In this document: one piece after another, positions 1-64,000 of the stretch | How positions within the stretch are numbered: position 1 is the first letter of the stretch | Layout: each line of letters opens with the position of its first letter | NCBI GenBank assembly: GCA_946555455.1 | Contig: CAMNSU010000008.1 | Coordinates: 226 to 64,225 of the forward strand | Source: an uncultured Clostridia bacterium | GTDB taxonomy: Bacteria; Bacillota; Clostridia; RUG12999 | DNA length: 64,000 nt | Direction of reading: 5' to 3' | Made by a program: the position numbers and the translations under genes | Notes under the pieces: model-generated | Databases searched by the model: none | What the model saw: only the letters and a program-made list of their open reading frames with translations | What the model was told of the DNA's origin: nothing

Positions 1-1
1 A

Positions 2-1081
2 TATGCAGGACGAAAAATTGATTCTGAGAACACTTTGCTGATTTTTGACGAAGTACAAGAAGTTCCCCGAGCGCTTTCTTCTCTAAAATACTTTTACGAA
101 GATGCACCACAATATCATATTATCTGCGCCGGTTCTCTCCTTGGTATCGCATTACACCAAGGCACCTCTTTTCCTGTTGGAAAGGTCGATTTCTTGAAAC
201 TCTATCCCTTGTCATACAAAGAATTTCTAATGGCAACCGGAAACGAGCGTTTTGCCGAACTTTTGAATAGGCGAGAATATGATATGATAACTTCATTTAA
301 GCAGACATATATTGATTCTTTAAAGCAATATTACTTTGTCGGTGGAATGCCGGAAGCTGTACAAATATTTTCCGAAGACAGAGATTTTAACGAAGTCCGC
401 AGCGTTCAAAAACGTATTTTGGCAGCTTATGAACAAGATTTTTCAAAACATGCACCAAATGAAATCGTCCCCAAAATCCGTATGATTTGGAACAGTATTC
501 CTTCCCAGCTTGCAAAAGAAAATAAGAAATTCATTTACGGTCTTGTACGCGAAGGAGGACGGGCAAAAGATTATGAAACCGCTATTATGTGGCTTTCAGA
601 CTGCGGACTTATTCATAAAGTCAGCCGCGTTCATACATCCGGCATTCCGTTAAAAGCATATGAAGATTTAAAAGCATTCAAGCTATTTATTGTCGATGTC
701 GGATTGCTTGGCTGCATGACAGGCTTACGGCAGCAAACGCTTCTTGACAGAAATAATTTATTTTCCGAATTCAAAGGGGCGTTAACAGAACAATATGTAT
801 GTCAACAGCTAAAAACGCTTGAAGATTTAGGTATTTATTATTATACAAATGACCGTGGTTCATGCGAAGTCGATTTTGTCATAGATACCGGTGAAAATAT
901 TATCCCGATAGAAGCAAAAGCAGAAATAAACCTAAAGTCCAAAAGTCTGAAAGTGTATCAGGAAAAGTTTAAACCTGAAATTTCCGTCCGTACGTCCATG
1001 GCAGACTATAAAGAAGAAAGCTGGTTATACAATTTGCCTTTATATGCAATAGAAACGGTTGGCAGTTTCCGCCCAGCATAG
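2..1081 (+). CDS. AAA+ ATPase with DUF4143 domain (5' partial; frame open from the window edge)
   Basis: Frame open from nt 2 (YAGRKIDSENTLLIFDEVQ, Walker B). GSLLG, GGMPE and DVGLL motifs, plus a C-terminal EVDFVI...PIEAK nuclease-like motif typical of this family. Confidence 0.9.
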   Translation, partial: YAGRKIDSENTLLIFDEVQEVPRALSSLKYFYEDAPQYHIICAGSLLGIALHQGTSFPVGKVDFLKLYPLSYKEFLMATGNERFAELLNRREYDMITSFKQTYIDSLKQYYFVGGMPEAVQIFSEDRDFNEVRSVQKRILAAYEQDFSKHAPNEIVPKIRMIWNSIPSQLAKENKKFIYGLVREGGRAKDYETAIMWLSDCGLIHKVSRVHTSGIPLKAYEDLKAFKLFIVDVGLLGCMTGLRQQTLLDRNNLFSEFKGALTEQYVCQQLKTLEDLGIYYYTNDRGSCEVDFVIDTGENIIPIEAKAEINLKSKSLKVYQEKFKPEISVRTSMADYKEESWLYNLPLYAIETVGSFRPA

Positions 1082-1135
1082 ATATCGTTTGCTCAAAAAT
1101 ATATCTCCTCATTTTGGAGACCATAAAAAAAGCAG

Positions 1136-1176
1136 CCCCATACCGACTTCATCAACAAATGAAGTCGGTATAGGGG
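1136..1176. terminator. Probable bidirectional intrinsic terminator
   Basis: CCCC-ATACCGACTTCAT / ATGAAGTCGGTA-T-AGGGG inverted repeat between convergent genes, with an A-run on the left and a T-run on the right. Confidence 0.75.
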
Positions 1177-1275
1177 TCGGTTAGATTTTTTTCGCTATTT
1201 CATCGTCTCTCTAAAAGAAAAAGACCACCTTAATAAAATCAAATATTTCATCTATCCAGTTTCCAAACGGCTGTC

Positions 1276-2859
1276 TCATATTGTACCTATAAAAGATTTA
1301 TTCCACGCATTTTCCCATATTTCCCGCTTATTCTCATCTTTTATACATTCCGGATCAAGGATTTCTTCTTCTAATTCTTCTATACAATCTATCTCACCCG
1401 CAAGATATAATTTAATTCTTTCGCGGCAGCTGCGTGTTCTGTGTATTAATCCTCCAAGTCTTGCGTCCTGCACTTCAAATCCGAACGGTTTATTTTCCCG
1501 ATACCATTGTACTTTCAAATTTTCATAAAATATGTTGAGAGCGACTTCTGTTTTTGTATAGTCATCCAGCAAAGCCTGCAGCGTTTCCCTGTCTCCACCT
1601 CTATATGCCTTTCTCGTCCGGATTCCCAAATCATTTTTCACTGCAAGCACATTACATAATGACTGTATCGTTTGAAACAGATAGCCATATTCCTCATTTT
1701 GTGTCAGCTTATCAAGGCTGGATGCAGTATTATGGTATATCTGATTTTTACTCCCATCTGTGATAGCATCGTATATTCCCAAAAAGTAATCATTATACAG
1801 CATATATTTATCGGGATTGACTGTTTTATCGCAATTCTCTGCGCTGTTTGTAATCTCCGGAATATCCAGCAGCATAAACTCATCAAAGGCAATTCCTGTC
1901 AATTCCTCAAACCCTTGCTTAATCTGCGCCTCATCATATATTCCCTTTGCAAGCTGAGATACATAATATATAGAAGGCAGGACAGAAAACACCGAGGTTT
2001 CTGCGCCGTTATCGCCCCACATCGTAAAGAAAATATTTTCCACGCCGTTTTCTGCACAACTTTCAATAGCCGCGCGGCATTCACGAATAGAATATCCATT
2101 ATGCGGCGAAAATCCTGTCCAAGTCCACAAACCGCCCGCATACCAAAACGGTTTCCCCAAGTTTTGATGTTCTTTTATCTTCACCTTGTAGTGTGCCTTA
2201 TCGACTGAATAATAGTCCCAATAAACCGGCGTTACACATTCCGGAATAAGTTCGCTTATCTCGTTTTTGGCACCGCCTTCATTCACCTGAAACAACATAT
2301 CGCTCCAAATCAATGGTTGCAGCCCGTATTTTTCTGCGATTGCCGCGACGCGGGTTAAATGCTCTTTCATAATCGTTTTTGGATTGGTATATCCGTTTTT
2401 TTGCCTATATTTTCCCATACCAAGCATTCCTGCTTCGTCCATACCGATATGAACAATATTTGTCTGAAAGGTCTTCGATACCGTTTTTAATATATCGTCA
2501 ATCAACTCATATGTTTTATCCTCGCCGACAAACAGAATGTCATTGCAGTCTACCACATCGTCAAATTCCCTCCAGCGCATCATTGCATTCAAATGCGCCA
2601 GCGTCTGGATACATGGAATCAATTCTACATGGTGTTCCATACAATAACTGTCAATTTCCCGTAGTTCTTCTTGCGTATATCTCCCTCTGAGATAACCAAA
2701 ATATGGTCTCTCTTTTATTTCATAAGTGTCCTCTGTATAAAGCATTAACATGTTCAGCCCGATTGTTTCCATAATATCTACCATCCGCTTGATTGCCGAA
2801 ACTGACCGTACTGCGTTTCTGGAACAATCTATCATCAGACCCACTCTCTGAAAATTCAT
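1276..2859 (-). CDS. GH20 beta-N-acetylhexosaminidase (GcnA-like)
   Basis: GLMIDCSRN, LYTED, IPCIQTLAH and catalytic HIGMDEA motifs. No signal peptide. RBS AAGGAGG; ATGA overlap with the upstream gene. Confidence 0.88.
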   Translation of the reverse strand: MNFQRVGLMIDCSRNAVRSVSAIKRMVDIMETIGLNMLMLYTEDTYEIKERPYFGYLRGRYTQEELREIDSYCMEHHVELIPCIQTLAHLNAMMRWREFDDVVDCNDILFVGEDKTYELIDDILKTVSKTFQTNIVHIGMDEAGMLGMGKYRQKNGYTNPKTIMKEHLTRVAAIAEKYGLQPLIWSDMLFQVNEGGAKNEISELIPECVTPVYWDYYSVDKAHYKVKIKEHQNLGKPFWYAGGLWTWTGFSPHNGYSIRECRAAIESCAENGVENIFFTMWGDNGAETSVFSVLPSIYYVSQLAKGIYDEAQIKQGFEELTGIAFDEFMLLDIPEITNSAENCDKTVNPDKYMLYNDYFLGIYDAITDGSKNQIYHNTASSLDKLTQNEEYGYLFQTIQSLCNVLAVKNDLGIRTRKAYRGGDRETLQALLDDYTKTEVALNIFYENLKVQWYRENKPFGFEVQDARLGGLIHRTRSCRERIKLYLAGEIDCIEELEEEILDPECIKDENKREIWENAWNKSFIGTI

Positions 2860-3827
2860 CTGCTCGCTTCCTCCTTTATCCCTTCCATAAAAAACTGTAA
2901 TGTTATATCCGCCGCACCACGCAGAAATTCATGTCCGAATTCGGGGTATATGACATGCCGCTTCTTACAGTTTAAATTGTTATAAACGGCATACTGTGTC
3001 AAAGCAGGACAGCTTTCATCTGCCAGCCCTGTGAACATAAGAACCTCCGCCTTGATTCTTACAGCTAAATTTTTGATATCAATATATCCCAATTTGTTAA
3101 ATATCAACGCTTCATGTTCATGGCGTGGGTCAAAACGGTGGAAATATTCCTTCAGTTCCACATAGGCGCCGCGCGTCCCCCCTGTTTCCAGCGCTCCTTG
3201 AAAATCAGAAAGGAACGGATATAACACCGCTGCTTTTTTGATTTTCGGTTCCAACGCGGCACAGGCAAGCGCAAGCGCTCCGCCTTGACTTCCGCCGCTG
3301 ACATATACCTTCGTTTCATCTACAATATCCATATCCATTGCGATTTGGGCAAGTTCCGCTGCGTCCAGATAGATATTTCTAAACAACAGCTTATCCGGAT
3401 TTTCCTCTTCCAGTCCACGGATAAAATGTCCGTTCAGCGTTGTTCCTTTCACACCGCCGACATCTTCGCTTTTTCCGCCCTGTCCGCGGCAATCCATTGC
3501 AAACACGGCATATCCCGCCTGAACAAAACTCAATTTATCAAACCAATCGCCGCTGCTGTCGGAATAACCGTGAAACAAAAGAATGGCGGGAAGTTTACCT
3601 TCTGTCTTTTCAGGGCGCAAAAACTTTGCATATACTCGCGCGCCGCCCACACCGGTATAATATAAATCATAGCATTTTACGTTCAGACACTGAAAATCCG
3701 CTTCTGTCATCAAAACCGCTCTGTCTGTTTCCTTCAGCTCCCGCAAGGCCCTGTCCCAATATTCATTAAAATCCTCGGGCATAGGCGTTGTGCCAGTATA
3801 GTTTTCAAGTTCACTTGTATTTACCAT
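2856..3827 (-). CDS. CE7 acetylxylan esterase / cephalosporin-C deacetylase family
   Basis: FHGY, DCRGQGG and nucleophile GGSQGG motifs, D...H triad (DESCP, FGHE). Start moved to ATG 3827 because of a GGAG RBS. Confidence 0.92.
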   Translation of the reverse strand: MVNTSELENYTGTTPMPEDFNEYWDRALRELKETDRAVLMTEADFQCLNVKCYDLYYTGVGGARVYAKFLRPEKTEGKLPAILLFHGYSDSSGDWFDKLSFVQAGYAVFAMDCRGQGGKSEDVGGVKGTTLNGHFIRGLEEENPDKLLFRNIYLDAAELAQIAMDMDIVDETKVYVSGGSQGGALALACAALEPKIKKAAVLYPFLSDFQGALETGGTRGAYVELKEYFHRFDPRHEHEALIFNKLGYIDIKNLAVRIKAEVLMFTGLADESCPALTQYAVYNNLNCKKRHVIYPEFGHEFLRGAADITLQFFMEGIKEEASR

Positions 3828-3901
3828 GTTGACCGCTCCCATCATCTTTTCAAATCATCAACTGCTGCAAGACAAATCTTTTTTGTTTTTTTATTTTCCC
3901 A

Positions 3902-5656
3902 CTATCTTTCTTTTGCAAGTACCACCATTCCCCCCACCGGCGTTTCCATAGAAATGATTCCGTTTGCCGAGATTCTGCCTTTGTCCACTGTTTCACCGCA
4001 GCAATTCAGCGTTTTCGTCTTATACGCTCCATTAATTTCTGCAAGCATACGGTTAGCCTCGCTTCCGTTTATCATATAAATAATCTCTCGCATGTCAGGT
4101 TTCACACATTTATCGGGCGCATAAACTACCGTTATGCATTCCTTACTGTCCGCCACTTTTGCCCACGTGTAAAACAATTGCGGCTCATATGACGCCAGCG
4201 GACTTTCCAGCAGCAAAGCTTTATGTTCCTTCATAAACGCCGTCCAGAACTTTGTCATTTTCAGCGTTTCTTCCGACAGTTCCGTTAACCTCTGTGAATA
4301 CTGCAGTGTGCCAAACAATACGCTGATAATCTGTAATGCCGCCCGTTCCGTTTTTTCTTCCCTGTGCCACATCAGCATATCGGAATGAACCGCCGAGCGC
4401 CCCATCAGCATACGCAAATCAAGCACGCCTGCACGGTTGGAAAGGATATCGTTAGGACAATCTCCAACACGGAACATATTCCCGTATTTTCGCATATTCG
4501 GTCCGATATATTTTTGCCGAAATTCCAGCAGCACATCAGGTTTTATGCTTTTCAGTTCCTTCATGACATCCGTCATAAACCGATCCACTGCATCATACAG
4601 AACAGGAATATCCATATCGGCATGATACGGCGGTATTTCACCGCCCGATTCTTTCCATTCGTCAATGAAATCGAGTTTAAACCCATCTAAATCCCACGCG
4701 GTAAGAGCGGTCTTGTAAACATAGATAAGGTAGTCCCGTACCTTTTTATACCGAGGGTCTAACACAGCGGCGCCGTTTCCCTTTGGTCGATAAAGCGTCA
4801 TATTCTTAAATTCATCATACCGTTTTGCTCTCATCCCCATAAACGGAACACTGTACCACAAAATATACTTCATACCGATATCATGCACTGCTTTGACATG
4901 CGCCGCCATGTCGGGTATTTTTTCCGATGCCGCTTCCCAGTCACCGCAATATGCATATCCCTTGTTGCTGTCGTCCGTTTGCCACCCATCGTCCACGATA
5001 CAAACGTCAAACCCAAGCGCTTTGGCACGGCGGCATTCCGCCTCAATCACTTCCGCCGAAAGCATTTGATGATAGGAATACCAAAAGGAATATACCGGCT
5101 CTTTCGCCGCTTCAGGCACCTGTGCCGGTGTCATCCCGCAATCCGTTTCCCACCAGTCGGAAACGGATTTGACCGCTTCGCACATGGGGATATTTCGCCT
5201 GTCAATTCTAATTGAAATTTTTGCCGCATTCAGATTGGTATATTGCTTTACAGGGAGCTCGAACGCACATTCGAGTTCCCCTGTTTCTTCACACACACCG
5301 CTTTTGTAGCGTATCAGCTTGGCACATTCGCTCAGCGCCCAAGTATATTGATTGACAGAATTTCCGTCATAGAAGCTGTCAAGCGGCGCCGATAGAGAAA
5401 TCATAGAATTGCTCCACGCGCCCCATGACATTGGCAAGTTCCGTTCAAACCGACAATCGGGCGTCCAGCGATACAGAAATCCGGTCGCGGGAATGCTCCA
5501 GCAGAACTGAAAACAACTGTCCTGCGTGATGCTGTCTAAATCCCACGAAAGTTCAAAATCATAAATTCCCACGCCACCCTGCTGCAACGCTTTTTTCAAT
5601 GAACACTGAAAACCGTTTTCCCCTGTCACCTGAAAAAATAATATGTTCTTTTCCAT
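3902..5656 (-). CDS. GH36 alpha-galactosidase-like glycosidase
   Basis: WYSYH, VDDGWQ, GFKLDF (nucleophile) and EFRQ motifs. No signal peptide. The ORF track starts at 5668, but the RBS fits ATG 5656. Confidence 0.85.
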   Translation of the reverse strand: MEKNILFFQVTGENGFQCSLKKALQQGGVGIYDFELSWDLDSITQDSCFQFCWSIPATGFLYRWTPDCRFERNLPMSWGAWSNSMISLSAPLDSFYDGNSVNQYTWALSECAKLIRYKSGVCEETGELECAFELPVKQYTNLNAAKISIRIDRRNIPMCEAVKSVSDWWETDCGMTPAQVPEAAKEPVYSFWYSYHQMLSAEVIEAECRRAKALGFDVCIVDDGWQTDDSNKGYAYCGDWEAASEKIPDMAAHVKAVHDIGMKYILWYSVPFMGMRAKRYDEFKNMTLYRPKGNGAAVLDPRYKKVRDYLIYVYKTALTAWDLDGFKLDFIDEWKESGGEIPPYHADMDIPVLYDAVDRFMTDVMKELKSIKPDVLLEFRQKYIGPNMRKYGNMFRVGDCPNDILSNRAGVLDLRMLMGRSAVHSDMLMWHREEKTERAALQIISVLFGTLQYSQRLTELSEETLKMTKFWTAFMKEHKALLLESPLASYEPQLFYTWAKVADSKECITVVYAPDKCVKPDMREIIYMINGSEANRMLAEINGAYKTKTLNCCGETVDKGRISANGIISMETPVGGMVVLAKER

Positions 5657-5668
5657 TGCACACTCCAT

Positions 5669-8260
5669 TTAACGGTAGACAAACACACCGCGGTATTCTG
5701 TTCCCATACGTTTCGTGAACACATGGTCGCCCGGCATAATGCAGGCAGCGGTTTCCACTTCAATTTGGTCGCTCTCACTGTCATATACCAGCACTTTATC
5801 CGTAATATTCAGCGGAATGGTGCGGTTCCATTTATCCATCGGGAAGGCTGCCCCCTCTGCTGTTTCCTCCTCATTGGGAAGGTGATTGTTCACGATAATG
5901 CCTGTTCTGGTACGTGTAATTACTTCTCCGTAACTCATCAGATAGCCGCCGTTAAACGTTTTTTCATTTAACCCATATTCGTTTCCTGTTTCGGAGGTAA
6001 TGGCTTCGAATATGAGTGCACCGCCGTCTTTTTTCGGCACATGCTGAACCGCAATTCCGGTTAAACCGGTGAAATCCTCACTGATTTCCACAACAGTTCC
6101 GCGTTTCAAATCTTTTGCTTGAATCGTACTCAAACTCTTGTCGCCGGACATGATATTCCATTCGTTGGTGGTGATGGTTCCATCTTCCATCAACGCCGTC
6201 TTTTTCTTTCCGTTTGGCATATACATATCAAGCGCATAAACCGATTCGCCTTCTTTGTTTATTGTTTGATATACCCTGTCAACCATATAGGTGTCGCCCC
6301 AGAAGTCAACCCAACCTCCGACCGTGCGGGTTGTTTCCATAACCGCATACTGAATATCATAATCGTTGTTCACGTTATATAGTTTAATTTTCAGGCCGGT
6401 AAGCGTTGGTATGGAATTTCCCTGCTGCACATAACTTTCATCAAGGTCATTGGTGCATACCGTAAACACAACCGTGTTATCTCTTACCACATATTTAGAA
6501 CCGAGTATTCTTTTGCCGTTTAAATTAAGCGCCCGAAGTTCGCCGTCTTTTTCAAAGTTATAGTCCAGCGTAAATCCATTGTTGCCGCGGCTTCCGAGTG
6601 CACTTTTATTTTCTGCAATTTCTATGCTTGCGATCTCCCCAACGCTGTTTTCTTTAAACAGAATCAACTGCCGGTCAACTTCTCCGTTTTTCATGAATTT
6701 CGTTTCCACCAATTCTTTGCTTGTCATGCTACTGCCGTCCACCGACACTTTGCCACGCAGCGGAATCTCCCTTATTTTGCCGCTTTCATCGAGTATACCG
6801 ACAAAATATTTCCCAAGAGATTTCTGCCAGCATTTGATAAGGTAACCCGCCGTTGCATTGGTGCCTCCAACAGTGATATCTACGATTTTCCCAAGCACAT
6901 CAAATGATGCGGTCACACGGTCTCCGATTTTTACTTCTTCATTTCCTTTTATATTTTTTAAATAATCTTCGGTACATTCATATTCTTGTTCATCAATCGT
7001 AATATATTTATTATCGTCCCGCATAGACTTTAAGGTGCCTGTTACTTTTTGAGAGGTGGAAATCATATTGGTATATTCACCGCTGCGCGCCACCAAATAG
7101 GATAAAACCTGCGAACGAGAAAGAACACTGAAATCCATAACATTTCCCTGCGCATCGTACAGCTTATATCCCTCTTTAAAATATTCATTGATATCTAAAA
7201 TTTCTCCGTCTTTCAATAATATTTTCCCGGTCGTATACGCCACTTCTTCCACCAGCTTTGAGGTGTAGTGTTCAATCAATACGACCTCATATTTTCCGTC
7301 ATTGTTGTTATCTATCAATGTATATTCGCTGTCGGGTATTTCAAAATCCGCCGCCGTATAACTCGTTAATAGTTCGCGGTTATAAATAACGTCCACCGTT
7401 TCGGAAAGCACTGCCGTCTCTTTTCGGTTTTCCTCATAATATTCAATTCTTGTATCCGAACTTTTCGCAATATCCTCTGACGCGATTTTTACAATGTCGT
7501 TGTTTTTATACACCGTCAATGCACAGATATTATCTTCGTCTTGTTCTACATAAGCTCTCACAAATTTCCCCACATAATCGCTTCTGTCTTTCCTGTCATT
7601 GATGGTATATATAATACCGCCGATGTTGATATACCCTTCGCGCTGCGAACCGCTGCCGGTGATGGAATATGTATCCGTACCGTATACAATTCCCTGGACA
7701 ATTTTAATCTTCATGCGCGAGGACAGCAATGTTACATTTTTCAAAACCTTATATCCACTGTTTCCTCCGTCAAACACATGTGACATTGGCGCTGTCTTTG
7801 CCACTGCCTGATAAAGAATGTGCGCATATTGTCTCACATTCAAAATGCTATACTGGTTCAGCCCTGTATCTGAAATCATTTTTATTTCCCGCGCCATTAT
7901 CATATATGCATTTGCGTCGCTTGTATTTTTTCCTGTCAGCCGCATTTGTTCCGTATATCCGAGGACATCAATCAAAATCATTGCCGTCTGTCCGCAGCGT
8001 AATGGTTTTGATAAATCTTGACCCGCAAAATAAGTATTTGTATATAGGTCGCTGCCAAGCAATTTTGTCAAGCCGTTTGCCAGCGTGTTTTTGGTGACGT
8101 CGGAATCCGGTTCTGTGTTATCCAACAACCCCAGTTGAGAAAGCACGCTGATTTCCCAATCCTTGTCTTCCTCTATTTCCGCTGCGCTGACGGACAGATT
8201 CATTGCCAGCATTGATACTATCATCATCAGGGTTAGACCCAGTGCAATTATTTTTTTCAT
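5669..8260 (-). CDS. Secreted S-layer-like ~860-aa protein of unknown function (paralog of 49282-51816)
   Basis: Signal peptide MKKIIALG...SVSA, degenerate SLH-like N-terminus, beta-rich body with an LIDNNNDGKYEVV motif, ends VFVYR. RBS GAGGTG before 8260. Confidence 0.7.
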   Translation of the reverse strand: MKKIIALGLTLMMIVSMLAMNLSVSAAEIEEDKDWEISVLSQLGLLDNTEPDSDVTKNTLANGLTKLLGSDLYTNTYFAGQDLSKPLRCGQTAMILIDVLGYTEQMRLTGKNTSDANAYMIMAREIKMISDTGLNQYSILNVRQYAHILYQAVAKTAPMSHVFDGGNSGYKVLKNVTLLSSRMKIKIVQGIVYGTDTYSITGSGSQREGYINIGGIIYTINDRKDRSDYVGKFVRAYVEQDEDNICALTVYKNNDIVKIASEDIAKSSDTRIEYYEENRKETAVLSETVDVIYNRELLTSYTAADFEIPDSEYTLIDNNNDGKYEVVLIEHYTSKLVEEVAYTTGKILLKDGEILDINEYFKEGYKLYDAQGNVMDFSVLSRSQVLSYLVARSGEYTNMISTSQKVTGTLKSMRDDNKYITIDEQEYECTEDYLKNIKGNEEVKIGDRVTASFDVLGKIVDITVGGTNATAGYLIKCWQKSLGKYFVGILDESGKIREIPLRGKVSVDGSSMTSKELVETKFMKNGEVDRQLILFKENSVGEIASIEIAENKSALGSRGNNGFTLDYNFEKDGELRALNLNGKRILGSKYVVRDNTVVFTVCTNDLDESYVQQGNSIPTLTGLKIKLYNVNNDYDIQYAVMETTRTVGGWVDFWGDTYMVDRVYQTINKEGESVYALDMYMPNGKKKTALMEDGTITTNEWNIMSGDKSLSTIQAKDLKRGTVVEISEDFTGLTGIAVQHVPKKDGGALIFEAITSETGNEYGLNEKTFNGGYLMSYGEVITRTRTGIIVNNHLPNEEETAEGAAFPMDKWNRTIPLNITDKVLVYDSESDQIEVETAACIMPGDHVFTKRMGTEYRGVFVYR

Positions 8261-8272
8261 GCTTCTCACCTC

Positions 8273-9964
8273 TTAATCCTTCAATCCGCTCAGCATTGTA
8301 TAGACCAGCTTTGCAGTTTCACTGCGCAGCAGCGCGTTTTGCGGCAGGAAGGTTCCATCCTCATATCCGCTTATCACATCTGCGTTGACAAGTTCCAAAA
8401 CCGCTTCTTTCGCATAGCCGGAAATGTTCTCGCTGTCCGAAAATGCAATCTCTTTTTCCTCCGGATGCAGACGCAATCCGGCTGCCTTTACAGCGTTTAC
8501 TATCATCACTGCCGCGTCCTGACGGCTCACCTGCTGCATCGGTGCAAAGGTCGTTGGCGCTGTCCCATTTGTGATTCCGAGACCGGAACCGACTTTTACA
8601 TACTCGGCATACCATGCGTCATCAGGAACATCTTCAAACCAAACAGGATTTTGAACTTCTACATTTTCCAGATTTAACGCCGAAATCAGCACTTTAATAA
8701 ATTCCGCTCTTGTGATGGTGTCGTCCGGTCGGAACTGACCGTTGCCATCGCCGTTCATGATGTTATTTTCCGCCATATATTCAATATAAGATACTGCCCA
8801 CAGGGCATTTCCCAAATCATTGAATCTGCTGTTTCTGTCAAGCGAGGACACCAAATCAGAATTCACGCCGCCCGTTGTTGGCAAAAATGATCCGTTACTG
8901 TTTGCATCATTTCTTTTGACGGTTGTACCTCCGCCGCCTCCGACAACATTTTCTGTTTTCGGTTTGGACAACTCTGTGACAAGCGCGTTAAATTTATTCA
9001 CTATCGCTTGGGGCGTCATATAGGTTCTGCCCGCGATAATTCCTTTTGCCATTTGATAGGCGTCAACTGTTTTAAACTTACCTTCCAAATCAATCTTTAA
9101 TATGTCGTTATATTCTTTTATCACGTCAATAACGTTATCCCTGTTTGCCGCGTTCACTTTTGCAACGGCTTCCGAAGCGCGGAGAACATCTTCCAATTCC
9201 TTTGGTGTTGTCATGGTTTCCGTCTTTTTTAGATGGGCAAACACATCCGCTAATGCCGCATCCTTGTTTTTCACATCTGCAGAATAGGTAACGCCAAGAT
9301 ATTCTTCATATAAAAACAGTTTTGTGTAAATATCCGCGTCGGCGCAATTTTTAATCTCAGACAGCATACACGCCTTTTCAAATGCTTCCGCAACATCCTG
9401 TGCGTTTGTCGCACTGCCGCCCAAAATAGCGGCAGTATTTGTCTCAACCTCGCTTTTGTTTGCCTGGTAAATTGCCTTATCCATATCAAGGCTCCATACT
9501 TTATCCTGATATTTGCTGAGCACCGCTCCTATTGCCAACGCCGACGCACTGTTGATTTCTGTAACTGCAGTTTGCTCTTCCAAAGGATTGGCATATGTAA
9601 TGTCAATGATTTTTCCGTCCAGTTCTCCACCGCCGATGATTGCCTTATATACGCCGTACGGCGCCCCCTCGGCAAACAAGAAATTCACTGTATGACGCGT
9701 GAAAGCGCCGCTGATGTCGCTACTTGCGTCTATGCTCTCTATTTTATCAAACGCCGTTGAAATACCCTTCTCGTCTGTCGGCAGTTCCCCGCCGGGTTTC
9801 ATCAGATAGATGGTATACTGCGCTCTTCCGTAATCAGAGGACAAATTCACTTCCACCCTGTTCCCGCTGACACTTGCAGCCGTGTAGGTCTGCGCAAATG
9901 CGGCTGTGTTTAAACTGAGCGCCGCCGCACATGCGCAAACCAGCGCTATATATTTCTTTTTCAT
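8273..9964 (-). CDS. SLH-anchored surface protein (Ig-like, helical region, G-rich linker, 3 SLH)
   Basis: Signal peptide MKKKYIAL...AFA. C-terminal SLH repeats (FNDLGNALWA...ITRAEF, FEDVPDDAWY...VSRQDAA, FSDSENIS...LLRSETA). RBS before 9964. Confidence 0.88.
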   Translation of the reverse strand: MKKKYIALVCACAAALSLNTAAFAQTYTAASVSGNRVEVNLSSDYGRAQYTIYLMKPGGELPTDEKGISTAFDKIESIDASSDISGAFTRHTVNFLFAEGAPYGVYKAIIGGGELDGKIIDITYANPLEEQTAVTEINSASALAIGAVLSKYQDKVWSLDMDKAIYQANKSEVETNTAAILGGSATNAQDVAEAFEKACMLSEIKNCADADIYTKLFLYEEYLGVTYSADVKNKDAALADVFAHLKKTETMTTPKELEDVLRASEAVAKVNAANRDNVIDVIKEYNDILKIDLEGKFKTVDAYQMAKGIIAGRTYMTPQAIVNKFNALVTELSKPKTENVVGGGGGTTVKRNDANSNGSFLPTTGGVNSDLVSSLDRNSRFNDLGNALWAVSYIEYMAENNIMNGDGNGQFRPDDTITRAEFIKVLISALNLENVEVQNPVWFEDVPDDAWYAEYVKVGSGLGITNGTAPTTFAPMQQVSRQDAAVMIVNAVKAAGLRLHPEEKEIAFSDSENISGYAKEAVLELVNADVISGYEDGTFLPQNALLRSETAKLVYTMLSGLKD

Positions 9965-10008
9965 ATTCCTACCGTTCCTTTCCGCGCCAAAGAGATAGCG
10001 CACCGCTG

Positions 10009-12747
10009 TTATAACTTTGGCTCTTTCTTTGAAACATGAACCTGATTGATGCTGACCGTATCGTTGTCAGCGGTTGTCACCTTGAATTGGTTAAACACGC
10101 CGCTATAGCCGATATACTTTTCATCTCCGCTGCCGAAGTTTCCGATATAGTTCCACTCTCCGTCATCCAGTCTGCCATAGACACTGCAAACGCTGAGCGT
10201 TTCTCCGGGCGAGACGCTGACGGACACAAAACCGTTTTCAATCGGTTCTGCAATCTCCGCCGTAACCGCTGCGGTTTGTGTAATCGTATAATTCGACGGT
10301 TCGCTGTTTGTCAGAAAACTAATGTCTCTGCCGTCTGTTGCCGTGATTTTTGTAATTTTGTTCTCGTAGAGTTGTCTCCACATGTTTTCAAGTTCCGTTT
10401 CGCGTTCGCGCCCCTCCATAATATAGTTGACTTTCGTTTTTTTCGGGGGCGCTTGCTGAGAAGAGGTAAGCGCGATACCGTCCGCGCCCACAACCGCATT
10501 CACTGTGTTTTCTCCGTCTTTGCTTACGACAAGCGTTGTTTCTGCCTCCATACCGTTTGCCTCAACCGTGATTTTATAGTTTCCTCTGTGACCGCGCATG
10601 GCAATCTTGCCCTCGCTGTCTGTGTTTCCTCCCGTATTCGTCCACCATTCTTTTTGCGTTAAGTCTATCCATGTTTTCTGTCTTTTTTTGGGCAGAAACA
10701 TATCGTCATAAAGTGCGGCATTGCCCGCCCAGTGCCAATGGTCGGAAAATCCCCACAACACAAACGACGTCATTTTAGGCTGTGAATATGCCATAATCAC
10801 CAAATCCTTGTAAAAGTCATCTTCCGCCTTTTCCGCCTCAGCATTCCAAACACGCGGGTTGTAGTCATATTCTGTGATGGACATAGTTTCCAGATTCTCC
10901 GCCACATATTCCGCCTGATTATATAATAGCTGCGGATACGGCAGCATGATAAAATGGTCTTCCAGTCCCACGCCGTCGATTTTTGCGCCGTTTGCAATAT
11001 ATTCTTCAATTCGTTCTTTCAGCGCAATCGGTTTTCCCCAGTTGTCCACCTCGCCGTTAACGCCGTCGTTGACGAGAAATTTCATGTCCGAACCGATATC
11101 ATCGCAAATATCCTCCACAATGTTCATCACCTTGACCATCCAGTCAACGCCGTATTTCAAATACCATATTTCCCATCCAAGCGGTTCATTTTCAATATCC
11201 ATTTCATAGAAGATATCGCCGTATTCATAAAGCGTCCGGCTCGCGTGCTTGACATAATATTCTATCAATTCCTCCTCCGTTATTGTATCGGCTGTTTTTC
11301 CGCTATAGACAAAATAATTGTCCATAAAACCTTCCGCATCCCAAATCAGATTGTGATACCTTGCATCTATGTCGTTCTCCCGGAACAAATTTGCCGTCAG
11401 CGGAAGCTGGTTGTGCGGATTGTTATCGTCCCGCGCATAATAAGCCGAACTGCCGATTGCATTTATCGTTCCGGTATTAAAATTTTCCAAAAACAGGTCG
11501 TTATAAATGTTTCCAATCTGTCCAAGCTGCATCGCAAACGCCGGTTGATAAAGCGTTCCCCAATGGAACTCGCTTTTCGTCATATCTGCCTTAACCTTTG
11601 CATTCGGCACCGGATTTCCGTTTTCGTCCGTAACATTTACGCGAATGTCCCGTACTCTGTATTTTTCAATTCGTTTCAAGGCTTCCTCCCGCCAGAGCGC
11701 ACCCTCCTCGCGTCCGTAGTAGTTATGCATCTGCGGCGCATAGCGTCCTGTATTTCCTTCGCCCGAAACACCGTCTCCCGCCAGGGATATTTGTGAGGTA
11801 TCAAACCCTTTGCCGTAATTGATCAGCGTCAGGTCAGCAACTTCAAATGTCTGATGATGGTATAAAAAACGCAAACCGAACTGCGTTGTCCCCACGTCCT
11901 GCGCCGTTATCATTTTAAATACAAACCGATATTTTGTCCAATCGCTGCCGGGCTGAATGTCTGTACTCAAGGATTTCTCCCATGGGTCGCTGTTAGCCTC
12001 AAAACATAGGTTGCATTTGGCTCTCGCAGATTCATCTGCCGTGATGATGGTTCTTGCCCAAAACGTGAGCACAAGCACATCGTCCAAATCGCACATAATC
12101 TTTCCTTTTGTGCCTACCTGCTGTTCATAGGCGTAGTTTGGCTGTTTGACAAGGCTCTGCAACCGCAGTGCCTTGTCAAAGTTTGGATTGTCCGGAACGT
12201 CAACCCATTCCGCTTTCAGCTTTGTATATCCGTCAATCTGCAAATCCTCTATGGTCAGCACCTCTTCGTGCTGCGGATAGGAGGCGATATATGCGTCCAA
12301 ATCAAATTCCTCTTTGGGCGGCGGCGGTGTATATGTCAAACGGATATTCGCGCCGTTTGCCTCCGCATAAGTCATTTCATAAATTTTCTCCAAAAAGTCA
12401 AACTGTATCATCACATCGTTTTCCACGCTTTTGCAATAATGCTCCAGTTCAAATGGGACATAATCATAATTTGCCGTATAGGACTCCGGTTTCACAGAAA
12501 TTTCAATGCCGTTTACCTCGCCCTCATACAGTCCCGTTTCTGCGTTATAAGCAATCTCAAGACCAAGATGTCCCATGGTTTCCCGAAATGGCAGCAGCCA
12601 CATCCCTTCGTCTTGATAAGGAGCATTTTGAAGCGCCACCGTTTTTCCGTTCAGCGTCACCTTCGGCGCCGCTTCCGCTGCAAAAGCGGGCAGGGATACG
12701 GAAAGAACAAAAACAACGCTTAAAATCGCTGACAGAATTCTTTTCAC
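10009..12747 (-). CDS. Divergent GH10-family glycosidase with N-terminal copper-amine-oxidase-like domain and CBM4/22-like module
   Basis: Signal peptide and an N-terminal VTLNGK...LPFRETMGHLG domain. RYHNLIW, acid/base IENEP, nucleophile ITEYD and VLWGFSD motifs. Confidence 0.78.
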   Translation of the reverse strand: MKRILSAILSVVFVLSVSLPAFAAEAAPKVTLNGKTVALQNAPYQDEGMWLLPFRETMGHLGLEIAYNAETGLYEGEVNGIEISVKPESYTANYDYVPFELEHYCKSVENDVMIQFDFLEKIYEMTYAEANGANIRLTYTPPPPKEEFDLDAYIASYPQHEEVLTIEDLQIDGYTKLKAEWVDVPDNPNFDKALRLQSLVKQPNYAYEQQVGTKGKIMCDLDDVLVLTFWARTIITADESARAKCNLCFEANSDPWEKSLSTDIQPGSDWTKYRFVFKMITAQDVGTTQFGLRFLYHHQTFEVADLTLINYGKGFDTSQISLAGDGVSGEGNTGRYAPQMHNYYGREEGALWREEALKRIEKYRVRDIRVNVTDENGNPVPNAKVKADMTKSEFHWGTLYQPAFAMQLGQIGNIYNDLFLENFNTGTINAIGSSAYYARDDNNPHNQLPLTANLFRENDIDARYHNLIWDAEGFMDNYFVYSGKTADTITEEELIEYYVKHASRTLYEYGDIFYEMDIENEPLGWEIWYLKYGVDWMVKVMNIVEDICDDIGSDMKFLVNDGVNGEVDNWGKPIALKERIEEYIANGAKIDGVGLEDHFIMLPYPQLLYNQAEYVAENLETMSITEYDYNPRVWNAEAEKAEDDFYKDLVIMAYSQPKMTSFVLWGFSDHWHWAGNAALYDDMFLPKKRQKTWIDLTQKEWWTNTGGNTDSEGKIAMRGHRGNYKITVEANGMEAETTLVVSKDGENTVNAVVGADGIALTSSQQAPPKKTKVNYIMEGRERETELENMWRQLYENKITKITATDGRDISFLTNSEPSNYTITQTAAVTAEIAEPIENGFVSVSVSPGETLSVCSVYGRLDDGEWNYIGNFGSGDEKYIGYSGVFNQFKVTTADNDTVSINQVHVSKKEPKL

Positions 12748-12748
12748 A

Positions 12749-15700
12749 TCAGTTTCCTCCTTTTACGATACGCACAGAACCGTATGCGCGCGCCTTTTTC
12801 ATATCTTCCATCACAACTGTTTTGATGAAATAATTTGCGCCTGCCGGAAGTTCTACCTCCGTTTCAATCACATCGTTTGCACCGATGTCGCGGCGCGTGA
12901 CATAATAAGTTTTCTCAACGCTGTATTGGCTTTGCGTTCCCTTGCAGACTGCTGCAATCAGCGTTGCGGCGGCAGTTTCTCCATAGGGATTGTTAATTTC
13001 AGTCGATACCTTGCCGTTTGCAAAACGCGTTTCACCGATATTCACCGCCGTTCCCGTTGTAAATGTTATGGTTTCGGTTTTCTCATTTTCAGCGCTCATT
13101 CCTTTGTAACAAACACCGACCACTTCCACTGCATAGCTGGTGTATGGCTTTAATCCTGTCAAAACAAACCGAACTGCCGTACCCTCCACAGAGATTGATG
13201 CACATTGTGCGCTGCTCTTTGTTTTGGTTCCGTCCGCGCTGATTTCATAAACCGTCACCCGTTCGCCCAAAACGTCTTCCAGTCTGTCATCATAGGTCAA
13301 AATATGCTCCGCATTCAGCGGCACATCTTTTGCACCGTCTGCGGGCGTTGCCCTCACCAATCTTGGCGTAATGGTTTTATATTCTACAATCGGATCCCAC
13401 ATGACATAGGAATCCCATGGCGAATTGCCGCCCTGCTTCCAGATAAACGCATTTTCAAACATCAGCTTGTCACCCGCACCAAGTTCAAGCGCAATTGGTT
13501 CAAAATGATACGCGCCCTTAATATTAATCCAATCCTCCGTCGGAAATACCTGTATGGGTTTAGAGCCATCCGCTCTCTGGCACATGATGCGGATATGCGT
13601 TCCGTTGACATCATTTTTTGCCCATATCGTATCGTTCGGCGCTTGTATGCTGACAGTTCCGTTCTTGGGTGATATAAATGTCCGCACCGAATAATCACGG
13701 TGTACCTTGAAATCTCCGCTTGTTTCTTCGGTTGTCGGGTCGCCCGGGTCAACAGTGGCGCGCATCGTATATTTACCAACCGCCACCCATCTCCAATCTT
13801 CACCCGCAATCCATACGGACCCATCCGGATATTCTCCTGTTTCCACATTCCAGTCGCCCATCATCAGGTTACCTTCCATCTTTGACGGCAAATCTTCGTA
13901 TTTCTTTGACGCTGCCTTATAGCTCTGCCATTTCCATGCGTCATCGCCGTTTTTCTCCATACTCCAACTATCCGATGCCCGATACACCTTCTTATTCAAA
14001 TCAGGATTTGGCGTCGGCGTCGGAACCGGCGGCGGTGTAGGCTCTGTACCGTCCCAATCCACGATTGTGTTTGTCCACATCTGTTCATATCCATAGCTTG
14101 TGCTTTCTTTTAATATCACTTCAAAACGAATGATATCCCCCGCTTTGACGTCTTTCAGCCTTTGTTCTGGTTGTACCAGTTTGATGCTGTCAACCCAGTT
14201 TGATGTCCAGATTACCTTGTCATTCAGCTTGATGTTGTACTGAATTTCCGACCATGTTTTTTGAGTAATTTCTGTTTCTAAAATCCTCAGTTTACCGTCT
14301 TTGGGAACTATAAATTTTCGTACAGGGTGTCTATCTTGATTCTCCCCGCCCGTTACCTTCATTCTGTTACCATAAACGACAGGCTGCTTTTCATCCGTAC
14401 TGTTTTCCGCATATCCCCCGCTATATTCCGCTTTTGCGTCCGTGTATGTTTTGTCAGCCGAATGGTATATTTCCGCGCTCCATACATTTTCCCATACGCC
14501 GCTGCCGTCTTCCGGAATAAAATTATGCGATGACTTATAGGTTCCCTCTTCCAAAGGAGGCGCAGGCGTAGGCTTCGGCGTTGGGGTAGGCGTTGGGTCA
14601 GGTGTAAATTCATCTATGTATTTTAGTGTGTTTATCCACTCTACAGACGTACTCGTTCCGGCGTTTGCACTTGCCGCTTCAAAATAGATGATATCACCTT
14701 GACTTATCTGTAATTCAATAGCCTCCTGTTCGGTGGTTCCATTCCCTGCAATTTCGGTAGCTCCGCTTCCCCAAATATGTTTTAAATCGCCGCCGGTTGA
14801 CCGGTGTCTTATCTGCACCTTAGCCGCCGCTGCACTTTTGTTTGTAATCGTTGTTTTCTCTATTCTTAAAATGCCTTCTTGCGGCGCTGTAAATGCTCTC
14901 GCAGTAAAGTTTTGAGTTGTTGTATCTGTTTCCAGTGTGCTGCCGTCTACCTTTGCCAAACCGTTTTCCAGCCAGCTTAAATTATATTTATTATCTGCAA
15001 CATTCGTTAAATCACTATAAATCCACCAGTCCTGTACATAGCATTTTGCACTCCATATGCCGCCGTCCCATGTTCCGTCAGCCGCCGTCGTACTGAAATT
15101 TTTATTTGAAATATAGATTAGCGGCGCGACAGTTATTTTTATTTTCACTTCTTTGATAAAGTCCGTATAATTTGCACGCGAAACCTTTACTGTTACAGTG
15201 TGTTCGCATACCGCCGTATAACTTGGCGCATCCGCTGTAAATTCACCCGCATCAAGTTTATAAGTAACCGTATCGCCCGCACGCGTACCGGTTATTGTCA
15301 CGCCGTGCGCCGCACCGTCCTCACTTCCTTCATAGCCTGCAACGTCAATGTCTGTGATTGCCGCCGGCTTAATATTCACCGGTATCAGTAAATCTTTTAT
15401 TCTGAAACTATTAATATCCAGCGGTGTAAATACCGCATCAAATTTCTGATTGTCGCCCGCATTCACAGCAGCGTTCGGCGTTTTCCACGAAAATGACCCA
15501 GGCGTATTTCCCGAAGGTATTGAAATATCTGCAAGCGAAATATTCAATAACTTCATGCCATCTATATAGGTCACATCCGCAAGCGTTGGAACCGTCACAA
15601 TCGGCTCCTGTACACCCCGCGCATTGATAGCAATTGTTTTCGATAGGCTCACAAAAGAGGAAGCCGTCGCTTTATATCGAACGTTATAGCTGCCCGGCGC

Positions 15701-17482
15701 AAGGCTTACAACCTCTGTCAGACCGCTGCCGACAGACGTCCAGACTTCTTCCGACGACAGTTTATATTCCATTGTGTCCGTCACGCCAGTGATTTTTCCG
15801 TCATTGGCGCCAACGCCGGTTTCGTCAACCGCCGTCACCTCCGGCGCAGCGGGACGTACCGGAATCTCCAGACTTTGCGCATCACTGTCTGTTGTTGTCG
15901 TACCATTGCCCTTCTTCACAATCGAAACAGTTGTTCCAAGCCATGTACTTTCTATCGCTAACGCGCCGTCTGTCAGCGCAGCCGCTGTCCCGCCGATTTC
16001 ATAGCTGCCGCCCACCGCAAAACCGGTCAGTTTTTCATTTTCATAATCAATCGCAATTTCAGGCGTGGCTTCCTGTGTCGGCACAAATGCATTGATGGTT
16101 ACCTGATATGCCGCACTTTTGAATGCCGTTTCTGTTGCTTTTTTGCGTATATCATAGGTAGCCGCCGCAAGATTTTTCACTTCATTTTCTGTGCAGGCAA
16201 TCCAAGTTTCGTCTGCCAATAATTTATATTCCATACCGGTCATACCCGAAATGCTGCCTGTGCCGCCGATTGTCTCCGGATGTGTCACGGTAATATCATC
16301 TGCCGTTGGAGCCGCCGGACGCACCGGAACTGCCAAACTCTGCGCCGCGCTGTCAGTTGCCGTAATCGCACCTTTTTTTACGATAGAAAGCGTTTTGCCC
16401 ATATAATCCGCTATTGCAAGAGAACCGCCCGTAGGCGTTACCGCTGCGCCGTCTATTGTATAGCTGCCTTCTCCAAAGCCCGTCAGTTTTTCGTATGCAT
16501 AATCAATCGCAATCTCAGGCGTGGTTTCCGGCTCAATGTAGGTATAAGATATCGTATTAACCCAGTTTGCCTTTCCATCATTTCCCGTGTCCATACTTAC
16601 CGCTTCAAAACGTATAACATCGCCTTTTTCTACCATTACATCCGTAACATCTGCTTGTGTTACTGAATTCCAGCCATAAATCGGAGTATAACTTGCATTG
16701 GCATTGCCGTTCCAACCATCAGCCCAGAGGGATTTAAGTTCTTGATTTTCACTATTTGTTTTCGTGATTCGTACATAAATACCATTGCCCGATTGATTTA
16801 TAATATTTGAGTTTTTTATGGTAACCGTACCTTTATATGGCGCAATAAAAGCCCTTATTCCGGTTTTGGTATTGGAAGTGTTCGTGGTTATAATATTTTC
16901 TCCGCTTACTCTGATTGCCTCCCCTGACCAGTCCCACGCATTATCTGTGTATTCCGTACCGCTCTGGTGTACATCTGTCATTTTAACATAGCTCCACCAA
17001 TCTGGATGCCAATATTCCGCTCTCCAAACGCCGCCATCCCACGTGCCATCGCCCGCTGATGTACTGAAATTTGCATTTGAATTATATGTAATCAAAGCGG
17101 GAACCTCCGCCTTTTCCACAATGGAAAACGCCTTTCTTCCCAATTCCGTATATCCGTTATTTTCCAAAAGGATTACAAGATAATCCCCTACGTCTAACTC
17201 CGCAGTTTCTAAAACTATCGTGCCGTCTCCTTCTTTGCTATTATGGTATTTGTATATACCATTAACCATATTATCCCAATCCAAGGTTTGCACATCCGCC
17301 CTGTAAACCCCGAACCAATCTTGATTTTCAGTACCCGTAATGTTGGTAATAACTACCTTTTCTCCCTTTGTCAATTCTGTTTTTGATAATTCAAAAGACT
17401 TTTCCCCTTCCGCAATAACAAATGTCGGAAGCATTGTAAAAATCATTGATATGCTTATAAGCATTGAAACTAATTTTTTCAT
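12749..17482 (-). CDS. 1577-aa secreted multi-repeat protein with no recognisable catalytic domain
   Basis: Signal peptide, four aromatic-rich repeats, two TPEIAIDY...PVRPAAP repeats, an MBG-like and an SbsA/Big_5-like Ig domain (RATPADGAKDVPL), and PT linkers. Confidence 0.75.
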   Translation of the reverse strand: MKKLVSMLISISMIFTMLPTFVIAEGEKSFELSKTELTKGEKVVITNITGTENQDWFGVYRADVQTLDWDNMVNGIYKYHNSKEGDGTIVLETAELDVGDYLVILLENNGYTELGRKAFSIVEKAEVPALITYNSNANFSTSAGDGTWDGGVWRAEYWHPDWWSYVKMTDVHQSGTEYTDNAWDWSGEAIRVSGENIITTNTSNTKTGIRAFIAPYKGTVTIKNSNIINQSGNGIYVRITKTNSENQELKSLWADGWNGNANASYTPIYGWNSVTQADVTDVMVEKGDVIRFEAVSMDTGNDGKANWVNTISYTYIEPETTPEIAIDYAYEKLTGFGEGSYTIDGAAVTPTGGSLAIADYMGKTLSIVKKGAITATDSAAQSLAVPVRPAAPTADDITVTHPETIGGTGSISGMTGMEYKLLADETWIACTENEVKNLAAATYDIRKKATETAFKSAAYQVTINAFVPTQEATPEIAIDYENEKLTGFAVGGSYEIGGTAAALTDGALAIESTWLGTTVSIVKKGNGTTTTDSDAQSLEIPVRPAAPEVTAVDETGVGANDGKITGVTDTMEYKLSSEEVWTSVGSGLTEVVSLAPGSYNVRYKATASSFVSLSKTIAINARGVQEPIVTVPTLADVTYIDGMKLLNISLADISIPSGNTPGSFSWKTPNAAVNAGDNQKFDAVFTPLDINSFRIKDLLIPVNIKPAAITDIDVAGYEGSEDGAAHGVTITGTRAGDTVTYKLDAGEFTADAPSYTAVCEHTVTVKVSRANYTDFIKEVKIKITVAPLIYISNKNFSTTAADGTWDGGIWSAKCYVQDWWIYSDLTNVADNKYNLSWLENGLAKVDGSTLETDTTTQNFTARAFTAPQEGILRIEKTTITNKSAAAAKVQIRHRSTGGDLKHIWGSGATEIAGNGTTEQEAIELQISQGDIIYFEAASANAGTSTSVEWINTLKYIDEFTPDPTPTPTPKPTPAPPLEEGTYKSSHNFIPEDGSGVWENVWSAEIYHSADKTYTDAKAEYSGGYAENSTDEKQPVVYGNRMKVTGGENQDRHPVRKFIVPKDGKLRILETEITQKTWSEIQYNIKLNDKVIWTSNWVDSIKLVQPEQRLKDVKAGDIIRFEVILKESTSYGYEQMWTNTIVDWDGTEPTPPPVPTPTPNPDLNKKVYRASDSWSMEKNGDDAWKWQSYKAASKKYEDLPSKMEGNLMMGDWNVETGEYPDGSVWIAGEDWRWVAVGKYTMRATVDPGDPTTEETSGDFKVHRDYSVRTFISPKNGTVSIQAPNDTIWAKNDVNGTHIRIMCQRADGSKPIQVFPTEDWINIKGAYHFEPIALELGAGDKLMFENAFIWKQGGNSPWDSYVMWDPIVEYKTITPRLVRATPADGAKDVPLNAEHILTYDDRLEDVLGERVTVYEISADGTKTKSSAQCASISVEGTAVRFVLTGLKPYTSYAVEVVGVCYKGMSAENEKTETITFTTGTAVNIGETRFANGKVSTEINNPYGETAAATLIAAVCKGTQSQYSVEKTYYVTRRDIGANDVIETEVELPAGANYFIKTVVMEDMKKARAYGSVRIVKGGN

Positions 17483-17497
17483 TTTTTCTCTCCTCTT

Positions 17498-18385
17498 TTA
17501 CCCCTTAACTGCGCCTATCGTCAGACCCTGTATGAAATATTTCTGGAAGAACGGATACACAATCAGTATCGGACCCATAGCGACAACACAAAGCGCCATT
17601 CTGACCGCATCCTCCGGAATGTTGCCCGCAAAGCGTGACGCCACCTCCGCACTCATGGCAGAATCGGACAGCATCTGAATATTTTTCATCATGACCTGCA
17701 ACAGAAATTGCAGATTATACAGATTTTTGTCTGTGATCAAAAGCATGGGATTAAACCAGTCGTTCCAATATGCAAGCGTCTGAAACAGCGCGATTGTCGC
17801 AATTGCAGGTTTCGCCAGCGGAAGCACCAGCGAAATTAGTATTTTCATTTCGCCCGCTCCGTCTATTTTTGCCGATTCTATCACGGACATCGGAATTGTC
17901 GTCTGGAAAAAGGTTCTCATGATGATGGTATACCACGGACTCATTGCCAGCGGTAAAATTAACGCCAATATCGTATTCCCCATGTGGTAATATTTCGTTA
18001 CCATGATATACCATGCCAAAAGTCCGCCGCTGAACAGCATTGTGAAAAAGATATAAAATGTAAAAAATCCTTTGCCTTTCAGACCCGGACGGGACAGAGG
18101 ATATGCATAAAGCGCCATGACCATTACGCTGATAAGCGTTCCGCATACGGTTGAACCAATCGTCACCAGATACGCATGTCCCACACCCATGTCGCTTGTG
18201 AATATATACCGGTATGCGTCCAAACTTGTTTGGGCAGGAATAATCTGATATCCGAAATTATTAATTGTACTTTGGTCTGTAAACGAAATGATGATAACCA
18301 GGAGTATCGGAAATACGAATACCACAACCAGCGCAAGAAACAATAGATGTATCAGCGCATTGACAAATTTATTACTGATTTCCAT
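17498..18385 (-). CDS. Carbohydrate ABC transporter permease (MalG/LplC type)
   Basis: TM helices, EAA motif ESAKIDGAG, C-terminal YPFFQKYFIQGLTIGAVKG. Confidence 0.95.
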   Translation of the reverse strand: MEISNKFVNALIHLLFLALVVVFVFPILLVIIISFTDQSTINNFGYQIIPAQTSLDAYRYIFTSDMGVGHAYLVTIGSTVCGTLISVMVMALYAYPLSRPGLKGKGFFTFYIFFTMLFSGGLLAWYIMVTKYYHMGNTILALILPLAMSPWYTIIMRTFFQTTIPMSVIESAKIDGAGEMKILISLVLPLAKPAIATIALFQTLAYWNDWFNPMLLITDKNLYNLQFLLQVMMKNIQMLSDSAMSAEVASRFAGNIPEDAVRMALCVVAMGPILIVYPFFQKYFIQGLTIGAVKG

Positions 18386-18399
18386 AATTCCGCCCCTCC

Positions 18400-19326
18400 T
18401 TAAAACATTGCGCTTTCACGGTCAATTTTGCGAACGACCGCATTTGCGCTCACTACCATGATAAATCCGAGTACCGATTGCAACATAGACGCCGCGGCAG
18501 ACAGTCCGCTTCCCGCCGCGCCTGCGCCTCGCATCATATTATAGACATACGTGTTCATCACCATTGTTGTAGGATACAGTGCGCCGGAATCCATAGGTAC
18601 ATTATAAAACAAGCCGAAATCTGAGCTGAAAATACGTCCGATATCCATAATTGTCATAATAATCACGATATTTTTGAGTGACGGAAGTGTAATATGTATA
18701 ATTTTTTTCCAAGTCGATGCGCCGTCTATTGTCGCCGCTTCATAAAGTCCCGGATCAATTCCCGCCATGGCAGCAAGATATACAATGCTGCTGTAACCTA
18801 TGGTTTTCCATGCATTTACAATAAACAATATCACCGGCCACGCATTCGTTTTGGTGTACCAATTTACTTTTTCTCCGCCGAATAAGTTCACAAACGCCGT
18901 ATTATTTAAAAATCCCGATTCCATGTTTAAAAATGCATACACAATATAGGCGATGATAACCATTGACAAAAAATACGGCATAATATAAATTGTCTGATAT
19001 ACCTTTGACGCAAGTTTATTTTTAATCAGCGACAGCAGCACCGCAAGCGTTACTGCAAACACCACGCCGGTAGAAATAAACACCAGATTATACAAAACCG
19101 TGTTGCGCAGCGCCAGCCACGCATTGGAATTGTTCATGAGCATTCTGAAATTCTCAAGTCCGACCCATGGACTTCCGAATATTCCATCACGCATATTAAT
19201 TTGTTTGAATGCAATGATTGTGCCGAACATAGGCATGTAGCTAAACAGAAATACAAGTGCAAATCCCGGAATAAACATCATGTACAGAGGTATATCGTTC
19301 CGCAGCCGTGTTAATCTCTTATTCAT
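18400..19326 (-). CDS. Carbohydrate ABC transporter permease (MalF/LplB type)
   Basis: YMPMFG, WVGLENF and EAA motif LYEAATIDGA. The RBS favours ATG 19326 (ORF track 19341). Confidence 0.95.
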   Translation of the reverse strand: MNKRLTRLRNDIPLYMMFIPGFALVFLFSYMPMFGTIIAFKQINMRDGIFGSPWVGLENFRMLMNNSNAWLALRNTVLYNLVFISTGVVFAVTLAVLLSLIKNKLASKVYQTIYIMPYFLSMVIIAYIVYAFLNMESGFLNNTAFVNLFGGEKVNWYTKTNAWPVILFIVNAWKTIGYSSIVYLAAMAGIDPGLYEAATIDGASTWKKIIHITLPSLKNIVIIMTIMDIGRIFSSDFGLFYNVPMDSGALYPTTMVMNTYVYNMMRGAGAAGSGLSAAASMLQSVLGFIMVVSANAVVRKIDRESAMF

Positions 19327-19352
19327 ATTATTTCTCTCCATACTTAAAGTTG

Positions 19353-19375
19353 GGGGGCGCTGTCCGCAGCCCCCC
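19353..19375 (-). promoter_or_regulatory. GC-rich stem-loop after the SBP gene (mRNA stabiliser or partial terminator)
   Basis: GGGGG-C-GCTG-TCCG-CAGC-CCCCC hairpin between the SBP stop and the permease RBS. Confidence 0.55.
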
Positions 19376-19382
19376 TGTTTTT

Positions 19383-20885
19383 TTATTTATTTGCCAAATA
19401 TTCGTCCACCTGTTTTTGCAGTTCCTCTTGAATTTTGTCCACGCCCGCTGCTTTCAGTTCTGTCAGATATTGTTTGACAATCGGTTCCGGGTCAAGTGCG
19501 CCGAGAGATACCTGTTTGTTATATTGCGCTTCCACCACAGAACATGCCGCAATTTCTGCCTGAACATTTGTCGTATCAAATACGAATGACATTAACTTGC
19601 TTCTTTCAGCCTCTTTATCAAATTCCTGTAGTTCTTTCTTCACGTTCGGGTCTTCATCTTCTGTGCAGTAACCGATAAATACATTTGCAAGCATCCATTT
19701 CGCATCTGACAGACAATATCCCGAATTTGGTATGAGTCGGATAACGTTATCCGAGACTTTTTCATAGTGTTTTCCTTCCACACCGAATACCAGCAAATTA
19801 TTCAGCACCGGATCCGTATTAACAAGTTCCAGAAACCGCGCTACCCTTGCCGGATTTTTCGATGTTGCCGAAATTGCATTCATGGAAGCCAGACCAAGCG
19901 CTGCCTGCGGTTTCTCAATATATGCCTGCGCAAAATCATATTTCGGATTTTTAATCAGTTCCTGCACCTTGCCAGGTTTTAACGGATACATCATACAGAA
20001 GGTTTTGCCGTTTTGCAGCCCTTTAATTCTGTCAGCATCTGAATTGTTTGTCATAATATCGCGTTTAATCAGTTCTTCCTTATAGTACGTGTTTGCCATT
20101 TTAAACTGTTCCATTGCCTCCGGCTGTTCCAGGCGGTTAACAATTTTAAACGTATCGTCTCCCTGTACATATCCGAGGTTGCAGCCTGTCATAACCGATA
20201 CATACGGCAAAGTTCCGCCAAGAGACATATTTTCGCCCCAGTCAATCGGATATGTCATATCCGGTTCATTCTCCTTTATCATTTTTGCTATCGGCAGAAG
20301 ATCGGCATATGTTTTTACCTGTGACATGTCAATATGATATTTGTCCGCAATATCTTTTCTGTAAATCCAGCCATATGCCGTTGCATTTTCTTTGATGGTC
20401 GGCAGCGCATAGATTTTTCCTTTTACTCTTGCGCCCTCCAGCGAATCATGGTCTGCCAATTCATAGGTCTTAGGCATATATTTCTCAAAAAGTTCATCCA
20501 TCGGATAAAATGCGCCTGTTTCCGCACTTACCGCATAGTTTAGCATCCAGTTGGCGGTATAGCACAAATCAAAATATTCTCCCGCTTGAAGCATATTTGT
20601 CATTTTGTCGCTATACTGCGCGCTCTCCATAATATTTAGTTTGATTGTCGCGTTGATTTTGTCTTTTAAATAGGCATTGATTTCATTTTCAACCGTTGCC
20701 ACATCGGATTGTTGGTTTGCACATATGTACCAGTTAATTTCATAGGGTGTTTCCGGAACCGTGTTCGGGTCTTCCATGGATGTCGTTGTTACGCCCTTCG
20801 TACCGCATCCTCCTGCCATTCCTGCAAACATCACAGCCGCTGCCGCAAGCGCAATCCCTTTAAACCATCTGCTTTTTTTCATCAT
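19383..20885 (-). CDS. ABC transporter solute-binding lipoprotein (LplA-like, DUF3502-type C-terminus)
   Basis: Lipobox MAGGC, and a C-terminal LKAAGVDKIQEELQKQVDEYL. RBS AGAAAGG before 20885. Confidence 0.92.
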   Translation of the reverse strand: MMKKSRWFKGIALAAAAVMFAGMAGGCGTKGVTTTSMEDPNTVPETPYEINWYICANQQSDVATVENEINAYLKDKINATIKLNIMESAQYSDKMTNMLQAGEYFDLCYTANWMLNYAVSAETGAFYPMDELFEKYMPKTYELADHDSLEGARVKGKIYALPTIKENATAYGWIYRKDIADKYHIDMSQVKTYADLLPIAKMIKENEPDMTYPIDWGENMSLGGTLPYVSVMTGCNLGYVQGDDTFKIVNRLEQPEAMEQFKMANTYYKEELIKRDIMTNNSDADRIKGLQNGKTFCMMYPLKPGKVQELIKNPKYDFAQAYIEKPQAALGLASMNAISATSKNPARVARFLELVNTDPVLNNLLVFGVEGKHYEKVSDNVIRLIPNSGYCLSDAKWMLANVFIGYCTEDEDPNVKKELQEFDKEAERSKLMSFVFDTTNVQAEIAACSVVEAQYNKQVSLGALDPEPIVKQYLTELKAAGVDKIQEELQKQVDEYLANK

Positions 20886-20923
20886 TTTTTCCGCCTTTCT
20901 TTTTATTAACTTTATTTTCTGCA

Positions 20924-22189
20924 TCATAATCCCAAAGAGGGAAGTTCTTTGATATATTTTCTGATGATTCCTTGATGAAATCCATTGTTTTCAATGATTT
21001 CTTTATACATCCATGCCGAGGGTTTCGGGGTTCTCTCAAACATTCCGCTTTCTCTGTCCACACTGCACAGCCCGAATTTCGGCCGGAATGTCCACCATTC
21101 GTAATTGTCCAAAAGCGACCAATATAAAAATCCTTTGACGTCTACTCCCATATCAATACACTGTCTCAGCGCCGAAAAATGAAGTATCATATAAACAATT
21201 CTAAATCTGTCATCATTGCAGCAGCAGCCGTTTTCAGTGATATAAACAGGCTTGTCAGTCAACCTCGTCAACGTATTTATCATACATTCCGGATAAAATT
21301 CGTCAAGGTAAAACTCCATATCTATCATTTTCAGTTTTTTATGATAATAATCAGCTTTTCCTGCTTTTTCCAATGCGTTTGTCAGCGTGCGCGTATAGAT
21401 GTTGACCGACCAAAAATCCGACGTCCCCTTCACCTCCGGCAGATAGCAGCCATCTCTGCCAAGCTGTATGATTTCGCCTGTGCGCATCGCATGGAAAAAG
21501 AATTCGTTATCGTTTGCGTCACGGTACTGTGCCGAAGCAATATCCATTTTATTGTTCGGACGGTAAGGCATATAATTGACAAACGCATGTGCGGAACTGA
21601 CAGGCGCCGTGGTATATCGCTTAATCGTATGATATCCCAATGCATGGAATTTCACGGAATTGATTTTAAACTCCTCCGGACCAAGATTAAATTCGTTTAA
21701 AACATTATAAAAATCGACATACGGCGCAATTTTTGGAACGATATAATCTAAATAACGCTCAAAATAAATCAAATTTTCTTCCTTGTTAAAACCGCCCTTA
21801 TCTTCAAACCAGATGGGAATGCTGAAGTGTACCATCGTGCAAAACACTTTAATGCCCCGTTCCTTCAGCGCGGCAAAAAATTTCACATAATGCTCTGTCG
21901 CTTCCGCCGAAAAACTATTTTCGTCCGGCTGTATTCTCGACCATTCAACCGATGTCCGGAACGCCTGATGTCCGAGTTTTGAAACCAGTTCCACATCGTC
22001 CATATACATCTCATAACTGTTACAAGCAATTCCGGAAGGCTCTCCTATCGGATTGGGATTTCCTTTCTGTTCACTCCTCCAATTACTGGAATTCGTATTA
22101 TTTCCTTCCACCTGATGTCCTGCATAGGCGCTGCCCCAAAGAAATCCCTCCGGCATTTTCACATCCTGAATCGAAAAAATATCATACAC
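20924..22189 (-). CDS. GH1 beta-glycosidase
   Basis: FLWGSA..GHQVEG, FRTSVEWSRI, acid/base LNEF, nucleophile YITENG and WSLLDNYEW motifs. Confidence 0.93.
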   Translation of the reverse strand: MYDIFSIQDVKMPEGFLWGSAYAGHQVEGNNTNSSNWRSEQKGNPNPIGEPSGIACNSYEMYMDDVELVSKLGHQAFRTSVEWSRIQPDENSFSAEATEHYVKFFAALKERGIKVFCTMVHFSIPIWFEDKGGFNKEENLIYFERYLDYIVPKIAPYVDFYNVLNEFNLGPEEFKINSVKFHALGYHTIKRYTTAPVSSAHAFVNYMPYRPNNKMDIASAQYRDANDNEFFFHAMRTGEIIQLGRDGCYLPEVKGTSDFWSVNIYTRTLTNALEKAGKADYYHKKLKMIDMEFYLDEFYPECMINTLTRLTDKPVYITENGCCCNDDRFRIVYMILHFSALRQCIDMGVDVKGFLYWSLLDNYEWWTFRPKFGLCSVDRESGMFERTPKPSAWMYKEIIENNGFHQGIIRKYIKELPSLGL

Positions 22190-23334
22190 TACCCATCACC
22201 TCTCAAAAATTGATCAATCGCTTCCGTAGGCGCTTCTGCTGCTCTTTGTTCCACAAATGTCAGCACCTCTTTTTTAATGCGCATTGCCGTTTCCGCATAA
22301 CTCTTGATATGCGGACGAAGCTGGATGTTTTGCATACGCGACTCCATTTTTGGTATATGATTCCATGCAGAAACCACTGTATCGTTGCGGTATAGCTTCG
22401 GTTTCAATGGATACATACCGCTCTGTTTGATAAGTTCCACCTGCACGCTGTCGCGTCCAAAAAATGCAAGCACCTTTTCACATTCTTCTTTGTGTTCACT
22501 AAGTGTTGAAACAGAAAGTCCGAAAAGTTTTGCAACCGATGTTTCCCGACCGCTTTGACTTAGCGGCGTGTTATGTGCTTTAAAAATCGTTGATACCGCT
22601 GAGGACTCTTCATAAAACTCCGGAATCACACTTGACCATGCATGCATGATTGGCACATTTCCTTTTTTAAATGCGTCTATATTCATTCTTTCATCGCCGC
22701 TCGCATGATAGATACTTTCATAGAGCTGCAGCGCGCTTTCAATATCCCCGTCTGTATATTCGATAAGCTCCATAAGCGCACAGATGATATCCTCCCGGTC
22801 ATCGTTAATTTTTAACGTTTCACCCAAATTCTTGTCATACTCCGATATACTTGAAAATTCTCCGTCCCAGCTATATCTGTCAAGCGAAAACAGCATCCCC
22901 AAATCCATGTGAAACGGCATTGCATATGCCATTCCATTTCTGATGAAACTTTCCTGCACATAGTCAAAATATTCTCCGTCCGGCTTTAAAGCGCCGGAAA
23001 GCGGCACAATCCACTGCTTGTCAACGAAATCATCGACCCACGCATCCTCTGTTTCAACGATATCAAACAGATATTCACCGGTGGAAAATGCCGAAGATAA
23101 AAGACTGTATTGGTCAAATCCGGAAGAAAGTTCTATGAACTTCAGTTTGATACCCGTATTCTCTTTTTCAAATGCATCCTGCACTTTTTGCAGCAAGCTG
23201 CTTTCACCGGCACGCACCGCCACGGTCAAAGTCAGCCGTTCCTCTTTTTCATATGAATCATCTTGAACGCCGCACGAAGTGAAAAGACATAACATCAATA
23301 TGGCGATACCTGTAAGTTTTATATATCTTCTCAA
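22189..23334 (-). CDS. Extracellular solute-binding lipoprotein (family 1)
   Basis: Lipobox LFTSC, YAMPFHMDLGMLF and HIQLRP-like motifs. TTG start with RBS. Confidence 0.8.
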   Translation of the reverse strand: MRRYIKLTGIAILMLCLFTSCGVQDDSYEKEERLTLTVAVRAGESSLLQKVQDAFEKENTGIKLKFIELSSGFDQYSLLSSAFSTGEYLFDIVETEDAWVDDFVDKQWIVPLSGALKPDGEYFDYVQESFIRNGMAYAMPFHMDLGMLFSLDRYSWDGEFSSISEYDKNLGETLKINDDREDIICALMELIEYTDGDIESALQLYESIYHASGDERMNIDAFKKGNVPIMHAWSSVIPEFYEESSAVSTIFKAHNTPLSQSGRETSVAKLFGLSVSTLSEHKEECEKVLAFFGRDSVQVELIKQSGMYPLKPKLYRNDTVVSAWNHIPKMESRMQNIQLRPHIKSYAETAMRIKKEVLTFVEQRAAEAPTEAIDQFLRGDG

Positions 23335-23380
23335 AATATCCCCCTTCCCAACCGCAAAACATATTTTCCCTTACAATATC

Positions 23381-23446
23381 ATTTTAGCATACCCCTAAAA
23401 AACGCACAATGCGGAAAACTTCAACACTTTGTATGAAAAACTTTAA
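23381..23446 (-). promoter_or_regulatory. Activator-type promoter, copy 1 (extended -10 plus 22-bp-spaced direct repeat)
   Basis: Minus strand reads TGCTAAAAT. Plus-strand GGAAAACTTC (23413) and GAAAAACTTT (23435). 59/66 identical to 25192-25257. Confidence 0.7.
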
Positions 23447-23458
23447 ATCGTCTTTGCT

Positions 23459-23735
23459 TAGCCTGACGTTTCCAATTTGAACCCGCCTAAAACGGCGATA
23501 TTTTGGTATCTTTCGGATTGTCGTCTTTGATAGGCGCCAGCCTATCTGCATCCTCCGCACCAAAATCTGCTCAAAATATCATCCGTTTTAGGTCGCAGAA
23601 TTTTGAAAGAGCAAATTTTTATGCAAGACAAGGCGAAAGCGGAGCTAATAATTGTTTTATTAGCGAGCATTTCAACGCAGTATTGCGGAAAATTTGCCTT
23701 TCAAAATCGGTGTTTAAATTGGAAGCGCCAGGCTA
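23459..23735. mobile_element. MITE-like element with ~25-bp imperfect terminal inverted repeats, flanked by TA
   Basis: 23458-23482 versus the reverse complement of 23712-23736 match 22/25. Long internal hairpin at 23601-23706. No transposase. Confidence 0.65.
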
Positions 23736-23770
23736 ATATTACAAACGGTTCAAAACTTATACATTGACAT

Positions 23771-23805
23771 AAACAAACTGACAGGAAATCCCTGTCAGTT
23801 TGTTT
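23771..23805 (-). terminator. Intrinsic terminator of the phosphoesterase gene
   Basis: Perfect 15-bp inverted repeat AAACAAACTGACAGG-aaatc-CCTGTCAGTTTGTTT. Confidence 0.8.
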
Positions 23806-23827
23806 TTGCGCTTTATTAGTTTGCCGC

Positions 23828-25159
23828 TTATTTTATTTCCGCATATTTACATAAAGGGTCCATCGTGTTTAAAGAATCCCATATAACCACCTTAATGCTG
23901 CCTCCGGTTTCTTTAATCGTTTCACCCATACTAAATTCTATATCATTTGAAAAATCCGTTATCTCCTCGGTACATAATTTAATATATCTGCCGTCACTGT
24001 CATAAAAGGCGACTATTGCAGTGCCTGCGTTGTTTTTCTTCATTTCGTCTGTCATTGGTATATGTACTTTCACATTGTCAGTTGAAACAATACTGTTAAA
24101 ATTATTCAGCTTGTCTCCGTTTGCATCCAGAAATTCAGGCATGATCTGCGGTTTTTCTTCAGATGGATTATTATTATTTATATCTACAACAAACTGCGCC
24201 GCGCTTATCCACTGTTTATTTGAAAAATCACGTCCCTTTACGAGTATTTTATCATTATACACTTCAACGCAAAGCCCTTGACTGCCCTCATAATCCGCCG
24301 AAGTATTATTTACCATACTTACCATTTTTCCTATTGCCGCATCGTTAAAATAACTCGGTTTGTCTTTTCCGCCCAAAAGCGCTGGCTGGACGCACTCAAG
24401 ATTGATATGAGTATGCCCACTGAATACCAAAACATTGGGGTATGAATCCAAAATTTCTCTTAATTCACTGTCCTGCACCACTCCGTTCCAGTTTTGGTTT
24501 AAATTCTCAAGCGTTCCCGAAACGGTATTTTTAAGCGGCTGATGTATAAACACATATGCTCTTGTTCCTTCCTGCTTTGCGCGTTTCAGCGCGCCCTTTA
24601 ACCAGTCAAGCTGGTCTTGATGCAAATCGGCGTGTCCGTTCTGCGTTTGCGTCTGACTTCCCAAGTGAATGAAATACTGTCCGTTTATTTTATGGGCATA
24701 ATAAACACTGTCCGTCGGTTCAGCCGAAACAGAATTGGTATATTTAAGATAACGTTCTATTTTTTCTCCATATGTTCCCTGTTCCTCATACTTTAGTTCA
24801 TGGTTGCCGATTGTAAAATACATTGGTATACTGTTGCCGATTGTATCATTGATAGCTTTTACCAGTTGCTCCCAGCATCCATCTATATTTGACTCAACGT
24901 TATCGCCGTTTGTAATAATCGCTGATGTATTCGGGTCTGTCTCTTGAATATCCGTCAGTGCGGCACGTATTTTAGGCTGCTGGAAAAATCCGTCCCAGTT
25001 GCCCGAATGCAAATCAGAAATCACCCAAAACGAAAATTGTTTTTCGGATGGTTCGCTGTTTTCAGCAAAAACAAAATTAGGTGTCCACACTGTTATCAGC
25101 ATGAGTACCGCCGCAATACATGTAGTCAATTTATATACCACTGTTTTTAAATTCCTCAT
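23828..25159 (-). CDS. Secreted calcineurin-like metallophosphoesterase with C-terminal WDS-type domain
   Basis: Signal peptide, and SDLH, NGD, GNHE, FIH and SGHTH metal-binding motifs. Ends KVVIWDSLNTMDPL. Confidence 0.9.
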   Translation of the reverse strand: MRNLKTVVYKLTTCIAAVLMLITVWTPNFVFAENSEPSEKQFSFWVISDLHSGNWDGFFQQPKIRAALTDIQETDPNTSAIITNGDNVESNIDGCWEQLVKAINDTIGNSIPMYFTIGNHELKYEEQGTYGEKIERYLKYTNSVSAEPTDSVYYAHKINGQYFIHLGSQTQTQNGHADLHQDQLDWLKGALKRAKQEGTRAYVFIHQPLKNTVSGTLENLNQNWNGVVQDSELREILDSYPNVLVFSGHTHINLECVQPALLGGKDKPSYFNDAAIGKMVSMVNNTSADYEGSQGLCVEVYNDKILVKGRDFSNKQWISAAQFVVDINNNNPSEEKPQIMPEFLDANGDKLNNFNSIVSTDNVKVHIPMTDEMKKNNAGTAIVAFYDSDGRYIKLCTEEITDFSNDIEFSMGETIKETGGSIKVVIWDSLNTMDPLCKYAEIK

Positions 25160-25191
25160 TTTCCCGCCCTCCGTATGATTATTTTAACATT

Positions 25192-25257
25192 ATTTTACCA
25201 TACCCCCTAAAAACGTACAATGCGAAAAACTTTCACACTTTGTATGAAAAACTTTAA
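25192..25257 (-). promoter_or_regulatory. Activator-type promoter, copy 2
   Basis: Minus strand reads TGGTAAAAT. Perfect GAAAAACTTT direct repeat at 25224 and 25246. Confidence 0.7.
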
Positions 25258-25275
25258 CTCTTCCATATAAATACA

Positions 25276-25304
25276 TTGAAACAAACGCGAATCTATAGTA
25301 TAAT
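25276..25304 (+). promoter_or_regulatory. Sigma-A promoter of the two-component operon
   Basis: TTGAAA-17 bp-TATAAT. Confidence 0.75.
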
Positions 25305-25332
25305 TCCTATATAAAAAGTGAGGAGGATAAAG

Positions 25333-27114
25333 ATGAAAATAAAGCGTCTATACAATAATTTATCAATCGCGCGAAAAATGATTATTCCGTATGTGCTTAT
25401 CACTGTAATCGTTATCGCAATCCTCACCTGTATCATCTCTTTTCAGTCTGCAAAAACCATCAGAGAAATCTCTCAGCATAATGCCGGACAAATGATGCAG
25501 TCTACCTATAAAAGCATGAAATCGCAAATTGACGATATCAATATTATGTTCACTACTTTGCAGGCAAATCACAATATTCAAGACGCTCTGAAAGATACGG
25601 ACCCGTCCCATGCTTCCTATAATGTATCCATGATGAACGATATTCTTTCAGAAACAGATGTTTACCGCACCAAAACAAGCAACATCTGCCTGTATGCGAT
25701 AAACCATCCTGAATATGCTTCTTTAAGTACAACCGCAGTTTTTTCCGATAATATCATTAAAAACAACTGGTTCTACAACGAAATACTAACCGGCAGTCCC
25801 ATTCCCAAATGGGTTGCCAATGACAACAACTACGCTGCCAAAAGCTATATTACCGCATTGAAACTTCTGACTGACAATTTTACAGGAAAGCCGCTTGCCG
25901 TTGTTCAGATTGATATTGATGTTTCTCACTTTATAGCGCCGCTGCAAAATTTACAGCTTGCAGATACAGGACAAATTTTTGTCTGCACAAATTCCCTGCA
26001 CATTCTAAATCCGTATAAGGACAACTTTATTGCACAGTTCTCCCATAACAATGACCTTTATACGCTCACTGCGAACAGCGGTTCCGGCACTGTCTATACA
26101 TCAATCGGCAAAGAAAAATATATGATAATGTCATATCCTTTAAGCGGAACAGATTTTTATTTAATCGGCGCATTAAAACTCAGTGAATTATTCACAAAAT
26201 CCATTCCCCTGCGCAATACAATGATTATCATATCTCTTTTACTGATTTTCATTACCGCGCTGTTGATTTATAGAGTATCTTCCTACATTTCAAAACCCAT
26301 TGTACATCTTGCAAAAGAAATGGATCGCTATGTTCCTGATAATCCTCCTACCATGCTTTCCTATCAGCCGAATGATGAAATGAAACAATTATATAATTCC
26401 TTTAACAATATGCAGGAAAAAATATATAAGTTGACACACGATTTATCCGCTTCTTTGCAGATACAGAAAAAAGCGGAGTTAAAAGCGATACATTCGCATA
26501 TTTCTCCGCATTTTCTCTATAATACGCTCAATTCTATCAGTTCTCTTGCACGAAAGCACAACCTTGACGATATTGAATATATGACCTCCTCTCTGGCAAC
26601 TTTTTTTACACGTACACTCAACAACGGGAATACTTTTTGCAGCATACAAGATGAATTGACCCATATCATGAGTTATGCCAATATCCAAAATATACGATTC
26701 CCAAATAAATTTAAGATACATATTCAAATGTCGGAGGATATGATGTCCTATCAAATCATCAATCTAACACTTCAGCCACTTGTCGAAAACTGTATTGTAC
26801 ATGCATTTAACGGAAAATGCGAACAGGGAAATATTGTCATATCAGGGCGCCGACTGGATAAGGATATCTATATTGATGTTGCCGATGATGGACTGGGAGA
26901 AAATATTACAGACATCGGCTATTTAAATAACCGCGTAAGTGAACCGTTCGATTTTGATAATCAAATTGACCATTATGGCATACACAGCGTCCACAATCGC
27001 ATTCAGTTATACTACGGTGCAGAATATGGACTTTCCTATTCCTATAACGAAATGGGCGGCATAACCGCTACCGTACATATTCCCGCAATCCAAAAGGAGG
27101 AAACTATAAAATGA
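25333..27114 (+). CDS. Sensor histidine kinase (YesM/LytS type)
   Basis: Two TM segments around an extracellular region, HAMP, ISPHFLYNTLNSI, LQPLVENCIVH and DDGLG motifs. RBS GAGGAGG. Confidence 0.95.
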   Translation: MKIKRLYNNLSIARKMIIPYVLITVIVIAILTCIISFQSAKTIREISQHNAGQMMQSTYKSMKSQIDDINIMFTTLQANHNIQDALKDTDPSHASYNVSMMNDILSETDVYRTKTSNICLYAINHPEYASLSTTAVFSDNIIKNNWFYNEILTGSPIPKWVANDNNYAAKSYITALKLLTDNFTGKPLAVVQIDIDVSHFIAPLQNLQLADTGQIFVCTNSLHILNPYKDNFIAQFSHNNDLYTLTANSGSGTVYTSIGKEKYMIMSYPLSGTDFYLIGALKLSELFTKSIPLRNTMIIISLLLIFITALLIYRVSSYISKPIVHLAKEMDRYVPDNPPTMLSYQPNDEMKQLYNSFNNMQEKIYKLTHDLSASLQIQKKAELKAIHSHISPHFLYNTLNSISSLARKHNLDDIEYMTSSLATFFTRTLNNGNTFCSIQDELTHIMSYANIQNIRFPNKFKIHIQMSEDMMSYQIINLTLQPLVENCIVHAFNGKCEQGNIVISGRRLDKDIYIDVADDGLGENITDIGYLNNRVSEPFDFDNQIDHYGIHSVHNRIQLYYGAEYGLSYSYNEMGGITATVHIPAIQKEETIK

Positions 27115-28691
27115 CAAAACTCATGATTGTCGAAGACGAAACGCTTAGCCTTGAAAATTTAATGCAAATATCTTGGCATTCTATTGATATTGAAGTGACA
27201 GAAACAGCGCGCAGCGGCAGTGAAGCGATAGCTAAAATCAAACAAAACCCTCCGGATATTGTTCTGACCGATATTGAAATGGAGGATGGAGATGGCTTTA
27301 CGCTTGCAAATGAATTGACCTGCCGGTTCCCGAATATCAAAATCATATTTCTTACTGCGCACGATAAATTTGTGTATGCACAAAAAGCAATCCACTACCA
27401 AGCATTCGCTTTTATATTAAAACCAATCAATCAGAAATTATTGCTGGACACCGTTTTAGAAGCCAAAAATAAAATAGAGAGTGAAAACGCCGAACAAAAT
27501 CAATACAAACAGCTTTTGACGGATTTTTCAAACTGTAAATATTTTCTGAAAGACTATTTCTTTTCATCTGTATCCGGTCAACAATCTAACGAAACAGCCG
27601 TTGTTTTTGATATCAACGACTGCGATTACAGTTTTCAAACCATTCTGATTTCGCATTTTGACAATAATGGCATTGCCCAGCCGATAGACTTTACATTTTT
27701 TACGGAAATCATAACTGCTCTTACGCTGCATGGTTTTGGCTTGATTCCGTTTTATGAACAAAACCAACTCACCTATATCATAAAAGCGGAACATGACTGC
27801 ATTATGGAAAAATCTTTTAAAGCGGCAAAGATTATGGCAAGCTATATGAAATATCATGATACCTATAGCTTCACTGTCGCAATCGGCTCTGCCACAGACA
27901 ACATCAAACAACTTTCCTTCTGCAACAGACGTGCGCAGGAAGCGTTGAAGTACCGTTTTTCCATAGGTGAAAACGAAATTATCTATATTGATGACATTGA
28001 GCCTGCTAAATTTTCCATGTCAGACATTGATGCGTTCAAAACAAATCTGATTGACAGCATTAAAATTGTCAACAGTGCACAGGCGCAAATCGCTATACAG
28101 TCCATATTTGAAAATATACAAGCCACCCATGCTTCGCTGGATTTAACGCAGCGCATATGCCTTGAACTCGTTATCATGATGTCCATTGCAATGGCGCAGC
28201 TCGGCGAGCAGCCGGAGGTACTGTTTAACAAAACCGAAATATGGTCCTTGATAAAAACCTACCAATCCATCCCATCACTCAAAAAATTCATTTCCGATAT
28301 TTCCGAAACTGCCATATCGGTTATCAGTGCAAAACGCGAGGACAAAAACAACAGCATTATACAGCGTGCAATAGAATTGATAGAAAGCAATCTGGAAACG
28401 GATGTATCCCTTGAGATTATTGCGGCTCAAATTCCCATTTCATCAACTTATTTGAGCTCTATGTTTAAAAATAAAATGGGCATATCTTATAAAAATTATA
28501 CAACGCAAATCAGACTGAATAAGGCAAAAGAACTTCTTGCCCATACTGATTTAGCTATCTATGAAGTTGCCAACAAAACAGGCTATAAAGACCAGCGGCA
28601 TTTCAGCACGCTGTTTCAGTCAAAATTCGGCATGTTGCCAACCGAATATCGAAAACAACCTCATGGAAATACCACTTTCTCCCATCCATAA
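27111..28691 (+). CDS. Response regulator with AraC HTH (YesN type)
   Basis: REC domain (IVEDE, LTDIEM, KP) and C-terminal AraC HTH (YLSSMFK...GYKDQRHFSTLF). ATGA overlap with the kinase. Confidence 0.95.
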   Translation: MTKLMIVEDETLSLENLMQISWHSIDIEVTETARSGSEAIAKIKQNPPDIVLTDIEMEDGDGFTLANELTCRFPNIKIIFLTAHDKFVYAQKAIHYQAFAFILKPINQKLLLDTVLEAKNKIESENAEQNQYKQLLTDFSNCKYFLKDYFFSSVSGQQSNETAVVFDINDCDYSFQTILISHFDNNGIAQPIDFTFFTEIITALTLHGFGLIPFYEQNQLTYIIKAEHDCIMEKSFKAAKIMASYMKYHDTYSFTVAIGSATDNIKQLSFCNRRAQEALKYRFSIGENEIIYIDDIEPAKFSMSDIDAFKTNLIDSIKIVNSAQAQIAIQSIFENIQATHASLDLTQRICLELVIMMSIAMAQLGEQPEVLFNKTEIWSLIKTYQSIPSLKKFISDISETAISVISAKREDKNNSIIQRAIELIESNLETDVSLEIIAAQIPISSTYLSSMFKNKMGISYKNYTTQIRLNKAKELLAHTDLAIYEVANKTGYKDQRHFSTLFQSKFGMLPTEYRKQPHGNTTFSHP

Positions 28692-28711
28692 GAGATTGGG
28701 CTCTCTTATGG
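28686..28711 (+). terminator. Hairpin overlapping the response regulator stop codon
   Basis: Perfect CCATAAGAGA-ttgggc-TCTCTTATGG, without a clear U-tract. Confidence 0.4.
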
Positions 28712-28743
28712 CTATACCGTTTCGCATAAAAACTGTTTTGCAG

Positions 28744-28794
28744 CATAGGTTTGGACAGAGTCCAATATTTAAAGCTGTTTGTATATACAAACAG
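28744..28794. repeat. ~50-bp double-hairpin repeat, copy A
   Basis: CATAGGTTTGGACAGAGTCCAATATTTAAAGCTGTTTGTATATACAAACAG, near-identical to 57195-57244 in direct orientation. Confidence 0.9.
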
Positions 28795-28956
28795 CAGCGT
28801 CCTTGTTTCGCCATTGGCTATGATACACCCGACAACTACTGCAAATGCTTCTATCGGTGGGAACTTGAGAAAAAAGATACTTTCTCAAAGCGTATTCTGA
28901 CCGAAGAACCTAGATTTGTTCAAAAGCGCAGGGCAATAGAAAAATAATATGTATCG

Positions 28957-29182
28957 TGTCTACTTTTGCTTTTGATATATTAACAGGTTTCAGAACAAGA
29001 TTTCAGTAAATATAGGCATTGTAAGAGACTAAAGATTTGTGTCCACTTTCAAAAACGAATTTCGGCAAAAAATATCGCTGATGTCTACTTTTGAAAAAGG
29101 TTACTTCTAAATAATGTCTTCCATGTCTACTTTCAAAAAAGAAAATTAAAAAATTTATATTTTTTATGTCTATTTTTATTGA
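28957..29182. repeat. Phased TGTCTACTTT motif array with ~42-bp period
   Basis: Copies start at 28957, 29040, 29082, 29124 and 29167 (spacings 83, 42, 42, 43). Confidence 0.8.
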
Positions 29183-29259
29183 CAAGTACATGATGCTATT
29201 ATAAAATCTTGTTTTTGTGAAATAATATACTTGCAATAACATCGATTTCGTGTTATAAT
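29179..29259 (+). promoter_or_regulatory. Two tandem sigma-A promoters upstream of the AAA gene
   Basis: TTGACA-17-TAAAAT (29179-29207) and TTGCAA-17-TATAAT with TG extension (29231-29259). Confidence 0.75.
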
Positions 29260-29297
29260 ATTATTATGCAAATCTCGTTTTCGTGCAGGAGGCTGTT

Positions 29298-30650
29298 ATG
29301 AAAAGAAAAATTTATGATAAATTATTGGCTTGGAAAAGTACTTCAAATGGCGATACCGCGCTTTTGATTGATGGCGCTCGCCGTGTTGGTAAGAGTTATA
29401 TTGCCGAAGATTTTGCAAAAAAAAATTATAAATCATATATTCTTATTGACTTTAACAAAGTGAATGAAGATGTATGCAATTTATTTGTTAATTATCTTGA
29501 CGATTTAGATACCCTTTTTATGTATTTATCAAGTTATTATAATATCAAACTGTATGACCGTGAAAGTGTTATTATCTTTGATGAAGTGCAAATGTTCCCC
29601 AAGGCAAGGGCTGCTATAAAATATTTAGTTGCAGACGGAAGATATCATTATATAGAAACCGGCTCTTTAATGTCAATCCGCAAAAATGTAAAGGATATTA
29701 CTATTCCATCAGAAGAAAGACATATTCGCATGTACCCAATGGATTTCGAAGAATTTTTATGGGCAATGGATAATGAAATGCTAATGCCTATTATACGAGA
29801 TTGTTTTGAAAGAAAAAAGTCTATGGGACAAATGTTCCACCGCAAAGCTATGGATTATTTCCGTCAGTATATGATTGTAGGCGGTATGCCTCAGGCTGTA
29901 GAGAAATATACCAAAACCAGAGATTTTGAGGCTGTTGATGCTGTTAAACGCGATATTTTGACACTATATCGTGAAGATATTATGAAGCATTCTGATGGTA
30001 ATGAACTCGAAATCGAAGCAATTTTCGATGAAATTCCGGCACAGCTTTCCAAGCATGAAAAGAAATTTAAGTTGAGTGACATAAAACCCTCTGCAAGAAT
30101 GCGAGAATATAAGCAACCTTTTTATTGGCTTGATGATGCAATGATTGTTAATACCTGTTACAATTCTTCAGAACCTAATATTGGTTTAAAAATGAATATG
30201 GAACGAAAAACTTTAAAATGTTATATGGCTGATACAGGTCTTCTGATAAGCCATGCGTTTGATGAAAATGGAATTGTTAATGAAGAAATATATAAAAAAT
30301 TGCTCTTTGATAAGCTATCTGTAAATTCAGGAATGCTTATGGAAAATATCGTAGCACAAATGTTAACCGCCGCAGGTCACAAATTATATTTCTTTTCTAA
30401 ATCTTCAAGAGAGAACGCCGAAGACAGAATGGAAATAGATTTTTTAATTGCGAAAAGTAAAATAACAAATAGACACAACATTTCACCTATCGAAGTGAAA
30501 TCGGGTGACAGATATACTCTTTCATCTATTAAAAAGTTTATGAAAAAATATAAAGAGCAGACTAATATTCCGTATATTCTTCATACCAAAGATTTAAAAG
30601 AAGAAAATGGCGTTACTTATTTGCCGTTGTACATGACAATGTTGTTGTAA
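29298..30650 (+). CDS. AAA+ ATPase with DUF4143 domain
   Basis: Walker A GARRVGKS, Walker B IIFDEVQ, GGMPQ, YMADTGLL and C-terminal EIDFLI...PIEVKSG. RBS AGGAGG. Confidence 0.93.
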   Translation: MKRKIYDKLLAWKSTSNGDTALLIDGARRVGKSYIAEDFAKKNYKSYILIDFNKVNEDVCNLFVNYLDDLDTLFMYLSSYYNIKLYDRESVIIFDEVQMFPKARAAIKYLVADGRYHYIETGSLMSIRKNVKDITIPSEERHIRMYPMDFEEFLWAMDNEMLMPIIRDCFERKKSMGQMFHRKAMDYFRQYMIVGGMPQAVEKYTKTRDFEAVDAVKRDILTLYREDIMKHSDGNELEIEAIFDEIPAQLSKHEKKFKLSDIKPSARMREYKQPFYWLDDAMIVNTCYNSSEPNIGLKMNMERKTLKCYMADTGLLISHAFDENGIVNEEIYKKLLFDKLSVNSGMLMENIVAQMLTAAGHKLYFFSKSSRENAEDRMEIDFLIAKSKITNRHNISPIEVKSGDRYTLSSIKKFMKKYKEQTNIPYILHTKDLKEENGVTYLPLYMTMLL

Positions 30651-30881
30651 ATCTTTTCTTTGTTTCATGCATATCAAATTTTGTTTTAAAATAATGTTCT
30701 TGTAAGGGAAAATTTTCAACGTCATCACCAACGCATCAAAGTGCACAGAAATCAATTTATGTGGGCTTATAAACGGTTCAATGGTGGATATTATAAATTA
30801 GATTATCCCAATCAGACACTATCTCTAAAACAACGTTCCGGGTAGCGGTGACCGGGGTGAATACAGCGTATTGCCGCTGGC

Positions 30882-30934
30882 GCGTCAGACGAAATTGTCA
30901 GGCTAATAAGCCGTCAGACAATTTTGTCTGACGC
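30882..30934. other. Long intergenic hairpin
   Basis: 18-bp stem GCGTCAGACGAAATTGTC/GACAATTTTGTCTGACGC (one G-T pair) with an inner GGCT-aata-AGCC stem. Confidence 0.6.
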
Positions 30935-30978
30935 AATCATGGGCTGCTATGCCGCTTTGAATTCTTTTTCCCCTCCGC

Positions 30979-31023
30979 CTTCAAAAAACGGCTTAAACCT
31001 TGAATTTAAGCCGTTTTTTGAAG
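30979..31023. terminator. Bidirectional terminator between convergent genes
   Basis: Perfect 19-bp inverted repeat CTTCAAAAAACGGCTTAAA-7 nt-TTTAAGCCGTTTTTTGAAG. Confidence 0.8.
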
Positions 31024-31263
31024 GATGTGCTTGATGAAATTATAACGCCATACAATCCAAATTTTGATATTTTCATTGGATTTTCTTAGCTTTTCCTGCA
31101 CGTTATGACATACTATTGCCAAACAATCATCAAAACCATTTTTACAATCAAGTGCAATATAGTATCTTATGCCAAAATTCAACTTCTCAAACCACTTATG
31201 CATCACAGCAATTTCACCATCTTATTTTGCTAAAACATTTCATAAATAGTCTTCCCGCAGCAT

Positions 31264-32541
31264 TTATATTCCGACAATTTCCCGCACTTGTTTTGCCTGC
31301 ACTTCCCGCAGCTCACAGTTTTCTCTTACAGCAATTGCTGCTGCTGCGCCCGCTGCATGACCGATTGCCACACAAATCGGCATCGCTCTAAAATTAGAAT
31401 GTGCAATATGTGTCCCTGATATATTTCTGCCTGACAGCAGCAATCCATCAATTTTCTCCGGCACAAGACATCCGTACGGTATGGTATAACCGTTCTCCTG
31501 CTTAAATTCATCTTGCGCACCGGTTTCATCAAGACCAGCCCCGCTGATGTTATGTACATCAAAATTAAAGTGCGCGTCCTTCACAACATAATCCTCAAAG
31601 ATACGCGCTTCTGAGATGTCTCGTTCCGTGATGGTATCAACACCTTTGAAATGCCGTGTTTCACGGATTCCGATAAGAGATGCCGATGAGATAATATAGC
31701 AATTCTCGTATCCCGGTGCATATTCTCTTAAAAATGCAACAATTTTATCCATTTGATTTCTGCAAACAATCGTCCCCGCTGTAAGGTCTTCCGCTTTCGT
31801 TCCGTCCACATCAAGGCAATTTGTCATGTTGCAGGTAACCACTCCGGGTAGGGTGGTTCGATACAAAAGCACATGTCCTGCCGGCGCGCCAATGATTTCT
31901 TTACCCAACGCTTGCAATTCTCCGTTCTCTGTTGGAACAAGCGTTTCAAAAGAACCTGGGAACACCGCGCGGCTGTAATCCACTCCGCCGACTTTGAACA
32001 TAATGGTGCAGGGCTGCATTTTATTATCGCTTTCCCGTCCAAGCATAAACTCCGCACCCGCTTTATATGCCACGTCTCCATCCCCCGATGCATCAACCAC
32101 ACAATGCGCAAAAATTGCACTTCTTCCTGTTTTATTTTCTATAATAACACCCTTTACGGCATCCCCCTCCATAATCACATCACTGAAAAACGTATAGAGC
32201 AAAACTTCAACCTTTGCCTCCTGCATCATTTCAAGGTATAAAGTCTTTAATTTTTCAGGATCAATAGTTATAGTGATAACCCCTTTGTGCTCTCCCTCAT
32301 TACGTTCCGCACTGCGCATCAATATCTCATGATAGATTTTATCGTCCACATTTCCTGTCCAGTGACTCATCATTCCCGCTGTAGCAATACCGCCGAGTGC
32401 TCCGCATTGTTCAATCAACACAACGCTGCATCCGTTCCGCGCCGCCGCAAGCGCCGCTCCAATACCGGCGGGACCGGAACTCACAACCACTACATCTACT
32501 CGTTTCGCTCGTAATTCCCTTGCTTTTTCTTGATATGTCAT
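31264..32541 (-). CDS. FAD-dependent oxidoreductase (FAD_oxidored-like family)
   Basis: N-terminal Rossmann strand DVVVVSSGPAG, LGGIAT, VVDASGDGD, GIRETR and IPYGCLVP...GRNISG motifs. Confidence 0.88.
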   Translation of the reverse strand: MTYQEKARELRAKRVDVVVVSSGPAGIGAALAAARNGCSVVLIEQCGALGGIATAGMMSHWTGNVDDKIYHEILMRSAERNEGEHKGVITITIDPEKLKTLYLEMMQEAKVEVLLYTFFSDVIMEGDAVKGVIIENKTGRSAIFAHCVVDASGDGDVAYKAGAEFMLGRESDNKMQPCTIMFKVGGVDYSRAVFPGSFETLVPTENGELQALGKEIIGAPAGHVLLYRTTLPGVVTCNMTNCLDVDGTKAEDLTAGTIVCRNQMDKIVAFLREYAPGYENCYIISSASLIGIRETRHFKGVDTITERDISEARIFEDYVVKDAHFNFDVHNISGAGLDETGAQDEFKQENGYTIPYGCLVPEKIDGLLLSGRNISGTHIAHSNFRAMPICVAIGHAAGAAAAIAVRENCELREVQAKQVREIVGI

Positions 32542-32603
32542 GTGACATCCCTCCTATAAAATAATCGGCGTTTTTGTTTTACTGTCTCTGTGTTCGTCTT
32601 AAA

Positions 32604-34331
32604 TTAAGCCATTTCCGCCAAGCTATCTAAAATCGGCGTTTCGGAGAACTCCATATATCCATCTTCCCCATACAAATCAACAACAGCAATTTCGTTTTTT
32701 CCCTTTCTTAAAATCCCCTTGGGCACGTACAAGGTCTGCTGTGGACCTATGTAATAATATCTTCCTAAATTAAATCCATTCATGAATACAACACCCCGCC
32801 GGAAACCGCACGGTTTTATAAATGTGCTGCATAGTTTATCGGCTTCAAAACTGCCGCAATATACAGTTGGCATACCGCGCCTTGCCCCCTCCGATATATT
32901 AGGAATATGGTGAAACGGCAGGGTATTGATTCGATAGCCCTTTACCTCTCTGCCGCCGATTTTTATATTCTCAAGCAATCCTTTTTTATCATATACACGC
33001 GCGCCATAGTTGATACGTCCTGCATTTTCCACCAGCAGCTTTAATGACTTTACGCCGCTTACCGTTATAGTTTTATAATCTGTTCCGCGCACATATTCGC
33101 CAATCCGTTGATTATCTGCATATATCATAATTCTATCGTGCGGCTCACCAACCTCCAGTTCCCCGTCAAAGCCTTCAACATTTACCTCGTATAAAATATA
33201 TCCGTATGCTTGCCCTAACGCCTCCATATTGACAGCGTTCTCATTCTCAAACGCAGAACCCAACTCATTAAGGTTATTGAATATATCATACTTTTTAAAT
33301 TCAGTTACCGTTTGGTATATCGTTTTCCTTCCATTTTCCATTACGCTGCCGGAGCCTGTCAGCAATTTTTTCAGCAACCGGTATTGCTCGGTAATATCTC
33401 CGCTTTCCGAAAGCGCTGCTCCATAGTCATAGCTTGTTATGCATGGTTCAAAAGTTGGATTGCAATTAGAACCGTTTTGAAATCCAAAATTTGTACCACC
33501 GCTGAACATATAAATATTAAAACCACCGCCCATCTCCAAAATGCGCTTAATTTCTGCTACCGGCTCCTCGGGATTTCTAGTATGATGCGGCGTTCCCCAC
33601 TGGTCAAACCACCCGTTCCAAAACTCCATACATACCTTGGGCTGGTTCGGACGCAGAGTATCCAATTTGTCAAAAGCCGTTTCCATATTCGAGCCGCAGT
33701 TTACCGTCATAAGCGCATCACCAATGCTGCCTCGCTCCAAATCATCGTTCCAATAACCGTCGGAAGTGAACAACAAAACATCACAGCCTAATTCCCGCAA
33801 AAGATTTTTAAGATATTCTAAATATCCTTTATCATTTTTCGGATATGCACCAAATTCATTTTCCACTTGCACAGCAATGATATTGCCGCCATTTGTGGTT
33901 AAATGCGGTTTAATAATCTCCATCACTTTAATAAAATAGTTTCTGACAAGGGACACATAAACCTTGTTATATGTACGCAGTTCCAGCCCTTCCATATTCA
34001 GCAGCCAATACGGAAACCCTCCCATTTCCCACTCGGCACAAATATATGGTCCGGGACGAACAATCATACATAAATCCAGTTCCTCTGCAAGCGCGATAAA
34101 TTGTTTCAAATCCGCCATGCCTTCAAAGCAAAATCCACCCTGTTCCGGCTCATGGACATTCCACGGTATATATGTTTCCACCGTATTTAATCCGCAGTCC
34201 TTCAACTTTTCCAAACGCTCCCGCCATTCCGACGGATGGATCCTGAAATAGTGAATTGTCCCCGATTTTAAGACAAAATTCTCTTCACCAAGATATAATT
34301 GATTTCCCCTGATGGTTAAATTTTCTTTCAT
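32604..34331 (-). CDS. GH35 beta-galactosidase
   Basis: HYFR, TYIPWNVHEP, RPGPYICAEW, acid/base QVENEFG, nucleophile MEFWNGWF and YMFSGGTNFG motifs. Confidence 0.95.
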   Translation of the reverse strand: MKENLTIRGNQLYLGEENFVLKSGTIHYFRIHPSEWRERLEKLKDCGLNTVETYIPWNVHEPEQGGFCFEGMADLKQFIALAEELDLCMIVRPGPYICAEWEMGGFPYWLLNMEGLELRTYNKVYVSLVRNYFIKVMEIIKPHLTTNGGNIIAVQVENEFGAYPKNDKGYLEYLKNLLRELGCDVLLFTSDGYWNDDLERGSIGDALMTVNCGSNMETAFDKLDTLRPNQPKVCMEFWNGWFDQWGTPHHTRNPEEPVAEIKRILEMGGGFNIYMFSGGTNFGFQNGSNCNPTFEPCITSYDYGAALSESGDITEQYRLLKKLLTGSGSVMENGRKTIYQTVTEFKKYDIFNNLNELGSAFENENAVNMEALGQAYGYILYEVNVEGFDGELEVGEPHDRIMIYADNQRIGEYVRGTDYKTITVSGVKSLKLLVENAGRINYGARVYDKKGLLENIKIGGREVKGYRINTLPFHHIPNISEGARRGMPTVYCGSFEADKLCSTFIKPCGFRRGVVFMNGFNLGRYYYIGPQQTLYVPKGILRKGKNEIAVVDLYGEDGYMEFSETPILDSLAEMA

Positions 34332-34353
34332 ATCATTATCTCCCTTGCTGCTT

Positions 34354-36069
34354 TTAAATCGTTTTTACTGCCACGACACCCGATACAGGAACAGGAAACT
34401 TTTCAACCTGCTGCTGTACAACGCCTCTTTCTATCAACCGTCCCATACAGTTATAAATATCAAAGGAATATTTCTTTTCCCCCGTTTCCAAATACAATCC
34501 GGCTGTACCTGTTCCGTTTATAAATACCGCATCATTTACTTGACTGTCAAGCCGCAGAAGTTTGTCGCCATAAGCCGCCGCCACAACATGCCCGTCTTTC
34601 TGCGCATATACCAAGGTATAATTCGCTTCCGGATGGAGCGCATGAATTGTGCCCTCTGTGATGGTTTTCCTGTTGCGTTTCCACAGCGCGAGGTAAAAAC
34701 GGAGCATGGCATAATGTTTTTCAGACAGTTCATTGATTCGTACGGAAATCTGCGGAACAGAAAACAAAATATTAATAAACTGATTTGCCGCTGATTCCAC
34801 GCTATCCTCATAATTCCACATCAGCATATCCGAATGTACTGCCGCCTGTGCGGAAGTCAGGCGCAGATTTACCGTTCGGATACGGTTGGTCACCGCGTCC
34901 ATTGGGCAGTCCGCCGCTCTGAGCATGTTTCCGTAGGTAAGCATTACAGGTCCAACATATTTCTGGCGGAACTCGATTAATATTTCCGGATTGATTGCTG
35001 TCAACCGCATATATATTTCCTTCAGCAATACACGTACAGCCTTTTCTACTGACAATATATCCATATCCGAATGAGATATACAGCTCTCCTGCTCAAACAT
35101 GAACCAGTCAATAAAATCCAATTTCAGTCCATCCAGCCCCCATTCCCTGACCGCCTGCTCATAGACAGAAACCAAATATTCTCTCACCTGTGGGTAGCGT
35201 GGGTCGAGCGTACCGTATTCCCCATTCGTATCATATAACATATTGCCGCTAAATCGTTCCCATACCTCCGAATATCTTCCTACGAAAGGCACACTGTACC
35301 ATAGCATGACTTTCATGCCAATTGTATGTACTTCGCTCACAAATGCTTTGATGTCCGGAATTTTACTTTTTGCCACCTTCCATGTCCCACAGTATGCATA
35401 TCCGCGGCTGTTGTCATCTGTTTGCCAGCCATCATCTATGATAACCGTTTTCATCCCCAATTCCGCTGCTGCTTTCAATTCATCTGTCAGTCTCGGCGAA
35501 AGTTGTTGATGATACGAATACCATGTGGAATATACCGGCTCAAATGCGTATGGATTTATCTTGGGAGGATATTCCTTTTGCCAGAGCGCAGCAGTTTCTC
35601 TTATCATTGTTTCATAAGGGATTCTGCGTTCGTCTATCCGCAAAACAGTACGATATTTTGTCATCATTTCAGTTCGCTCAGAAAACAACACAAGTTCCCA
35701 CGCAAGCTCTCCTGTTTCCTCAACTACGCCCGAACGTATTGTCATTGGTGTTTGCACATCGTCCGCCGATACCGTAACCACATTTTCTCCGCCGGCGGAA
35801 ATGTAACACTGCATCGGCATTCCGCAGGCGGAACGCGATACCGCTTCGGATTTTTGCCAATTGGGGCTAAGTCCATGCATATAAACCTCCAAAGGACTCC
35901 ATGCCATATAGCTGCCTGCTGCGCTTGTGTTCCATTTAATTTTTGTCTTTTCAGGTATAACAGCTTGCTTAAAATTTAATATTATTTCTATCTCGGTAAT
36001 TTCATTTGCCACAGATGAAACATTTAATATCAGCGTATCGCTTGATTTTGTGTGCAATGTAATACTCAT
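34354..36069 (-). CDS. GH36 alpha-galactosidase-like glycosidase (paralog of 3902-5656)
   Basis: WYSYHQ, IDDGWQTDD, GLKLDFID and EFRQKY motifs. Confidence 0.85.
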   Translation of the reverse strand: MSITLHTKSSDTLILNVSSVANEITEIEIILNFKQAVIPEKTKIKWNTSAAGSYMAWSPLEVYMHGLSPNWQKSEAVSRSACGMPMQCYISAGGENVVTVSADDVQTPMTIRSGVVEETGELAWELVLFSERTEMMTKYRTVLRIDERRIPYETMIRETAALWQKEYPPKINPYAFEPVYSTWYSYHQQLSPRLTDELKAAAELGMKTVIIDDGWQTDDNSRGYAYCGTWKVAKSKIPDIKAFVSEVHTIGMKVMLWYSVPFVGRYSEVWERFSGNMLYDTNGEYGTLDPRYPQVREYLVSVYEQAVREWGLDGLKLDFIDWFMFEQESCISHSDMDILSVEKAVRVLLKEIYMRLTAINPEILIEFRQKYVGPVMLTYGNMLRAADCPMDAVTNRIRTVNLRLTSAQAAVHSDMLMWNYEDSVESAANQFINILFSVPQISVRINELSEKHYAMLRFYLALWKRNRKTITEGTIHALHPEANYTLVYAQKDGHVVAAAYGDKLLRLDSQVNDAVFINGTGTAGLYLETGEKKYSFDIYNCMGRLIERGVVQQQVEKFPVPVSGVVAVKTI

Positions 36070-36085
36070 ATTTTACTCCGTTCTA

Positions 36086-38347
36086 TTAATTATTCAAAGT
36101 ATCTCTATATTTGCTAGGCGTTACACCCTCGTTCTTTTTGAATATTTTCCCAAAATACAACGGATCGGTAAATCCTGCTTTCACTGCAATCGTACTAATC
36201 GTCAGATTCGTATTAAGCAGCATTTGTTTCGCATAATCTACTCGTTTCTGCGTGATGTATTTTGTCAGCGTAGTATTTTTATGTTTTTTGAAATACGCCT
36301 GCATATAAGAGGTGGATATCTGCATGTTATCTGCAATCTCCGTGACGCTGAGACTACTCTCCGCAAAATGTTCGTCAATATATGCTTCAATCCGGTTTAA
36401 AAGTCGCAAATCACCTTTGTTATTAATCTTCATAATTTCACAAAGCTCTCTAAATTTATTTTTCAACGCATTGATATTTTCTATAAACTGCATATCCTTA
36501 TCATATCTCGGAATATTGATAATGGAATGCGTAGTAATATATTTGGTGGAAATATGAATCAAAACGCCGAATATATTATAGTAAAGGCATTCCCCAAGCA
36601 TTGCTACATCACTTGGTTTTTTAATATTAAGTTGTATAATTTCGTCAATCGTACTTTCTATACTGCTATAATCTCCTCTGTTTACATATTCTAACAGCAT
36701 ATCTCTTAAATCAGACGGCCAATAATACCAGTTATCTTGTGTCAGTTCCGCATCGTTTATTCTGTCATAACGAATTACACTTAAATTTTCATCATCATTG
36801 AGCGAGCGAAAATCAATTGCCGCTTTTGCCTCTTTATAACATAGCGCCACCTTTTTTTCGCCTTTATGTGCACCGCCTATTGCAGTAATCAGTGTGGCGT
36901 TCAGCCTTGCTTCTATAATATTTAAAATTGCGTCTACATTCTCTTGTATTGCTCGAATCATCTCTTCATATTGAGATTCTTTAAAATTGAAGATTATAAC
37001 AATATCACTTTTGTTTATTTCAACGATTTCACATTTTTCAAATTTCCCGAAAAACTCTTTCAGTATGTTCAGCACAGTATATTTTACAAACTGCTTTTCG
37101 CTTTCATCCTTAAACTCATCCAAACTCATGACACGGACAACAGAAGTTAAAAAATACTCATGTTCCCATTCAACATTCCCCATTTCACCGGACAAATGGG
37201 TACCGAACAATAACTCTTTTACTGCACTGTTCTTTTTATACTGATCAATGCGTTCCATCTGCCCCGCATAAATATTTTCCTTTTCCACCAACTCATCAAT
37301 TTTTGTTGTAATAAAATCAAGTTCAGAATTACTTTTGTCTGATTCAAAATCATTCCGCCCAATTTTGTTCATAATAATTTTTATCGGTTTGTATGACAGG
37401 CTAATTGAAATGTACAAATATCCCATCACTAAAAATAAGTACAATACAATTAAAAAAATCCCTGTATACATAAATGAATTTACATTATGCAATATTAAAT
37501 TCTTACTTACTCCCACACAATAAATTAAATTAAAATTATTTGACGTTTTATATATGACATAATCTCCGTTATAGGAAACCGTTTGTTCATTATCCGGCAG
37601 CACATCTTTGGGGTTAAATATAAAATTGCTGTCGCCCGTTCTGTATATCGCTTCTCCATCCGTATCGGCAATTAAAAAATTACTGCCAATATCCTTATCA
37701 ATCCCGCCTATCAGCTTCTCAATTTCGTCCAGATTAACCGTCATGAGGATGTGTATTTTCGGAACGTCCTGCAATGTAGAATACAGCGTCTTTTTATAAA
37801 TCATCACACTTTGACTGATGGTATCGGAAATTTTGATTTTTTGTGTTGGATAAAACTCGCGGTATTTTGGTCTGAGTAAATACTCATTTTTCCAATTTTC
37901 ATAGGTTTGCCCTATGATAGGGCATTGCGTTTCAAAATATACTTCCGGTTTTGTAATGTTTCTTGACGATATAATCAGTTCCTCATCTTCAAAATATATC
38001 CAAATATCATCCAACAAGTTCATGTTGTCTCTTAATTGATTCAACAACTGCATAATATCCCGCTTATCCTGCATGTCAATCGCAGAGTCTTTCAACTTTT
38101 TTTGAATAATACTGTTAGTCTCAATATAATATTCGATATAATGTGCTTCGTTTAATTCACTATCAATCTTATTTTGCATCAGTTTCACAATACTCTCGTT
38201 ATATTTCAGCGTATTTGCCGCATTGTCCCTGTTAATTTTTTGATAGTACCATATACCTGTCACAAGAGAGAATACAATAAAGATAAACGATAATCCAATT
38301 AAAATATAATAGTTTTTCTTTTTCCGCAAATCCTGTTTTAACGTCAT
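36086..38347 (-). CDS. Membrane-spanning AraC-family regulator (YesS-like one-component sensor)
   Basis: Two TM helices around an extracellular domain, and a C-terminal AraC HTH (AGFTDPLYFGKIFKKNEGVTPSKYR). Confidence 0.9.
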   Translation of the reverse strand: MTLKQDLRKKKNYYILIGLSFIFIVFSLVTGIWYYQKINRDNAANTLKYNESIVKLMQNKIDSELNEAHYIEYYIETNSIIQKKLKDSAIDMQDKRDIMQLLNQLRDNMNLLDDIWIYFEDEELIISSRNITKPEVYFETQCPIIGQTYENWKNEYLLRPKYREFYPTQKIKISDTISQSVMIYKKTLYSTLQDVPKIHILMTVNLDEIEKLIGGIDKDIGSNFLIADTDGEAIYRTGDSNFIFNPKDVLPDNEQTVSYNGDYVIYKTSNNFNLIYCVGVSKNLILHNVNSFMYTGIFLIVLYLFLVMGYLYISISLSYKPIKIIMNKIGRNDFESDKSNSELDFITTKIDELVEKENIYAGQMERIDQYKKNSAVKELLFGTHLSGEMGNVEWEHEYFLTSVVRVMSLDEFKDESEKQFVKYTVLNILKEFFGKFEKCEIVEINKSDIVIIFNFKESQYEEMIRAIQENVDAILNIIEARLNATLITAIGGAHKGEKKVALCYKEAKAAIDFRSLNDDENLSVIRYDRINDAELTQDNWYYWPSDLRDMLLEYVNRGDYSSIESTIDEIIQLNIKKPSDVAMLGECLYYNIFGVLIHISTKYITTHSIINIPRYDKDMQFIENINALKNKFRELCEIMKINNKGDLRLLNRIEAYIDEHFAESSLSVTEIADNMQISTSYMQAYFKKHKNTTLTKYITQKRVDYAKQMLLNTNLTISTIAVKAGFTDPLYFGKIFKKNEGVTPSKYRDTLNN

Positions 38348-38386
38348 GCCCGTTCCCCCTTGTATTTTTCTTATTTATAATTAGCA

Positions 38387-38427
38387 TAAGACAGACAGGT
38401 ACTATTTTTCTTTACCTATCTGTCTTA
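38387..38427 (-). terminator. Intergenic hairpin upstream of the AraC gene
   Basis: TAAGACAGACAGGTA / TACCTATCTGTCTTA, 14/15 complementary. Confidence 0.5.
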
Positions 38428-38447
38428 CGCTTAGTATTTCTTCCCGT

Positions 38448-41400
38448 TTATCCTTCTATACGAATCAGCATAGGTGTATATGCTTTCACCTGCGCGCTTC
38501 CGCTATACGTCTCCGTGCTGATTAAATCTGTAAACTGTTCTGCTTTTTTACCGCCTACATAAATTTCAATCTCCCTGTCGTCATCACGATAGGTGCAAAG
38601 ATTAATAATGGTTTTACCTTCATACTCTGCTGTTAAATATTCGCAATCCGTCAGAGGCTTGCCGGTTGTTTTGTCAATTACAGAAATATTGCTGTAATTT
38701 CCTTCGCGGACAACTTTTCTAATAACTTCTCCGACTTTTTCCTTGCTTGCCGCGTCAACAAAACTGCCCGAATTTGCAACATCCACGACTTCTGCCTTAG
38801 CCAGCAACGCTGCAACTTTTGCCGTATCGCGGCTATGACCGTATTCATCCTTTGCAAGCGAATCTTTGCCAAGTACAACCAATTTGCCGCCATTGCCGAC
38901 AAACTGTTCAATGGCTTCAAAACTGCTGTCCTTCACTGTTATCACGTGCGGCACAACCAGACACTTCACGTCTTTCAGTTTATCCATTGCCGATTCCACA
39001 ATAAACTGTGTTTTCTGTCCATTTTCACCCAATTTTGCATAGGCTGTATCTATCATATTCATATATTCCATAGCGTACGATGTATTATCCATGGAATAGA
39101 GCATCCCGACATTTGCCTGCGACTCGGTTATGGAAACCACTTCTTTTGCCAAACGGTTTAAATCCATGGTCATCTTTCCGATTGCAGCAACTGTAGCAGG
39201 ACGTTCGGTCAGAGTGGAATAGTAGCTTTCTCCGCCTTTTTGAGACGCTCCCGTTCTATCCCAAAACCAAACAACCGTACCGCCTTTTCCATGAACAGCG
39301 CCTTGCCATAAAGCAGCGATATTATGCGCCCGTTCTTCTTCGCTATACCCAATCTGATTGGCAAAGTAGAAAATATGCTCTTCTGTATTATAAACCGGCG
39401 TATTTTTAATTGACGTCTGATAATCATAAAAGATATCCTGTGTCCTGATGCTATAAGTGTTACGCGTTGCATAATTTGTATATGCATCGCAGCCGTTGAT
39501 GTCAATAGACGGCGCCATGGTTTCCCAGTTGTTGCATGCGTCCACTCTCTTAATATCGTTCGTGAACATAGTTTGCATCATTTTAGTTGTAATAAAAACA
39601 TTTTTGTCATACTCTCTGACAATATCCGCCTCAAAGCGATTGTAGTTTGGCAAAATTTGGTCGATGAATTCACGCCAATCGTGGAACTGAGGAGTTGCCT
39701 CCTGCATGGTAGGCATATCCACTTGGTCAAACTCTGAATAGTTCGTTCCCCACGTTGCATTTAATTTCTCAATACTGCCGTACTTTTTCTGCATTTCCTC
39801 CCTAAACAGAGGTGCATAATATACTTCTCTATTGCTTAAATACTCCGGTTCGTTCATCAGGATAATACCGTTAAAGGCAGGTTTTTCCGCCAGTCTTGGC
39901 ATAATTGTTCTGTAATAGGTTTCATACATTGCCCTTGTCTGCGGATGGTCTAAAATCGTTTGCGTAGAAAAATACGGTTGTCTTGGCGACATCGCTTCCG
40001 GAAAATCATCGCGGAACGTCTGCGGGACAAGGTGCGGCGCCGTACTTAATATACCGGATATATTGTACTCTGCCATACGGTCAAAATCTTTCGCAAAATT
40101 TTCAACCGCTTCTTCGTTCACACTCCAATAAATATTTCCATCATTCGTTTGCTCAAAATCACCGTTGACGAGCAAGTTTTTATCGCCGCCCTTTTCTTTT
40201 AAGTATGCATCATCAAGCCATGCGGCAGTTGTAGCTTCCTCATTGAAAATGTAAAACCAAAGCGCGGTTTCATTTTCGCCAGTTGTATATTCCGCTTTCA
40301 TCTCCGTCCATTCGTTAATTGTGCCGCTCACCCAATTTCGTCTGTCCCATGACCATTTGGGGTCTACGGAAAACCACGTTTTTCTTGCCTCCACCGATTT
40401 CGCCCACAACCCATATTCATATGTGGTATTCGGTTTCACTTCTACTTTTTGCGCCATATACCAATAGATATTTTCTTTTTGCGGATCCTTGGAACTCAAT
40501 TTTAACGCATTATTCCCGCCATGTTTCTCTGTGGTGCTTATCTCCGCAGTACAATTATATCCGGTAGAATCACGCGACCAACCTAAAAATAGCGGATCTG
40601 CACTGCTCATAAATTGGCTAACTCCCAGTTCAGGCTGCATCGTATTAAAACCAATTTTTGAAAGAACCGGTATCTCTTTGCGTGAAGGTGCCCAATGCCC
40701 CGCGCCCACAAAGAACACCGGAGACTGTTCCAAAACGCCATTATTCTCCACCGTCGCTTCAAAATGCTTGCCAACCACCGAGACGTTCGATGTAACATAT
40801 GACGGTGCGGAAACCGGCTGCGCTGTACCGTTAAGATATGCCGTGAGCTTTGCCTTTGTCGTTTCGTAAATTTCCGTCAGTTCTTTGTCTTGATAATAAA
40901 CATTCGATGTATCATTTCTGGAAAGATTATCTTCTATATAGTTCGCAAACTGTCCAAGAACAGCATGACCGCTTTCCTCATATTTAATTTGCATTCCTTT
41001 GTTTTTACATTCGTTTATTAATCCGGACAGTTCTGCATATTCTTCACGGTGTTTCGCAATAACCGCCCGTGTCGTATCAGCGTCTGCAAGAACGTTCGTT
41101 GTAAACGTAAGCTGTTTTTCCGCCGTACCATCCGATACTGTCATATCAACCTCCCGCTCTCCCATATCGACATGCATAACTTTAAAGCGGTACTGTTTGT
41201 GTGCACCGGCAGGGACACTGACTTGCTCCTCTTTTTTCCCCGCCGTTGATTTCAAGCTGAGACTCAATTCACGCTCCGAGGTATTAAACAAATCAATGCT
41301 GTATTCTGTCTCTCTTCCTACCATGGATTCCGTGCTGCCGGACAGCCATGCAGTATAACCCGAATGATTATCAGCCATTAGCAATAACGGGTACTCGTCG

Positions 41401-42560
41401 CTTTTCTTGTCAGAAGCAATTCCTTCCGAAACCATGACACAGCCTTTTCGTCCATTGTCATCGCCATCATTGTCATTGACAATTAAACAAAACAGCGCGG
41501 CGTCCTGCTTGCCGTTTGGAAAATAGTCTGTCCATGGAATAGCAACTTCATAAATGCTTTGCGTCCCTTCACGGCGAAAACCATATTGCAAATTATCATA
41601 TGAATTATTATATATATTGCCGCTTTGCGGGTCGCAGGCAAATCCATAACCGTAGCCAAAACGGTCGTTCGTGCCGCATACTGTAAATTGAATGCCATCG
41701 CCTGTCCAATAAGTATCCGATTGTAAAATAGGATTATGCACATCATCTTCCGCTACAACGGCAAAATATAAATTTTCATTGTCATAGGCATAACGGATAC
41801 CGGCATCCAATGTTAAATTGCCTTTATATACAATGCGGTCGGTTAACGGAATTTCTGCAATCCCCTCCCAGTCGTTCAAATCGCCGTCTATCTGCATATT
41901 TTCTTTATACGGAACTGCAATCAAGCCTCTGCCGTTCACATCACTAATAGCTTGCGCTCCACCTCCCGCAGAATTCCCCTTTGAGTTTCCTTCTTCAAAA
42001 GATGGATTGGAAATAAGGTTTGTGTTTGTTGAATCGCCCACTTTATAATAATATATATTATCAATCCATACAGCTTCTGTTTTGCTGTCCAAAATGATTC
42101 GCAGCGTCGCGGTATTTTCATCTGTTGCGTGCGTATAGTTAAATTCAAAATCGCGCCACCCCGCAGTACTACCGGTCGGCAATAAATTTGCACGCGGCGA
42201 AATCCAGTTCATAAAACACGTCACCCTGTCGGCATTTTTCACCTTTATTTTAAATCCATAACGATAGGATGCGCCCTTTTCCACATTTATCCGGTATGTA
42301 GCGGCAAAATAACAGTCATCTCCGGTCTTTACCGTGTTGTTGTACAGTTTCAAAGATTTACTGCCACTTGCAAATTCAGAGGAATCAATATATCCTCCGG
42401 AATCTGAATTGTGTGTTTCCAACGTCCAGCCCGGCACAGAAGTGGTGTCGGTTGCGTTGCGTATTTCAGCTGCGCGTACTGCCGACATGCAGCCAAACAA
42501 CATAATAAATAACATCAAATAAGCTGTCAGCCGTTTTTTTATTGATTTATTTCTATTCAT
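38448..42560 (-). CDS. Secreted multi-domain GH42-like (clan GH-A) glycosidase with N-terminal CBM-like and CBM9/DOMON-like domains
   Basis: Signal peptide, IDGDLNDW...LYFAVVAEDD domain, acid/base LMNEP, putative nucleophile YNTEEH, GAVHGKGG and a GH42-type C-terminal domain. Confidence 0.75.
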   Translation of the reverse strand: MNRNKSIKKRLTAYLMLFIMLFGCMSAVRAAEIRNATDTTSVPGWTLETHNSDSGGYIDSSEFASGSKSLKLYNNTVKTGDDCYFAATYRINVEKGASYRYGFKIKVKNADRVTCFMNWISPRANLLPTGSTAGWRDFEFNYTHATDENTATLRIILDSKTEAVWIDNIYYYKVGDSTNTNLISNPSFEEGNSKGNSAGGGAQAISDVNGRGLIAVPYKENMQIDGDLNDWEGIAEIPLTDRIVYKGNLTLDAGIRYAYDNENLYFAVVAEDDVHNPILQSDTYWTGDGIQFTVCGTNDRFGYGYGFACDPQSGNIYNNSYDNLQYGFRREGTQSIYEVAIPWTDYFPNGKQDAALFCLIVNDNDGDDNGRKGCVMVSEGIASDKKSDEYPLLLMADNHSGYTAWLSGSTESMVGRETEYSIDLFNTSERELSLSLKSTAGKKEEQVSVPAGAHKQYRFKVMHVDMGEREVDMTVSDGTAEKQLTFTTNVLADADTTRAVIAKHREEYAELSGLINECKNKGMQIKYEESGHAVLGQFANYIEDNLSRNDTSNVYYQDKELTEIYETTKAKLTAYLNGTAQPVSAPSYVTSNVSVVGKHFEATVENNGVLEQSPVFFVGAGHWAPSRKEIPVLSKIGFNTMQPELGVSQFMSSADPLFLGWSRDSTGYNCTAEISTTEKHGGNNALKLSSKDPQKENIYWYMAQKVEVKPNTTYEYGLWAKSVEARKTWFSVDPKWSWDRRNWVSGTINEWTEMKAEYTTGENETALWFYIFNEEATTAAWLDDAYLKEKGGDKNLLVNGDFEQTNDGNIYWSVNEEAVENFAKDFDRMAEYNISGILSTAPHLVPQTFRDDFPEAMSPRQPYFSTQTILDHPQTRAMYETYYRTIMPRLAEKPAFNGIILMNEPEYLSNREVYYAPLFREEMQKKYGSIEKLNATWGTNYSEFDQVDMPTMQEATPQFHDWREFIDQILPNYNRFEADIVREYDKNVFITTKMMQTMFTNDIKRVDACNNWETMAPSIDINGCDAYTNYATRNTYSIRTQDIFYDYQTSIKNTPVYNTEEHIFYFANQIGYSEEERAHNIAALWQGAVHGKGGTVVWFWDRTGASQKGGESYYSTLTERPATVAAIGKMTMDLNRLAKEVVSITESQANVGMLYSMDNTSYAMEYMNMIDTAYAKLGENGQKTQFIVESAMDKLKDVKCLVVPHVITVKDSSFEAIEQFVGNGGKLVVLGKDSLAKDEYGHSRDTAKVAALLAKAEVVDVANSGSFVDAASKEKVGEVIRKVVREGNYSNISVIDKTTGKPLTDCEYLTAEYEGKTIINLCTYRDDDREIEIYVGGKKAEQFTDLISTETYSGSAQVKAYTPMLIRIEG

Positions 42561-42581
42561 TTTTTCCCTCCGTTCAATCCG

Positions 42582-45500
42582 TTAGTTGATAATCGTTTTT
42601 GCCTGCCAAAGCGGTTTTAGATTCACAAAGGAATCCCAAATATACGCAACCACTTTATCGCCGTTATTTGTTGGAATCATATAGGTAATCGATTGCCATG
42701 TATTGTTCTGCGCAATCGGCGTCAGCGTTTCCACCGGCGTACAGGACACTAAGCGTTCACCGCTGTCATATGCTGCAAATACAAATTGCGGCGCAGCATT
42801 ATTCCCTGCCGAATGATTGAGTGCTTCAATCCTAATGGTAGTCGTTCCGTCTGTGTTGGATTCGGTATAATATTCCCCAAACTCTATTGCCGGCGGTTCA
42901 AAACCGCCGTTTTCTATCAGTTCTTTTCCCGTTGCCGTATCAACAACGCTCAATTTATCCAGATAAAAACGATTCACGCCATTATAATCCTGCAAGAACA
43001 ATAGCGCTTGATTTTCGCTTTGCAATATATAATCTTTCACTTCAAACTTATACCATCCGTTTGCATCCGGTCCTGTTACAGTCTGCCCCACATCCGGATA
43101 CTTTGTACCGGATAGGTACGGTGCATTATTCGCAATACACAGTCCTTCCGCTGTAATATATAAGGTTTTGATATCCCCTTTGAAACAGAAGCTAATATCG
43201 TACTTCCCACCGGTTGCCATGCCAAATGCGGCGCATCTTGCTGCAATCGGATACCAGTCCTTCACACTGTGATTAATATATACGGACCAATCCCCTTCAT
43301 ATGCCTCTTTAGCAGAATAGGAAACACCGTCTACAACAACGTCATTTAGTAATTCTTTGATATTCGGCGCATGTTTTCTGATGGGTTCTTCTTCCGGCGC
43401 CGCCGGTACTGCAGGCTCAAAACCGCCGTTTTCTATCAGTTCTTTTCCTGTTGCTGTATCAACAACGCTCAATTTATCCAGATAAAAACGATTCACGCCA
43501 TTATAATCCTGCAAGAACAATAGCGCTTGATTTTCGCTTTGCAATATATAATCTTTCACTTCAAACTTATACCATCCGTTTGCATCCGGTCCTGTTACAG
43601 TCTGCCCCACATCCGGATACTTTGTACCGGATAGGTACGGTGCATTATTCGCAATACACAGTCCTTCCGCTGTAATATATAAGGTTTTGATATCCCCTTT
43701 GAAACAGAAGCTAATATCGTACTTCCCACCGGTTGCCATACCAAATGCGGCGCATCTTGCTGCAATCGGATACCAATTCAATTCACTACGATTCACATAC
43801 AGCGACCATTTGCCCTCATACGCCTCCTCAGACGAATAAGAAACGCCGTCAATCTCCGCATTATTATGCAATTCTCTGATGATATTATCTGTATGCACAC
43901 CTGCTTCAACGCTTATCAACATAGGCGTATATGCTTTTACCGCCGCACTTCCTTTGTAGGTTTCTGTGCTAATTAAATCAGTAAATGCTTTTACTTTTTG
44001 TCCGTTCCTGTAAATTTCTATTTCCTTATCGGTCTCACTATAGCTGCAAAGATTAATAATCGTATTGCCATCATACTCAGAGCACAAGTATTCACAGTCC
44101 GTAAGCGGCTTACCGGTTGCCGTATCAATAATGCGGATACTTCCGTCGTTTCCGACAGCATTACTAACCGCTTCCCCCACTTTTGCTGCACATTCTGCAG
44201 TAAGATTTCCTCTGTTTGCAGAAATTTCAACAACCTCCGCATTCTGTAACACTGATGATGCATCACGCGTACGACCATACATATCTTTTGACAGTGAATC
44301 ACTGCCCAGCACAACTAATCTGCCGCCGCTTTCCACAAAACGCTTAACAGCATTAAATCCTGCATCATTCACTGCGACTACATGTGGGATGATAAGGCAT
44401 TTCAAATCACTCATCTTTTCCAATGACGCTTCCGTTTCTGTTGCAATAAACTGTGTTTTTTGTCCATTTTCTCCCAGCTTTGCATATGCCGTATAAATAG
44501 CATTCATATAGTCGTCTGCATACGGAATATTCTCTGCCGCATACAACATTCCCACATTTGCTTTTGCTTCGCTGATGGACACAATTTCTTTTGCCAAACG
44601 GTTTAAATCTAGAGTTGTTTTCCCAATTGCCGCAACGGTAGCCGGACGCTCCTTCAGCGCCAAAGAATAACTATTTTGCTCGTTTTGTCTGTTCCAAGGC
44701 CAGATGATTGTACCTCCTTTACCGTGAACAGCACCCTGCCACAAAGCGGCTGTGTTGTACGCCCGTTCCACCTCGGAGAAACTTATCTCTTCTGCGTCCA
44801 GATACAGATGTTCTTCTGAATTATATATTGGTGCGTTTTTCACAGACGTCTGATAATCATAGAAAATATCCTGTGTCCTGATGTCAAGTCGATTTCGCTG
44901 CGCTGAATTGGTGAACGCGTCACAACTGTTGATATCAAGCGTCGGCGCAAGCGCCTCCCAGTTGTTTGCACTGCCAAACCTCTGAAATGTGTTTGTATAC
45001 ATCATATTCTGCTGCATTTTTGTCTGAACAAGCACATTGGTATCATATTTTTTTACCAGACCTGCGGCATATTGATGATACCTTGCTAAAACTTGGTCGT
45101 TAAATTGGCGCCAATCATGGAATTGCGGCGTTGCCTCCTGCGCTATAGGCATAGTCACCTGTTCAAAATCGGTATAATTCGTTCCCCATTTGCTGTTCAA
45201 AGACGCAATATCGTTATATTTTTCCTCCATCGCCTCCTGAAATAATGGCAAATAATATGCCGAATCTTTATAGGTTATATATACAGGCTCATTCATCAAT
45301 ATAATGCCGTCAAAGGCAGGTTTGCCCGCAAGCGCCGGCATAATGGCGTTATAATAATCCGCATAATATTTTTTGACTTTAGGATGATCCAGCAGTGTGT
45401 TGGTAGAAAATATCCAGTTCTGTGCCGAATGAATTTCCGGATAGTCCTCGCGGTATACCTCCGGTATCCCATGAGCGCCAACATTAAAGATTCCGGACAG

Positions 45501-46625
45501 ATTATGCTCCGCCATCAGGTCAAAGTCTTTCGCAAGACCGCCGATTTCCTCCTCGTTGATTTTCCAATATGAGCTTTCGTCCCGTTCCGTCTTTTCAAAA
45601 TCACCGTTGAGCAGCAAATTGATATCAGAACCTTTTTCCTTTATATAGATATCGTCCATCCAAACTTCTGTCGGTTTTTCAATGCAGATTACGAACGTAA
45701 GGGTATGTTCATCGGCTCCGGTGGTATACTCTGCCGAAATTTCTTTCCAATCCGCAACCACTCCGCTCACCCAATTCCGCGTATTCCATTCCCAGTTTGG
45801 ATGCACATGAAACCATGTACCCGCGGCGCCGGCAGGCGCTTTTGCCCATAATCCGTATCGGTATGTAGTGTTTGGCTTCACCTGCACTGTCTGTTTCATA
45901 TACCAATAGTTGTTTTCCTTTTGCGAAGTGGTAGATTCCAGTTTCAACGCCTGGGCGCCTCCATGTTTTTGTTCTGTTACAATTTGGTAGTCTACAGGAT
46001 ATTCGCCCACTTTCCGCTCTGTCCAATTATAGATTGGAAACGTCTCTCTACTCATAAAAGAATTTCCTCCGAGTTCGGGCTGAATCGCGTTAAACCCAAA
46101 CTTGGAAAGTATCGGTATTTCACTGCGGGATGCCCATTGATGCCCTGTTCCTACAAAAAACACCGGTTGTTTTTCTAAAGTGCCGTCATTATCCACGGTC
46201 GCTTCAAAATGTTTATTTACTACCGAAATATCCGAAGTAACATAGGTAGGCGCCGACAGAGGCTGTCTTGTTCCGCCGAGGTATGCAATCAGATTTTCTT
46301 TGGTCTTTTTATAAAGTTCTGTTAATTCTCTGTCTTGCTCTGCCGCATTTTCTGTGCTTCCTTTGGATAAATTCTCTTCCATGTAATTTGGAAATTGCCC
46401 AAGCACATTATAATTAATCTCGTCATACTCCAGCTGCATTCCTCTGTTTTTACATTCCTCCATTAAGGGAGTCAGTTCCGCATATTCCGTCCGATGCTTG
46501 TCAATCATTGCCTGAACCGTCTGCACCTCCGTTTGTGCGTTTACGCTTACCGACAAACCTCCCAATAACATCGCAACACCCACAACACAAGCCGTCAATC
46601 TTTTTTGCTTGAATATGTTTTTCAT
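42582..46625 (-). CDS. Secreted GH42-like glycosidase with two C-terminal CBM-like repeats and a WDS-type domain
   Basis: Signal peptide, LMNEP and YNSEEH motifs. Catalytic core clearly paralogous to 38448-42560. Ends AYIWDSFVNLKPL. RBS before 46625. Confidence 0.75.
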   Translation of the reverse strand: MKNIFKQKRLTACVVGVAMLLGGLSVSVNAQTEVQTVQAMIDKHRTEYAELTPLMEECKNRGMQLEYDEINYNVLGQFPNYMEENLSKGSTENAAEQDRELTELYKKTKENLIAYLGGTRQPLSAPTYVTSDISVVNKHFEATVDNDGTLEKQPVFFVGTGHQWASRSEIPILSKFGFNAIQPELGGNSFMSRETFPIYNWTERKVGEYPVDYQIVTEQKHGGAQALKLESTTSQKENNYWYMKQTVQVKPNTTYRYGLWAKAPAGAAGTWFHVHPNWEWNTRNWVSGVVADWKEISAEYTTGADEHTLTFVICIEKPTEVWMDDIYIKEKGSDINLLLNGDFEKTERDESSYWKINEEEIGGLAKDFDLMAEHNLSGIFNVGAHGIPEVYREDYPEIHSAQNWIFSTNTLLDHPKVKKYYADYYNAIMPALAGKPAFDGIILMNEPVYITYKDSAYYLPLFQEAMEEKYNDIASLNSKWGTNYTDFEQVTMPIAQEATPQFHDWRQFNDQVLARYHQYAAGLVKKYDTNVLVQTKMQQNMMYTNTFQRFGSANNWEALAPTLDINSCDAFTNSAQRNRLDIRTQDIFYDYQTSVKNAPIYNSEEHLYLDAEEISFSEVERAYNTAALWQGAVHGKGGTIIWPWNRQNEQNSYSLALKERPATVAAIGKTTLDLNRLAKEIVSISEAKANVGMLYAAENIPYADDYMNAIYTAYAKLGENGQKTQFIATETEASLEKMSDLKCLIIPHVVAVNDAGFNAVKRFVESGGRLVVLGSDSLSKDMYGRTRDASSVLQNAEVVEISANRGNLTAECAAKVGEAVSNAVGNDGSIRIIDTATGKPLTDCEYLCSEYDGNTIINLCSYSETDKEIEIYRNGQKVKAFTDLISTETYKGSAAVKAYTPMLISVEAGVHTDNIIRELHNNAEIDGVSYSSEEAYEGKWSLYVNRSELNWYPIAARCAAFGMATGGKYDISFCFKGDIKTLYITAEGLCIANNAPYLSGTKYPDVGQTVTGPDANGWYKFEVKDYILQSENQALLFLQDYNGVNRFYLDKLSVVDTATGKELIENGGFEPAVPAAPEEEPIRKHAPNIKELLNDVVVDGVSYSAKEAYEGDWSVYINHSVKDWYPIAARCAAFGMATGGKYDISFCFKGDIKTLYITAEGLCIANNAPYLSGTKYPDVGQTVTGPDANGWYKFEVKDYILQSENQALLFLQDYNGVNRFYLDKLSVVDTATGKELIENGGFEPPAIEFGEYYTESNTDGTTTIRIEALNHSAGNNAAPQFVFAAYDSGERLVSCTPVETLTPIAQNNTWQSITYMIPTNNGDKVVAYIWDSFVNLKPLWQAKTIIN
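42898..43775. repeat. Intragenic near-perfect direct repeat (2 x 359 bp, offset 519 bp)
   Basis: 42898-43256 versus 43417-43775; only 3 differences seen by eye. Confidence 0.9.
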
Positions 46626-46653
46626 ATTTGTTATCTCCACCTTTAGCCAGCTA

Positions 46654-49227
46654 TTATTTCGTGATTGACTGTGCAGGCATCAGCAGCGTCATACCATCTG
46701 CCGAATCCCAAAGATACGCAATTATTTTTTCGCCGCTCTTCGCTTTGATAGTTTGCGTAAGCGTTACCCATTGATTGTTCTCCGGAATTGTATTTGGCTC
46801 TGCATCTTTTGAGCACGCCGTCATATATGTTCCGTTATATGCCGCTACAATAAGCTGCGCAGTTGCATTTTCGCCGGCAGAATGATTGATAACTTTAATC
46901 GAAACTGTTTTTCCGCCATCCGCATTGTCTGTAATCTTATAATCGCCAAATTCCATTGCCGGAGGTTCAAAGCCGCCGTTTTCTATCAATTCATTGCCGG
47001 TTGCCACATCGACAATACTTAAATTATCCAAATAGAATTTATTTCCTTTTTCAGCGTTATTTTGTATAAAGAAGAGGGTTCTGATTTCACCATCGAACGT
47101 ATAACCCTTTATCTCATACTTGCGCCAGCCGTTTGCATCAGCTGCGGACAATGTGTTACCGTTACCGGAATAGAAATCTTTATTTTCCCAGATACAGTAT
47201 TTTTGAGCATTTATAATATAAAAGCCCTGAACGTCACCGTTTATATAAAAGCTTATATCATATGTTTTGCCGTTCTCCATTCCAAAATCTCCGCATTTTT
47301 TGGTGAATCTGTAATAATCGCTCCCATCTACAGTATGATTGATATATACAGATCTGATGCCGGCATATGCCTTATCTGTTGAATAAGTGATTCCCGGCAT
47401 TTCAGCTGTATTACGAAATTCTCTTATAATATTATCTGTTCTTGTAATCGGTTCAGTTGGTTCTGGCGGTGTAGTTGGTGTTATCGTTGGCGGTGGTGTT
47501 GGCGGTGTTTCAATAGGTTCAAAACTGCCGTTCTGCACCAATTCTGGTCCTTCGCTGTTATCTGCATTCACTTCCTTGATACTCAACCCATCCAGATAAA
47601 AATCGCCGCCGCCTTTGTTCCAGTCAGTTTCCGGATCAATAGAGAACAACGGAAGGCTGTTTACCCAGTCGCTTGATTCGCCCGTATGTGCATTTGTCCA
47701 ATTCAGATAATACCATCCATCTCCTACAGGCTCAAATGTAGAAGTTGCATATCCGGTTGGAGACAAAGAATCAGTAGAATTATTCTTCTTGGGTTCGGTC
47801 GGAGAATTTGCATCAAACATAATTCTCGCATTTCCAATATTGGCATAGAACCGTTTGACATTTCCTTTTAAATAGAATCTGACATTATATATTTTGTTAC
47901 TCTCCAAACCAAAATCTGACCATTTTGCTGAGATGCCCTTACCGTTTTCCGGATCTTTTACATGTACCGACCAATCCCCTTCATATGCTTCTTTCGCTGA
48001 ATATTCCACTCCGTCTATTACCGCTGTATTATGAAGTTCCTTTATAATATTATCTGTTCTGACAGGTGTTTCTGTTGGTGTCGGTGTCGGCGTCGGTGTT
48101 GGTGTCGGCGTTGACGGTGTTTCAATAAGTTCAAAGCTACCATTTTCCACAAGCTCCTTATTGGCTGACTTGTCAATAACGCTTAAGTTATCTATATAGA
48201 AATTATTCTCGCCGTTATAATCCTGCATAAACAACAACGCCTGAGAGTTATCCTTCAATGTATAGTTTTGCACTTCAAACTTATACCAGCCGTTTGCATC
48301 AGGTCCCGTTACTTTTTGACCTACGTCCGGATAATTTGTTCCTGATATATACGGCTTATTATCCGTGACACACAAACTCCACGCCGTAAGATATACTGTT
48401 CTTATATCGCCCTTAAAATAGAAACTAATATCATACTGATTACCGTTTATCATTCCAAAATCAGCACAGTTGGCTGAAAGCTTATAGTAATTACCGGCTT
48501 TAGCATTAATATGTACGGACCAATCTCCTTCATACGCTTCCGCAGTCGAATAGACAACGCCGCCAACCTCCGCCGTATTGTGTAATTCTTTGACAATATT
48601 ATCTTCCCGTTCCGACGGCACCGACGGATCTACCACCCCTGCCGGTTCAAAACTGCCGTTTTCTATCAGTTCCTTATCATTATTTCCCTTGTCAATAACA
48701 CTTAAGTTATCCAAATAAAAATCGTTCGCATGATACCAATTCGCTATAAATATCAATTCCCGATTCTCGTTAATCAGCGAATAATTCTTCACTTCAAATT
48801 TATACCAGCCGTTTGCATCAGGTCCTGTCACCGTTTGCCCTACATTCGGATACTTAGCAGAACCGTCTAAATAAATTTTATTCTCACCGATACACATTCC
48901 CTCTGCTGTGACATATATGCATTGTGCATCGCCTTTGAAACAGAAACTAATATCATATGTTCCACCGGTTGTCATTCCAAAATCCGCGCATGGCGCTGCA
49001 ATTGGATACCAGCTACTGCTACTATGGCTGACATGCACCGACCACTCTCCTTCATATGCTTCCGCGTTAGAATAGGTGACGCCATCAATCTCCGTCGTAT
49101 TATGTAATTCTGTTATAATGTTGACGCGGCTTTCAGCGGCAAACGCCGCATAATTATCTGCTCCAAATGTTAAGAACATAACCGCCAGCGTCAAGATCGA
49201 TACAAACCTTTTTGCGTTTCCATTCAT
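46654..49227 (-). CDS. Secreted non-catalytic protein with four CBM-like modules and a WDS-type C-terminal domain
   Basis: Signal peptide, four ELHNT...AYEG.WSV...FYLDNLS...ELIENG.FEP repeats separated by PT linkers. RBS AAGGAG before 49227. Confidence 0.8.
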   Translation of the reverse strand: MNGNAKRFVSILTLAVMFLTFGADNYAAFAAESRVNIITELHNTTEIDGVTYSNAEAYEGEWSVHVSHSSSSWYPIAAPCADFGMTTGGTYDISFCFKGDAQCIYVTAEGMCIGENKIYLDGSAKYPNVGQTVTGPDANGWYKFEVKNYSLINENRELIFIANWYHANDFYLDNLSVIDKGNNDKELIENGSFEPAGVVDPSVPSEREDNIVKELHNTAEVGGVVYSTAEAYEGDWSVHINAKAGNYYKLSANCADFGMINGNQYDISFYFKGDIRTVYLTAWSLCVTDNKPYISGTNYPDVGQKVTGPDANGWYKFEVQNYTLKDNSQALLFMQDYNGENNFYIDNLSVIDKSANKELVENGSFELIETPSTPTPTPTPTPTPTETPVRTDNIIKELHNTAVIDGVEYSAKEAYEGDWSVHVKDPENGKGISAKWSDFGLESNKIYNVRFYLKGNVKRFYANIGNARIMFDANSPTEPKKNNSTDSLSPTGYATSTFEPVGDGWYYLNWTNAHTGESSDWVNSLPLFSIDPETDWNKGGGDFYLDGLSIKEVNADNSEGPELVQNGSFEPIETPPTPPPTITPTTPPEPTEPITRTDNIIREFRNTAEMPGITYSTDKAYAGIRSVYINHTVDGSDYYRFTKKCGDFGMENGKTYDISFYINGDVQGFYIINAQKYCIWENKDFYSGNGNTLSAADANGWRKYEIKGYTFDGEIRTLFFIQNNAEKGNKFYLDNLSIVDVATGNELIENGGFEPPAMEFGDYKITDNADGGKTVSIKVINHSAGENATAQLIVAAYNGTYMTACSKDAEPNTIPENNQWVTLTQTIKAKSGEKIIAYLWDSADGMTLLMPAQSITK

Positions 49228-49281
49228 TTTTTTCACTCCTTTGATGATACCGCTTTGAATCTCTATCTCTTTACACACTTT

Positions 49282-51816
49282 TTATCTGTATACAACGACC
49301 TGTGAAACCCCCGATCCTGACATACAAATTGCCAGATAATCACCCGGAACAATACTGCCAAACGGTTCCACACTCATTTTGTCCAATTCACTGTCATAAA
49401 CCATGACAGACGTAGACGGATTGGTTTTAAACGCCATCTCTTCCTCGGTATCAAGAAGGATTCTGCCGCTGGACGGTTCCGTTTTTTTCACAAATCCGGT
49501 CACAAGGCTTGCACCGCCATCTCTTTCATCGTCACTGGGCAGCTTTTTCACTTTTTCACCGCTGGCATCGACTACCAAAGCACAATTATCCGCCTTTCCG
49601 GTGCTGTCAAAATGCAGGCGTATCAAGTCGCCTTTCTCCAAAGACTGAAACAGTCCCATTTCTCCCTGGAAGGTAACGCCCGCATAAGTGGTGGACGCAA
49701 CATTAACAGTAGCTACCGTTTCCCCTTTCTCATTCACGGAAGTGCCGACTCCTTTCACCATATAATAGGAACCGCTGACCTCCCGAATAGATGAAACTGT
49801 TTGTTTGTGTACAATCATGTCCAGCATGTAGTAGTCATCTCTGTTATAGCCGGTAAAGGTATATGCCCAGTTGTTAAAGGAAGATGTCGCCGAACCGATT
49901 CGATAGTCGCTGTCCTCTGCCTCCTCTTCTTGAGGAATGATAAATACTGTAGTTGCTGCCGTCATATAATAGTGATTAGACCACGTTGGTCCGCTCCAGC
50001 GATAGGTATAGCGTTTTTCTCCTATCGTATTCAGCCTTGCCGGATCGATGCCGTCATAATATTCAATCGGCGTTTCCAAAACATTAATTTTCCCGTCTCC
50101 ATTCAGTCCGATGCCGATTACGCCCGGAACGGCTGCCATAACCTCCGTATTGGCTGCAGCTTCACTTCCTCTTAATCTGCCGCTTTCTCCATTCCATTTC
50201 ACCCTATCGGCAAACTCATATATCTGCCATGTACCGTCTGATAAAAATATTTTAATTTGGGATGCCGTGCCAATACCATTCTTATCATTGGCAATCTTTG
50301 TAGCATAACCATACAGTAACCCATCGTCGGACAAAGTCGTTGCAGAAACAATTTTCCCACTTGCATCCAGACGAATGGTATAAGTAGAATTCAAATTCAT
50401 CTTTCGCGCCATTGATACGTTATTTTTCACAGCAAGCAAATAAAGTTCTGAATACTCATATGTCTTATCGTCAATCACAACTGTTTTTTCTTCTTCATTA
50501 TATTCTTTTACCTTACCGCTGAACGCGTTTGTCTCTGCATTTATTTTTACCTTGCCGTTTTTATCGCTTCCTGCACGGTAAACACTGAGTACATCACCCG
50601 CCGCCAATTCTGACAGTCCTATCTCTGCACCGTTTTTGTAAACGGAAACATTTTCTTCTTTATATTCACTGAGGTCAATTTTTGCAAGCGCACCTTCAAA
50701 TTGATACTCACTATAAATCGTCTTTGCCGCCGTTGAAACTGTTGAAACAATCATTGTCTCGGCATATATCAGATTTACTAAATCATAGTTGCTATCTCCA
50801 TCATTGTCCACCAGCGCAATTTTTGTTCCTTCTCTTAAAAAATCCGCTTTACGGTAATCCGTATATAAAATATCGTTCAGCAGATATGCGGCATCAGCAG
50901 CAATCACAGCTTTTTCTGTTCTGTTACTTTCATCATTCTCATAATATTCTATTGTGCGGCAGTCATCAGAAATATTTTCTATCAACTCTCCGTCAATCAC
51001 TATTTCCTCTTTCGATAAATCTGCGACAGATACAACCGCATCATCGCCGGATTTCTCACTTCTGATATATGCCTCTACCCTATGCCCTAAAAGCGCTGCC
51101 GCATTTGGGCTTTCATCTTCATACATTATACTGTCTATAGAAACAAAGCCGTTTCTTGTACCGTTTTTATCGTAAAGACCGGTAATGCTGTTTGCTGTCA
51201 CAATTCCTTTTATGCAATAAATATTACGATAATATTCCAAAACAGGCTGCTTATTTTTTATATCAAGAACATTACCGTCACTTTGTATCGTAATCTGCGG
51301 ATGTTCTGCACCAAGAAGATTTTTCAATAGTTTCACCATCTGTGCATAGGTAACATTTCCGTTTAATTTCGCTCCGTTTAAAAGACCCTCCTGCTGTGCA
51401 ATGCCATAGTATCCATACGGATAGCCGCTTCCATCGGCAATTGCATCGTACCCAAGCACTCGCACCGCCATTGCTACAGCTTCATCAGCAGTCAAGACCT
51501 GAGAACTGTCCACAGCAGCGGCCGATCTGATAATACCCAAATTTTCTGCTTTTCTTAGAGCTTCACCGCTATATGCTATATCATATCTGTCGTTTGTCAC
51601 AAGATTCACCAGACAGTTGATAAAAGTGCTTTTATTCACTTCACCGCCCATGGTCAGCGTACCATCCTCTTGAATGCATATAATGCCAAGGCCTTGTAAA
51701 AGCAACAAGTCGGAATCTGTTTTTTCCTCGCCGCTTGTTCTATTGCCTGCTGCATATGCCGCGGCAGTTGATAATACAATCATGATAGAAATCATCAAAC
51801 ATAATAATTTTTTCAC
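49282..51816 (-). CDS. Secreted S-layer-like ~850-aa protein (paralog of 5669-8260)
   Basis: GTG start with AAGGAG RBS, signal peptide, degenerate SLH-like N-terminus, LVDNDGDSNYDLV motif, ends VVVYR. Confidence 0.7.
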   Translation of the reverse strand: MKKLLCLMISIMIVLSTAAAYAAGNRTSGEEKTDSDLLLLQGLGIICIQEDGTLTMGGEVNKSTFINCLVNLVTNDRYDIAYSGEALRKAENLGIIRSAAAVDSSQVLTADEAVAMAVRVLGYDAIADGSGYPYGYYGIAQQEGLLNGAKLNGNVTYAQMVKLLKNLLGAEHPQITIQSDGNVLDIKNKQPVLEYYRNIYCIKGIVTANSITGLYDKNGTRNGFVSIDSIMYEDESPNAAALLGHRVEAYIRSEKSGDDAVVSVADLSKEEIVIDGELIENISDDCRTIEYYENDESNRTEKAVIAADAAYLLNDILYTDYRKADFLREGTKIALVDNDGDSNYDLVNLIYAETMIVSTVSTAAKTIYSEYQFEGALAKIDLSEYKEENVSVYKNGAEIGLSELAAGDVLSVYRAGSDKNGKVKINAETNAFSGKVKEYNEEEKTVVIDDKTYEYSELYLLAVKNNVSMARKMNLNSTYTIRLDASGKIVSATTLSDDGLLYGYATKIANDKNGIGTASQIKIFLSDGTWQIYEFADRVKWNGESGRLRGSEAAANTEVMAAVPGVIGIGLNGDGKINVLETPIEYYDGIDPARLNTIGEKRYTYRWSGPTWSNHYYMTAATTVFIIPQEEEAEDSDYRIGSATSSFNNWAYTFTGYNRDDYYMLDMIVHKQTVSSIREVSGSYYMVKGVGTSVNEKGETVATVNVASTTYAGVTFQGEMGLFQSLEKGDLIRLHFDSTGKADNCALVVDASGEKVKKLPSDDERDGGASLVTGFVKKTEPSSGRILLDTEEEMAFKTNPSTSVMVYDSELDKMSVEPFGSIVPGDYLAICMSGSGVSQVVVYR

Positions 51817-51841
51817 CGGTTTATTCTCCTTTCCGCCGCAT

Positions 51842-53281
51842 CTATAGCAACCCATAAATCATTTTTGCAGCTTCTGCTCTTGTGCAGGTACCCTGCGGTC
51901 TGAAACTGCCGTCTTCCATTCCGTTAACAACGCCGCTTTCATAAAGCTTCTTTACCGCATCTGCTGCATATTCAGCTATCTGTCCTTCATCCCAAAACAC
52001 GCTATATTCTTTTTTTGTCTCAAGATTTTTACCGACATATTCCGCTGCCCTGCTAATCATAACCGCTGCATCTTGTCTGGATATTTTTAAACCAACGCCA
52101 AAAATGCTATCTGAAATTCCACTTACAATTCCCGCCGTTCTGGCCGCTCCGACATAAGAACAAAACCAGTCGTTTTTAAACACATCATTAAACGGACATG
52201 TTGCCCCCTCACTTGGAATACCATTTGCTTCCATCAACATTTTGACAAACTCTTCTCTTGTCACTGTATCATTTGGTCGAAAACGTCCGTTACCATCACC
52301 TGAAACAATGCCTTTTGCTGCAAGAGTCTCTACCGCTTCTCTTGCCCACTCTGCCTCGCCAAGGTCATAAAATCCGCCGTTCCCGCTTGGTTCGCCGTTT
52401 TCACCGACATTATCGGTTTTATTCTGTGAAGGCGCCTGTACGCCTACCACTCCGCCGCTGCCGGTTCCCCTGCCGGAACTTGTGCCTGAACCTGTCCCCT
52501 GCTGATTTCCTGTTGTTTTCAATGCTCCTGTAATTGCACTCGCAAGTGCGTTTGCAGTTGCTGCTGGATTTTTTGAAAGTGTTTGCACTAAAGCGCGTTT
52601 TTGTGTTTCTGTTGCGCCGGAAGAAAATTTTACAACGTCTGTATTCTGCGCAAGTCCCAAAAGTTCCATATATTTCCCGCACTCAGACGCAATATTGGCG
52701 GTTTTGGAATTATTAATAGTATACAATGCGGCAAAAACAGCGCAATCCTTTTGAAGCGCAACATGATCCGTATACGAAATGTTCTTCTTCACGCAATTGA
52801 TAACCCACGTTTCCATACTTTCATTTTTCACTTCCGACCACGTCTTATCAAGTATCTGAAAATCTAATTCTGTCAATGCAGCTTTCATACGGTTTTCTTC
52901 GCCGCTGTTAACCTCCGCTGTTAATAATGCTCCATTATCCGCTTCATTCAAATATTCTATCGGCTTATCTAATGTGTCGCCTGCTGTGTCTTTCATTTTC
53001 AGAACATAATTTCCGGATTTTTCCAAAGAAAAACTGACCGAAAATTTCCCATCGGCGTCAGCAGCCGCTTCACCAATAAAATATAATGTTTTATCATTTT
53101 CGCTTCCACGCACAGTGTATGTAACAATACTCCCTTTTTCGTCTGTAACCCCTTCAAACACAACTGCTGTACCGCGTCTGGTACAGTCCTGCTCTGTTAT
53201 CTGTGCATATGCCGGTACTGACAACATTGTCGTTACCATTAACAGAAAAGCTGTCCGTCTCAAAATATTTTTATATTTCAT
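51842..53281 (-). CDS. SLH-anchored surface protein (Ig-like, helical region, G-rich linker, 3 SLH)
   Basis: Signal peptide. SLH repeats FYDLGEAEWA...VTREEF, FNDV...ISRQDAA and FWDEGQIA...CTRAEAA. Confidence 0.9.
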   Translation of the reverse strand: MKYKNILRRTAFLLMVTTMLSVPAYAQITEQDCTRRGTAVVFEGVTDEKGSIVTYTVRGSENDKTLYFIGEAAADADGKFSVSFSLEKSGNYVLKMKDTAGDTLDKPIEYLNEADNGALLTAEVNSGEENRMKAALTELDFQILDKTWSEVKNESMETWVINCVKKNISYTDHVALQKDCAVFAALYTINNSKTANIASECGKYMELLGLAQNTDVVKFSSGATETQKRALVQTLSKNPAATANALASAITGALKTTGNQQGTGSGTSSGRGTGSGGVVGVQAPSQNKTDNVGENGEPSGNGGFYDLGEAEWAREAVETLAAKGIVSGDGNGRFRPNDTVTREEFVKMLMEANGIPSEGATCPFNDVFKNDWFCSYVGAARTAGIVSGISDSIFGVGLKISRQDAAVMISRAAEYVGKNLETKKEYSVFWDEGQIAEYAADAVKKLYESGVVNGMEDGSFRPQGTCTRAEAAKMIYGLL

Positions 53282-53313
53282 TCTCTTCCCTCCAATTCTG
53301 CATATTCCCGTTT

Positions 53314-54195
53314 CTATCCCTTTATACCACTCATCGTAAAGCCATTCATAATATGTTTTTGGAAAAAAACAAAGAGAATAGCCGGTGGTATGATAGAAAA
53401 TGTGATTGCAAGCAACAGCGTATTGATACCCATCTGCGTGTCCTGCTGCATAGCATATATCTTAACCATAATGGTTTGCACATTGTTGTCCTTCAAAATC
53501 ATATATGGCCAGAAAAAGTCTCCCCATGCGCCGCTGAATGCCATGATTGCTACCGTAGCAATTATTGGTTTAGATAACGGCAGTACAATCCGCGTAAACA
53601 CACTTAAATCGCCGCAGCCGTCCAGCTTTGCCGCTTCCAGCAATCCGGCGGGCAAGTCGTCAAAAAAGCTCTTAAACAGTATTACGTTGTACGCGCTTGC
53701 CCCGCACATCATCCATAACGGCCAATAGCTATTCATCAAGTTAAAGCCAAAAATCGGGAACTTGATAATATTTTTATAGACCGGCGCCATACATACGGTG
53801 GTTGGCAACATATAGGTCGATAAAATTATCGTAAATACAACCACTCCGCCTTTCACCTTCATTTTTGAAAGTGAATACCCCATTAACCCATTAATCGTAA
53901 TATTAAACAGAACACAGCCTGCACAGTATAACAATGTATTGCCGTAAAGCTTTGTAAAATCATATCTGCTGAACAATTCAGGTATTGCCTCAAAATGAAA
54001 ACTTCTCGGTAATATGGTGGGCGGAACACTGTAAAACTCATCTAAACTCTTTACCGACGATATAAGTACCCATGCGACAGGAAGAATGCAAATTGCCGCC
54101 ATAATAACAAGCAACACAATAATCGACCAATAAATCACTTTATAGGAACCTTTTTTATAATTAACGTTACTAATAATTCCCGTTCTTTCTTTCAT
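53314..54195 (-). CDS. Carbohydrate ABC transporter permease (MalG type)
   Basis: EAA motif LLEAAKLDGC, TM helices, C-terminal FQKHIMNGFTMSGIKG. Confidence 0.95.
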   Translation of the reverse strand: MKERTGIISNVNYKKGSYKVIYWSIIVLLVIMAAICILPVAWVLISSVKSLDEFYSVPPTILPRSFHFEAIPELFSRYDFTKLYGNTLLYCAGCVLFNITINGLMGYSLSKMKVKGGVVVFTIILSTYMLPTTVCMAPVYKNIIKFPIFGFNLMNSYWPLWMMCGASAYNVILFKSFFDDLPAGLLEAAKLDGCGDLSVFTRIVLPLSKPIIATVAIMAFSGAWGDFFWPYMILKDNNVQTIMVKIYAMQQDTQMGINTLLLAITFSIIPPAILFVFFQKHIMNGFTMSGIKG

Positions 54196-54206
54196 GTTTC
54201 TCCTCC

Positions 54207-55136
54207 CTATACGCTATCCTTCTTGCGCGTCACTCTAAAATAAAGAATTGAGAACCCGCAGAGGATAATTCCTGCTATCATTCCGACTGCAGATGACCGC
54301 CCCACTTGCATATAGGAAAACGCATAATTATATGCAGTCAGCATAATAGAGGTTGAGGCATTATTCGGACCGCCGCCGGTCATGGCAAGCGGCTGCTGGA
54401 ACACTTTGAAAACACCCATAATCTGCATCAGCAACAACATTTTAAGCAAACCGGAAACATGCGGTAATTGTATATGCCATATTTTACGCCAAAATGATGC
54501 CCCGTCAATCTCCGCCGCCTCATACAGCGAATGGTCAACCGATTGCAGTGACGCCAAATATATAAGCGCTGTTCCGCCAAATCCAGCCCATGCCATTGTC
54601 ACATTAATCAGCGGAATAGTCATAGTAGCATTTTGTAGCCATTGGAACGGTCCCAACCCCAGCTTTCCGAAAATCATATTTAAAAATCCGTTTGCATCGG
54701 GCTGAAAAAGAATTTTCCACATAATTGCCGTTACAATTCCCGGAATGATACACGGAAAATAGGCAGAAAATCGAAAAAACGCCTTGCCTCTCACTACCTC
54801 ATTGAGCATCATTGCAACAATCAATGGGGTAAAACCACCTATCACAATCGACCAAAAGGTATATGAGACAGAATTCCACACGGTCTTGATAAAAAGTGAA
54901 TCTGTAATAACATCTTTATAGTTTTGAAGTCCGGCAAAACGGACTGCCTCAAATCCTTTTGTTTCAAAAAAAGACAGATAGATTCCGACAATCATTGGCT
55001 GTATCACGAAAATAAGAAAGCAAATGCAACCGGGCAGCAGCATAAGCCACCCGGTTATATTGCGTTTTATCTTATCAGACATCATTGAATTATGTATTCC
55101 AATCCTGCTTTTACTAATGGAAACATCTGATTTCAT
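54207..55136 (-). CDS. Carbohydrate ABC transporter permease (MalF type)
   Basis: FAGLQNY and EAA motif LYEAAEIDGA. Start placed at 55136 by the RBS. Confidence 0.95.
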   Translation of the reverse strand: MKSDVSISKSRIGIHNSMMSDKIKRNITGWLMLLPGCICFLIFVIQPMIVGIYLSFFETKGFEAVRFAGLQNYKDVITDSLFIKTVWNSVSYTFWSIVIGGFTPLIVAMMLNEVVRGKAFFRFSAYFPCIIPGIVTAIMWKILFQPDANGFLNMIFGKLGLGPFQWLQNATMTIPLINVTMAWAGFGGTALIYLASLQSVDHSLYEAAEIDGASFWRKIWHIQLPHVSGLLKMLLLMQIMGVFKVFQQPLAMTGGGPNNASTSIMLTAYNYAFSYMQVGRSSAVGMIAGIILCGFSILYFRVTRKKDSV

Positions 55137-55155
55137 TGTATCTATACCCCCGCCG

Positions 55156-56541
55156 TTAATTATTCTTATCAAGAAAATCTCTTTGGAAGTTACTGTTTGC
55201 CTGTTTTACCAAAGCCGGGATATCCGCATTTTGATTGGTTAAAATCTCTTGTACAATAGAAGAAATCACTTGATACAACTGCTGTGCGTCTACCGGTTCC
55301 TCTGCTCTAAGAATAAGATTATCAGAATACACTGTATTCCAACGTTTTTCATCTACATTCAGATATTCTTCTTTTGCTTTTTTAATCTGTTCTACCCGCT
55401 CCGCTTCTTTAAAAATGCTGAAATCCATATTTGTAATGGCTTCATTTTTCTCATATTGCGTCTTATACCGTTCTTTTTGCCGTTCTATCGCGCTGTCGTC
55501 CAATTTTAAACCATTTCCTCTGATATCCAGCCATTTAAAAATTGCATCCATTTGTTCGGATGTTGTATCCGGTGAAACCATCCAAATATCTCCGCCAATC
55601 TGTGTGTATGCGCCTGCCGGTCCTGCAGGAACAGGCGAGTTCGAGATATTGTCCTTGCTCATACCATAAGCCGAAATCATCCCATTTGCCCAATCTGTCG
55701 GTGCATATGTACACGCTACTTGATCTGTCGCAAATAATTGCTGTACATCTTTTACTGCCAGCAGAATATTTTCCGGAAGCACATTATCCTTCCACTTCAA
55801 ATCGCTGATATATTGCATTAAATTTATCATTTCAGGACTATCAAAAGTAGCCGTCCACTTTCCATCTATCTGTTCCATAAAATCTACGCCAAACGACCAT
55901 GCCATACTCATCAGCATCCAACCACTGTTTGTTGGGAATGTAAAGCCCGCTTTACCTGTTTTTTCCTTTATTGTAATTGCCGTTTGTCTTAACTCTTCAA
56001 AATTTGTAGGATAAATCGGTTTCCCCTCTTCATCAACAAGTCCTGCTTCTTCAAACAGTTTTACATTATATATCATTCCAACAATATAAGCATTATATGG
56101 AACACCATAATATTTGCCATCTACTGTAACCAAATCCAAAACAGAATCTTTAAGTGCCGTATCAAAGCCGAATTCCTTAAATTTTTCTGAAATATCAGCC
56201 GCATAGCCCGCTTTTACGATTTTTGACACTTCAGTAAACGGCACTCGAAACATATTTGGAATTTGTCCGCTTGCAGCTGCCGGTAAAAAGGTATCCGCTG
56301 CATATTCATAGTGGTCCGGAATAATTTCAATCTCCGGATATTTTTCATTCATCGCCGCCAAATAACCTTCATAAAGTTTATAGTTGTCGGGTGAAACATC
56401 CTTTTGCGGCCAATATCCAATTTTAACGCTGACTTTACTGTCATCACCCTCCTTTTTTGATGTGCCGCAAGCCGAAATCAGGCAAGTACACATTGACATA
56501 ACCAAAACCAATGCAATGCTTTTTACGATTTTCATTTTCAT
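55156..56541 (-). CDS. ABC transporter solute-binding lipoprotein
   Basis: Lipobox LISAC and YYGVPYNAY..GMIYN motif. RBS GAAAGGA before 56541. Confidence 0.92.
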   Translation of the reverse strand: MKMKIVKSIALVLVMSMCTCLISACGTSKKEGDDSKVSVKIGYWPQKDVSPDNYKLYEGYLAAMNEKYPEIEIIPDHYEYAADTFLPAAASGQIPNMFRVPFTEVSKIVKAGYAADISEKFKEFGFDTALKDSVLDLVTVDGKYYGVPYNAYIVGMIYNVKLFEEAGLVDEEGKPIYPTNFEELRQTAITIKEKTGKAGFTFPTNSGWMLMSMAWSFGVDFMEQIDGKWTATFDSPEMINLMQYISDLKWKDNVLPENILLAVKDVQQLFATDQVACTYAPTDWANGMISAYGMSKDNISNSPVPAGPAGAYTQIGGDIWMVSPDTTSEQMDAIFKWLDIRGNGLKLDDSAIERQKERYKTQYEKNEAITNMDFSIFKEAERVEQIKKAKEEYLNVDEKRWNTVYSDNLILRAEEPVDAQQLYQVISSIVQEILTNQNADIPALVKQANSNFQRDFLDKNN

Positions 56542-57194
56542 CGTTTCCACTATCCTTTCATTGTGCAATTTGCACTTGTATAATTTGTACAATAAAATTA
56601 TACCTCACAATATCATTTATTGTATACAGGAAATTTCTCTTTACACCAGTAAATTTGCGTGGTTTCTTTGTTATAATGCGGGTTTTCATGCGATTACCGT
56701 ACCCGCTGGATATATTTTGAAATGTCAATTCCAAAGAAAAACGCGGGACAACGCCAAAGAAATTATTGCGAATTTTTTCAAAACCTTCATCCCGCCAGAG
56801 AATACGTTTTGCAGTATGCTTTCTTTAACTGCTCATCAATATATTTCATCTGTCGTGCTGTAAACTCTTGCATTATACTTTATTACGCCATGCAAGCGCT
56901 TGTCTGTTTATGTCGCTTACGGATTTTTACTTAATTCCAATCATTGTATCCATTGCTGGTAAAAAATTATTTCAGACAAAGCGCCCCCTTCTTTCAAGTT
57001 TACCTTTTGTCTATTCTCTGTATGGTCTGCACAGAACCAGTTTAAACTCGTAAAAAACCACGAAATCCTCAAACTGACAATTTAATGTGAAATTTCCTGT
57101 ATAGTTTCAAACCTTACCATTGCTTTCTCATTTGAGCGTCCTTTTTGCTCGTGTAACATCATAGCTCCTTTCTATGGCTGTACTCTCCTGTTCA

Positions 57195-57244
57195 CATAGG
57201 TTTGGGCAGAGTCCAATATTCAAGCTGTTTGTATATACAAACAG
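57195..57244. repeat. ~50-bp double-hairpin repeat, copy B
   Basis: CATAGGTTTGGGCAGAGTCCAATATTCAAGCTGTTTGTATATACAAACAG. Confidence 0.9.
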
Positions 57245-57278
57245 GAAGCTTGCCGTCACCAAAGTGACGTATCGTCCA

Positions 57279-57740
57279 CTAATTATCTGCACGATTTATA
57301 ATGTTACTGACTGTTGATTTACTCCAATGTTCCCCTGTTGCCTCAGACATCATTTTTGCTATTGTGCCAAACGAGTTCCCTGCTTTTCTATACGCTATTA
57401 TTTTTTGAATCTCTTCTGCCGTCCCACGCTTTTTTCGTCCCGCTCCAAGTGGATTTTTCATTTGTCTGCTCAACGCAGATAATTGGTTGTCCATTTGCGT
57501 AAGCGTATCATCAATCCGAACAATGTCGTCTCTAATCATCCAAAAATTTGCCCGTATCCCACCGTTATCTCGTTCATTCTTTGCTGTAAAGTCGGATTCG
57601 TCCCGTAATAATCTTTCTTCCACCCTCAACAGTCTTTGTTGCAGCTCCATATACTTATCAATCAGGGCGTTATAGGCATCGGCAATTCCAAGTTTGTCCA
57701 AAATAAAATTTATGATATATTGTTGTATCTTGTTCATCAT
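57279..57740 (-). CDS. Hypothetical coiled-coil protein with C-terminal HTH
   Basis: Heptad-rich middle section. C-terminal RKAGNSFGTIAKMM...WSKSTVSNII resembles serine-recombinase-type HTH motifs. Confidence 0.6.
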   Translation of the reverse strand: MMNKIQQYIINFILDKLGIADAYNALIDKYMELQQRLLRVEERLLRDESDFTAKNERDNGGIRANFWMIRDDIVRIDDTLTQMDNQLSALSRQMKNPLGAGRKKRGTAEEIQKIIAYRKAGNSFGTIAKMMSEATGEHWSKSTVSNIINRADN

Positions 57741-57805
57741 TGTATTTCTTCTTTCATTTTTTATTTTTTATAGTTTAGTGGATATCGTTACATTAATATT
57801 GTTAA

Positions 57806-57877
57806 GGTGAATGTGGTGCATATCCCTTATGCACCACATTCACCACCCTTATGCATCACCTGCACCAGGTATCACCA
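57806..57877. repeat. 17-bp perfect inverted repeat plus 22-bp tandem repeats (iteron/ori-like)
   Basis: GGTGAATGTGGTGCATA-tccct-TATGCACCACATTCACC. Tandem units at 57824-57845 and 57846-57867 match 19/22. Confidence 0.75.
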
Positions 57878-58154
57878 TCTCATAGAGATTACTCCGATAA
57901 TTTCCCTCCTGCGTTTTGCGGCGTTTCACTTTTACATAATTCTTTTCTTCCAACATTTTTACTGTTGCAATCGCCTTACGTTCACTGCAGCCACATTCGG
58001 CAGCAATTGTCTTATACGAAGGAAAACAACCACGGTTTTGATTTGCATGACTGCACAGTACTATATAAATCATCTTTTCATAAACAGATAGTTTTTTACT
58101 CTGAATAACAATATTTGCTATTTGGGTAAACGGTGTTGTATACTTTATTTTCAC
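57849..58154 (-). CDS. HTH_36-type winged-helix protein (replication-initiator N-terminus-like; possibly truncated)
   Basis: LSVYEKMIYIVL...CFPSYKTIAAECGCSERKAIATVKMLEEK motif. RBS GGAGG. Confidence 0.75.
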   Translation of the reverse strand: MKIKYTTPFTQIANIVIQSKKLSVYEKMIYIVLCSHANQNRGCFPSYKTIAAECGCSERKAIATVKMLEEKNYVKVKRRKTQEGNYRSNLYEMVIPGAGDA

Positions 58155-58227
58155 AGTGATTTCCTCCGTATTAATTTATTTTTAAACGATGCAGGAGCGT
58201 ACCAAAATCAATACGCTCCCCCCAACC

Positions 58228-58527
58228 TCATGCATATACTATTTCGGTTAATACAATTTCTTCTGCCATGGCTCTTGCAGATAACCTTGTCTTGAAATCT
58301 TCGTTGCCATCTTTTAGATATGCTTTTTCAAACGTCTTTATCATTTGATGCGCACGTTCATTTATATCAATCAATTCGTTTTGAATCATCAATCTGAACA
58401 GCAGTTCTTCATTGTATTCTTTCAAAAATTCAAATCTCATACGCCCGTATTTACCAAACTCCGTTTGATTGTAATTCGGAACAATTTGGGGATAAAGCAT
58501 ACCATCAATTTTAATATAGTCTATCAT
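58228..58527 (-). CDS. tnpV: TnpV-family transposon-encoded protein
   Basis: GKYGRMRFEFLKE...DINERA...ARAMAEEIVLTEIVYA pattern. Confidence 0.8.
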   Translation of the reverse strand: MIDYIKIDGMLYPQIVPNYNQTEFGKYGRMRFEFLKEYNEELLFRLMIQNELIDINERAHQMIKTFEKAYLKDGNEDFKTRLSARAMAEEIVLTEIVYA

Positions 58528-58837
58528 GATATAACACCTCTTTTCTAAAGTTCGCTATCATCTGTTGATGTACCTCGCTTTTTCTTATGATACCCCTGAA
58601 TCGTTTGCTTACCATAAAATCAATAAGACATTCTTTTGGAATCACATAGGCGTATTTTATTTTAAAAGCTTCTAAATCAAAAGTGTTAATCCACCTTTGC
58701 ACAGATGCTTTTACATAACCTGTCAACCTCATCACATTCTTGACTGTTAACAGCTCCGGTTCTGCTAAAAATAGCTTTTCATAATACGCTTTTAAGTCTA
58801 TAGAATTTTCTTCTTTAAAATACGTTTGATAACACAT
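58511..58837 (-). CDS. HTH_17 excisionase-like DNA-binding protein
   Basis: LLTVKNVMRLTGY....VQRWI.....AFKI...YVIPKECLIDFM motif. The RBS favours ATG 58837. Confidence 0.72.
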   Translation of the reverse strand: MCYQTYFKEENSIDLKAYYEKLFLAEPELLTVKNVMRLTGYVKASVQRWINTFDLEAFKIKYAYVIPKECLIDFMVSKRFRGIIRKSEVHQQMIANFRKEVLYHDRLY

Positions 58838-59080
58838 AATTTTCACCTCTTATATTTGCTATCGGCAATTTGATACACTGCAATAACATGTTTCTATTTT
58901 CTGCCCAAATTCTGCCCGATTTCCCAAAATCGTATCGTTTTTCAAAACTTGCGCAATCCCTTTATTGACCTGCAAAAAAACAAAAGCAATAGCCAAAAAC
59001 CTTTATTTTTTCAGGTTCTCAGCTACTGCTAACATCTTTTTATTTGATTCATTTTTCGATAATTACTCAGTTTGTTATAA

Positions 59081-59138
59081 GACTCGAAATCGTTTTGTCC
59101 GAAAGGGCACGTGGGTTCGAATCCCACCTTCTCCGCCA
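59081..59138 (+). mobile_element. att-like site: 3' fragment of tRNA-Ser(CGA), not an intact tRNA
   Basis: GA-CTCGAAA-TC anticodon loop, long variable arm TGTCC-GAAA-GGGCA, T-arm GTGGG-TTCGAAT-CCCAC, then CTTCTCC-G-CCA. No D-arm or 5' acceptor strand upstream. Confidence 0.85.
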
Positions 59139-59162
59139 GTCATGCGGGTTTGTCCGCAGCAG

Positions 59163-59193
59163 AAGCCGCAAAACAAGCGATGTTTTGTGGCTT
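59163..59193 (+). terminator. Terminator after the tRNA fragment
   Basis: AAGCCGCAAAACA-agcga-TGTTTTGTGGCTT followed by a T-rich tract. Confidence 0.7.
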
Positions 59194-59222
59194 TCATATT
59201 TTTACTAAACGGAAGGTATACT

Positions 59223-59651
59223 GTGGGACTCATTACTTTTCTTGTGATGTGCATTGAGTTTTATGCAGAACATATTCATTCTGATAGCTCTTCAGTATAT
59301 TCTCTTTTTGTTAGAGAGAATATATTCGATTTGCTCGTGAACGATTATGAAGACTTACATGGTATGTCCACTGAATATATTATGCAGTTGCTGGATCAGT
59401 ATATCATTAACCAACCTGACATGTGTAGTTCTGAAAATATAACGGTTCATGCAATGTATAATGCAACGATAACTCCTGAGATTGTAAAATTGATTTCTGA
59501 AAAATATGGTATTACCGAGCAGGAAGCGATGGACGCTTTTTACAAATCAGAAACGGCAAAGGCTCTAAATGACCCCGAAACCGGATTATACGGACAGAGT
59601 GCTTTATTTATATTTTCACAGTATGTTATGGAAAAAGAGCAGCAGAAATGA
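59223..59651 (+). CDS. Tandem DUF3791-like domain protein
   Basis: DYEDLHGMSTEYI and AMDAFYKSET...ETGLYGQS motifs. GTG start with GGAAGG RBS; the ORF-track extension to 58965 runs through the tRNA fragment. Confidence 0.7.
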   Translation: MGLITFLVMCIEFYAEHIHSDSSSVYSLFVRENIFDLLVNDYEDLHGMSTEYIMQLLDQYIINQPDMCSSENITVHAMYNATITPEIVKLISEKYGITEQEAMDAFYKSETAKALNDPETGLYGQSALFIFSQYVMEKEQQK

Positions 59652-59705
59652 TACCAAGTCACGAATTGGATGTGCCCTCATTTCCTATTTAGGCGGTGAC
59701 CACAT

Positions 59706-60437
59706 ATGAGAAAAAGAATATATGAAATCATCTCTGCTTCAAATAGCAGGGACAAGCTTAGTTCTATTTATGATATTTTCATGATGGCAGTTATCGTAAT
59801 CAGCTTAGTGCCTCTGGTATTTAAGCAGTCGTTTGAAGCTTTTGGCATTGCTGATAAAATCTGTGCAGGTATTTTTATTATTGACTACATATTGCGGTGG
59901 GCAACGGCTGATTATAAATTCCAAAAGCACAGTACGACAGCCTTTCTGCGCTATCCTTTTTCGGCAATGGCTATTATAGATTTGATTTCCGTTTTACCGT
60001 CATTAACCGTACTGAATCAAGGTTTTAAACTTCTTCGTTTGCTAAGGTTGTTTCGTGCCTTGCGAGTGTTTCGTGCGTTCAAATTATTTCGCTATTCAAA
60101 AAATGTACGCATTATTATAAATATTTTTAAACGTCAAAAAGGACCTCTCAGCTATGTGCTGATTCTTGCAGTCGGATACATTGTGATATCCGCATTGATT
60201 ATTTTTAATGTAGAGCCGGATTCATTCAACTCTTTTTTCGATGCTATCTATTGGGCGACCGTCTCTTTGACTACCATGGGATACGGAGACATTTATCCCG
60301 TGACCGAAATTGGCAGAATTGTAACTATGGTATCATCGCTTTTTGGAATCGCAATCGTTGCGTTGCCTGCCGGTATCATTACTGCCGGCTACATGGATGA
60401 GCTTAAAAACATAGCAGAAACGAAAGACAAAGAGTAA
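59706..60437 (+). CDS. Voltage-gated-type potassium channel (6TM)
   Basis: S4 RLLRLFRALRVFRAFK and selectivity filter TTMGYGD. Confidence 0.93.
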   Translation: MRKRIYEIISASNSRDKLSSIYDIFMMAVIVISLVPLVFKQSFEAFGIADKICAGIFIIDYILRWATADYKFQKHSTTAFLRYPFSAMAIIDLISVLPSLTVLNQGFKLLRLLRLFRALRVFRAFKLFRYSKNVRIIINIFKRQKGPLSYVLILAVGYIVISALIIFNVEPDSFNSFFDAIYWATVSLTTMGYGDIYPVTEIGRIVTMVSSLFGIAIVALPAGIITAGYMDELKNIAETKDKE

Positions 60438-60532
60438 AATATAGCCCTTTGACAGTTTGTTGAGTTACGCTTTTTCTGTTATATGTATATAATTCACATA
60501 AAGAACTGTAGCTTTTATTTTAGGAGGTAACT

Positions 60533-61039
60533 ATGGGATTTCTTGATTCGTACAAACATCTTGAAAAATTATGCGGTGAAGTTATGAACGATAACAAACG
60601 GTTGTCGGCATATATTGACGCAATGGAGAACACTCGAAACGGCGCATTTCGCGTCGAAGGCTGGGACGAGGATTTTAAAAAATTAAAGCATTATCGTTGG
60701 GTTAGAAACCAAATCACGCATGAACCGGCTTGCAGCGAAGCTAATATGTGCGAACCGGGAGATGAAATATGGCTGGAGCAATTTTATGCACGAATTATGA
60801 ATCAGACTGACCCGCTTGCGTTATATCGTAAAGCAACAAGACCGCAACCTGTTTCAAAAAGGCAAACCTCTATGTCGCATTCCACCTCCGAATCGCAGAA
60901 TACCTATGTGCCTAATACTACACGACGGAAACAGCAACAAAACAAGCCCGAAACACCTACAGCGACAAATGCCGTTGTAGTCTTTGCTATCTTTTTATTC
61001 GTAATTATAGTGCTGTTTTATCTTTTTGTTAATAAATAA
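60533..61039 (+). CDS. HEPN-like protein with C-terminal membrane anchor (DUF6548-like)
   Basis: Helical N-terminus with R-x4-H (RNQITH), a low-complexity linker and a hydrophobic C-terminal helix. RBS AGGAGG. Confidence 0.6.
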   Translation: MGFLDSYKHLEKLCGEVMNDNKRLSAYIDAMENTRNGAFRVEGWDEDFKKLKHYRWVRNQITHEPACSEANMCEPGDEIWLEQFYARIMNQTDPLALYRKATRPQPVSKRQTSMSHSTSESQNTYVPNTTRRKQQQNKPETPTATNAVVVFAIFLFVIIVLFYLFVNK

Positions 61040-61082
61040 GTTTGAGTGCAGGCAAAGGACAAAGCCAAAAGAGGGTGCGAAC

Positions 61083-61733
61083 TCAATTTTCATCTACATA
61101 TTCAAGCAAATCCTCAACGTTGCAGCTCAGCGCCCTGGAAAGTTTGACAAGATATTCTGCCTGCGCCTTATTGATATTTTTCTGCTTTTGCTCATAGTGC
61201 TGTATCGTTCTTAAAGGTATTTCAGAAGCTTCCGCTAATTCCTTCTGGCTCAGGTTCGCTCTTTTTCTGTAAATTTTCAGATTTGTCTCAGGCTTTGCCG
61301 CTCCGTAAAGTTCGTTTATTTTGTCCGCAAAGTGTCTGATATCCATTTCGTGATAAGGCGAATATAACGCCATGATTTCTTGTATCGGAACATATTTTAC
61401 AATTTCAGCAAATGGTAATGACGTTTTCCACTGATAATATGCGAGCGCCCAGCCTGTCCGGTATTCTCCGCTTCGGTTGGCTGAAAAATGAGGTTTGATG
61501 TCTCCGGCGTTTTCTCCGGTTCGCTCCAATACTTCATACGCAAGTTCCACTCCAGATTTGCCCACAAGCGTTCCCGTATCGCCATTCCCGAATTTGTCCG
61601 CCATACCTGATTTTATAAACTTATCAAAGAAATCCGAAATATCATATTTCAAGTCGTACACTGCAAAATCAAGCATTCTTCCGAGAGAAGTGCGCGCTTT
61701 TTCAAGGCAGTTTTTATCATAAGCGCTTATCAT
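61083..61733 (-). CDS. XRE/HTH_3 regulator with DUF3791-like N-terminus
   Basis: C-terminal NLKIYRKRANLSQKELAEASEIPLRTIQHYEQ HTH, and N-terminal YSPYHEMD. Confidence 0.82.
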   Translation of the reverse strand: MISAYDKNCLEKARTSLGRMLDFAVYDLKYDISDFFDKFIKSGMADKFGNGDTGTLVGKSGVELAYEVLERTGENAGDIKPHFSANRSGEYRTGWALAYYQWKTSLPFAEIVKYVPIQEIMALYSPYHEMDIRHFADKINELYGAAKPETNLKIYRKRANLSQKELAEASEIPLRTIQHYEQKQKNINKAQAEYLVKLSRALSCNVEDLLEYVDEN

Positions 61734-62222
61734 CAGACTTCATCTCCTCATCCATAATTTGTGTGATATAAATATCGCCGCGCTGCCTTTTGTTTTTCTC
61801 TACATCAAAGTATTCCCGTCGTGCCGCTTTGTCCCGCATTTCCTTTTTCGCAAACCATATTGGACTTTCGGCAATCTCATACCCTAAAAACCTGATTTTA
61901 TCAAATGCTTTTTCACTCTTTAACACAAACTGCTGCCCTAAGTTTCCGAGGTGCATTGCATTTGTCAGCTGACGATATGAAATTGTGCCGTTAATAAAAT
62001 TCTGCGCAAAGGAGAAGGCGCTGTCATCAGCGCTGTATCCGATGATTACATCATAGTTTTGATAATCAACCTTAAATTTATTTAAGATATACGCTTTTGC
62101 CTCCAAAGCCAACGGGATATCAAACTCCCGATTTTCAAGCAAAATTGCAAGCCAATGTAAGATTGCGTATTTCTTTTCGTTGAAGTTCAAAATATTGATG
62201 GTATCACATCAATTTCATATCT
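61717..62222 (-). pseudogene. DUF3990-like gene remnant (5' truncated, frameshifted)
   Basis: R-Y-E-I-D-(gt)-D-T-I-N-I-L-N-F requires a frameshift at 62206-62207. YDVIIG..ADD and LGNLGQQFVLKSEKAF motifs are retained. No YHGS-type N-terminus upstream. Confidence 0.65.
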
Positions 62223-62412
62223 TGAAATAATCAGCGATTAAACCTATTTGTTCTACGTCAAAATCGGCAGGTTTAACAAAAGTTTCATACGAACTTTGAA
62301 GTCAGCAGTCTGGTACTGCACTTTAATTTTCTGATACCGTTTTGTTTATTTCTTCTATAAGTGCGATTATCAAGAGTATACGCCTCCTTGTTATTAAATG
62401 GCACATAAATTC

Positions 62413-62766
62413 TTACAAAAAGCATTCGTTTTCTTTTAAATATTTCATCAACTGTACCGTTGCTTTACTGCGACCTTGTACGCTTGCAAGTCCGTTTTCT
62501 TTTAATTCTTTCAATGGATACTTATCAGGAGTATATTTCTCTAGCAATTTTAATTTCATATAGCGCACATCCGGATCTTTGGCTAAATCTTTGTAATAAG
62601 GATAGTCTTCCTCCGAACGATTGCCGTACAAATCAGCGGCAATTACTTCACATTTATACATAATAGCTTTATATTTCTCACCAACATAAATATAAACCGT
62701 ATCACCAACAGATGTATTAGTCGATTGACTCCATTCGATTACATCTAAGTTATCAAATGCTGCCAC
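62413..62766 (-). CDS. EVE/PUA-like domain protein (possibly 5' truncated)
   Basis: IEWSQS...VGDTVYIYVG...AIMYKCEV pattern. No clear RBS. Confidence 0.5.
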   Translation of the reverse strand: MAAFDNLDVIEWSQSTNTSVGDTVYIYVGEKYKAIMYKCEVIAADLYGNRSEEDYPYYKDLAKDPDVRYMKLKLLEKYTPDKYPLKELKENGLASVQGRSKATVQLMKYLKENECFL

Positions 62767-62772
62767 AATTAT

Positions 62773-63999
62773 TTATTTCATCAGCAGTTTTTTCTGAGCA
62801 AAAAGAATACTAGTTTTAGTTGTTGTATATGGCTCGAAACTTAGTTGTGGCAATGAGATTACCGCTTTAATCTTAAAATATTTATATAAAAACAGTCGTA
62901 TATATTTATTTTCTGTTGTGTCAAAAACACTTTCTGGAAGTATAGCAGCAACCCTTCCGTTTTCACGCAATAATTGATACCATCTCTCAACGAAAAGATT
63001 TTCAGAATTCTTCTTGCCGCCAAACATAAAATCTTTTTTTACTGTCTTTTTGGTATCATTATCAAGTTCTACGCTAAATGGCGGATTGGTCAAGATAAGA
63101 TCAAATCGTCCATTTACTTCTCGGTTTTCATATAATGAATCCTTATAACTATCATGAAGAACATTATGAGCTGATGCCTTTTCATACTTTGTAAATGGTA
63201 ATAATCCATCTTTAACAAAAATATTAGTAGAACCATCGCCGTGCAAAATCATGTTAACTTTTGTTGCTGTGCCAAGATTAAAATTAATCTCTGCACCATA
63301 AATAAATGTATAAGCCCATCGATTTTCTCTATTGTCAATGCCAAACCATTCCGCAACTTTATCCTTTACAGCTCTTGAACTACCCAAATCAGCATTGTAT
63401 CCATATTTGCTTCTATTCCGATACTTCATATTTTCTGTAATAAATTTCATATACTCAACAAGGAATGTCCCACTACCAGCAGAAGGATCGATCATATAAG
63501 GAATTTCACGTTCTGCTTTAATTCGTTTAATTGCAAGTCTATCTGCTTGTAAAGCATATAGCATAAATCGTACAATATTAGTATGTGTAAAAAATTGTCC
63601 CTTTGTTTGCTTAAAACCATTTCGAATTATTCCTTCAAAAAAATCACCAAGTATATCTTTTCCGCTTAAACTATTTTTTCCATCAACAAATGGCAAATTT
63701 TCCATCTTCTGCACAGCATATTTTAATTTTGATAATGAAAACTTTTTGCTATCAATTACATAAGACTTTTCAATTTCTTTTTCATCTAAGATATATAATT
63801 TATCCCTTAACGCACGGCGATAAAGTTCGTTAATTCTTTCAAACAACTGTTCATTAGTTTCAAATTCTTCATCACCAGCCTTAACATAAGCTAATGATTG
63901 AAAATCATATGTATCACCATCATCCTTTTCGTCTTCATCTTGTATTTTGGCAAGTATCAAATTTGTTAAGGACGCAAAGATTTCATTATCATCTGTGCC
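62773..63999 (-). CDS. hsdM: N6-adenine DNA methyltransferase, HsdM-like (5' partial at the window edge)
   Basis: GQFFT, motif I DPSAGSGTFL and motif IV NPPF. The frame stays open to the window end. AT-rich. Confidence 0.88.
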   Translation of the reverse strand, partial: GTDDNEIFASLTNLILAKIQDEDEKDDGDTYDFQSLAYVKAGDEEFETNEQLFERINELYRRALRDKLYILDEKEIEKSYVIDSKKFSLSKLKYAVQKMENLPFVDGKNSLSGKDILGDFFEGIIRNGFKQTKGQFFTHTNIVRFMLYALQADRLAIKRIKAEREIPYMIDPSAGSGTFLVEYMKFITENMKYRNRSKYGYNADLGSSRAVKDKVAEWFGIDNRENRWAYTFIYGAEINFNLGTATKVNMILHGDGSTNIFVKDGLLPFTKYEKASAHNVLHDSYKDSLYENREVNGRFDLILTNPPFSVELDNDTKKTVKKDFMFGGKKNSENLFVERWYQLLRENGRVAAILPESVFDTTENKYIRLFLYKYFKIKAVISLPQLSFEPYTTTKTSILFAQKKLLMK

Positions 64000-64000
64000 T

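What the first reader, a model, noticed from the sequence alone, without database searches (positions are those of the whole stretch)
5669..9964. Conserved two-gene S-layer module built into both glycan loci: a candidate new surface glycan-capture system
Seen: both loci contain the same adjacent pair in the same order. An SLH protein (Ig-like, helical, G-rich linker, 3 SLH; 8273-9964 and 51842-53281) is followed 12-25 bp later by an ~850-860-aa secreted beta-rich protein (5669-8260 and 49282-51816). The two large proteins align along their length (GIV.G/TAN..I, RAY/EAY, IEYYE, L.DN..D..Y..V, terminal VYR). Neither protein has a recognisable catalytic, cohesin or dockerin motif. Inference: this is a locus-specific, stoichiometric surface scaffold that holds secreted glycosidases and binding proteins next to the ABC importer. 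It would be a Gram-positive analogue of the SusC/D or cellulosome logic that I cannot match to a described system.
Basis: partly seen in the sequence, partly recalled or inferred. Interest (0 to 1): 0.85.

Follow-up and report, generated by a model that had tools for sequence, protein, structure and literature searches.

The report
Wall-anchored protein pair in sugar-harvesting loci
Two sugar-harvesting gene clusters of an uncultured mouse-gut Clostridia bacterium each carry the same back-to-back pair of non-enzymatic cell-wall proteins, and this pair recurs in carbohydrate loci of many gut Clostridia, belongs to a very large unnamed protein family, and probably organises sugar capture at the cell surface.

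Summary
Both loci encode, on the minus strand, a secreted protein ending in three canonical SLH (S-layer homology, cell-wall-binding) repeats. A Shine-Dalgarno site and the start of a secreted, all-beta protein of about 860 aa follow 12 or 25 nt later. The two large proteins are homologous (24% identity, E 1e-19).

the large protein begins with a decayed SLH trimer. It also belongs to a very large unnamed family: the best 150 cluster representatives are nearly all full length at 430 bits or more.
- **The pair is conserved:** an SLH protein sits directly upstream in 19 of 24 informative independent loci, all of them carbohydrate loci. The two proteins co-diversify, and at least four cluster representatives fuse them into one ORF.
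- **No catalytic or cellulosome parts:** neither protein shows catalytic-type conserved residues, a cohesin or a dockerin. No solved structure matches outside the SLH parts.
- **Anchors sit only on the pair:** co-encoded secreted enzymes almost never carry SLH. They carry a Cu_amine_oxidN1-like domain or an unnamed C-terminal domain instead. In 8 loci a Cu_amine_oxidN1-tagged enzyme lies immediately upstream of the pair.

Verdict: this is a real, undescribed, non-catalytic wall-anchored module of Gram-positive glycan loci. The proposed scaffold role is plausible but untested. I rate it a new variant of SLH-based surface display.

The parts
8273..9964 (-). Partner 1. Secreted protein made of a signal peptide, an Ig-like beta sandwich (about 9593-9892), a helical domain (about 8969-9586), a Gly-rich linker and a canonical SLH trimer (about 8276-8830).
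   Evidence: ORF and translation. Pfam SLH x3, E 1e-34. AF2 model with pLDDT 77. Foldseek matches the SLH trimers of Sap (3pyw) and SpaA (6cwc) at TM 0.8, and gives only generic Ig-like hits for the sandwich. The TRAE, SRQD and LRSE motifs are intact (read).
5669..8260 (-). Large protein 1 (863 aa from the ATG). It has a signal peptide, an SLH-derived remnant (about 7790-8167), a conserved all-beta body (about 5672-7762) and a DNNNDG loop (about 7286-7312).
   Evidence: Translation. No Pfam or NCBIfam hit. The family profile matches the SpaA and Sap SLH trimers over profile positions 32-176. AF2 model with pLDDT 76. The clade taken alone keeps only a weak SLH signal. No PDB fold match.
51842..53281 (-). 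Partner 2. Signal peptide, beta sandwich, helical region, Gly/Ser-rich linker and a canonical SLH trimer (about 51845-52381).
   Evidence: Translation. Pfam SLH x3, E 5e-39. 40% identical to partner 1 in the SLH part only. Same architecture in alignment A4.
49282..51816 (-). Large protein 2 (about 844 aa from the GTG). Signal peptide, a complete but degenerate SLH trimer (about 51307-51720) and a beta body (about 49285-51273).
   Evidence: Translation. Homologous to large protein 1. hhalign of its clade's N-terminus against partner SLH trimers gives probability 95%, E 2e-8, over 138 columns. Orthologous pairs in L025, L026 and L027.
10009..12747 (-). Secreted GH10-like enzyme with an N-terminal Cu_amine_oxidN1 domain (about 12352-12672), lying immediately upstream of partner 1. 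It has no SLH and is a candidate client of the pair.
   Evidence: Pfam Glyco_hydro_10 E 3.5e-16 and Cu_amine_oxidN1 E 3.5e-10. A protein with the same tag sits in the same position in 8 loci.
46654..49278 (-). Secreted CBM4_9-type binding protein immediately downstream of large protein 2. It has no SLH and ends in the unnamed 'WDS' domain (about 46660-46959).
   Evidence: Pfam. 'WDS' HMM hit at E 6e-38.
42582..46640 (-). Secreted GH42-like enzyme with a CBM4_9 domain. It has no SLH and ends in the 'WDS' domain (about 42591-42890).
   Evidence: Pfam. 'WDS' HMM hit at E 4e-38.
17498..23334 (-). Importer side of locus 1: solute-binding protein, GH1, solute-binding protein with DUF3502, and two ABC permeases.
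   Evidence: Pfam.
53314..56592 (-). Importer side of locus 2: solute-binding protein and two ABC permeases, lying directly upstream of partner 2.
   Evidence: Pfam. Same gene order in L025.

Best explanation
The pair is a dedicated, non-catalytic, wall-anchored surface module of Gram-positive glycan-utilisation loci.

**Shown**
- Both proteins are secreted.
- They are made from one transcript region, with a Shine-Dalgarno site directly after the partner's stop codon.
- The partner ends in a canonical SLH trimer.
- The large protein starts with a decayed SLH trimer, followed by a conserved beta core of about 500 aa and a variable C-terminal third.
- The pair is inherited as a unit and is sometimes fused into one ORF.
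- It is the only SLH-bearing element in nearly all of these loci.

**Inferred**
- The partner binds pyruvylated secondary cell-wall polymer (SCWP).
- The partner holds the large protein, whose own anchor has decayed in this lineage. The two would then form a hetero-complex projecting from the wall above the ABC importer's binding lipoprotein.
- This platform keeps the extracellular stage of the locus at the cell surface. It would retain the polysaccharide, most likely through the variable distal part (some relatives add an F5/8 type C or Golvesin_C domain). It would also retain the co-encoded secreted enzymes and binding proteins, which lack SLH and carry a Cu_amine_oxidN1-like or 'WDS' domain instead.
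- Oligosaccharides would then be released next to the importer.
For: **Homology and family**
- Homology of the two large proteins.
- The family is very large. The best 150 of 1.84 billion cluster representatives all score at least 430 bits and are nearly all full length; 8089 score E<=1e-30.
- Named members are all 'hypothetical'.

**SLH parts**
- SLH trimer at the N-terminus of the family.
- Canonical SLH in the partner.

**Linkage of the two genes**
- Partner directly upstream in 19 of 24 informative loci.
- Shine-Dalgarno site directly after the partner's stop.
- Co-diversification: Spearman 0.40, permutation p 5e-4, with the same nearest-neighbour order.
- End-to-end fusions in P0029, P0092, P0105 and P0120.

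**Non-catalytic character**
- Across 141 members the conserved columns are G, Y, L, N and P, with no catalytic-type set. Conservation falls from about 0.4 at the N-terminus to about 0.2 in the C-terminal third.

**Links to glycans and to the neighbouring enzymes**
- An F5/8 type C or Golvesin_C domain precedes the SLH in 6 of 9 extended members scanned, and also in P0014.
- Only 1 of about 27 large secreted neighbours carries SLH.
- Cu_amine_oxidN1-tagged enzymes sit immediately upstream of the partner in 8 loci, with 4 unrelated catalytic architectures. The large proteins of these loci are only 21-28% identical between the distinct loci.
- The 'WDS' tag is on anchor-less neighbours in 9 or more loci.
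- PF07833 replaces SLH in the surface scaffoldins OlpC and ScaG (PMC3413522).
- All loci are carbohydrate loci.
Against: - There is no direct evidence of any protein-protein or protein-glycan contact. No multimer prediction was possible.
- Five of 24 loci lack the partner, so the large protein can work without it.
- The link between a decayed own SLH and the presence of a partner is only a trend: 2 of 16 versus 3 of 5 with a strong own SLH, among the 21 loci scored, Fisher p 0.06.
- The partners' N-terminal domains are not clearly one family.
- The background frequency of the Cu_amine_oxidN1 and 'WDS' tags in these genomes could not be measured, because the genome search was shut. Their presence near the pair may simply reflect their abundance.
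- Cu_amine_oxidN1 may bind the wall directly and need no protein receptor.
- Co-diversification is expected for any two genes of one operon.
- The fusions could be gene-calling or frameshift artefacts, because I could not read their DNA.
Confidence: 0.5

Rival explanations
1. Pure surface glycan-binding proteins, a functional analogue of SusE/F-type proteins. The pair binds polysaccharide only. The anchor-less enzymes attach to the wall on their own, through Cu_amine_oxidN1 or 'WDS', or else diffuse freely.
For: - Locus-specific, deeply diverged paralogues (24% identity).
- A variable distal C-terminal third.
- F5/8 type C or Golvesin_C additions in relatives, and F5/8 on the partner in L005.
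- The OlpC/ScaG precedent suggests that PF07833 is itself a surface-attachment module.
Against: - No recognised carbohydrate-binding module in either window protein.
- It does not explain why a Cu_amine_oxidN1-tagged enzyme sits immediately upstream of the partner in 8 deeply diverged loci.
- It does not explain why the pair is the only SLH element in these loci.
Confidence: 0.2
2. General envelope or S-layer-type structural proteins. The large protein would be an S-layer or S-layer-associated lattice protein, of the N-terminal-SLH plus beta-domain type seen in Sap, EA1 and SbsB. It would be co-expressed with sugar operons to remodel the envelope and would not handle glycans or enzymes.
For: - Same overall layout and size as the N-terminal-SLH S-layer proteins.
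- No catalytic or carbohydrate-binding domain.
Against: - Two copies within 64 kb, and at least two copies in other metagenome-assembled genomes, each embedded in a different sugar operon.
- The SLH is decayed in the window's copies.
- Constant association with CAZymes and sugar regulators.
- No sequence or fold match to the crystallisation domains of Sap, EA1 or SbsB.
Confidence: 0.12
3. Two independent wall proteins that merely share an operon. They would have no physical or functional coupling.
For: - Five of 24 loci lack the partner.
- The partner's N-terminal domains vary widely in size and content, from 479 to 1098 aa.
Against: - Fixed order and orientation, with gaps of -20 to +44 nt, across members only 21-28% identical.
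- End-to-end fusions.
- Co-diversification.
Confidence: 0.1
4. The large protein is a cryptic enzyme that founds a new glycoside hydrolase or lyase family.
For: - It lies inside CAZyme operons.
- A body of about 700 aa has no Pfam family.
Against: - Across 141 diverse members no acidic, His, Ser or Cys catalytic-type columns are conserved. The columns at 80% identity or more are G, Y, L, N and P, plus D73, D456 and Q533.
- The model is a string of small beta domains with no barrel, helix or propeller fold recognised.
Confidence: 0.05

Closest known systems
SLH-anchored multimodular glycoside hydrolases coupled to ABC importers. Examples: Paenibacillus sp. JDR-2 Xyn10A1, Bgl16A1 and Amy13A2 (PMC4765114). 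From my own knowledge: Caldicellulosiruptor SLH glycosidases, and the Monoglobus pectinilyticus SLH CAZymes described by Kim et al. 2019, which the library did not hold.
   Same: SLH trimers hold the extracellular stage of a polysaccharide-utilisation locus at the wall, next to a substrate-specific ABC importer. The loci are regulated by AraC-type or two-component systems. The lineage is related to Monoglobus: the closest named genome is Ca. Ornithomonoglobus.
   Different: In those systems the SLH is fused in cis to the enzyme and its CBMs. Here the SLH sits on two dedicated non-catalytic proteins, and the enzymes of the locus lack SLH.
Cellulosome anchoring scaffoldins: C. thermocellum SdbA, OlpB and Orf2p (cohesin plus C-terminal SLH), and OlpC / A. 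cellulolyticus ScaG (Cu_amine_oxidN1-like domain plus cohesin) (PMC3413522).
   Same: The partner has the scaffoldin layout of an N-terminal beta module, a linker and a C-terminal SLH trimer. The co-encoded enzymes lack anchors and share small tag domains. PF07833 is used as a surface-attachment module in the same bacterial class.
   Different: No cohesin by Pfam or by fold. No dockerin on any locus protein. Each locus has its own pair, whereas a cellulosome uses a few genome-wide scaffoldins. No interaction has been shown.
Bacteroidota Sus-like surface glycan-binding proteins (SusD, SusE/F) and utilisomes (PMC7618045).
   Same: Locus-specific, rapidly diverging, non-catalytic surface proteins encoded next to the transporter and the enzymes of a glycan locus.
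   Different: No homology. SLH wall anchoring in a monoderm replaces a lipoprotein in an outer membrane. The importer is an ABC system and not a TonB-dependent transporter. Glycan binding is not shown.
S-layer proteins with an N-terminal SLH trimer: B. anthracis Sap and EA1, G. stearothermophilus SbsB, P. alvei SpaA (PMC6081394, PMC8942822).
   Same: The large protein has an N-terminal SLH trimer followed by about 700 aa of beta domains, and is of similar size.
   Different: Several copies per genome lie inside sugar operons. The SLH motifs are decayed in the window's copies. There is no similarity to the known assembly domains.

Membership tests
SLH-domain cell-wall proteins (Pfam PF00395), partner proteins | Three tandem SLH repeats that form a pseudo-trimer, with TRAE-type motifs | tested here: met
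   Pfam SLH x3 at E 1e-34 and 5e-39. The model superposes on 3pyw and 6cwc at TM 0.8. The motifs TRAE/SRQD/LRSE and TREE/SRQD/TRAE are present.
SLH-domain cell-wall proteins, large proteins | A recognisable SLH trimer | tested here: inconclusive
   The family profile hits the SpaA and Sap SLH structures (E 3e-12). Of 146 relatives, 78% are HMM-positive. Large protein 2's clade aligns to an SLH trimer at probability 95%. Neither window protein reaches Pfam or my HMM threshold. Large protein 1's clade keeps only a remnant (E 0.025), and the motif Arg is replaced (K59 against a family R at 81%).
SLH-domain cell-wall proteins | Binding to pyruvylated secondary cell-wall polymer, and presence of the CsaB pyruvyltransferase in the genome | not testable with these tools
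Cellulosome anchoring scaffoldin | At least one cohesin module | tested here: not met
   No Pfam cohesin at E<=0.1. No cohesin among the top 50 Foldseek matches of the partner model; the sandwich gives only generic Ig-like hits at E>0.01.
Cellulosome anchoring scaffoldin | Dockerin modules on the client enzymes | tested here: not met
   No Dockerin_1 hit on any of the 20 locus proteins scanned.
S-layer (lattice) protein of the Sap/EA1/SbsB type | Self-assembling crystallisation domains, and a single highly expressed envelope gene | tested here: not met
   No sequence or fold match to the assembly domains. Two paralogues lie inside sugar operons within 64 kb. Self-assembly itself is not testable here.
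Carbohydrate-binding module proteins / surface glycan-binding proteins | A recognised CBM or demonstrated glycan binding | tested here: not met
   No CBM in the four window proteins. F5/8 type C or Golvesin_C occurs only in some relatives. Binding is not testable here.
Glycoside hydrolase / polysaccharide lyase | A conserved catalytic acid/base or nucleophile, and a known catalytic fold | tested here: not met
   No conserved catalytic-type columns in 141 members. No Pfam family on the body in 54 members. No fold match.
The unnamed family defined here (SLH-derived N-terminus plus a beta body of about 700 aa) | A full-length match to the family profile | tested here: met
   Large protein 1 scores 976 bits and large protein 2 scores 566 bits against the body HMM. 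More than 146 cluster representatives match at full length.

The most novel reading that the evidence does not exclude
The pair is the receptor of a cohesin- and dockerin-free enzyme-display system that is widespread in uncultured gut Clostridia. Anchor-less secreted CAZymes and binding proteins would carry a Cu_amine_oxidN1-like or 'WDS' tag. The tag would dock onto the conserved core of the large protein, or onto the partner's N-terminal domains. The partner's SLH trimer would fix the whole assembly to the wall above the ABC importer. Each glycan locus would then bring its own small, cellulosome-like 'utilisome'.
Probability: 0.22. Interest if true: 0.85.

Novelty: new variant of a known kind. 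Interest (0 to 1): 0.6.

Why it matters
How Gram-positive gut bacteria couple extracellular polysaccharide breakdown to uptake is much less understood than the Sus-type systems of Bacteroidota. [quoted passage not shown]

This family is very large, wholly unannotated and non-catalytic. It travels with sugar importers and CAZymes, and carries the only wall anchor of its locus. That makes it a concrete, testable candidate for the missing organising element.

A family model for it, and for the partner architecture, would also improve annotation of Gram-positive polysaccharide-utilisation loci in metagenomes. It would flag the Cu_amine_oxidN1 and 'WDS' domains as possible docking or retention tags.

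Tried and rejected
- **Outer-membrane OmpM-like porin reading** (N-terminal SLH plus a beta-rich C-terminus). Rejected: the lineage is monoderm, the model has short strands in small domains, and there was no barrel match.
- **Internal repeats in the body.** hhalign of nine segments against each other found nothing above probability 28%.
- **Homology between the 'WDS' domain and the partner sandwich, the partner helical region or any body segment.** None found.
- **'WDS' domain against Pfam and the PDB.** Nothing significant. The best hits were phage lysin wall-binding regions at E 0.25 and E 1.
Not found here.
- **RNA evidence.** The candidate runs gave only sparse, low-depth contigs of unknown library type, unusable for expression or co-transcription.
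- **Scans for more loci.** The metagenome-contig scan found no relative. Alignments A1 and A2 were too diverse for a locus scan.
- **Whole-genome searches** (copy number, csaB, background frequency of the tags). Not possible, because the genome tools were shut (notice).
- **Literature.** Six searches found no description of the pair. The Monoglobus pectinilyticus genome paper (Kim et al. 2019) is not held, so its content is cited from memory only.
- **Partner present when the own SLH has decayed.** This is a trend only, p 0.06, and I do not claim it.

Full report
**1. What is in the window**

All genes of both loci lie on the minus strand.

- Locus 1 runs from about 23.3 kb down to a strong terminator at 1175-1136. 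In order it encodes a solute-binding protein, GH1, a solute-binding protein with DUF3502, two ABC permeases, a 1577-aa Big_5 protein, a 912-aa GH10-like enzyme with an N-terminal Cu_amine_oxidN1 domain, partner 1, large protein 1, a melibiase-like protein, AXE1 and GH20.
- Locus 2 encodes a solute-binding protein, two permeases, partner 2, large protein 2, an 874-aa CBM4_9 protein, two GH42-like enzymes of about 1350 aa, an AraC regulator, a melibiase-like protein and GH35.

The partner's stop codon is followed at once by a Shine-Dalgarno site and the start of the large gene: TAA-GAGGTGA-6 nt-ATG with a 12-nt gap, and TAG-AAGGAG-8 nt-GTG with a 25-nt gap.

**2. The partners**

Each partner has a Sec signal peptide and three Pfam SLH repeats at the C-terminus (E 1e-34 and 5e-39), with intact TRAE-type motifs.

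The AF2 model of partner 1 (pLDDT 77) shows four parts:
- a beta sandwich at residues 39-137;
- a helical domain at 140-345;
- a disordered Gly-rich linker at 349-391;
- an SLH trimer that superposes on B. anthracis Sap (3pyw, 6bt4) and P. alvei SpaA (6cwc and others) at TM about 0.8 and probability 1.0.

The sandwich finds only generic Ig-like folds at E>0.01, no cohesin appears, and the helical domain finds nothing.

The two partners are 40% identical in the SLH part and not detectably similar elsewhere. Partner 1's N-terminal part is BLAST-related to the partners of L009, L010, L003 and L001. Other partners form separate groups and range from 479 to 1098 aa. The order sandwich, helices, Gly-rich linker, SLH recurs in all nine partners aligned in A4.

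**3. The large proteins**

The two are homologous: 24% identity over about 500 residues at E 1e-19, plus the C-terminal 200 residues at E 2e-7. Pfam and NCBIfam find nothing.

A word-indexed search found only 10-14 relatives. The exhaustive profile search changed the picture. Among 1.84 billion cluster representatives, 8089 score E<=1e-30. The best 150 all score at least 430 bits, almost all full length at 830-930 aa. The 8089 figure may include some hits driven by SLH alone. However, scores fall only from 490 bits at rank 30 to 429 bits at rank 150, which implies very many full-length members.

Every named member is 'hypothetical' or 'uncharacterized'. Of 54 diverse members, 34 hit Pfam SLH at the N-terminus, and no family recurs on the body.

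- The family profile matches the SLH trimers of SpaA and Sap over profile positions 32-176 (E 3e-12).
- Of 146 top representatives, 78% are positive with an HMM built from the partners' SLH.
- The window's two proteins are negative with that HMM.
- Large protein 2's clade still aligns to a full trimer (hhalign probability 95%, E 2e-8, 138 columns).
- Large protein 1's clade keeps only a remnant (E 0.025), with part of the middle repeat deleted and hallmark residues replaced, for example K where 81% of the family have the motif Arg.

*The body.*
- The AF2 model (pLDDT 76) is a chain of small beta domains.
- Across 141 members the columns at 80% identity or more are G, Y, L, N and P, with no catalytic-type set.
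- Conservation falls from about 0.4 (SLH region and core, residues 40-520) to about 0.2 in the last third.
- A conserved I-D-N-x-x-D-x-x-Y-[DE]-V-V loop (DNNNDGKYE in large protein 1) looks like a DxNxDG calcium loop. This is my inference.

**4. Is the pair conserved?**

I collected 24 informative independent loci through exact-protein look-ups and a genome scan. I called ORFs in them and searched with my own HMMs.

- A protein carrying an SLH trimer (at its C-terminus in all but L020) lies immediately upstream of the large gene in 19 of the 24. It is on the same strand, with a gap of -20 to +44 nt.
- The large proteins in these loci are only 21-70% identical.
- The five exceptions (L012, L013, L018, L021, L022) are distant members. 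They still sit beside AraC or histidine-kinase regulators, solute-binding proteins or F5/8 proteins.
- Both window pairs have orthologous pairs elsewhere: L009 (70%), L010 (48%, Ca. Ornithomonoglobus intestinigallinarum), L003 and L001 for pair 1; L025 (52%), L026 (33%, same candidate species) and L027 for pair 2.
- Pairwise identities of the body and of the partner's SLH correlate (Spearman 0.40, permutation p 5e-4), and the nearest-neighbour order agrees. The pair therefore moves as a unit, and the window's two pairs are old paralogues.
- Four cluster representatives (P0029, P0092, P0105, P0120) encode partner-like N-terminus, canonical SLH trimer, second SLH and body in one ORF. I could not inspect their DNA, so artefacts cannot be excluded.
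- L003 carries a tandem second copy of the large gene.

**5. Context**

Every locus that could be annotated is a carbohydrate locus. The domains found include GH10-like, GH2, GH5, GH13, GH36, GH42, GH88, GH106, GH141-like beta-helix, heparinase II/III-like, GDSL esterases, F5/8 type C and CBM4_9/6/9. They sit with sugar ABC transporter parts and with AraC or YesM/YesN-type regulators.

Two further regularities emerged.

*(a) SLH is confined to the pair.* Of about 27 large predicted-secreted neighbours in pair-bearing loci, only one has any SLH signal.

*(b) The anchor-less proteins share one of two small domains.*
- One is a Cu_amine_oxidN1-like domain (PF07833). A PF07833-tagged enzyme lies immediately upstream of the partner in 8 loci: window locus 1, L001, L003, L009, L010, L020, L028 and L030. 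The tag is N-terminal, internal or C-terminal, on four unrelated catalytic architectures. The large proteins of the distinct loci among these are only 21-28% identical.
It is found on neighbours in window locus 2, L003, L007, L008, L013, L023, L025, L026 and L027, and internally in two partners. It has no Pfam or PDB match.
- PF07833 has a precedent as a surface module. C. thermocellum OlpC and A. cellulolyticus ScaG consist of this domain plus one cohesin, where SdbA-type scaffoldins use SLH (PMC3413522).
- I could not measure how common these tags are elsewhere in the genomes, because the genome tools were shut. Enrichment near the pair is therefore a lead and not a result.

**6. Most likely mechanism**

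*Shown:*
- two secreted, co-encoded, non-catalytic proteins;
- a canonical wall anchor on the partner;
- a decayed anchor, a conserved core and a variable tip on the large protein;
- unit inheritance and occasional fusion;
- sole possession of SLH within the locus.

*Inferred:*
- the partner binds pyruvylated SCWP and holds the large protein;
- the complex stands above the importer's binding lipoprotein;
- it retains substrate, tagged enzymes or both, so that oligosaccharides are released next to the transporter.

Glycan binding is suggested by the F5/8 type C or Golvesin_C domains placed before the SLH in 6 of 9 extended members scanned, plus P0014, and by the variable distal third. Enzyme docking is suggested by the tag pattern. 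Neither is demonstrated.

I put 0.5 on the general model. The rivals are pure glycan binders (0.2), general envelope proteins (0.12), uncoupled neighbours (0.1) and a cryptic enzyme (0.05).

**7. Comparison with known systems**

The pair works most like the SLH-based surface display of Gram-positive polysaccharide systems (Paenibacillus JDR-2, PMC4765114; from memory, Caldicellulosiruptor and Monoglobus pectinilyticus). The difference is that the anchor is supplied in trans by dedicated proteins.

The partner has the layout of an anchoring scaffoldin but fails the cohesin and dockerin tests. The large protein has the layout of an N-terminal-SLH S-layer protein, but its gene context, copy number and lack of assembly-domain similarity argue against that. 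The analogy to Sus surface glycan-binding proteins is functional only.

Six literature searches found no description of the pair. The library is incomplete, and the key Monoglobus paper is not held.

Earlier notes of this scan report similar 'SLH pairs' and tag domains in other gut Clostridia. Sequence look-ups found no link to them, so I treat them as unverified leads.

**8. Verdict**

This is a new variant of a known kind. Interest is 0.6, for a very large, unannotated, non-catalytic family that is a concrete candidate for the organising element of Gram-positive glycan loci, with clear experiments available.

Noticed in passing
window 12352-12672 (within 10009-12747); L001 5191-8154; L003 5518-8274; L009 5478-8018; L010 165-2927; L020 3776-6406; L028 4056-8381; L030 3001-5625: An enzyme carrying a Cu_amine_oxidN1-like domain lies immediately upstream of the SLH partner in 8 loci. 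The tag is N-terminal, internal or C-terminal, on GH10-like, F5/8, beta-helix/GH141-like and heparinase-like proteins. This looks like a conserved three-gene cassette: tagged enzyme, partner, large protein.
   Followed up: partly
window 42591-42890, 46660-46959 and 23828-24120 (C-termini of three secreted proteins); also L003, L007, L008, L013, L023, L025, L026, L027: An unnamed C-terminal domain of about 100 aa (motifs AAYD and WDS..M.PL) ends anchor-less secreted proteins in many loci that hold the large-protein family. It occurs internally in the SLH partners of L023 and L027. It has no Pfam or PDB match. The best, non-significant hits are phage lysin wall-binding regions.
   Followed up: partly
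L003 9989-12625 and 12639-15269: Tandem duplication of the large-protein gene behind a single SLH partner.
   Followed up: no
Proteins P0031 (2313 aa), P0034 (2594 aa) and P0083 (1963 aa) from the representative search: Giant proteins that repeat 'SLH plus the first part of the family body' three or more times in one chain.
   Followed up: no
L025 1-4395: The orthologue of locus 2 in another metagenome lies directly beside SSB, RepA_N and tyrosine-integrase genes. The whole glycan locus may therefore sit on, or next to, an integrative mobile element.
   Followed up: no
window 5669-8260 versus relatives (family position of K59, and others): Large proteins that have a partner tend to have lost their own SLH signal (2 of 16 keep a strong one), whereas partner-less members tend to keep it (3 of 5). 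The count covers the 21 loci scored. It is a trend only (Fisher p 0.06).
   Followed up: partly
window 1136-1175 (minus strand): A strong intrinsic terminator (18-bp stem followed by a T run) ends the roughly 22-kb locus 1 operon after the GH20 gene. No comparable terminator lies inside the operon.
   Followed up: no
window 7286-7312 (large protein 1 residues 320-328) and the equivalent VDNDGDSNYD in large protein 2: A conserved DxNxDG-type loop resembling the calcium-binding loops of FG-GAP/VCBS repeats or dockerins. It is the only such motif in the protein.
   Followed up: no

What the first reader, a model, noticed from the sequence alone, without database searches (positions are those of the whole stretch)
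23828..24150. Shared unnamed C-terminal 'A.Y..G ... WDS...PL' domain on unrelated secreted proteins: a candidate docking tag
Seen: a ~100-aa terminal domain ends the phosphoesterase (IVAFYDSDG...KVVIWDSLNTMDPL), the GH42-like enzyme (42582-42895; FAAYDSGE...AYIWDSFVNLKPL) and the four-module protein (46654-46960; VAAYNG...AYLWDSADGMTLL). A divergent version ends the 1577-aa protein (12749-13050; LIAAVCKG...KTVVMEDM). These proteins lack SLH, LPxTG or a TM anchor. Inference: this is a dockerin-equivalent sorting domain that attaches secreted cargo to the SLH module or cell wall.
Basis: partly seen in the sequence, partly recalled or inferred. Interest (0 to 1): 0.8.

Follow-up and report, generated by a model that had tools for sequence, protein, structure and literature searches.

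The report
Unnamed Ig-like tail on secreted proteins
Three secreted proteins in this gut Clostridia window end in the same small beta-sandwich domain, which belongs to a large uncatalogued family on anchorless secreted proteins of Clostridia and Paenibacillus and may hold them at the cell surface, but binding to the neighbouring S-layer proteins is not shown.

Summary
The phosphoesterase, the GH42-like enzyme and the four-module protein end in a homologous domain of about 85-100 aa (BLASTP E 8e-29 and 5e-5). The fourth case, the 1577-aa protein, is not statistically supported.

AlphaFold gives a confident all-beta Ig/Fn3-like sandwich (pLDDT 95.8). Pfam and NCBIfam do not name it. It is a distant relative of the uncharacterised FxLYD (NF038353) and CARDB (PF07705) domains, and the window copies fail both models.

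The family is large. A narrow motif scan of species genomes hit its 120-locus limit, and 118 hits were genuine. Nearly all are Clostridia or Paenibacillus.

- 86% of copies end within 15 aa of the stop codon.
- Carriers have signal peptides and very mixed cargo (LRR adhesins, lyases, proteases, CHAP).
- Only 1 of 126 also carries SLH.
- In phosphoesterase homologues the same slot holds a membrane anchor, dockerin, choline-binding repeats or Cu_amine_oxidN1.

Surface retention is therefore the best reading (about 0.45). Docking onto the SLH pair recurs as gene linkage in this lineage but is unproven. The domain also occurs with no SLH gene in the flank surveyed, and in Clostridium loci that use CWB2 anchors.

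The parts
23831..24151 (-). C-terminal domain (CTD) of the secreted metallophosphoesterase P0002, residues 337-443. The HMM core is residues 359-439, which is nt 23843-24085.
   Evidence: Family HMM E = 3e-23. BLASTP against the P0003 tail gives E = 5e-5. In the full-length AlphaFold model the region 342-442 is a beta domain with pLDDT 83-95, behind a low-confidence hinge at 327-340.
42585..42896 (-). CTD of the GH42-like enzyme P0003 (last 104 aa).
   Evidence: Family HMM E = 4e-27. BLASTP against the P0004 tail gives E = 8e-29.
46657..46965 (-). CTD of the four-module CBM-like protein P0004 (last 103 aa). This is the copy that was modelled.
   Evidence: Family HMM E = 7e-29. AlphaFold pLDDT 95.8, pTM 0.87, nine beta strands.
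12752..13057 (-). C-terminal ~100 aa of the 1577-aa protein P0005. It may be a diverged relative without the W-D-S / M-x-P motif, but this is not established.
   Evidence: No HMM hit. hhalign E = 0.0033, probability 9.8%, colinear over 63 columns.
23828..25159 (-). Cargo gene 1: secreted calcineurin-like metallophosphoesterase (443 aa).
   Evidence: Pfam Metallophos E = 1.4e-15. Signal peptide, with no other hydrophobic segment.
42582..46640 (-). Cargo gene 2: GH42-like enzyme with CBM_4_9-like modules (1352 aa).
   Evidence: Pfam Glyco_hydro_42 E = 5e-12. Signal peptide.
46654..49278 (-). Cargo gene 3: enzyme-free protein made of four CBM_4_9 / choice-of-anchor-C-like modules (874 aa).
8273..10003 (-). 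SLH protein of locus 1 (three C-terminal SLH repeats). It is a candidate receptor only; binding is unproven.
   Evidence: Pfam SLH E = 1.1e-34.
5669..8269 (-). ~860-aa partner protein of locus 1 (P0007).
   Evidence: No Pfam hit. 26% identical to P0006. Homologues occur in L112, L109, L124 and L129.
51842..53281 (-). SLH protein of locus 2 (three C-terminal SLH repeats).
   Evidence: Pfam SLH E = 5.1e-39.
49282..51855 (-). ~860-aa partner protein of locus 2 (P0006). It lies directly upstream of the two CTD-bearing genes.

Best explanation
The three tails are copies of one mobile beta-sandwich domain of about 85-100 aa with an Ig/Fn3-like (E-set) fold. It is a diverged sister of the uncharacterised FxLYD and CARDB domains.

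Its hallmarks are an A-x-Y-D hairpin and a K-[AV]-[FY]-x-W-[DN]-S-[LI]-x-x-M-x-P-[LI] block. The block spans the end of the penultimate strand, the loop that follows, and the start of the last strand.

The domain is appended, almost always at the extreme C-terminus, to Sec-secreted extracellular proteins of Clostridia and Paenibacillus that have no other anchor.

The most likely role is non-covalent retention of the cargo at the cell's own surface. The domain would bind an envelope component or an envelope-anchored protein through its conserved loop face. The receptor is unknown and need not be the SLH pair.

Shown here: homology, fold, distribution, terminal position, cargo diversity, and near-absence of SLH from the same polypeptides.

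Inferred: the retention function and the binding face.
For: Family and fold:
- Homology of the three copies.
- A 3-sequence profile found 67 cluster representatives, of which 4 were checked and are repeat or low-complexity false positives.
- The motif scan of species genomes hit its 120-locus limit, and 118 hits were confirmed by HMM. Nearly all are Clostridia or Bacillota MAGs, with Paenibacillus, Clostridium ljungdahlii, ragsdalei, tetanomorphum and luticellarii, Monoglobus and Ruminococcus. Several genomes have 3-4 hits.
- AlphaFold gives pLDDT 95.8 and an all-beta fold.
- Foldseek finds only generic Ig/Fn3 sandwiches, TM 0.5-0.57, and no CBM among the 50 matches listed.

Features that fit a retention tag:
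- Position: 101 of 117 ORFs, and 65 of 66 representative proteins, have a copy ending within 15 aa of the stop codon. Tandem terminal copies of 2-3 occur.
- Carriers start with Sec signal peptides.
- Cargo shares no substrate: BspA LRR, Big_2, Flg_new, PL11 lyases, subtilases, CHAP, M6 peptidase, DUF4430, cohesin, pectinesterase.
- SLH is in the same ORF in 1 of 126 cases and in none of the representative hit proteins checked.
- Slot replacement among 90 homologues of the P0002 catalytic domain: the C-terminus carries this CTD, or a TM anchor (27), or dockerin, choline-binding repeats or Cu_amine_oxidN1.
- Wall-anchored proteins are often encoded next door. SLH genes are directly adjacent in 11 of 118 loci. 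CWB2-DUF4430 proteins lie beside CTD proteins in Clostridium s.s., and a DUF4430 paralogue there carries the CTD instead.
- In P0002 a low-confidence hinge separates the CTD from the enzyme.
Against: - There is no experimental or structural evidence of any binding.
- The fold is a generic Ig-like sandwich. Comparable C-terminal sandwiches in GH3 and GH2 enzymes, the top Foldseek hits, are not known anchors.
- About 14% of copies are internal or N-terminal, for example between the GH95 and pectinesterase modules and before DUF4855.
- The domain is acidic, with median pI 4.6, unlike the basic wall binders that recognise anionic polymers. The SLH repeats measured here are also acidic.
- The conserved D-S-L..M.P block could simply be a structural turn.
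- The conservation statistics are inflated, because most sequences were ascertained through that motif.
- Some secreted proteins in the same locus, such as 38448-42560, have neither a CTD nor a known anchor.
Confidence: 0.45

Rival explanations
1. First reader's version. The CTD is a dockerin-equivalent that plugs specifically into the SLH protein and/or its ~860-aa partner encoded in the same loci, so that cargo is displayed on an S-layer-anchored scaffold.
For: - Both window loci hold the pair next to or near CTD genes.
- The same pair recurs beside CTD genes in L112, L109, L124/125 (four CTD proteins within 22 kb) and L129.
- An SLH gene is directly adjacent, on the same strand, in 11 of 118 loci.
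- The SLH proteins next to CTD genes in L015, L060, L067 and L072 share a homologous N-terminal region.
Against: - The partner family is present in only 2-3 of 118 CTD loci.
- Most loci, and two of three sampled 20-kb neighbourhoods, have no SLH gene.
- The Clostridium s.s. loci use CWB2 proteins instead.
- The N-terminal regions of the window SLH proteins are not demonstrably homologous to those of the other adjacent SLH proteins.
- Such pairs may simply be standard parts of glycan loci in this lineage.
- No complex prediction was possible with the tools available.
Confidence: 0.12
2. The CTD is a purely structural terminal Ig-like domain. It acts as a cap that stabilises the cargo, protects its C-terminus from proteolysis or serves as a spacer, and it has no binding partner.
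For: - The best structural matches are non-binding sandwiches inside GH3 and GH2 enzymes.
- The relatives FxLYD and CARDB have no known ligand.
- P0003 and P0004 join the CTD to the preceding module without a PT-rich linker.
- Internal copies exist.
Against: - A spacer or cap does not explain the 86% extreme-terminal placement.
- It does not explain the near-absence of SLH from the same polypeptides.
- It does not explain replacement by TM anchors, dockerin or choline-binding repeats in homologues.
- It does not explain the tandem terminal copies.
- The most conserved block is a polar/aromatic loop rather than core strands.
Confidence: 0.2
3. The CTD is a new carbohydrate-binding or lectin-like module. 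It targets cargo to a common glycan, such as a substrate, host mucin or the cell's own wall polysaccharide.
For: - Many carriers are CAZymes, and CBMs are often terminal and tandem.
- The conserved Tyr, Phe and Trp plus Asp and Ser could form a sugar-binding platform.
- CBM9, NPCBM-associated and Laminin_G modules also occur on phosphoesterase homologues.
Against: - Cargo includes proteases, CHAP amidases, LRR adhesins, B12-locus DUF4430 proteins and phosphoesterases, which share no substrate.
- There is no sequence or fold match to any CBM.
- If the ligand were the cell's own wall glycan, this reading merges with the best explanation.
Confidence: 0.15
4. The CTD is a C-terminal sorting signal read by a dedicated export, processing or attachment machine. 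It would be a monoderm analogue of the T9SS C-terminal domain, possibly removed after sorting.
For: - It has the same size, fold class and extreme C-terminal position as T9SS CTDs.
- The last two strands are the most conserved part.
- There are several paralogues per genome.
Against: - Only 2 of 41 members give faint Por_Secre_tail hits, with E of 0.086 or worse.
- Carriers have ordinary Sec signal peptides.
- No conserved candidate machinery was seen in the neighbourhoods.
- Internal and N-terminal copies exist.
Confidence: 0.05

Closest known systems
FxLYD domain (NCBIfam NF038353)
   Same: It is a small E-set-type sandwich with the same V-x-V-x-N ... [FL]-x-[LA]-Y-D strand pattern. Ten of 41 family members hit the model, with a best E of 1.5e-7 and 31.2 bits. 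The family consensus scores 20.1 bits.
   Different: The three window copies give no hit, and the consensus falls below the 23-bit cut-off. In its best match the 71-position model ends just before the W-D-S...M-x-P block and last strand that define this family. FxLYD has no described function, and no paper in the library mentions it.
CARDB domain (Pfam PF07705)
   Same: It is an Ig-like sandwich of bacterial and archaeal surface proteins. Three of 41 members hit it, with a best E of 1.7e-7.
   Different: The window copies do not hit. This family has its own C-terminal motif and a strong terminal position. CARDB's function is also unknown.
Type I dockerin (PF00404) of cellulosomes
   Same: It is a short module at the C-terminus of many unrelated secreted enzymes that have no other anchor. 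It occupies the same slot in phosphoesterase homologues P0085 and P0156.
   Different: Dockerin is a Ca-binding duplicated helical module with a known cohesin receptor. This domain is all-beta and has no known receptor.
SLH (PF00395) and CW_binding_2 (PF04122) wall anchors
   Same: They are terminal modules that hold Firmicute proteins on the wall. They are almost never combined with this domain in one chain. They are encoded on neighbouring or paralogous proteins.
   Different: There is no sequence or fold relation. Those anchors act as triplets that bind secondary cell-wall polymers. This domain is usually single, and no ligand is known.
T9SS C-terminal domain (Por_Secre_tail, PF18962)
   Same: It is an Ig-like sandwich of about 80-100 aa at the extreme C-terminus of diverse secreted cargo.
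   Different: It belongs to diderm Bacteroidota and needs the T9SS. Only faint hits were found here, with E of 0.086 or worse.
C-terminal Fn3-like domain of GH3 beta-glucosidases (PF14310; e.g. PDB 2X41, 7MS2)
   Same: It gives the best Foldseek matches, E 6e-4 to 8e-4 and TM about 0.5. It is a terminal sandwich on glycosidases.
   Different: RMSD is about 5 A at 13-16% identity. That domain is an integral part of one enzyme family, not a mobile module on unrelated cargo.

Membership tests
FxLYD_dom (NF038353) | Score at or above the curated 23-bit cut-off of the NCBIfam model | tested here: not met
   The three window CTDs give no hit at E up to 10. The family consensus scores 20.1 bits. One relative (P0029, copy 2) scores 31.2 bits. 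Ten of 41 members hit at E up to 1.
CARDB (PF07705) | Significant match to the Pfam model | tested here: not met
   No CARDB hit for the whole window proteins. The isolated P0004 tail gives none at E up to 10. Three of 41 family members hit, with a best E of 1.7e-7.
Dockerin type I (PF00404) | Duplicated Ca-binding loop-helix motif and match to the Pfam model | tested here: not met
   No Pfam hit. The model is all-beta with nine strands.
Dockerin-like docking module (functional class) | A defined receptor module that it binds | not testable with these tools
   No complex prediction or binding assay was available. There is only gene linkage to SLH or CWB2 proteins.
SLH (PF00395) | SLH repeats in the CTD-bearing proteins | tested here: not met
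   None in P0002-P0005. Present in 1 of 126 CTD ORFs from other genomes.
Sortase substrate (LPXTG anchor) | C-terminal LPXTG motif, then a hydrophobic segment, then a basic tail | tested here: not met
   No such motif or C-terminal hydrophobic segment was found. The proteins end 4-5 aa after the domain.
Characterised carbohydrate-binding module | Sequence or fold match to a CBM family | tested here: not met
   No CBM family matches the tail in Pfam. There is no significant PDB sequence hit. No CBM is among the 50 Foldseek matches listed. Sugar binding itself was not testable.
T9SS C-terminal domain (PF18962) | Match to Por_Secre_tail and a host with a T9SS | tested here: not met
   Two of 41 members match, with E of 0.086 or worse. 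The hosts are Bacillota.
E-set / Ig-like beta-sandwich fold | Two-sheet sandwich of 7-9 strands, about 100 aa | tested here: met
   AlphaFold gives pLDDT 95.8 with nine strands. Foldseek matches the Ig/Fn3-like domains of GH3 and GH2 enzymes and CsgH.

The most novel reading that the evidence does not exclude
The CTD is the plug of an unrecognised, cohesin-independent surface-display system of Bacillota. It would dock anchorless enzymes, adhesins and binding proteins onto wall-anchored receptor proteins encoded alongside. In this gut Clostridia lineage the receptor would be the SLH protein and/or its ~860-aa partner. In Clostridium sensu stricto it would be the CWB2-DUF4430 proteins. Each glycan or B12 locus would then assemble its own surface complex.
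Probability: 0.12. Interest if true: 0.8.

Novelty: new variant of a known kind. Interest (0 to 1): 0.45.

Why it matters
Many enzymes and adhesins of uncultured gut Clostridia are secreted with no recognisable anchor, so where they act is unclear.

If this tail is a retention or docking module, it would:
- explain how whole glycan-utilisation loci are displayed on the cell;
- give annotators a marker for surface-exposed proteins across Clostridia and Paenibacillus;
- offer a small tag for surface display in Gram-positive hosts.

If it is only a structural cap, the result is mainly a new domain family that should be added to Pfam or NCBIfam.

Tried and rejected
No census of the window's own genome and no genome-level co-occurrence test with SLH, CWB2 or the partner family could be run.

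Searches that failed or returned nothing:
I replaced it with a hand-designed degenerate DNA pattern.
- The search for homologous proteins restricted to the P0004 tail found nothing.
- Five literature searches, including 'FxLYD', found nothing on this domain.

False positives set aside:
- Four of the 67 profile hits (P0016, P0055, P0061, P0069) are HAF-type or low-complexity repeats.

Tests that gave no signal:
- I tested whether SLH proteins adjacent to CTD genes form one receptor family with the window SLH proteins. Four of them (L015, L060, L067, L072) are related to each other. The window's are not detectably related to them (hhalign E = 0.031).
- I tested for SLH repeats in the partner proteins P0006 and P0007 and found none.
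- Net charge as a clue to wall binding was uninformative, because the CTD and the local SLH repeats are both acidic.
- The newer Pfam accessions PF26182 and PF26918 seen in the precomputed lists are not this domain. They occur on proteins without it, and many CTD proteins have no Pfam entry at all.
Full report
**Observation**

The window holds two parallel carbohydrate-utilisation loci on the minus strand. Each has a solute-binding protein, two permeases, glycosidases, an SLH protein and an unannotated partner protein of about 860 aa.

The coordinates in the finding are the 3' ends of four ORFs:
- P0002, a 443-aa metallophosphoesterase;
- P0003, a 1352-aa GH42-like enzyme;
- P0004, an 874-aa protein of four CBM_4_9-like modules;
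- P0005, a 1577-aa protein.

The quoted motifs are present.

The P0003 and P0004 tails are 40% identical (BLASTP E = 8e-29). The P0002 tail matches P0003 at E = 5e-5. An HMM rebuilt from database relatives finds exactly these three in a six-frame translation of the window, with E 3e-23 to 7e-29, and nothing else.

The P0005 tail is not detected by either HMM. BLASTP gives E = 0.002 over 21 aa. hhalign gives a colinear 63-column alignment with E = 0.0033 but only 9.8% probability. It may be a diverged relative that lacks the W-D-S/M-x-P motif, but that is not shown.

All four proteins have N-terminal signal peptides. None has SLH, a C-terminal LPxTG-like motif or a second hydrophobic segment.

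**What the domain is**

Pfam-A and NCBIfam give no hit on the window tails. The newer Pfam hits precomputed for P0002 and its close relatives list only Metallophos. Many CTD-bearing 'cell surface proteins' have no Pfam entry at all.

AlphaFold2 was run on a 41-sequence alignment with the P0004 tail as target. It gives pLDDT 95.8, pTM 0.87 and nine beta strands.

Foldseek against the PDB finds only generic sandwiches, and no CBM is among the 50 matches listed:
- the GH3 C-terminal Fn3-like domain, E about 6e-4 and TM about 0.5;
- the GH2 Ig-like domain;
- CsgH;
- an archaeal pilin.

A profile search of PDB sequences finds nothing significant.

Scanning family members one by one shows distant kinship to two uncharacterised families. 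For NCBIfam FxLYD_dom, 10 of 41 members hit, the best at 1.5e-7 and 31.2 bits, while the consensus scores 20.1 bits against a cut-off of 23. For Pfam CARDB, 3 of 41 members hit, the best at 1.7e-7. The window copies hit neither.

So this is an uncatalogued, diverged branch of the E-set FxLYD/CARDB-like sandwiches. The best-conserved positions, in P0004-tail numbering, are N27, I39, A41, Y43, D44, L48, G78 and the block K82-[AV]-[FY]-x-W86-[DN]-S-[LI]-x-x-M92-x-P94-[LI]. That block runs from the end of the penultimate strand through the loop into the last strand. These values are inflated, because most sequences were found through that motif.

**Distribution**

A shallow 3-sequence profile against 1.84 billion cluster representatives found 67 hits. 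Four that I checked are repeat or low-complexity false positives.

I then scanned one genome per species with a degenerate DNA pattern for [KR][AVM][FY]xW[DN]Sx..MxPx. Only about a quarter of family members would match it. The scan stopped at its 120-locus limit, and 118 loci were confirmed by HMM.

The hosts are almost all Clostridia or other Bacillota. They include gut and rumen MAGs, Monoglobus, Ruminococcus, Lachnospiraceae, Oscillospiraceae, Epulonipiscium, and Clostridium ljungdahlii, ragsdalei, tetanomorphum and luticellarii, plus Paenibacillus. Two odd bins are probably contamination. Several genomes gave 3-4 hits.

**Behaviour of the domain**

- Position. 101 of 117 ORFs that end in a stop, and 65 of 66 representative proteins, have a copy ending within 15 aa of the C-terminus. 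Tandem terminal copies of 2-3 occur.
- Exceptions. The rest are N-terminal or internal. Examples are GH95-CTD-pectinesterase fusions, copies before pectinesterase or beta-helix modules, and a copy before DUF4855 in a Paenibacillus.
- Export. Carriers start with Sec signal peptides.
- Cargo is very mixed. In 54 full-length proteins I found BspA-type LRR (8), Big_2 (7), Flg_new (4), PL11 lyases (3), subtilases, DUF4430, pectinesterases, CHAP, cohesin, hyaluronate-lyase beta domain and M6 peptidase. No known anchor is among the 25 most frequent families. Other carriers hold GH141, an alpha/alpha-toroid domain and CBM_4_9 arrays.
- SLH is in the same ORF only once in 126 cases, and in none of the representative hit proteins checked.
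- The domain is acidic, with median pI 4.6.

**Slot replacement**

I examined 90 homologues of the P0002 catalytic domain. The C-terminus carries one of the following:
- this CTD (P0076, P0077, P0078, P0080, P0081, P0082);
- a hydrophobic anchor with a basic tail (27 proteins);
- dockerin (P0085, P0156);
- choline-binding repeats (P0101);
- Cu_amine_oxidN1 (P0157);
- in Paenibacillus, a W-less Ig-like tail that the HMM touches only at E about 0.2-0.3.

In the full-length P0002 model (pLDDT 90.2), a low-confidence hinge at 327-340 separates the enzyme from the CTD.

**Link to SLH proteins**

In the 8-kb loci, 15 of 118 contain an SLH gene. All are on the same strand as the CTD gene. Eleven are directly adjacent, mostly immediately downstream. 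Four of those SLH proteins (L015, L060, L067, L072) share a homologous N-terminal region. The window's SLH proteins are not detectably related to it.

The partner family (P0006/P0007) appears in L112 and L109. It also appears in two of the larger neighbourhoods I fetched:
- L124/125 holds an SLH protein, a partner with two clear N-terminal SLH repeats, and four CTD proteins within 22 kb.
- L129 holds the pair about 5 kb downstream of a CTD gene.

So the trio recurs in this lineage.

The link is not general, however. L130 and L131 have no SLH gene within 10 kb on either side. In Clostridium sensu stricto, the CTD 'cell surface proteins' sit in ECF-transporter/DUF4430 loci beside CW_binding_2 proteins. 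A DUF4430 paralogue there carries the CTD instead. The domain is therefore not tied to SLH.

**Interpretation**

Several features together are what a localisation or retention module would show, and are hard to explain by a substrate-specific CBM or a mere spacer:
- terminal placement;
- anchorless Sec cargo of unrelated function;
- near-absence of SLH from the same chains;
- several copies per genome;
- tandem terminal copies;
- replacement by bona fide anchors in homologues;
- frequent neighbours that carry wall anchors.

I therefore favour non-covalent surface retention through an unknown envelope ligand or anchored protein (0.45).

Docking specifically onto the SLH/partner pair remains possible in this lineage (0.12). 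It is supported only by gene linkage.

The other live rivals are a purely structural cap (0.20), a lectin-like module (0.15) and a sorting signal for unknown machinery (0.05).

**Earlier notes of this scan**

Notes e1-3106536 and e1-5138686 describe the same family in two other genomes and reach the same reading. They are not independent evidence. They did supply the FxLYD lead, which I tested.

**Limits**

The copy number in the window's own genome and the genome-level co-occurrence with SLH, CWB2 or the partner family are unknown.
- No complex prediction was possible.
- Model coordinates could not be inspected.

Noticed in passing
P0079 (database protein, 424 aa; compare window 23828-25159 and 5669-8269): The N-terminal ~300 aa are the P0002-type phosphoesterase. 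The last ~110 aa match the C-terminus of the partner protein P0007 and end in ...GVFVYR. This is either a natural deletion or fusion between the two genes, or an assembly chimera.
   Followed up: no
window 5669-8269 and 49282-51855: The partner proteins P0006 and P0007 show no detectable SLH repeats. Their homologues in L124/125, L129 and L109 carry one or two clear N-terminal SLH repeats. The window copies may have lost or degraded their own anchor.
   Followed up: partly
L124 12232-13893 versus L125 12232-13893: The same gene is called as 459 aa plus 81 aa in one assembly and as one 553-aa protein in the other. In L124 the 81-aa piece matches the CTD model. A stop or frameshift, or a sequencing error, splits the tail off.
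   Followed up: no
P0084, P0086, P0089-P0098 (phosphoesterase homologues): Twenty-seven of 90 homologues end in a hydrophobic helix plus a KKRKE[DN]-type tail. In the sequences read, the helix is preceded by a small Gly/Cys/Ser-rich motif such as 'SGCGSALS'. This looks like a C-terminal sorting or anchor signal without LPXTG.
   Followed up: no
L126, L127, L128 (Clostridium aciditolerans and related contigs): There is conserved synteny: a CW_binding_2+DUF4430 protein, ECF transporter genes (CbiQ, ABC ATPase, S component), an unannotated ~265-aa protein, and then a ~1000-aa CTD 'cell surface protein'. In L127 a DUF4430 protein that also ends in the CTD follows directly. It looks like a cobalamin-type capture locus with two kinds of surface proteins.
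   Followed up: partly
L029, L048 (L035, L052 and L058 have the CTD at the same internal position): Giant bifunctional proteins carry a GH95 module, this domain, and then a pectinesterase module about 860 aa long. This suggests fusion of a CTD-terminated enzyme with the downstream gene.
   Followed up: partly
window 38448-42560: The second GH42-like protein (1370 aa) has a signal peptide but no CTD and no hydrophobic or LPxTG-type C-terminal anchor, so not all secreted proteins of the locus carry the tail.
   Followed up: no
P0012 (database protein, 329 aa): It combines the Trp-rich N-terminal module of the P0005 type with a P0002-type CTD. Modules of the window's proteins are therefore shuffled among relatives.
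   Followed up: no
L017 4561-7702: A protein with two cohesin domains, helical repeats and this CTD is followed directly by a protein with three SLH repeats whose N-terminal domain looks cohesin-like by eye. Together they resemble a split or duplicated anchoring scaffoldin.
   Followed up: partly

What the first reader, a model, noticed from the sequence alone, without database searches (positions are those of the whole stretch)
28744..57244. Structured 50-bp direct repeat delimits a 28.45-kb unit: glycan loci may be stacked as cassettes
Seen: copies A (28744-28794) and B (57195-57244) are 28,450 bp apart. Each has a hairpin TTGGRC-AGA-GTCCAA (the A/G change keeps a G-T pair) followed by a perfect 20-bp palindrome CTGTTTGTATATACAAACAG. 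Both are preceded by a TATGGCTRTAC block. Each copy lies at the right-hand end of a unit with the layout [AAA-DUF4143 forward][glycan locus reverse][repeat]. Inference: these are recombination or capture sites (hairpin substrates as in attC or HUH-transposase ends) that build a tandem array of catabolic cassettes. Alternative: a duplicated leader or IS-end remnant, since a strong RBS and a 26-codon ORF (57162-57082, minus) follow copy B.
Basis: partly seen in the sequence, partly recalled or inferred. Interest (0 to 1): 0.8.

Follow-up and report, generated by a model that had tools for sequence, protein, structure and literature searches.

The report
Duplicated half of a transfer-origin-like module
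The 50-base repeat is real, but it is one half of a conserved three-hairpin DNA module that, in related gut Clostridia mobile elements, sits just upstream of the DNA-transfer (relaxase) genes; here one whole and one broken copy bracket a 28-kb sugar-utilisation locus inside a mobile island, which is better explained by two related islands merging than by a dedicated cassette-capture system.

Summary
Copies A (28744-28794) and B (57195-57244) exist, and weaker homology extends left to 28707 and 57173. The exact 20-nt palindrome occurs only twice in the window.

The repeat is not a glycan-cassette site. It is the hairpin-1 plus palindrome half of a ~95-nt module. The full module also has a conserved core GGCAAGCTTCC and a third hairpin, CGTCAC-N4-GTGACG. 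In 12 Clostridia loci this module lies directly upstream of a small ORF, a MobC/NikA-like gene and a PF03432 relaxase, which is the usual place for an oriT.

Copy B is a full module. It lies at the inner edge of an island backbone (HTH_17, TnpV, HTH_36, 153-aa ORF) that ends at a tRNA-Ser(CGA) 3' fragment (59081-59138). Copy A stops at the last base of the palindrome and is fused to the last 50 codons of an IS3-type transposase gene. It lacks the core and third hairpin, so it is probably inactive.

A diverged relative (L003/L018) joins A's left flank to B's right flank through one module, so the unit is absent there exactly at the repeat. Unit 2 encodes no recombinase.

Best reading: a relaxase-less island with an oriT-like module, whose two glycan loci were stacked by merging two related islands.

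The parts
28707..28794 (-). Copy A: partial module. It has the TATGGCTATAC block, hairpin 1 (28751-28765, TTGGAC-AGA-GTCCAA) and the 20-nt palindrome (28775-28794). It lacks the GGCAAGCTTCC core and hairpin 3.
28795..28947 (+). Remnant of an IS3-family DDE transposase gene (last 50 codons plus stop), joined directly to the last base of the palindrome.
   Evidence: phmmer found 111 relatives, best 88% identity; these carry rve/rve_3 domains; intact relatives read ...TTTTATAACCGG|CAGCGTCC at the breakpoint; an intact two-ORF IS is in L037
28958..29176 (+). Five TGTCYACTTT repeats, the last four spaced 42-43 bp apart, upstream of the AAA gene. They travel with the AAA gene and are not part of the repeat.
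   Evidence: 78% match upstream of an AAA ATPase gene on a Vescimonas plasmid with no IS nearby
29283..30650 (+). AAA_14-DUF4143 ATPase, the first gene of unit 2.
   Evidence: 32% identical to the unit-1 AAA protein
31264..56592 (-). Glycan-utilisation locus 2: solute-binding protein, two permeases, SLH protein, CBM proteins, two GH42-like enzymes, AraC regulator, GH36-like, GH35 and FAD oxidoreductase. No mobility genes.
57082..57162 (-). 26-codon ORF with a strong ribosome-binding site, in the position where relatives have the first small gene of the mob operon. No homologue was found.
57173..57269 (-). Copy B: complete module. Read on the minus strand it runs hairpin 3 (CGTCAC-TTTG-GTGACG, 57254-57269), core GGCAAGCTTC (57245-57254), palindrome (57225-57244), hairpin 1 (57202-57216), then the TATGGCTGTAC block.
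57279..58846 (-). Island backbone: 153-aa coiled-coil/HTH ORF, HTH_36 (Rep-like, shortened), TnpV and HTH_17 (Xis-like).
   Evidence: the same gene order occurs in L040; 91-94% DNA identity to L003/L018
59081..59138 (+). tRNA-Ser(CGA) 3' fragment (anticodon loop to CCA), the likely right-hand attachment site of the island.
   Evidence: the sequence was read directly; ARAGORN finds no whole tRNA in the window; L018 has a homologous fragment in the equivalent position
25318..28691 (+). Histidine kinase and response regulator (AraC type) of unit 1. The last ~90 nt of the regulator gene plus the intergenic region (28601-28794) are shared with L003.

Best explanation
The repeat is the hairpin-1 plus palindrome half of a ~95-nt three-hairpin module. 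Read on the window's minus strand, the full module runs: hairpin 3 (CGTCAC-N4-GTGACG), the core GCAAGCTTCC, the palindrome TGTTTGTATATACAAACA (whose outer stem CAAGC/GCTTG leaves a TTCC bulge), a spacer, and hairpin 1 (TTGGGC-N3-GCCCAA). In related Clostridia mobile elements this module lies immediately upstream of a small ORF, a MobC/NikA-like gene and a MobA/VirD2-type relaxase. I therefore infer that it is the origin of transfer of that element family, probably overlapping the mob promoter and operator.

In the window the module belongs to a genomic island that ends at a tRNA-Ser(CGA) 3' fragment. The island shows no relaxase within the 59 kb in view. This fits a relaxase-less, oriT-only mobilizable island whose cargo is glycan-utilisation loci.

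Copy B is the intact module. Copy A is a broken duplicate that ends at the last base of the palindrome, where it is fused by an illegitimate joint to the 3' end of a truncated IS3 transposase gene. It has lost the core and hairpin 3, the part a relaxase would need, so it is probably inert.

Both copies keep the same boundary between backbone and cargo (TATGGCTRTAC) but carry different cargo to their left. The two loci therefore come from two related islands that shared this backbone. Inferred: they were merged either by tandem integration at tRNA-Ser followed by a deletion running from the palindrome edge into the IS, or by recombination of a fragment of one island into the other through the shared ~50-90 bp. 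The 28.45-kb unit is not an autonomous cassette, and the repeat is not a dedicated capture site.
For: Shown:
- Twelve independent loci carry the full module upstream of mob genes. Pfam gives NikA-like/MobC and Relaxase PF03432 hits for L010.
- Copy B and its right flank match these modules over about 90-97 nt at 82-83% (52 nt at 96% in L007), including an identical 39-mer. Copy A matches only as far as the palindrome edge.
- Both hairpins are kept through compensatory changes. Hairpin 3 occurs as GTCAC/GTGAC, GTCGC/GCGAC and GTCAT/ATGAC. Hairpin 1 occurs as TTGGGC/GCCCAA and TTGGAC/GTCCAA.
- The core GGCAAGCTTCC is unchanged in L040, whose neighbouring protein is only 38% identical to the window's.
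- As single-stranded DNA the module folds into three hairpins, with z-scores of -3.7 to -4.7.
- The backbone gene order HTH_17-TnpV-HTH_36-ORF153 followed by the module recurs in L040. L003/L018 has a variant of it, with int, TnpV and a 60-aa ORF before the module.
- A tRNA-Ser(CGA) 3' fragment lies at the right end in both the window and L018.
- Copy A's right flank is the C-terminus of an IS3 transposase, with at most 1 nt of microhomology at the joint.
- Unit 2 has no recombinase or relaxase.
- L003/L018 joins A-left (93% over 194 nt) to B-right (91-94%) through one complete module.
- Mouse-gut assemblies from several studies reproduce both window junctions.

From established knowledge: oriTs usually lie next to relaxase genes and contain inverted repeats 5' of the nic site. 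oriT-only islands ('iOriTs') are described in bioRxiv 10.64898/2026.01.13.699239. Elements with a PF03432 relaxase plus MobC are abundant in gut Clostridia (PMC12084326).
Against: - No relaxase lies next to the module in the window, L003 or L040, so the oriT role rests on position in relatives only. No nic site has been mapped.
- The module could be mainly a promoter or operator. A TTGTAT-17-TAATAC promoter-like pair overlaps the palindrome in the mob-type copies, though the simple scan found nothing convincing in the window.
- No close relative of the L010 relaxase was seen in four samples that hold the island, so no helper has been shown.
- A joint exactly at the edge of a perfect palindrome is an unlikely endpoint for a random deletion. 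This hints at a site-directed step that the merge-and-delete story does not require.
- L003 is a diverged relative (91-94% identity), not a near-identical strain. It cannot show whether the unit was inserted in the window's lineage or deleted in L003's.
Confidence: 0.58

Rival explanations
1. Relaxase-made joint. The nic site lies at the TTCC bulge at the edge of the palindrome. A relaxase that nicked there (or its covalent 5' intermediate) joined the palindrome side to a foreign 3' end inside the IS, or integrated an incoming transferred strand into the resident oriT. On this reading the stacking of the two loci is a by-product of conjugative DNA processing, that is, oriT-specific recombination.
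For: The copy A breakpoint lies within 1 nt of the palindrome edge, at the unpaired TTCC bulge of the central hairpin. This is 9 nt 3' of hairpin 3, the geometry typical of relaxase sites (inverted repeat, about 8 nt, then nic; from established knowledge). The side kept in copy A is the side that would carry the relaxase-bound 5' end. Relaxase-catalysed integration into an oriT copy is documented for TrwC of plasmid R388 (PMC3264647, abstract seen). Other breakpoints also cluster at module edges: 57269|57270 in L041 and in runs X15 and X18.
Against: The nic site is unknown. The nearest match to the MOBP nick consensus (recalled from memory as YATCCTG|Y) would put the nic 2-3 nt inside the palindrome (TTCCTG|T), not at the joint. 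The IS side of the joint does not resemble the core, so it is not a pseudo-nic site. No relaxase is present in the window. Ordinary deletion explains the same structure.
Confidence: 0.15
2. The repeats are recombination or capture sites (attC-like, or HUH-transposon ends) for a dedicated system that builds tandem arrays of glycan cassettes, each unit being [AAA-DUF4143][locus][site].
For: Two units share the same gene-order layout. The unit is precisely absent at the repeat in L003/L018. A block of IS tail, phased repeats and AAA-DUF4143 gene recurs in other genomes.
Against: Related copies elsewhere lie upstream of mob genes, not between catabolic loci. No other half-module was found in two large collections. 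Copy A is a truncated copy fused to a truncated IS. The window has no integron integrase, Y1/Y2 HUH transposase or other recombinase. The two AAA proteins are only 32% identical, and the sequence upstream of unit 1 has a different layout.
Confidence: 0.07
3. The module is mainly a transcriptional control region: a promoter plus a palindromic operator for a repressor encoded in the backbone. The two copies are duplicated regulatory DNA that place both loci under island control.
For: A perfect 20-nt palindrome is typical of a dimeric repressor site. The backbone encodes several HTH proteins. In the mob-type copies the module is followed directly by a ribosome-binding site and the first gene of the operon. 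Copy B is followed by a ribosome-binding site and a 26-codon ORF heading towards the solute-binding-protein operon.
Against: At copy A the minus-strand direction runs antisense into the 3' end of the AraC-type regulator gene, so it drives no gene. The promoter scan gives nothing above chance at either copy. Compensatory changes preserve hairpins 1 and 3 with variable loops, which is more typical of structured single-stranded DNA sites. This reading does not exclude an oriT role, because oriTs commonly overlap mob promoters.
Confidence: 0.15
4. The repeats are attL and attR sites of a tyrosine integrase, and unit 2 is a decayed cis-mobilizable element (CIME) integrated next to the island by site-specific accretion.
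For: In L003/L018 a tyrosine integrase gene lies about 570 bp from the module. Direct repeats flanking an integrase-less unit next to an integrated element are the CIME pattern (from established knowledge; composite elements are discussed in PMC12084326).
Against: The islands end at tRNA-Ser(CGA) 3' fragments, which points to the tRNA as the integrase's target. The module also occurs deep inside mob-type elements, between element genes and away from element ends. Copy A's right edge is inside an IS gene, so it is not a clean att joint.
Confidence: 0.05

Closest known systems
oriT regions of MobA/VirD2-type (PF03432) relaxases with a MobC/NikA accessory protein, as in Tn1549-family (MOBP7) ICEs and IMEs of gut Firmicutes
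   Same: In 12 loci the module lies directly upstream of the mobC-relaxase operon. It has inverted repeats flanking a short invariant core, and the repeats are kept through compensatory changes. The relaxase has a PF03432 domain and the accessory protein is MobC/NikA-like.
   Different: No copy has been tested for nicking or mobilisation. The published Tn1549 oriT sequence could not be retrieved for comparison. There is no sequence match in PLSDB plasmids and no Rfam family. The L010 relaxase is only 35-40% identical to plasmid MobA proteins.
iOriT islands: integrative elements that carry an oriT but no relaxase or mating-pore genes (Ares-Arroyo et al., bioRxiv 10.64898/2026.01.13.699239)
   Same: The island is integrated at a tRNA gene. 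It carries an oriT-like module nearly identical to that of relaxase-bearing elements but is otherwise unrelated to them. No relaxase or type IV secretion gene is seen in 59 kb, and the cargo is adaptive genes.
   Different: That study covered six nosocomial species; this island is from an uncultured mouse-gut Clostridia organism with glycan-utilisation cargo. Only part of the island is visible, so a relaxase further left cannot be excluded. This island also has a second, truncated oriT copy.
Composite or tandem genomic islands formed by accretion at one att site, and their decayed derivatives (CIMEs)
   Same: Two cargo blocks that share a backbone boundary lie head to tail next to one recombination/regulation backbone. 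A relative has the single-unit form.
   Different: The internal repeat is not the att site (tRNA-Ser) but part of the oriT-like module. The internal backbone and att site are missing, replaced by an illegitimate joint into an IS remnant.
Relaxase-mediated oriT-specific recombination and integration (TrwC of R388; PMC3264647)
   Same: The breakpoint sits at the edge of a hairpin next to the conserved core, in a geometry compatible with a nic site.
   Different: There is no evidence that a relaxase acted here. The partner sequence does not resemble the site, and copy A lacks the recognition half needed for further relaxase reactions.

Membership tests
oriT of a PF03432 (MobA/VirD2-type) relaxase system | Lies next to the cognate relaxase and accessory genes | tested here: met
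   Met in relatives L006-L011, L016, L019 and L021-L023. Not met in the window itself, L003 or L040, where no relaxase follows the module.
oriT of a PF03432 (MobA/VirD2-type) relaxase system | Inverted repeat(s) adjacent to a conserved nick-region core | tested here: met
   Hairpins 1 and 3 are kept through compensatory changes, and the core GGCAAGCTTCC is invariant across all full copies including L040.
oriT of a PF03432 (MobA/VirD2-type) relaxase system | Strand- and site-specific nicking by the relaxase, and cis-acting mobilisation | not testable with these tools
   This needs in vitro nicking and mating assays.
oriT-only integrative element (iOriT) | Integrated island delimited by att repeats | tested here: inconclusive
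   A tRNA-Ser(CGA) 3' fragment lies at 59081-59138.
oriT-only integrative element (iOriT) | Carries an oriT similar to that of a conjugative or mobilizable helper | tested here: met
   About 90-97 nt at 82-83% identity (52 nt at 96% in L007), with an identical 39-mer shared with relaxase-linked modules. This holds only if those modules are oriTs.
oriT-only integrative element (iOriT) | Lacks relaxase and mating-pore genes | tested here: inconclusive
   The ORFs scanned against Pfam between positions 1 and 59138 gave no relaxase or T4SS domain, and the genes called on Logan contigs of unit 1 show none either. The rest of the island is unseen.
Integron attC / gene-cassette array | Adjacent IntI-type tyrosine recombinase with attI, and promoterless cassettes each ending in an attC site | tested here: not met
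   The window has no tyrosine recombinase. There are only two copies, and the 'cassettes' are 23-28-kb operons with their own regulators.
HUH (Y1/Y2) transposon ends (IS200/IS605, IS91/ISCR) | A Y1 or Y2 HUH transposase gene, with subterminal hairpins at both element ends | tested here: not met
   No such gene was found. The only transposase trace is a DDE (rve) IS3 remnant.
CIME / att-flanked accretion unit | The flanking repeats are the att sites of the neighbouring element's integrase | tested here: not met
   The att site appears to be the tRNA-Ser 3' end. The repeat is unrelated to it, and in the mob-type elements it lies between element genes rather than at an element end.

The most novel reading that the evidence does not exclude
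The palindrome edge is the nic site of this oriT family, and the joint at copy A was made by a relaxase. On this reading, conjugative DNA processing itself can paste a foreign cargo segment into an island's oriT and leave a dead half-oriT behind. This would be a natural route by which oriT-only islands in gut Clostridia stack glycan-utilisation loci.
Probability: 0.12. Interest if true: 0.75.

Novelty: new member of a known kind. Interest (0 to 1): 0.38.

Why it matters
This work defines a previously unannotated, strongly conserved three-hairpin module, with no Rfam family and no PLSDB match, that marks the mobilisation region of a family of gut Clostridia mobile elements. It also shows that two large glycan-utilisation loci of a mouse-gut Clostridia organism ride on a tRNA-Ser island that keeps only this module. 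If the module is an oriT, these loci could be moved between gut bacteria by any helper that encodes the matching relaxase. That is relevant to how carbohydrate niches spread among Firmicutes. The truncated second copy is a useful natural marker of how such islands are assembled. It does not reveal a new cassette-capture system.

Tried and rejected
I could not do a genome-wide copy count, look for the intact tRNA-Ser at the left end, or search this genome for a helper relaxase.
- Rfam gave no hit at gathering threshold and only chance-level hits at E<=1.
- PLSDB blastn with the module found nothing. The IMG/VR scan found nothing. The scan's own notes hold no look-alike sequence.
- Left extension of the window failed. 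Three Logan contigs all stop 452 bp left of position 1, which is 225 bp upstream of the unit-1 AAA gene, and show a different gene tail and no repeat.
- The Tn1549 oriT paper (PMC2812457) is not held, and no other paper quoted its sequence.
- I looked for excision or empty-site variants in sequencing runs. Only assembled contigs were available. The A-left/B-right joint seen in run X18 carries L003-type SNPs, so it comes from another strain and is not an excision product.
- A Xer/dif-like site was considered because of the 7-6-7 arm layout with a TATATA centre. I dropped it because the motif travels with mob genes.
- I first thought the phased 42-bp repeats were an IS end. I rejected that because they recur upstream of an AAA gene with no IS nearby.
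- I considered a transposon pairing an rve transposase with an AAA_14 ATPase. I rejected it because the intact IS in L037 has no AAA gene.
- Microhomology-mediated deletion was considered, but only about 1 nt is shared at the joint.
- Relatives of the 26-codon ORF: none found among the fetched loci.

Full report
**1. Observation**

A (28744-28794, 51 nt) and B (57195-57244, 50 nt) differ by two substitutions and one indel. The perfect 20-nt palindrome CTGTTTGTATATACAAACAG occurs at 28775 and 57225 and nowhere else in the window, even allowing three mismatches; 0 matches are expected by chance. A gapped local alignment extends the homology leftwards through the TATGGCTRTAC block. This gives 28707-28794 versus 57173-57244, with score 88 against a maximum of 29 in 300 shuffles. 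To the right of the palindrome the two copies share nothing.

**2. Gene map**

- Unit 1: AAA_14-DUF4143 (2-1081, cut at its 5' end), a minus-strand glycan operon (1276-23334), a phosphoesterase, and a histidine kinase plus AraC-type response regulator (25318-28691). Copy A follows.
- Unit 2: a 50-codon ORF tail (28795-28947), five phased TGTCYACTTT repeats, AAA_14-DUF4143 (29283-30650), and a minus-strand glycan operon (31264-56592). The operon encodes a solute-binding protein, permeases, an SLH protein, CBM proteins, GH42-like, GH36-like and GH35 enzymes, an AraC regulator and an FAD oxidoreductase. A 26-codon ORF and copy B follow.
- Right of B, on the minus strand: a 153-aa ORF, HTH_36, TnpV and HTH_17.
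- Then a tRNA-Ser(CGA) 3' fragment at 59081-59138 (anticodon loop CTCGAAA, long variable arm, T-arm GGGTTCGAATCCC, CCA end). ARAGORN finds no whole tRNA in the window.
- The two AAA proteins are only 32% identical.
- Unit 2 encodes no recombinase or relaxase.

**3. What the repeat is**

I scanned one genome per species (about 185,000 species) and the JGI metagenomes for the exact palindrome. This gave 20 loci.
- Six are unrelated contexts (L001, L002, L004, L005, L015, L017).
- Twelve Clostridia loci (L006-L011, L016, L019, L021-L023 and others) share a larger module. In the window's plus-strand orientation it reads: GGGTTTGGGC-N3-GCCCAA, a spacer, the palindrome, GAAGCTTGCC, then GTCAC-N4-GTGAC.
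- Copy B and its right flank, up to 57269, form a full module. They share an identical 39-mer with these loci, and about 90-97 nt align at 82-83% identity.
- Copy A matches only up to the last base of the palindrome.

In the twelve loci the module sits directly upstream of a small ORF, a NikA/MobC-like gene and a MobA/VirD2-type relaxase (PF03432, E = 9.5e-38). In L006 and L009 a Fic gene lies in between. The relaxase is 35-40% identical to the MobA/MobC relaxases of small mobilizable Firmicutes plasmids. This is the usual position of an oriT.

Several features point to a structured functional site.
- Both outer hairpins survive through compensatory changes. Hairpin 3 occurs as GTCAC/GTGAC, GTCGC/GCGAC and GTCAT/ATGAC. 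Hairpin 1 occurs as TTGGGC/GCCCAA and TTGGAC/GTCCAA. The loops vary.
- The core GGCAAGCTTCC is unchanged even in L040, whose neighbouring protein is only 38% identical to the window's 153-aa ORF.
- As single-stranded DNA, the full module folds into three hairpins with z-scores of -3.7 to -4.7. The central hairpin has an outer stem CAAGC/GCTTG with an unpaired TTCC bulge.
- There is no Rfam family, no PLSDB match and no IMG/VR match.

**4. The island**

The backbone order HTH_17-TnpV-HTH_36-ORF153 followed by the module recurs in L040. L003/L018 carries a variant of it: HTH, DUF6076, HTH_36, a tyrosine integrase, TnpV and a 60-aa ORF, then the module. It ends 6.3 kb away at a sequence that ARAGORN calls tRNA-Ser(cga). 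That sequence has a poor acceptor stem and D-arm, so it is also a 3' fragment.

The module is therefore an internal feature, about 1.9 kb from the island's right end. It sits at the boundary between the backbone and the cargo. No relaxase is seen in the 59 kb of island in view. This matches the recently described oriT-only islands, or 'iOriTs' (bioRxiv 10.64898/2026.01.13.699239). Such islands occur in a setting where elements with a PF03432 relaxase plus MobC are abundant (PMC12084326).

**5. The relative without the unit**

L003 (a Clostridia MAG) and L018 (a metagenome contig, 99% identical to L003) contain window 28601-28794 at 93% identity. This runs straight through a single complete module into window 57245-57281, 57565-57801 and 58145-58441 at 91-94% identity. 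So A's left flank and B's right flank are neighbours there, and the 28.45-kb unit plus one repeat copy is absent exactly at the repeat.

Three cautions apply.
- L003 is a diverged island, not a near-identical strain.
- It shares only the last 194 nt of A's left flank, with a truncated AraC gene followed by different cargo (PGA_cap, GDSL lipase, glucuronyl esterase).
- Its single copy is a mixture of A-like and B-like variants, so it does not show whether the unit was gained or lost.

Logan contigs from several mouse-gut studies reproduce both window junctions exactly. The L003-type joint appears in run X18 and the L003-type left flank in run X15. Both carry L003 SNPs, so they come from another strain and are not excision products.

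**6. The joint at copy A**

The ORF tail that starts at 28795 is the C-terminus of an IS3-family DDE transposase. phmmer found 111 relatives, the best at 88% identity, and these carry rve/rve_3 domains. An intact two-ORF relative sits between tgt and queA in L037. Intact relatives read ...TTTTATAACCGG|CAGCGTCC..., whereas the window reads ...ATATACAAACAG|CAGCGTCC....

The palindrome is therefore joined to the middle of a transposase gene with at most 1 nt of microhomology. This is an illegitimate joint, not a transposition end and not a recombinase crossover between like sites. Copy A lacks the core and hairpin 3, which is the part 5' of any nic site that a relaxase needs (established knowledge of relaxase sites). 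It is therefore most likely inert. Only homologous recombination across the ~50-90 shared bases could remove unit 2.

**7. How the structure arose (inference)**

Both copies keep the same left boundary (TATGGCTRTAC) but have different cargo beyond it. So two related islands with the same backbone and different glycan cargo once existed. One of two routes gives the present structure:
- (a) The two islands integrated in tandem at tRNA-Ser. A deletion from the palindrome edge of the left island into an IS near the start of the right island then removed one backbone.
- (b) A fragment of one island, already carrying the palindrome-IS joint, recombined into the other island's module through the shared bases.

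Each route needs exactly one illegitimate joint. That this joint lies exactly at the palindrome edge, at the unpaired TTCC bulge and 9 nt from hairpin 3, is suggestive of a relaxase nick. Other breakpoints also fall at module edges: 57269|57270 in L041 and in runs X15 and X18. I keep a relaxase-made joint as a rival at about 15%. The IS side does not resemble the core, and the nearest match to the MOBP nick consensus (from memory) would lie 2-3 nt away.

**8.

The hairpins probably are substrates of an HUH enzyme (a relaxase), and the presence/absence boundary does fall at the repeat. However, the repeat is not a cassette-capture site. Elsewhere it accompanies mob genes, not glycan loci. Only two copies are seen, and one of them is a broken remnant. 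The 'cassette' has no recombinase, and the unit-start AAA genes are distant paralogues.

The 225 bp visible upstream of the unit-1 AAA gene shows a different gene tail, with no IS remnant and no phased repeats.

**9. Novelty and interest**

This is a new, unannotated member of known kinds: an oriT-like module, a relaxase-less mobilizable island, and a composite island. It has modest interest because it places two large glycan-utilisation loci of a mouse-gut Clostridia organism on a potentially mobilizable island, and because it gives a clean natural marker of island assembly. I score interest at 0.38. The bolder reading, that a relaxase pasted cargo in at the nic site, has a probability of about 0.12.

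Noticed in passing
window 28958-29176: Five direct TGTCYACTTT(T/C)RAAAA repeats, the last four spaced 42-43 bp apart, run into the promoter of the AAA_14-DUF4143 gene. A 78% match lies upstream of an AAA ATPase gene on Vescimonas fastidiosa plasmid pMM35_02 with no IS nearby, so the array belongs to the AAA gene's control region. The unit-1 AAA gene lacks it but shares the promoter-like sequence TTTCGTGTTATAATAT.
   Followed up: partly
window 28795-30650; L032 3001-5271; L033 1540-3810; L038 4001-6376: The block [3' end of an IS3 transposase gene][phased repeats][AAA_14-DUF4143 gene] recurs in at least four unrelated contexts, with different 5' truncation points of the transposase (fused to an integrase N-terminus, to OrfA, and so on). 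Why the 3' fragment is kept together with the AAA gene is unexplained.
   Followed up: partly
window 59081-59138: A tRNA-Ser(CGA) 3' fragment (anticodon loop to CCA) marks the probable right end of the island. L018 6391-6477 has a homologous fragment with a different tRNA sequence, which ARAGORN miscalls as a whole tRNA.
   Followed up: partly
window 57279-57740 and 57849-58154: The backbone genes are mosaic. The first 60 codons of the 153-aa ORF are shared with L003, but its C-terminal HTH part (57282-57564) is absent there. A perfect 17-nt hairpin (57806-57844) and a 22-bp tandem repeat lie at the break.
   Followed up: partly
L041 after position 844; loose ends at window 57269 in runs X15 and X18: In some genomes the homologue of the 153-aa ORF is followed by unrelated DNA, starting exactly at the outer edge of hairpin 3 (GGACGATAC|AATAACTTGC). 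The whole module is therefore a discrete present-or-absent segment with sharp edges.
   Followed up: partly
L019 ~3860-3887; L022 ~7960-7990: Natural module variants. L019 has lost hairpin 3 through a deletion between two GCCGT repeats. L022 has a duplicated GCCGTCACTT. Both still lie upstream of mob genes.
   Followed up: no
window 56623-56643 and 57083-57103: A 21-nt inverted repeat (90% complementary) brackets the 440-bp leader between the end of the 26-codon ORF and the start of the solute-binding-protein gene of locus 2.
   Followed up: no
452 bp left of window position 1 (L012-L014, L034-L036): Logan contigs from three runs all end at the same base, 225 bp upstream of the unit-1 AAA gene, inside a plus-strand gene tail (...YASGYRFLGTTSETVRYAVSGMQERIKAGII*). 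This suggests a repeat or a strain branch point just beyond.
   Followed up: partly
L006 / L009 (Fic gene, L009 3992-5086): A Fic/DOC-family gene is inserted between the module and the mobC-relaxase genes in one sub-family. This would be the first DNA to enter a recipient if transfer leads from that side.
   Followed up: no
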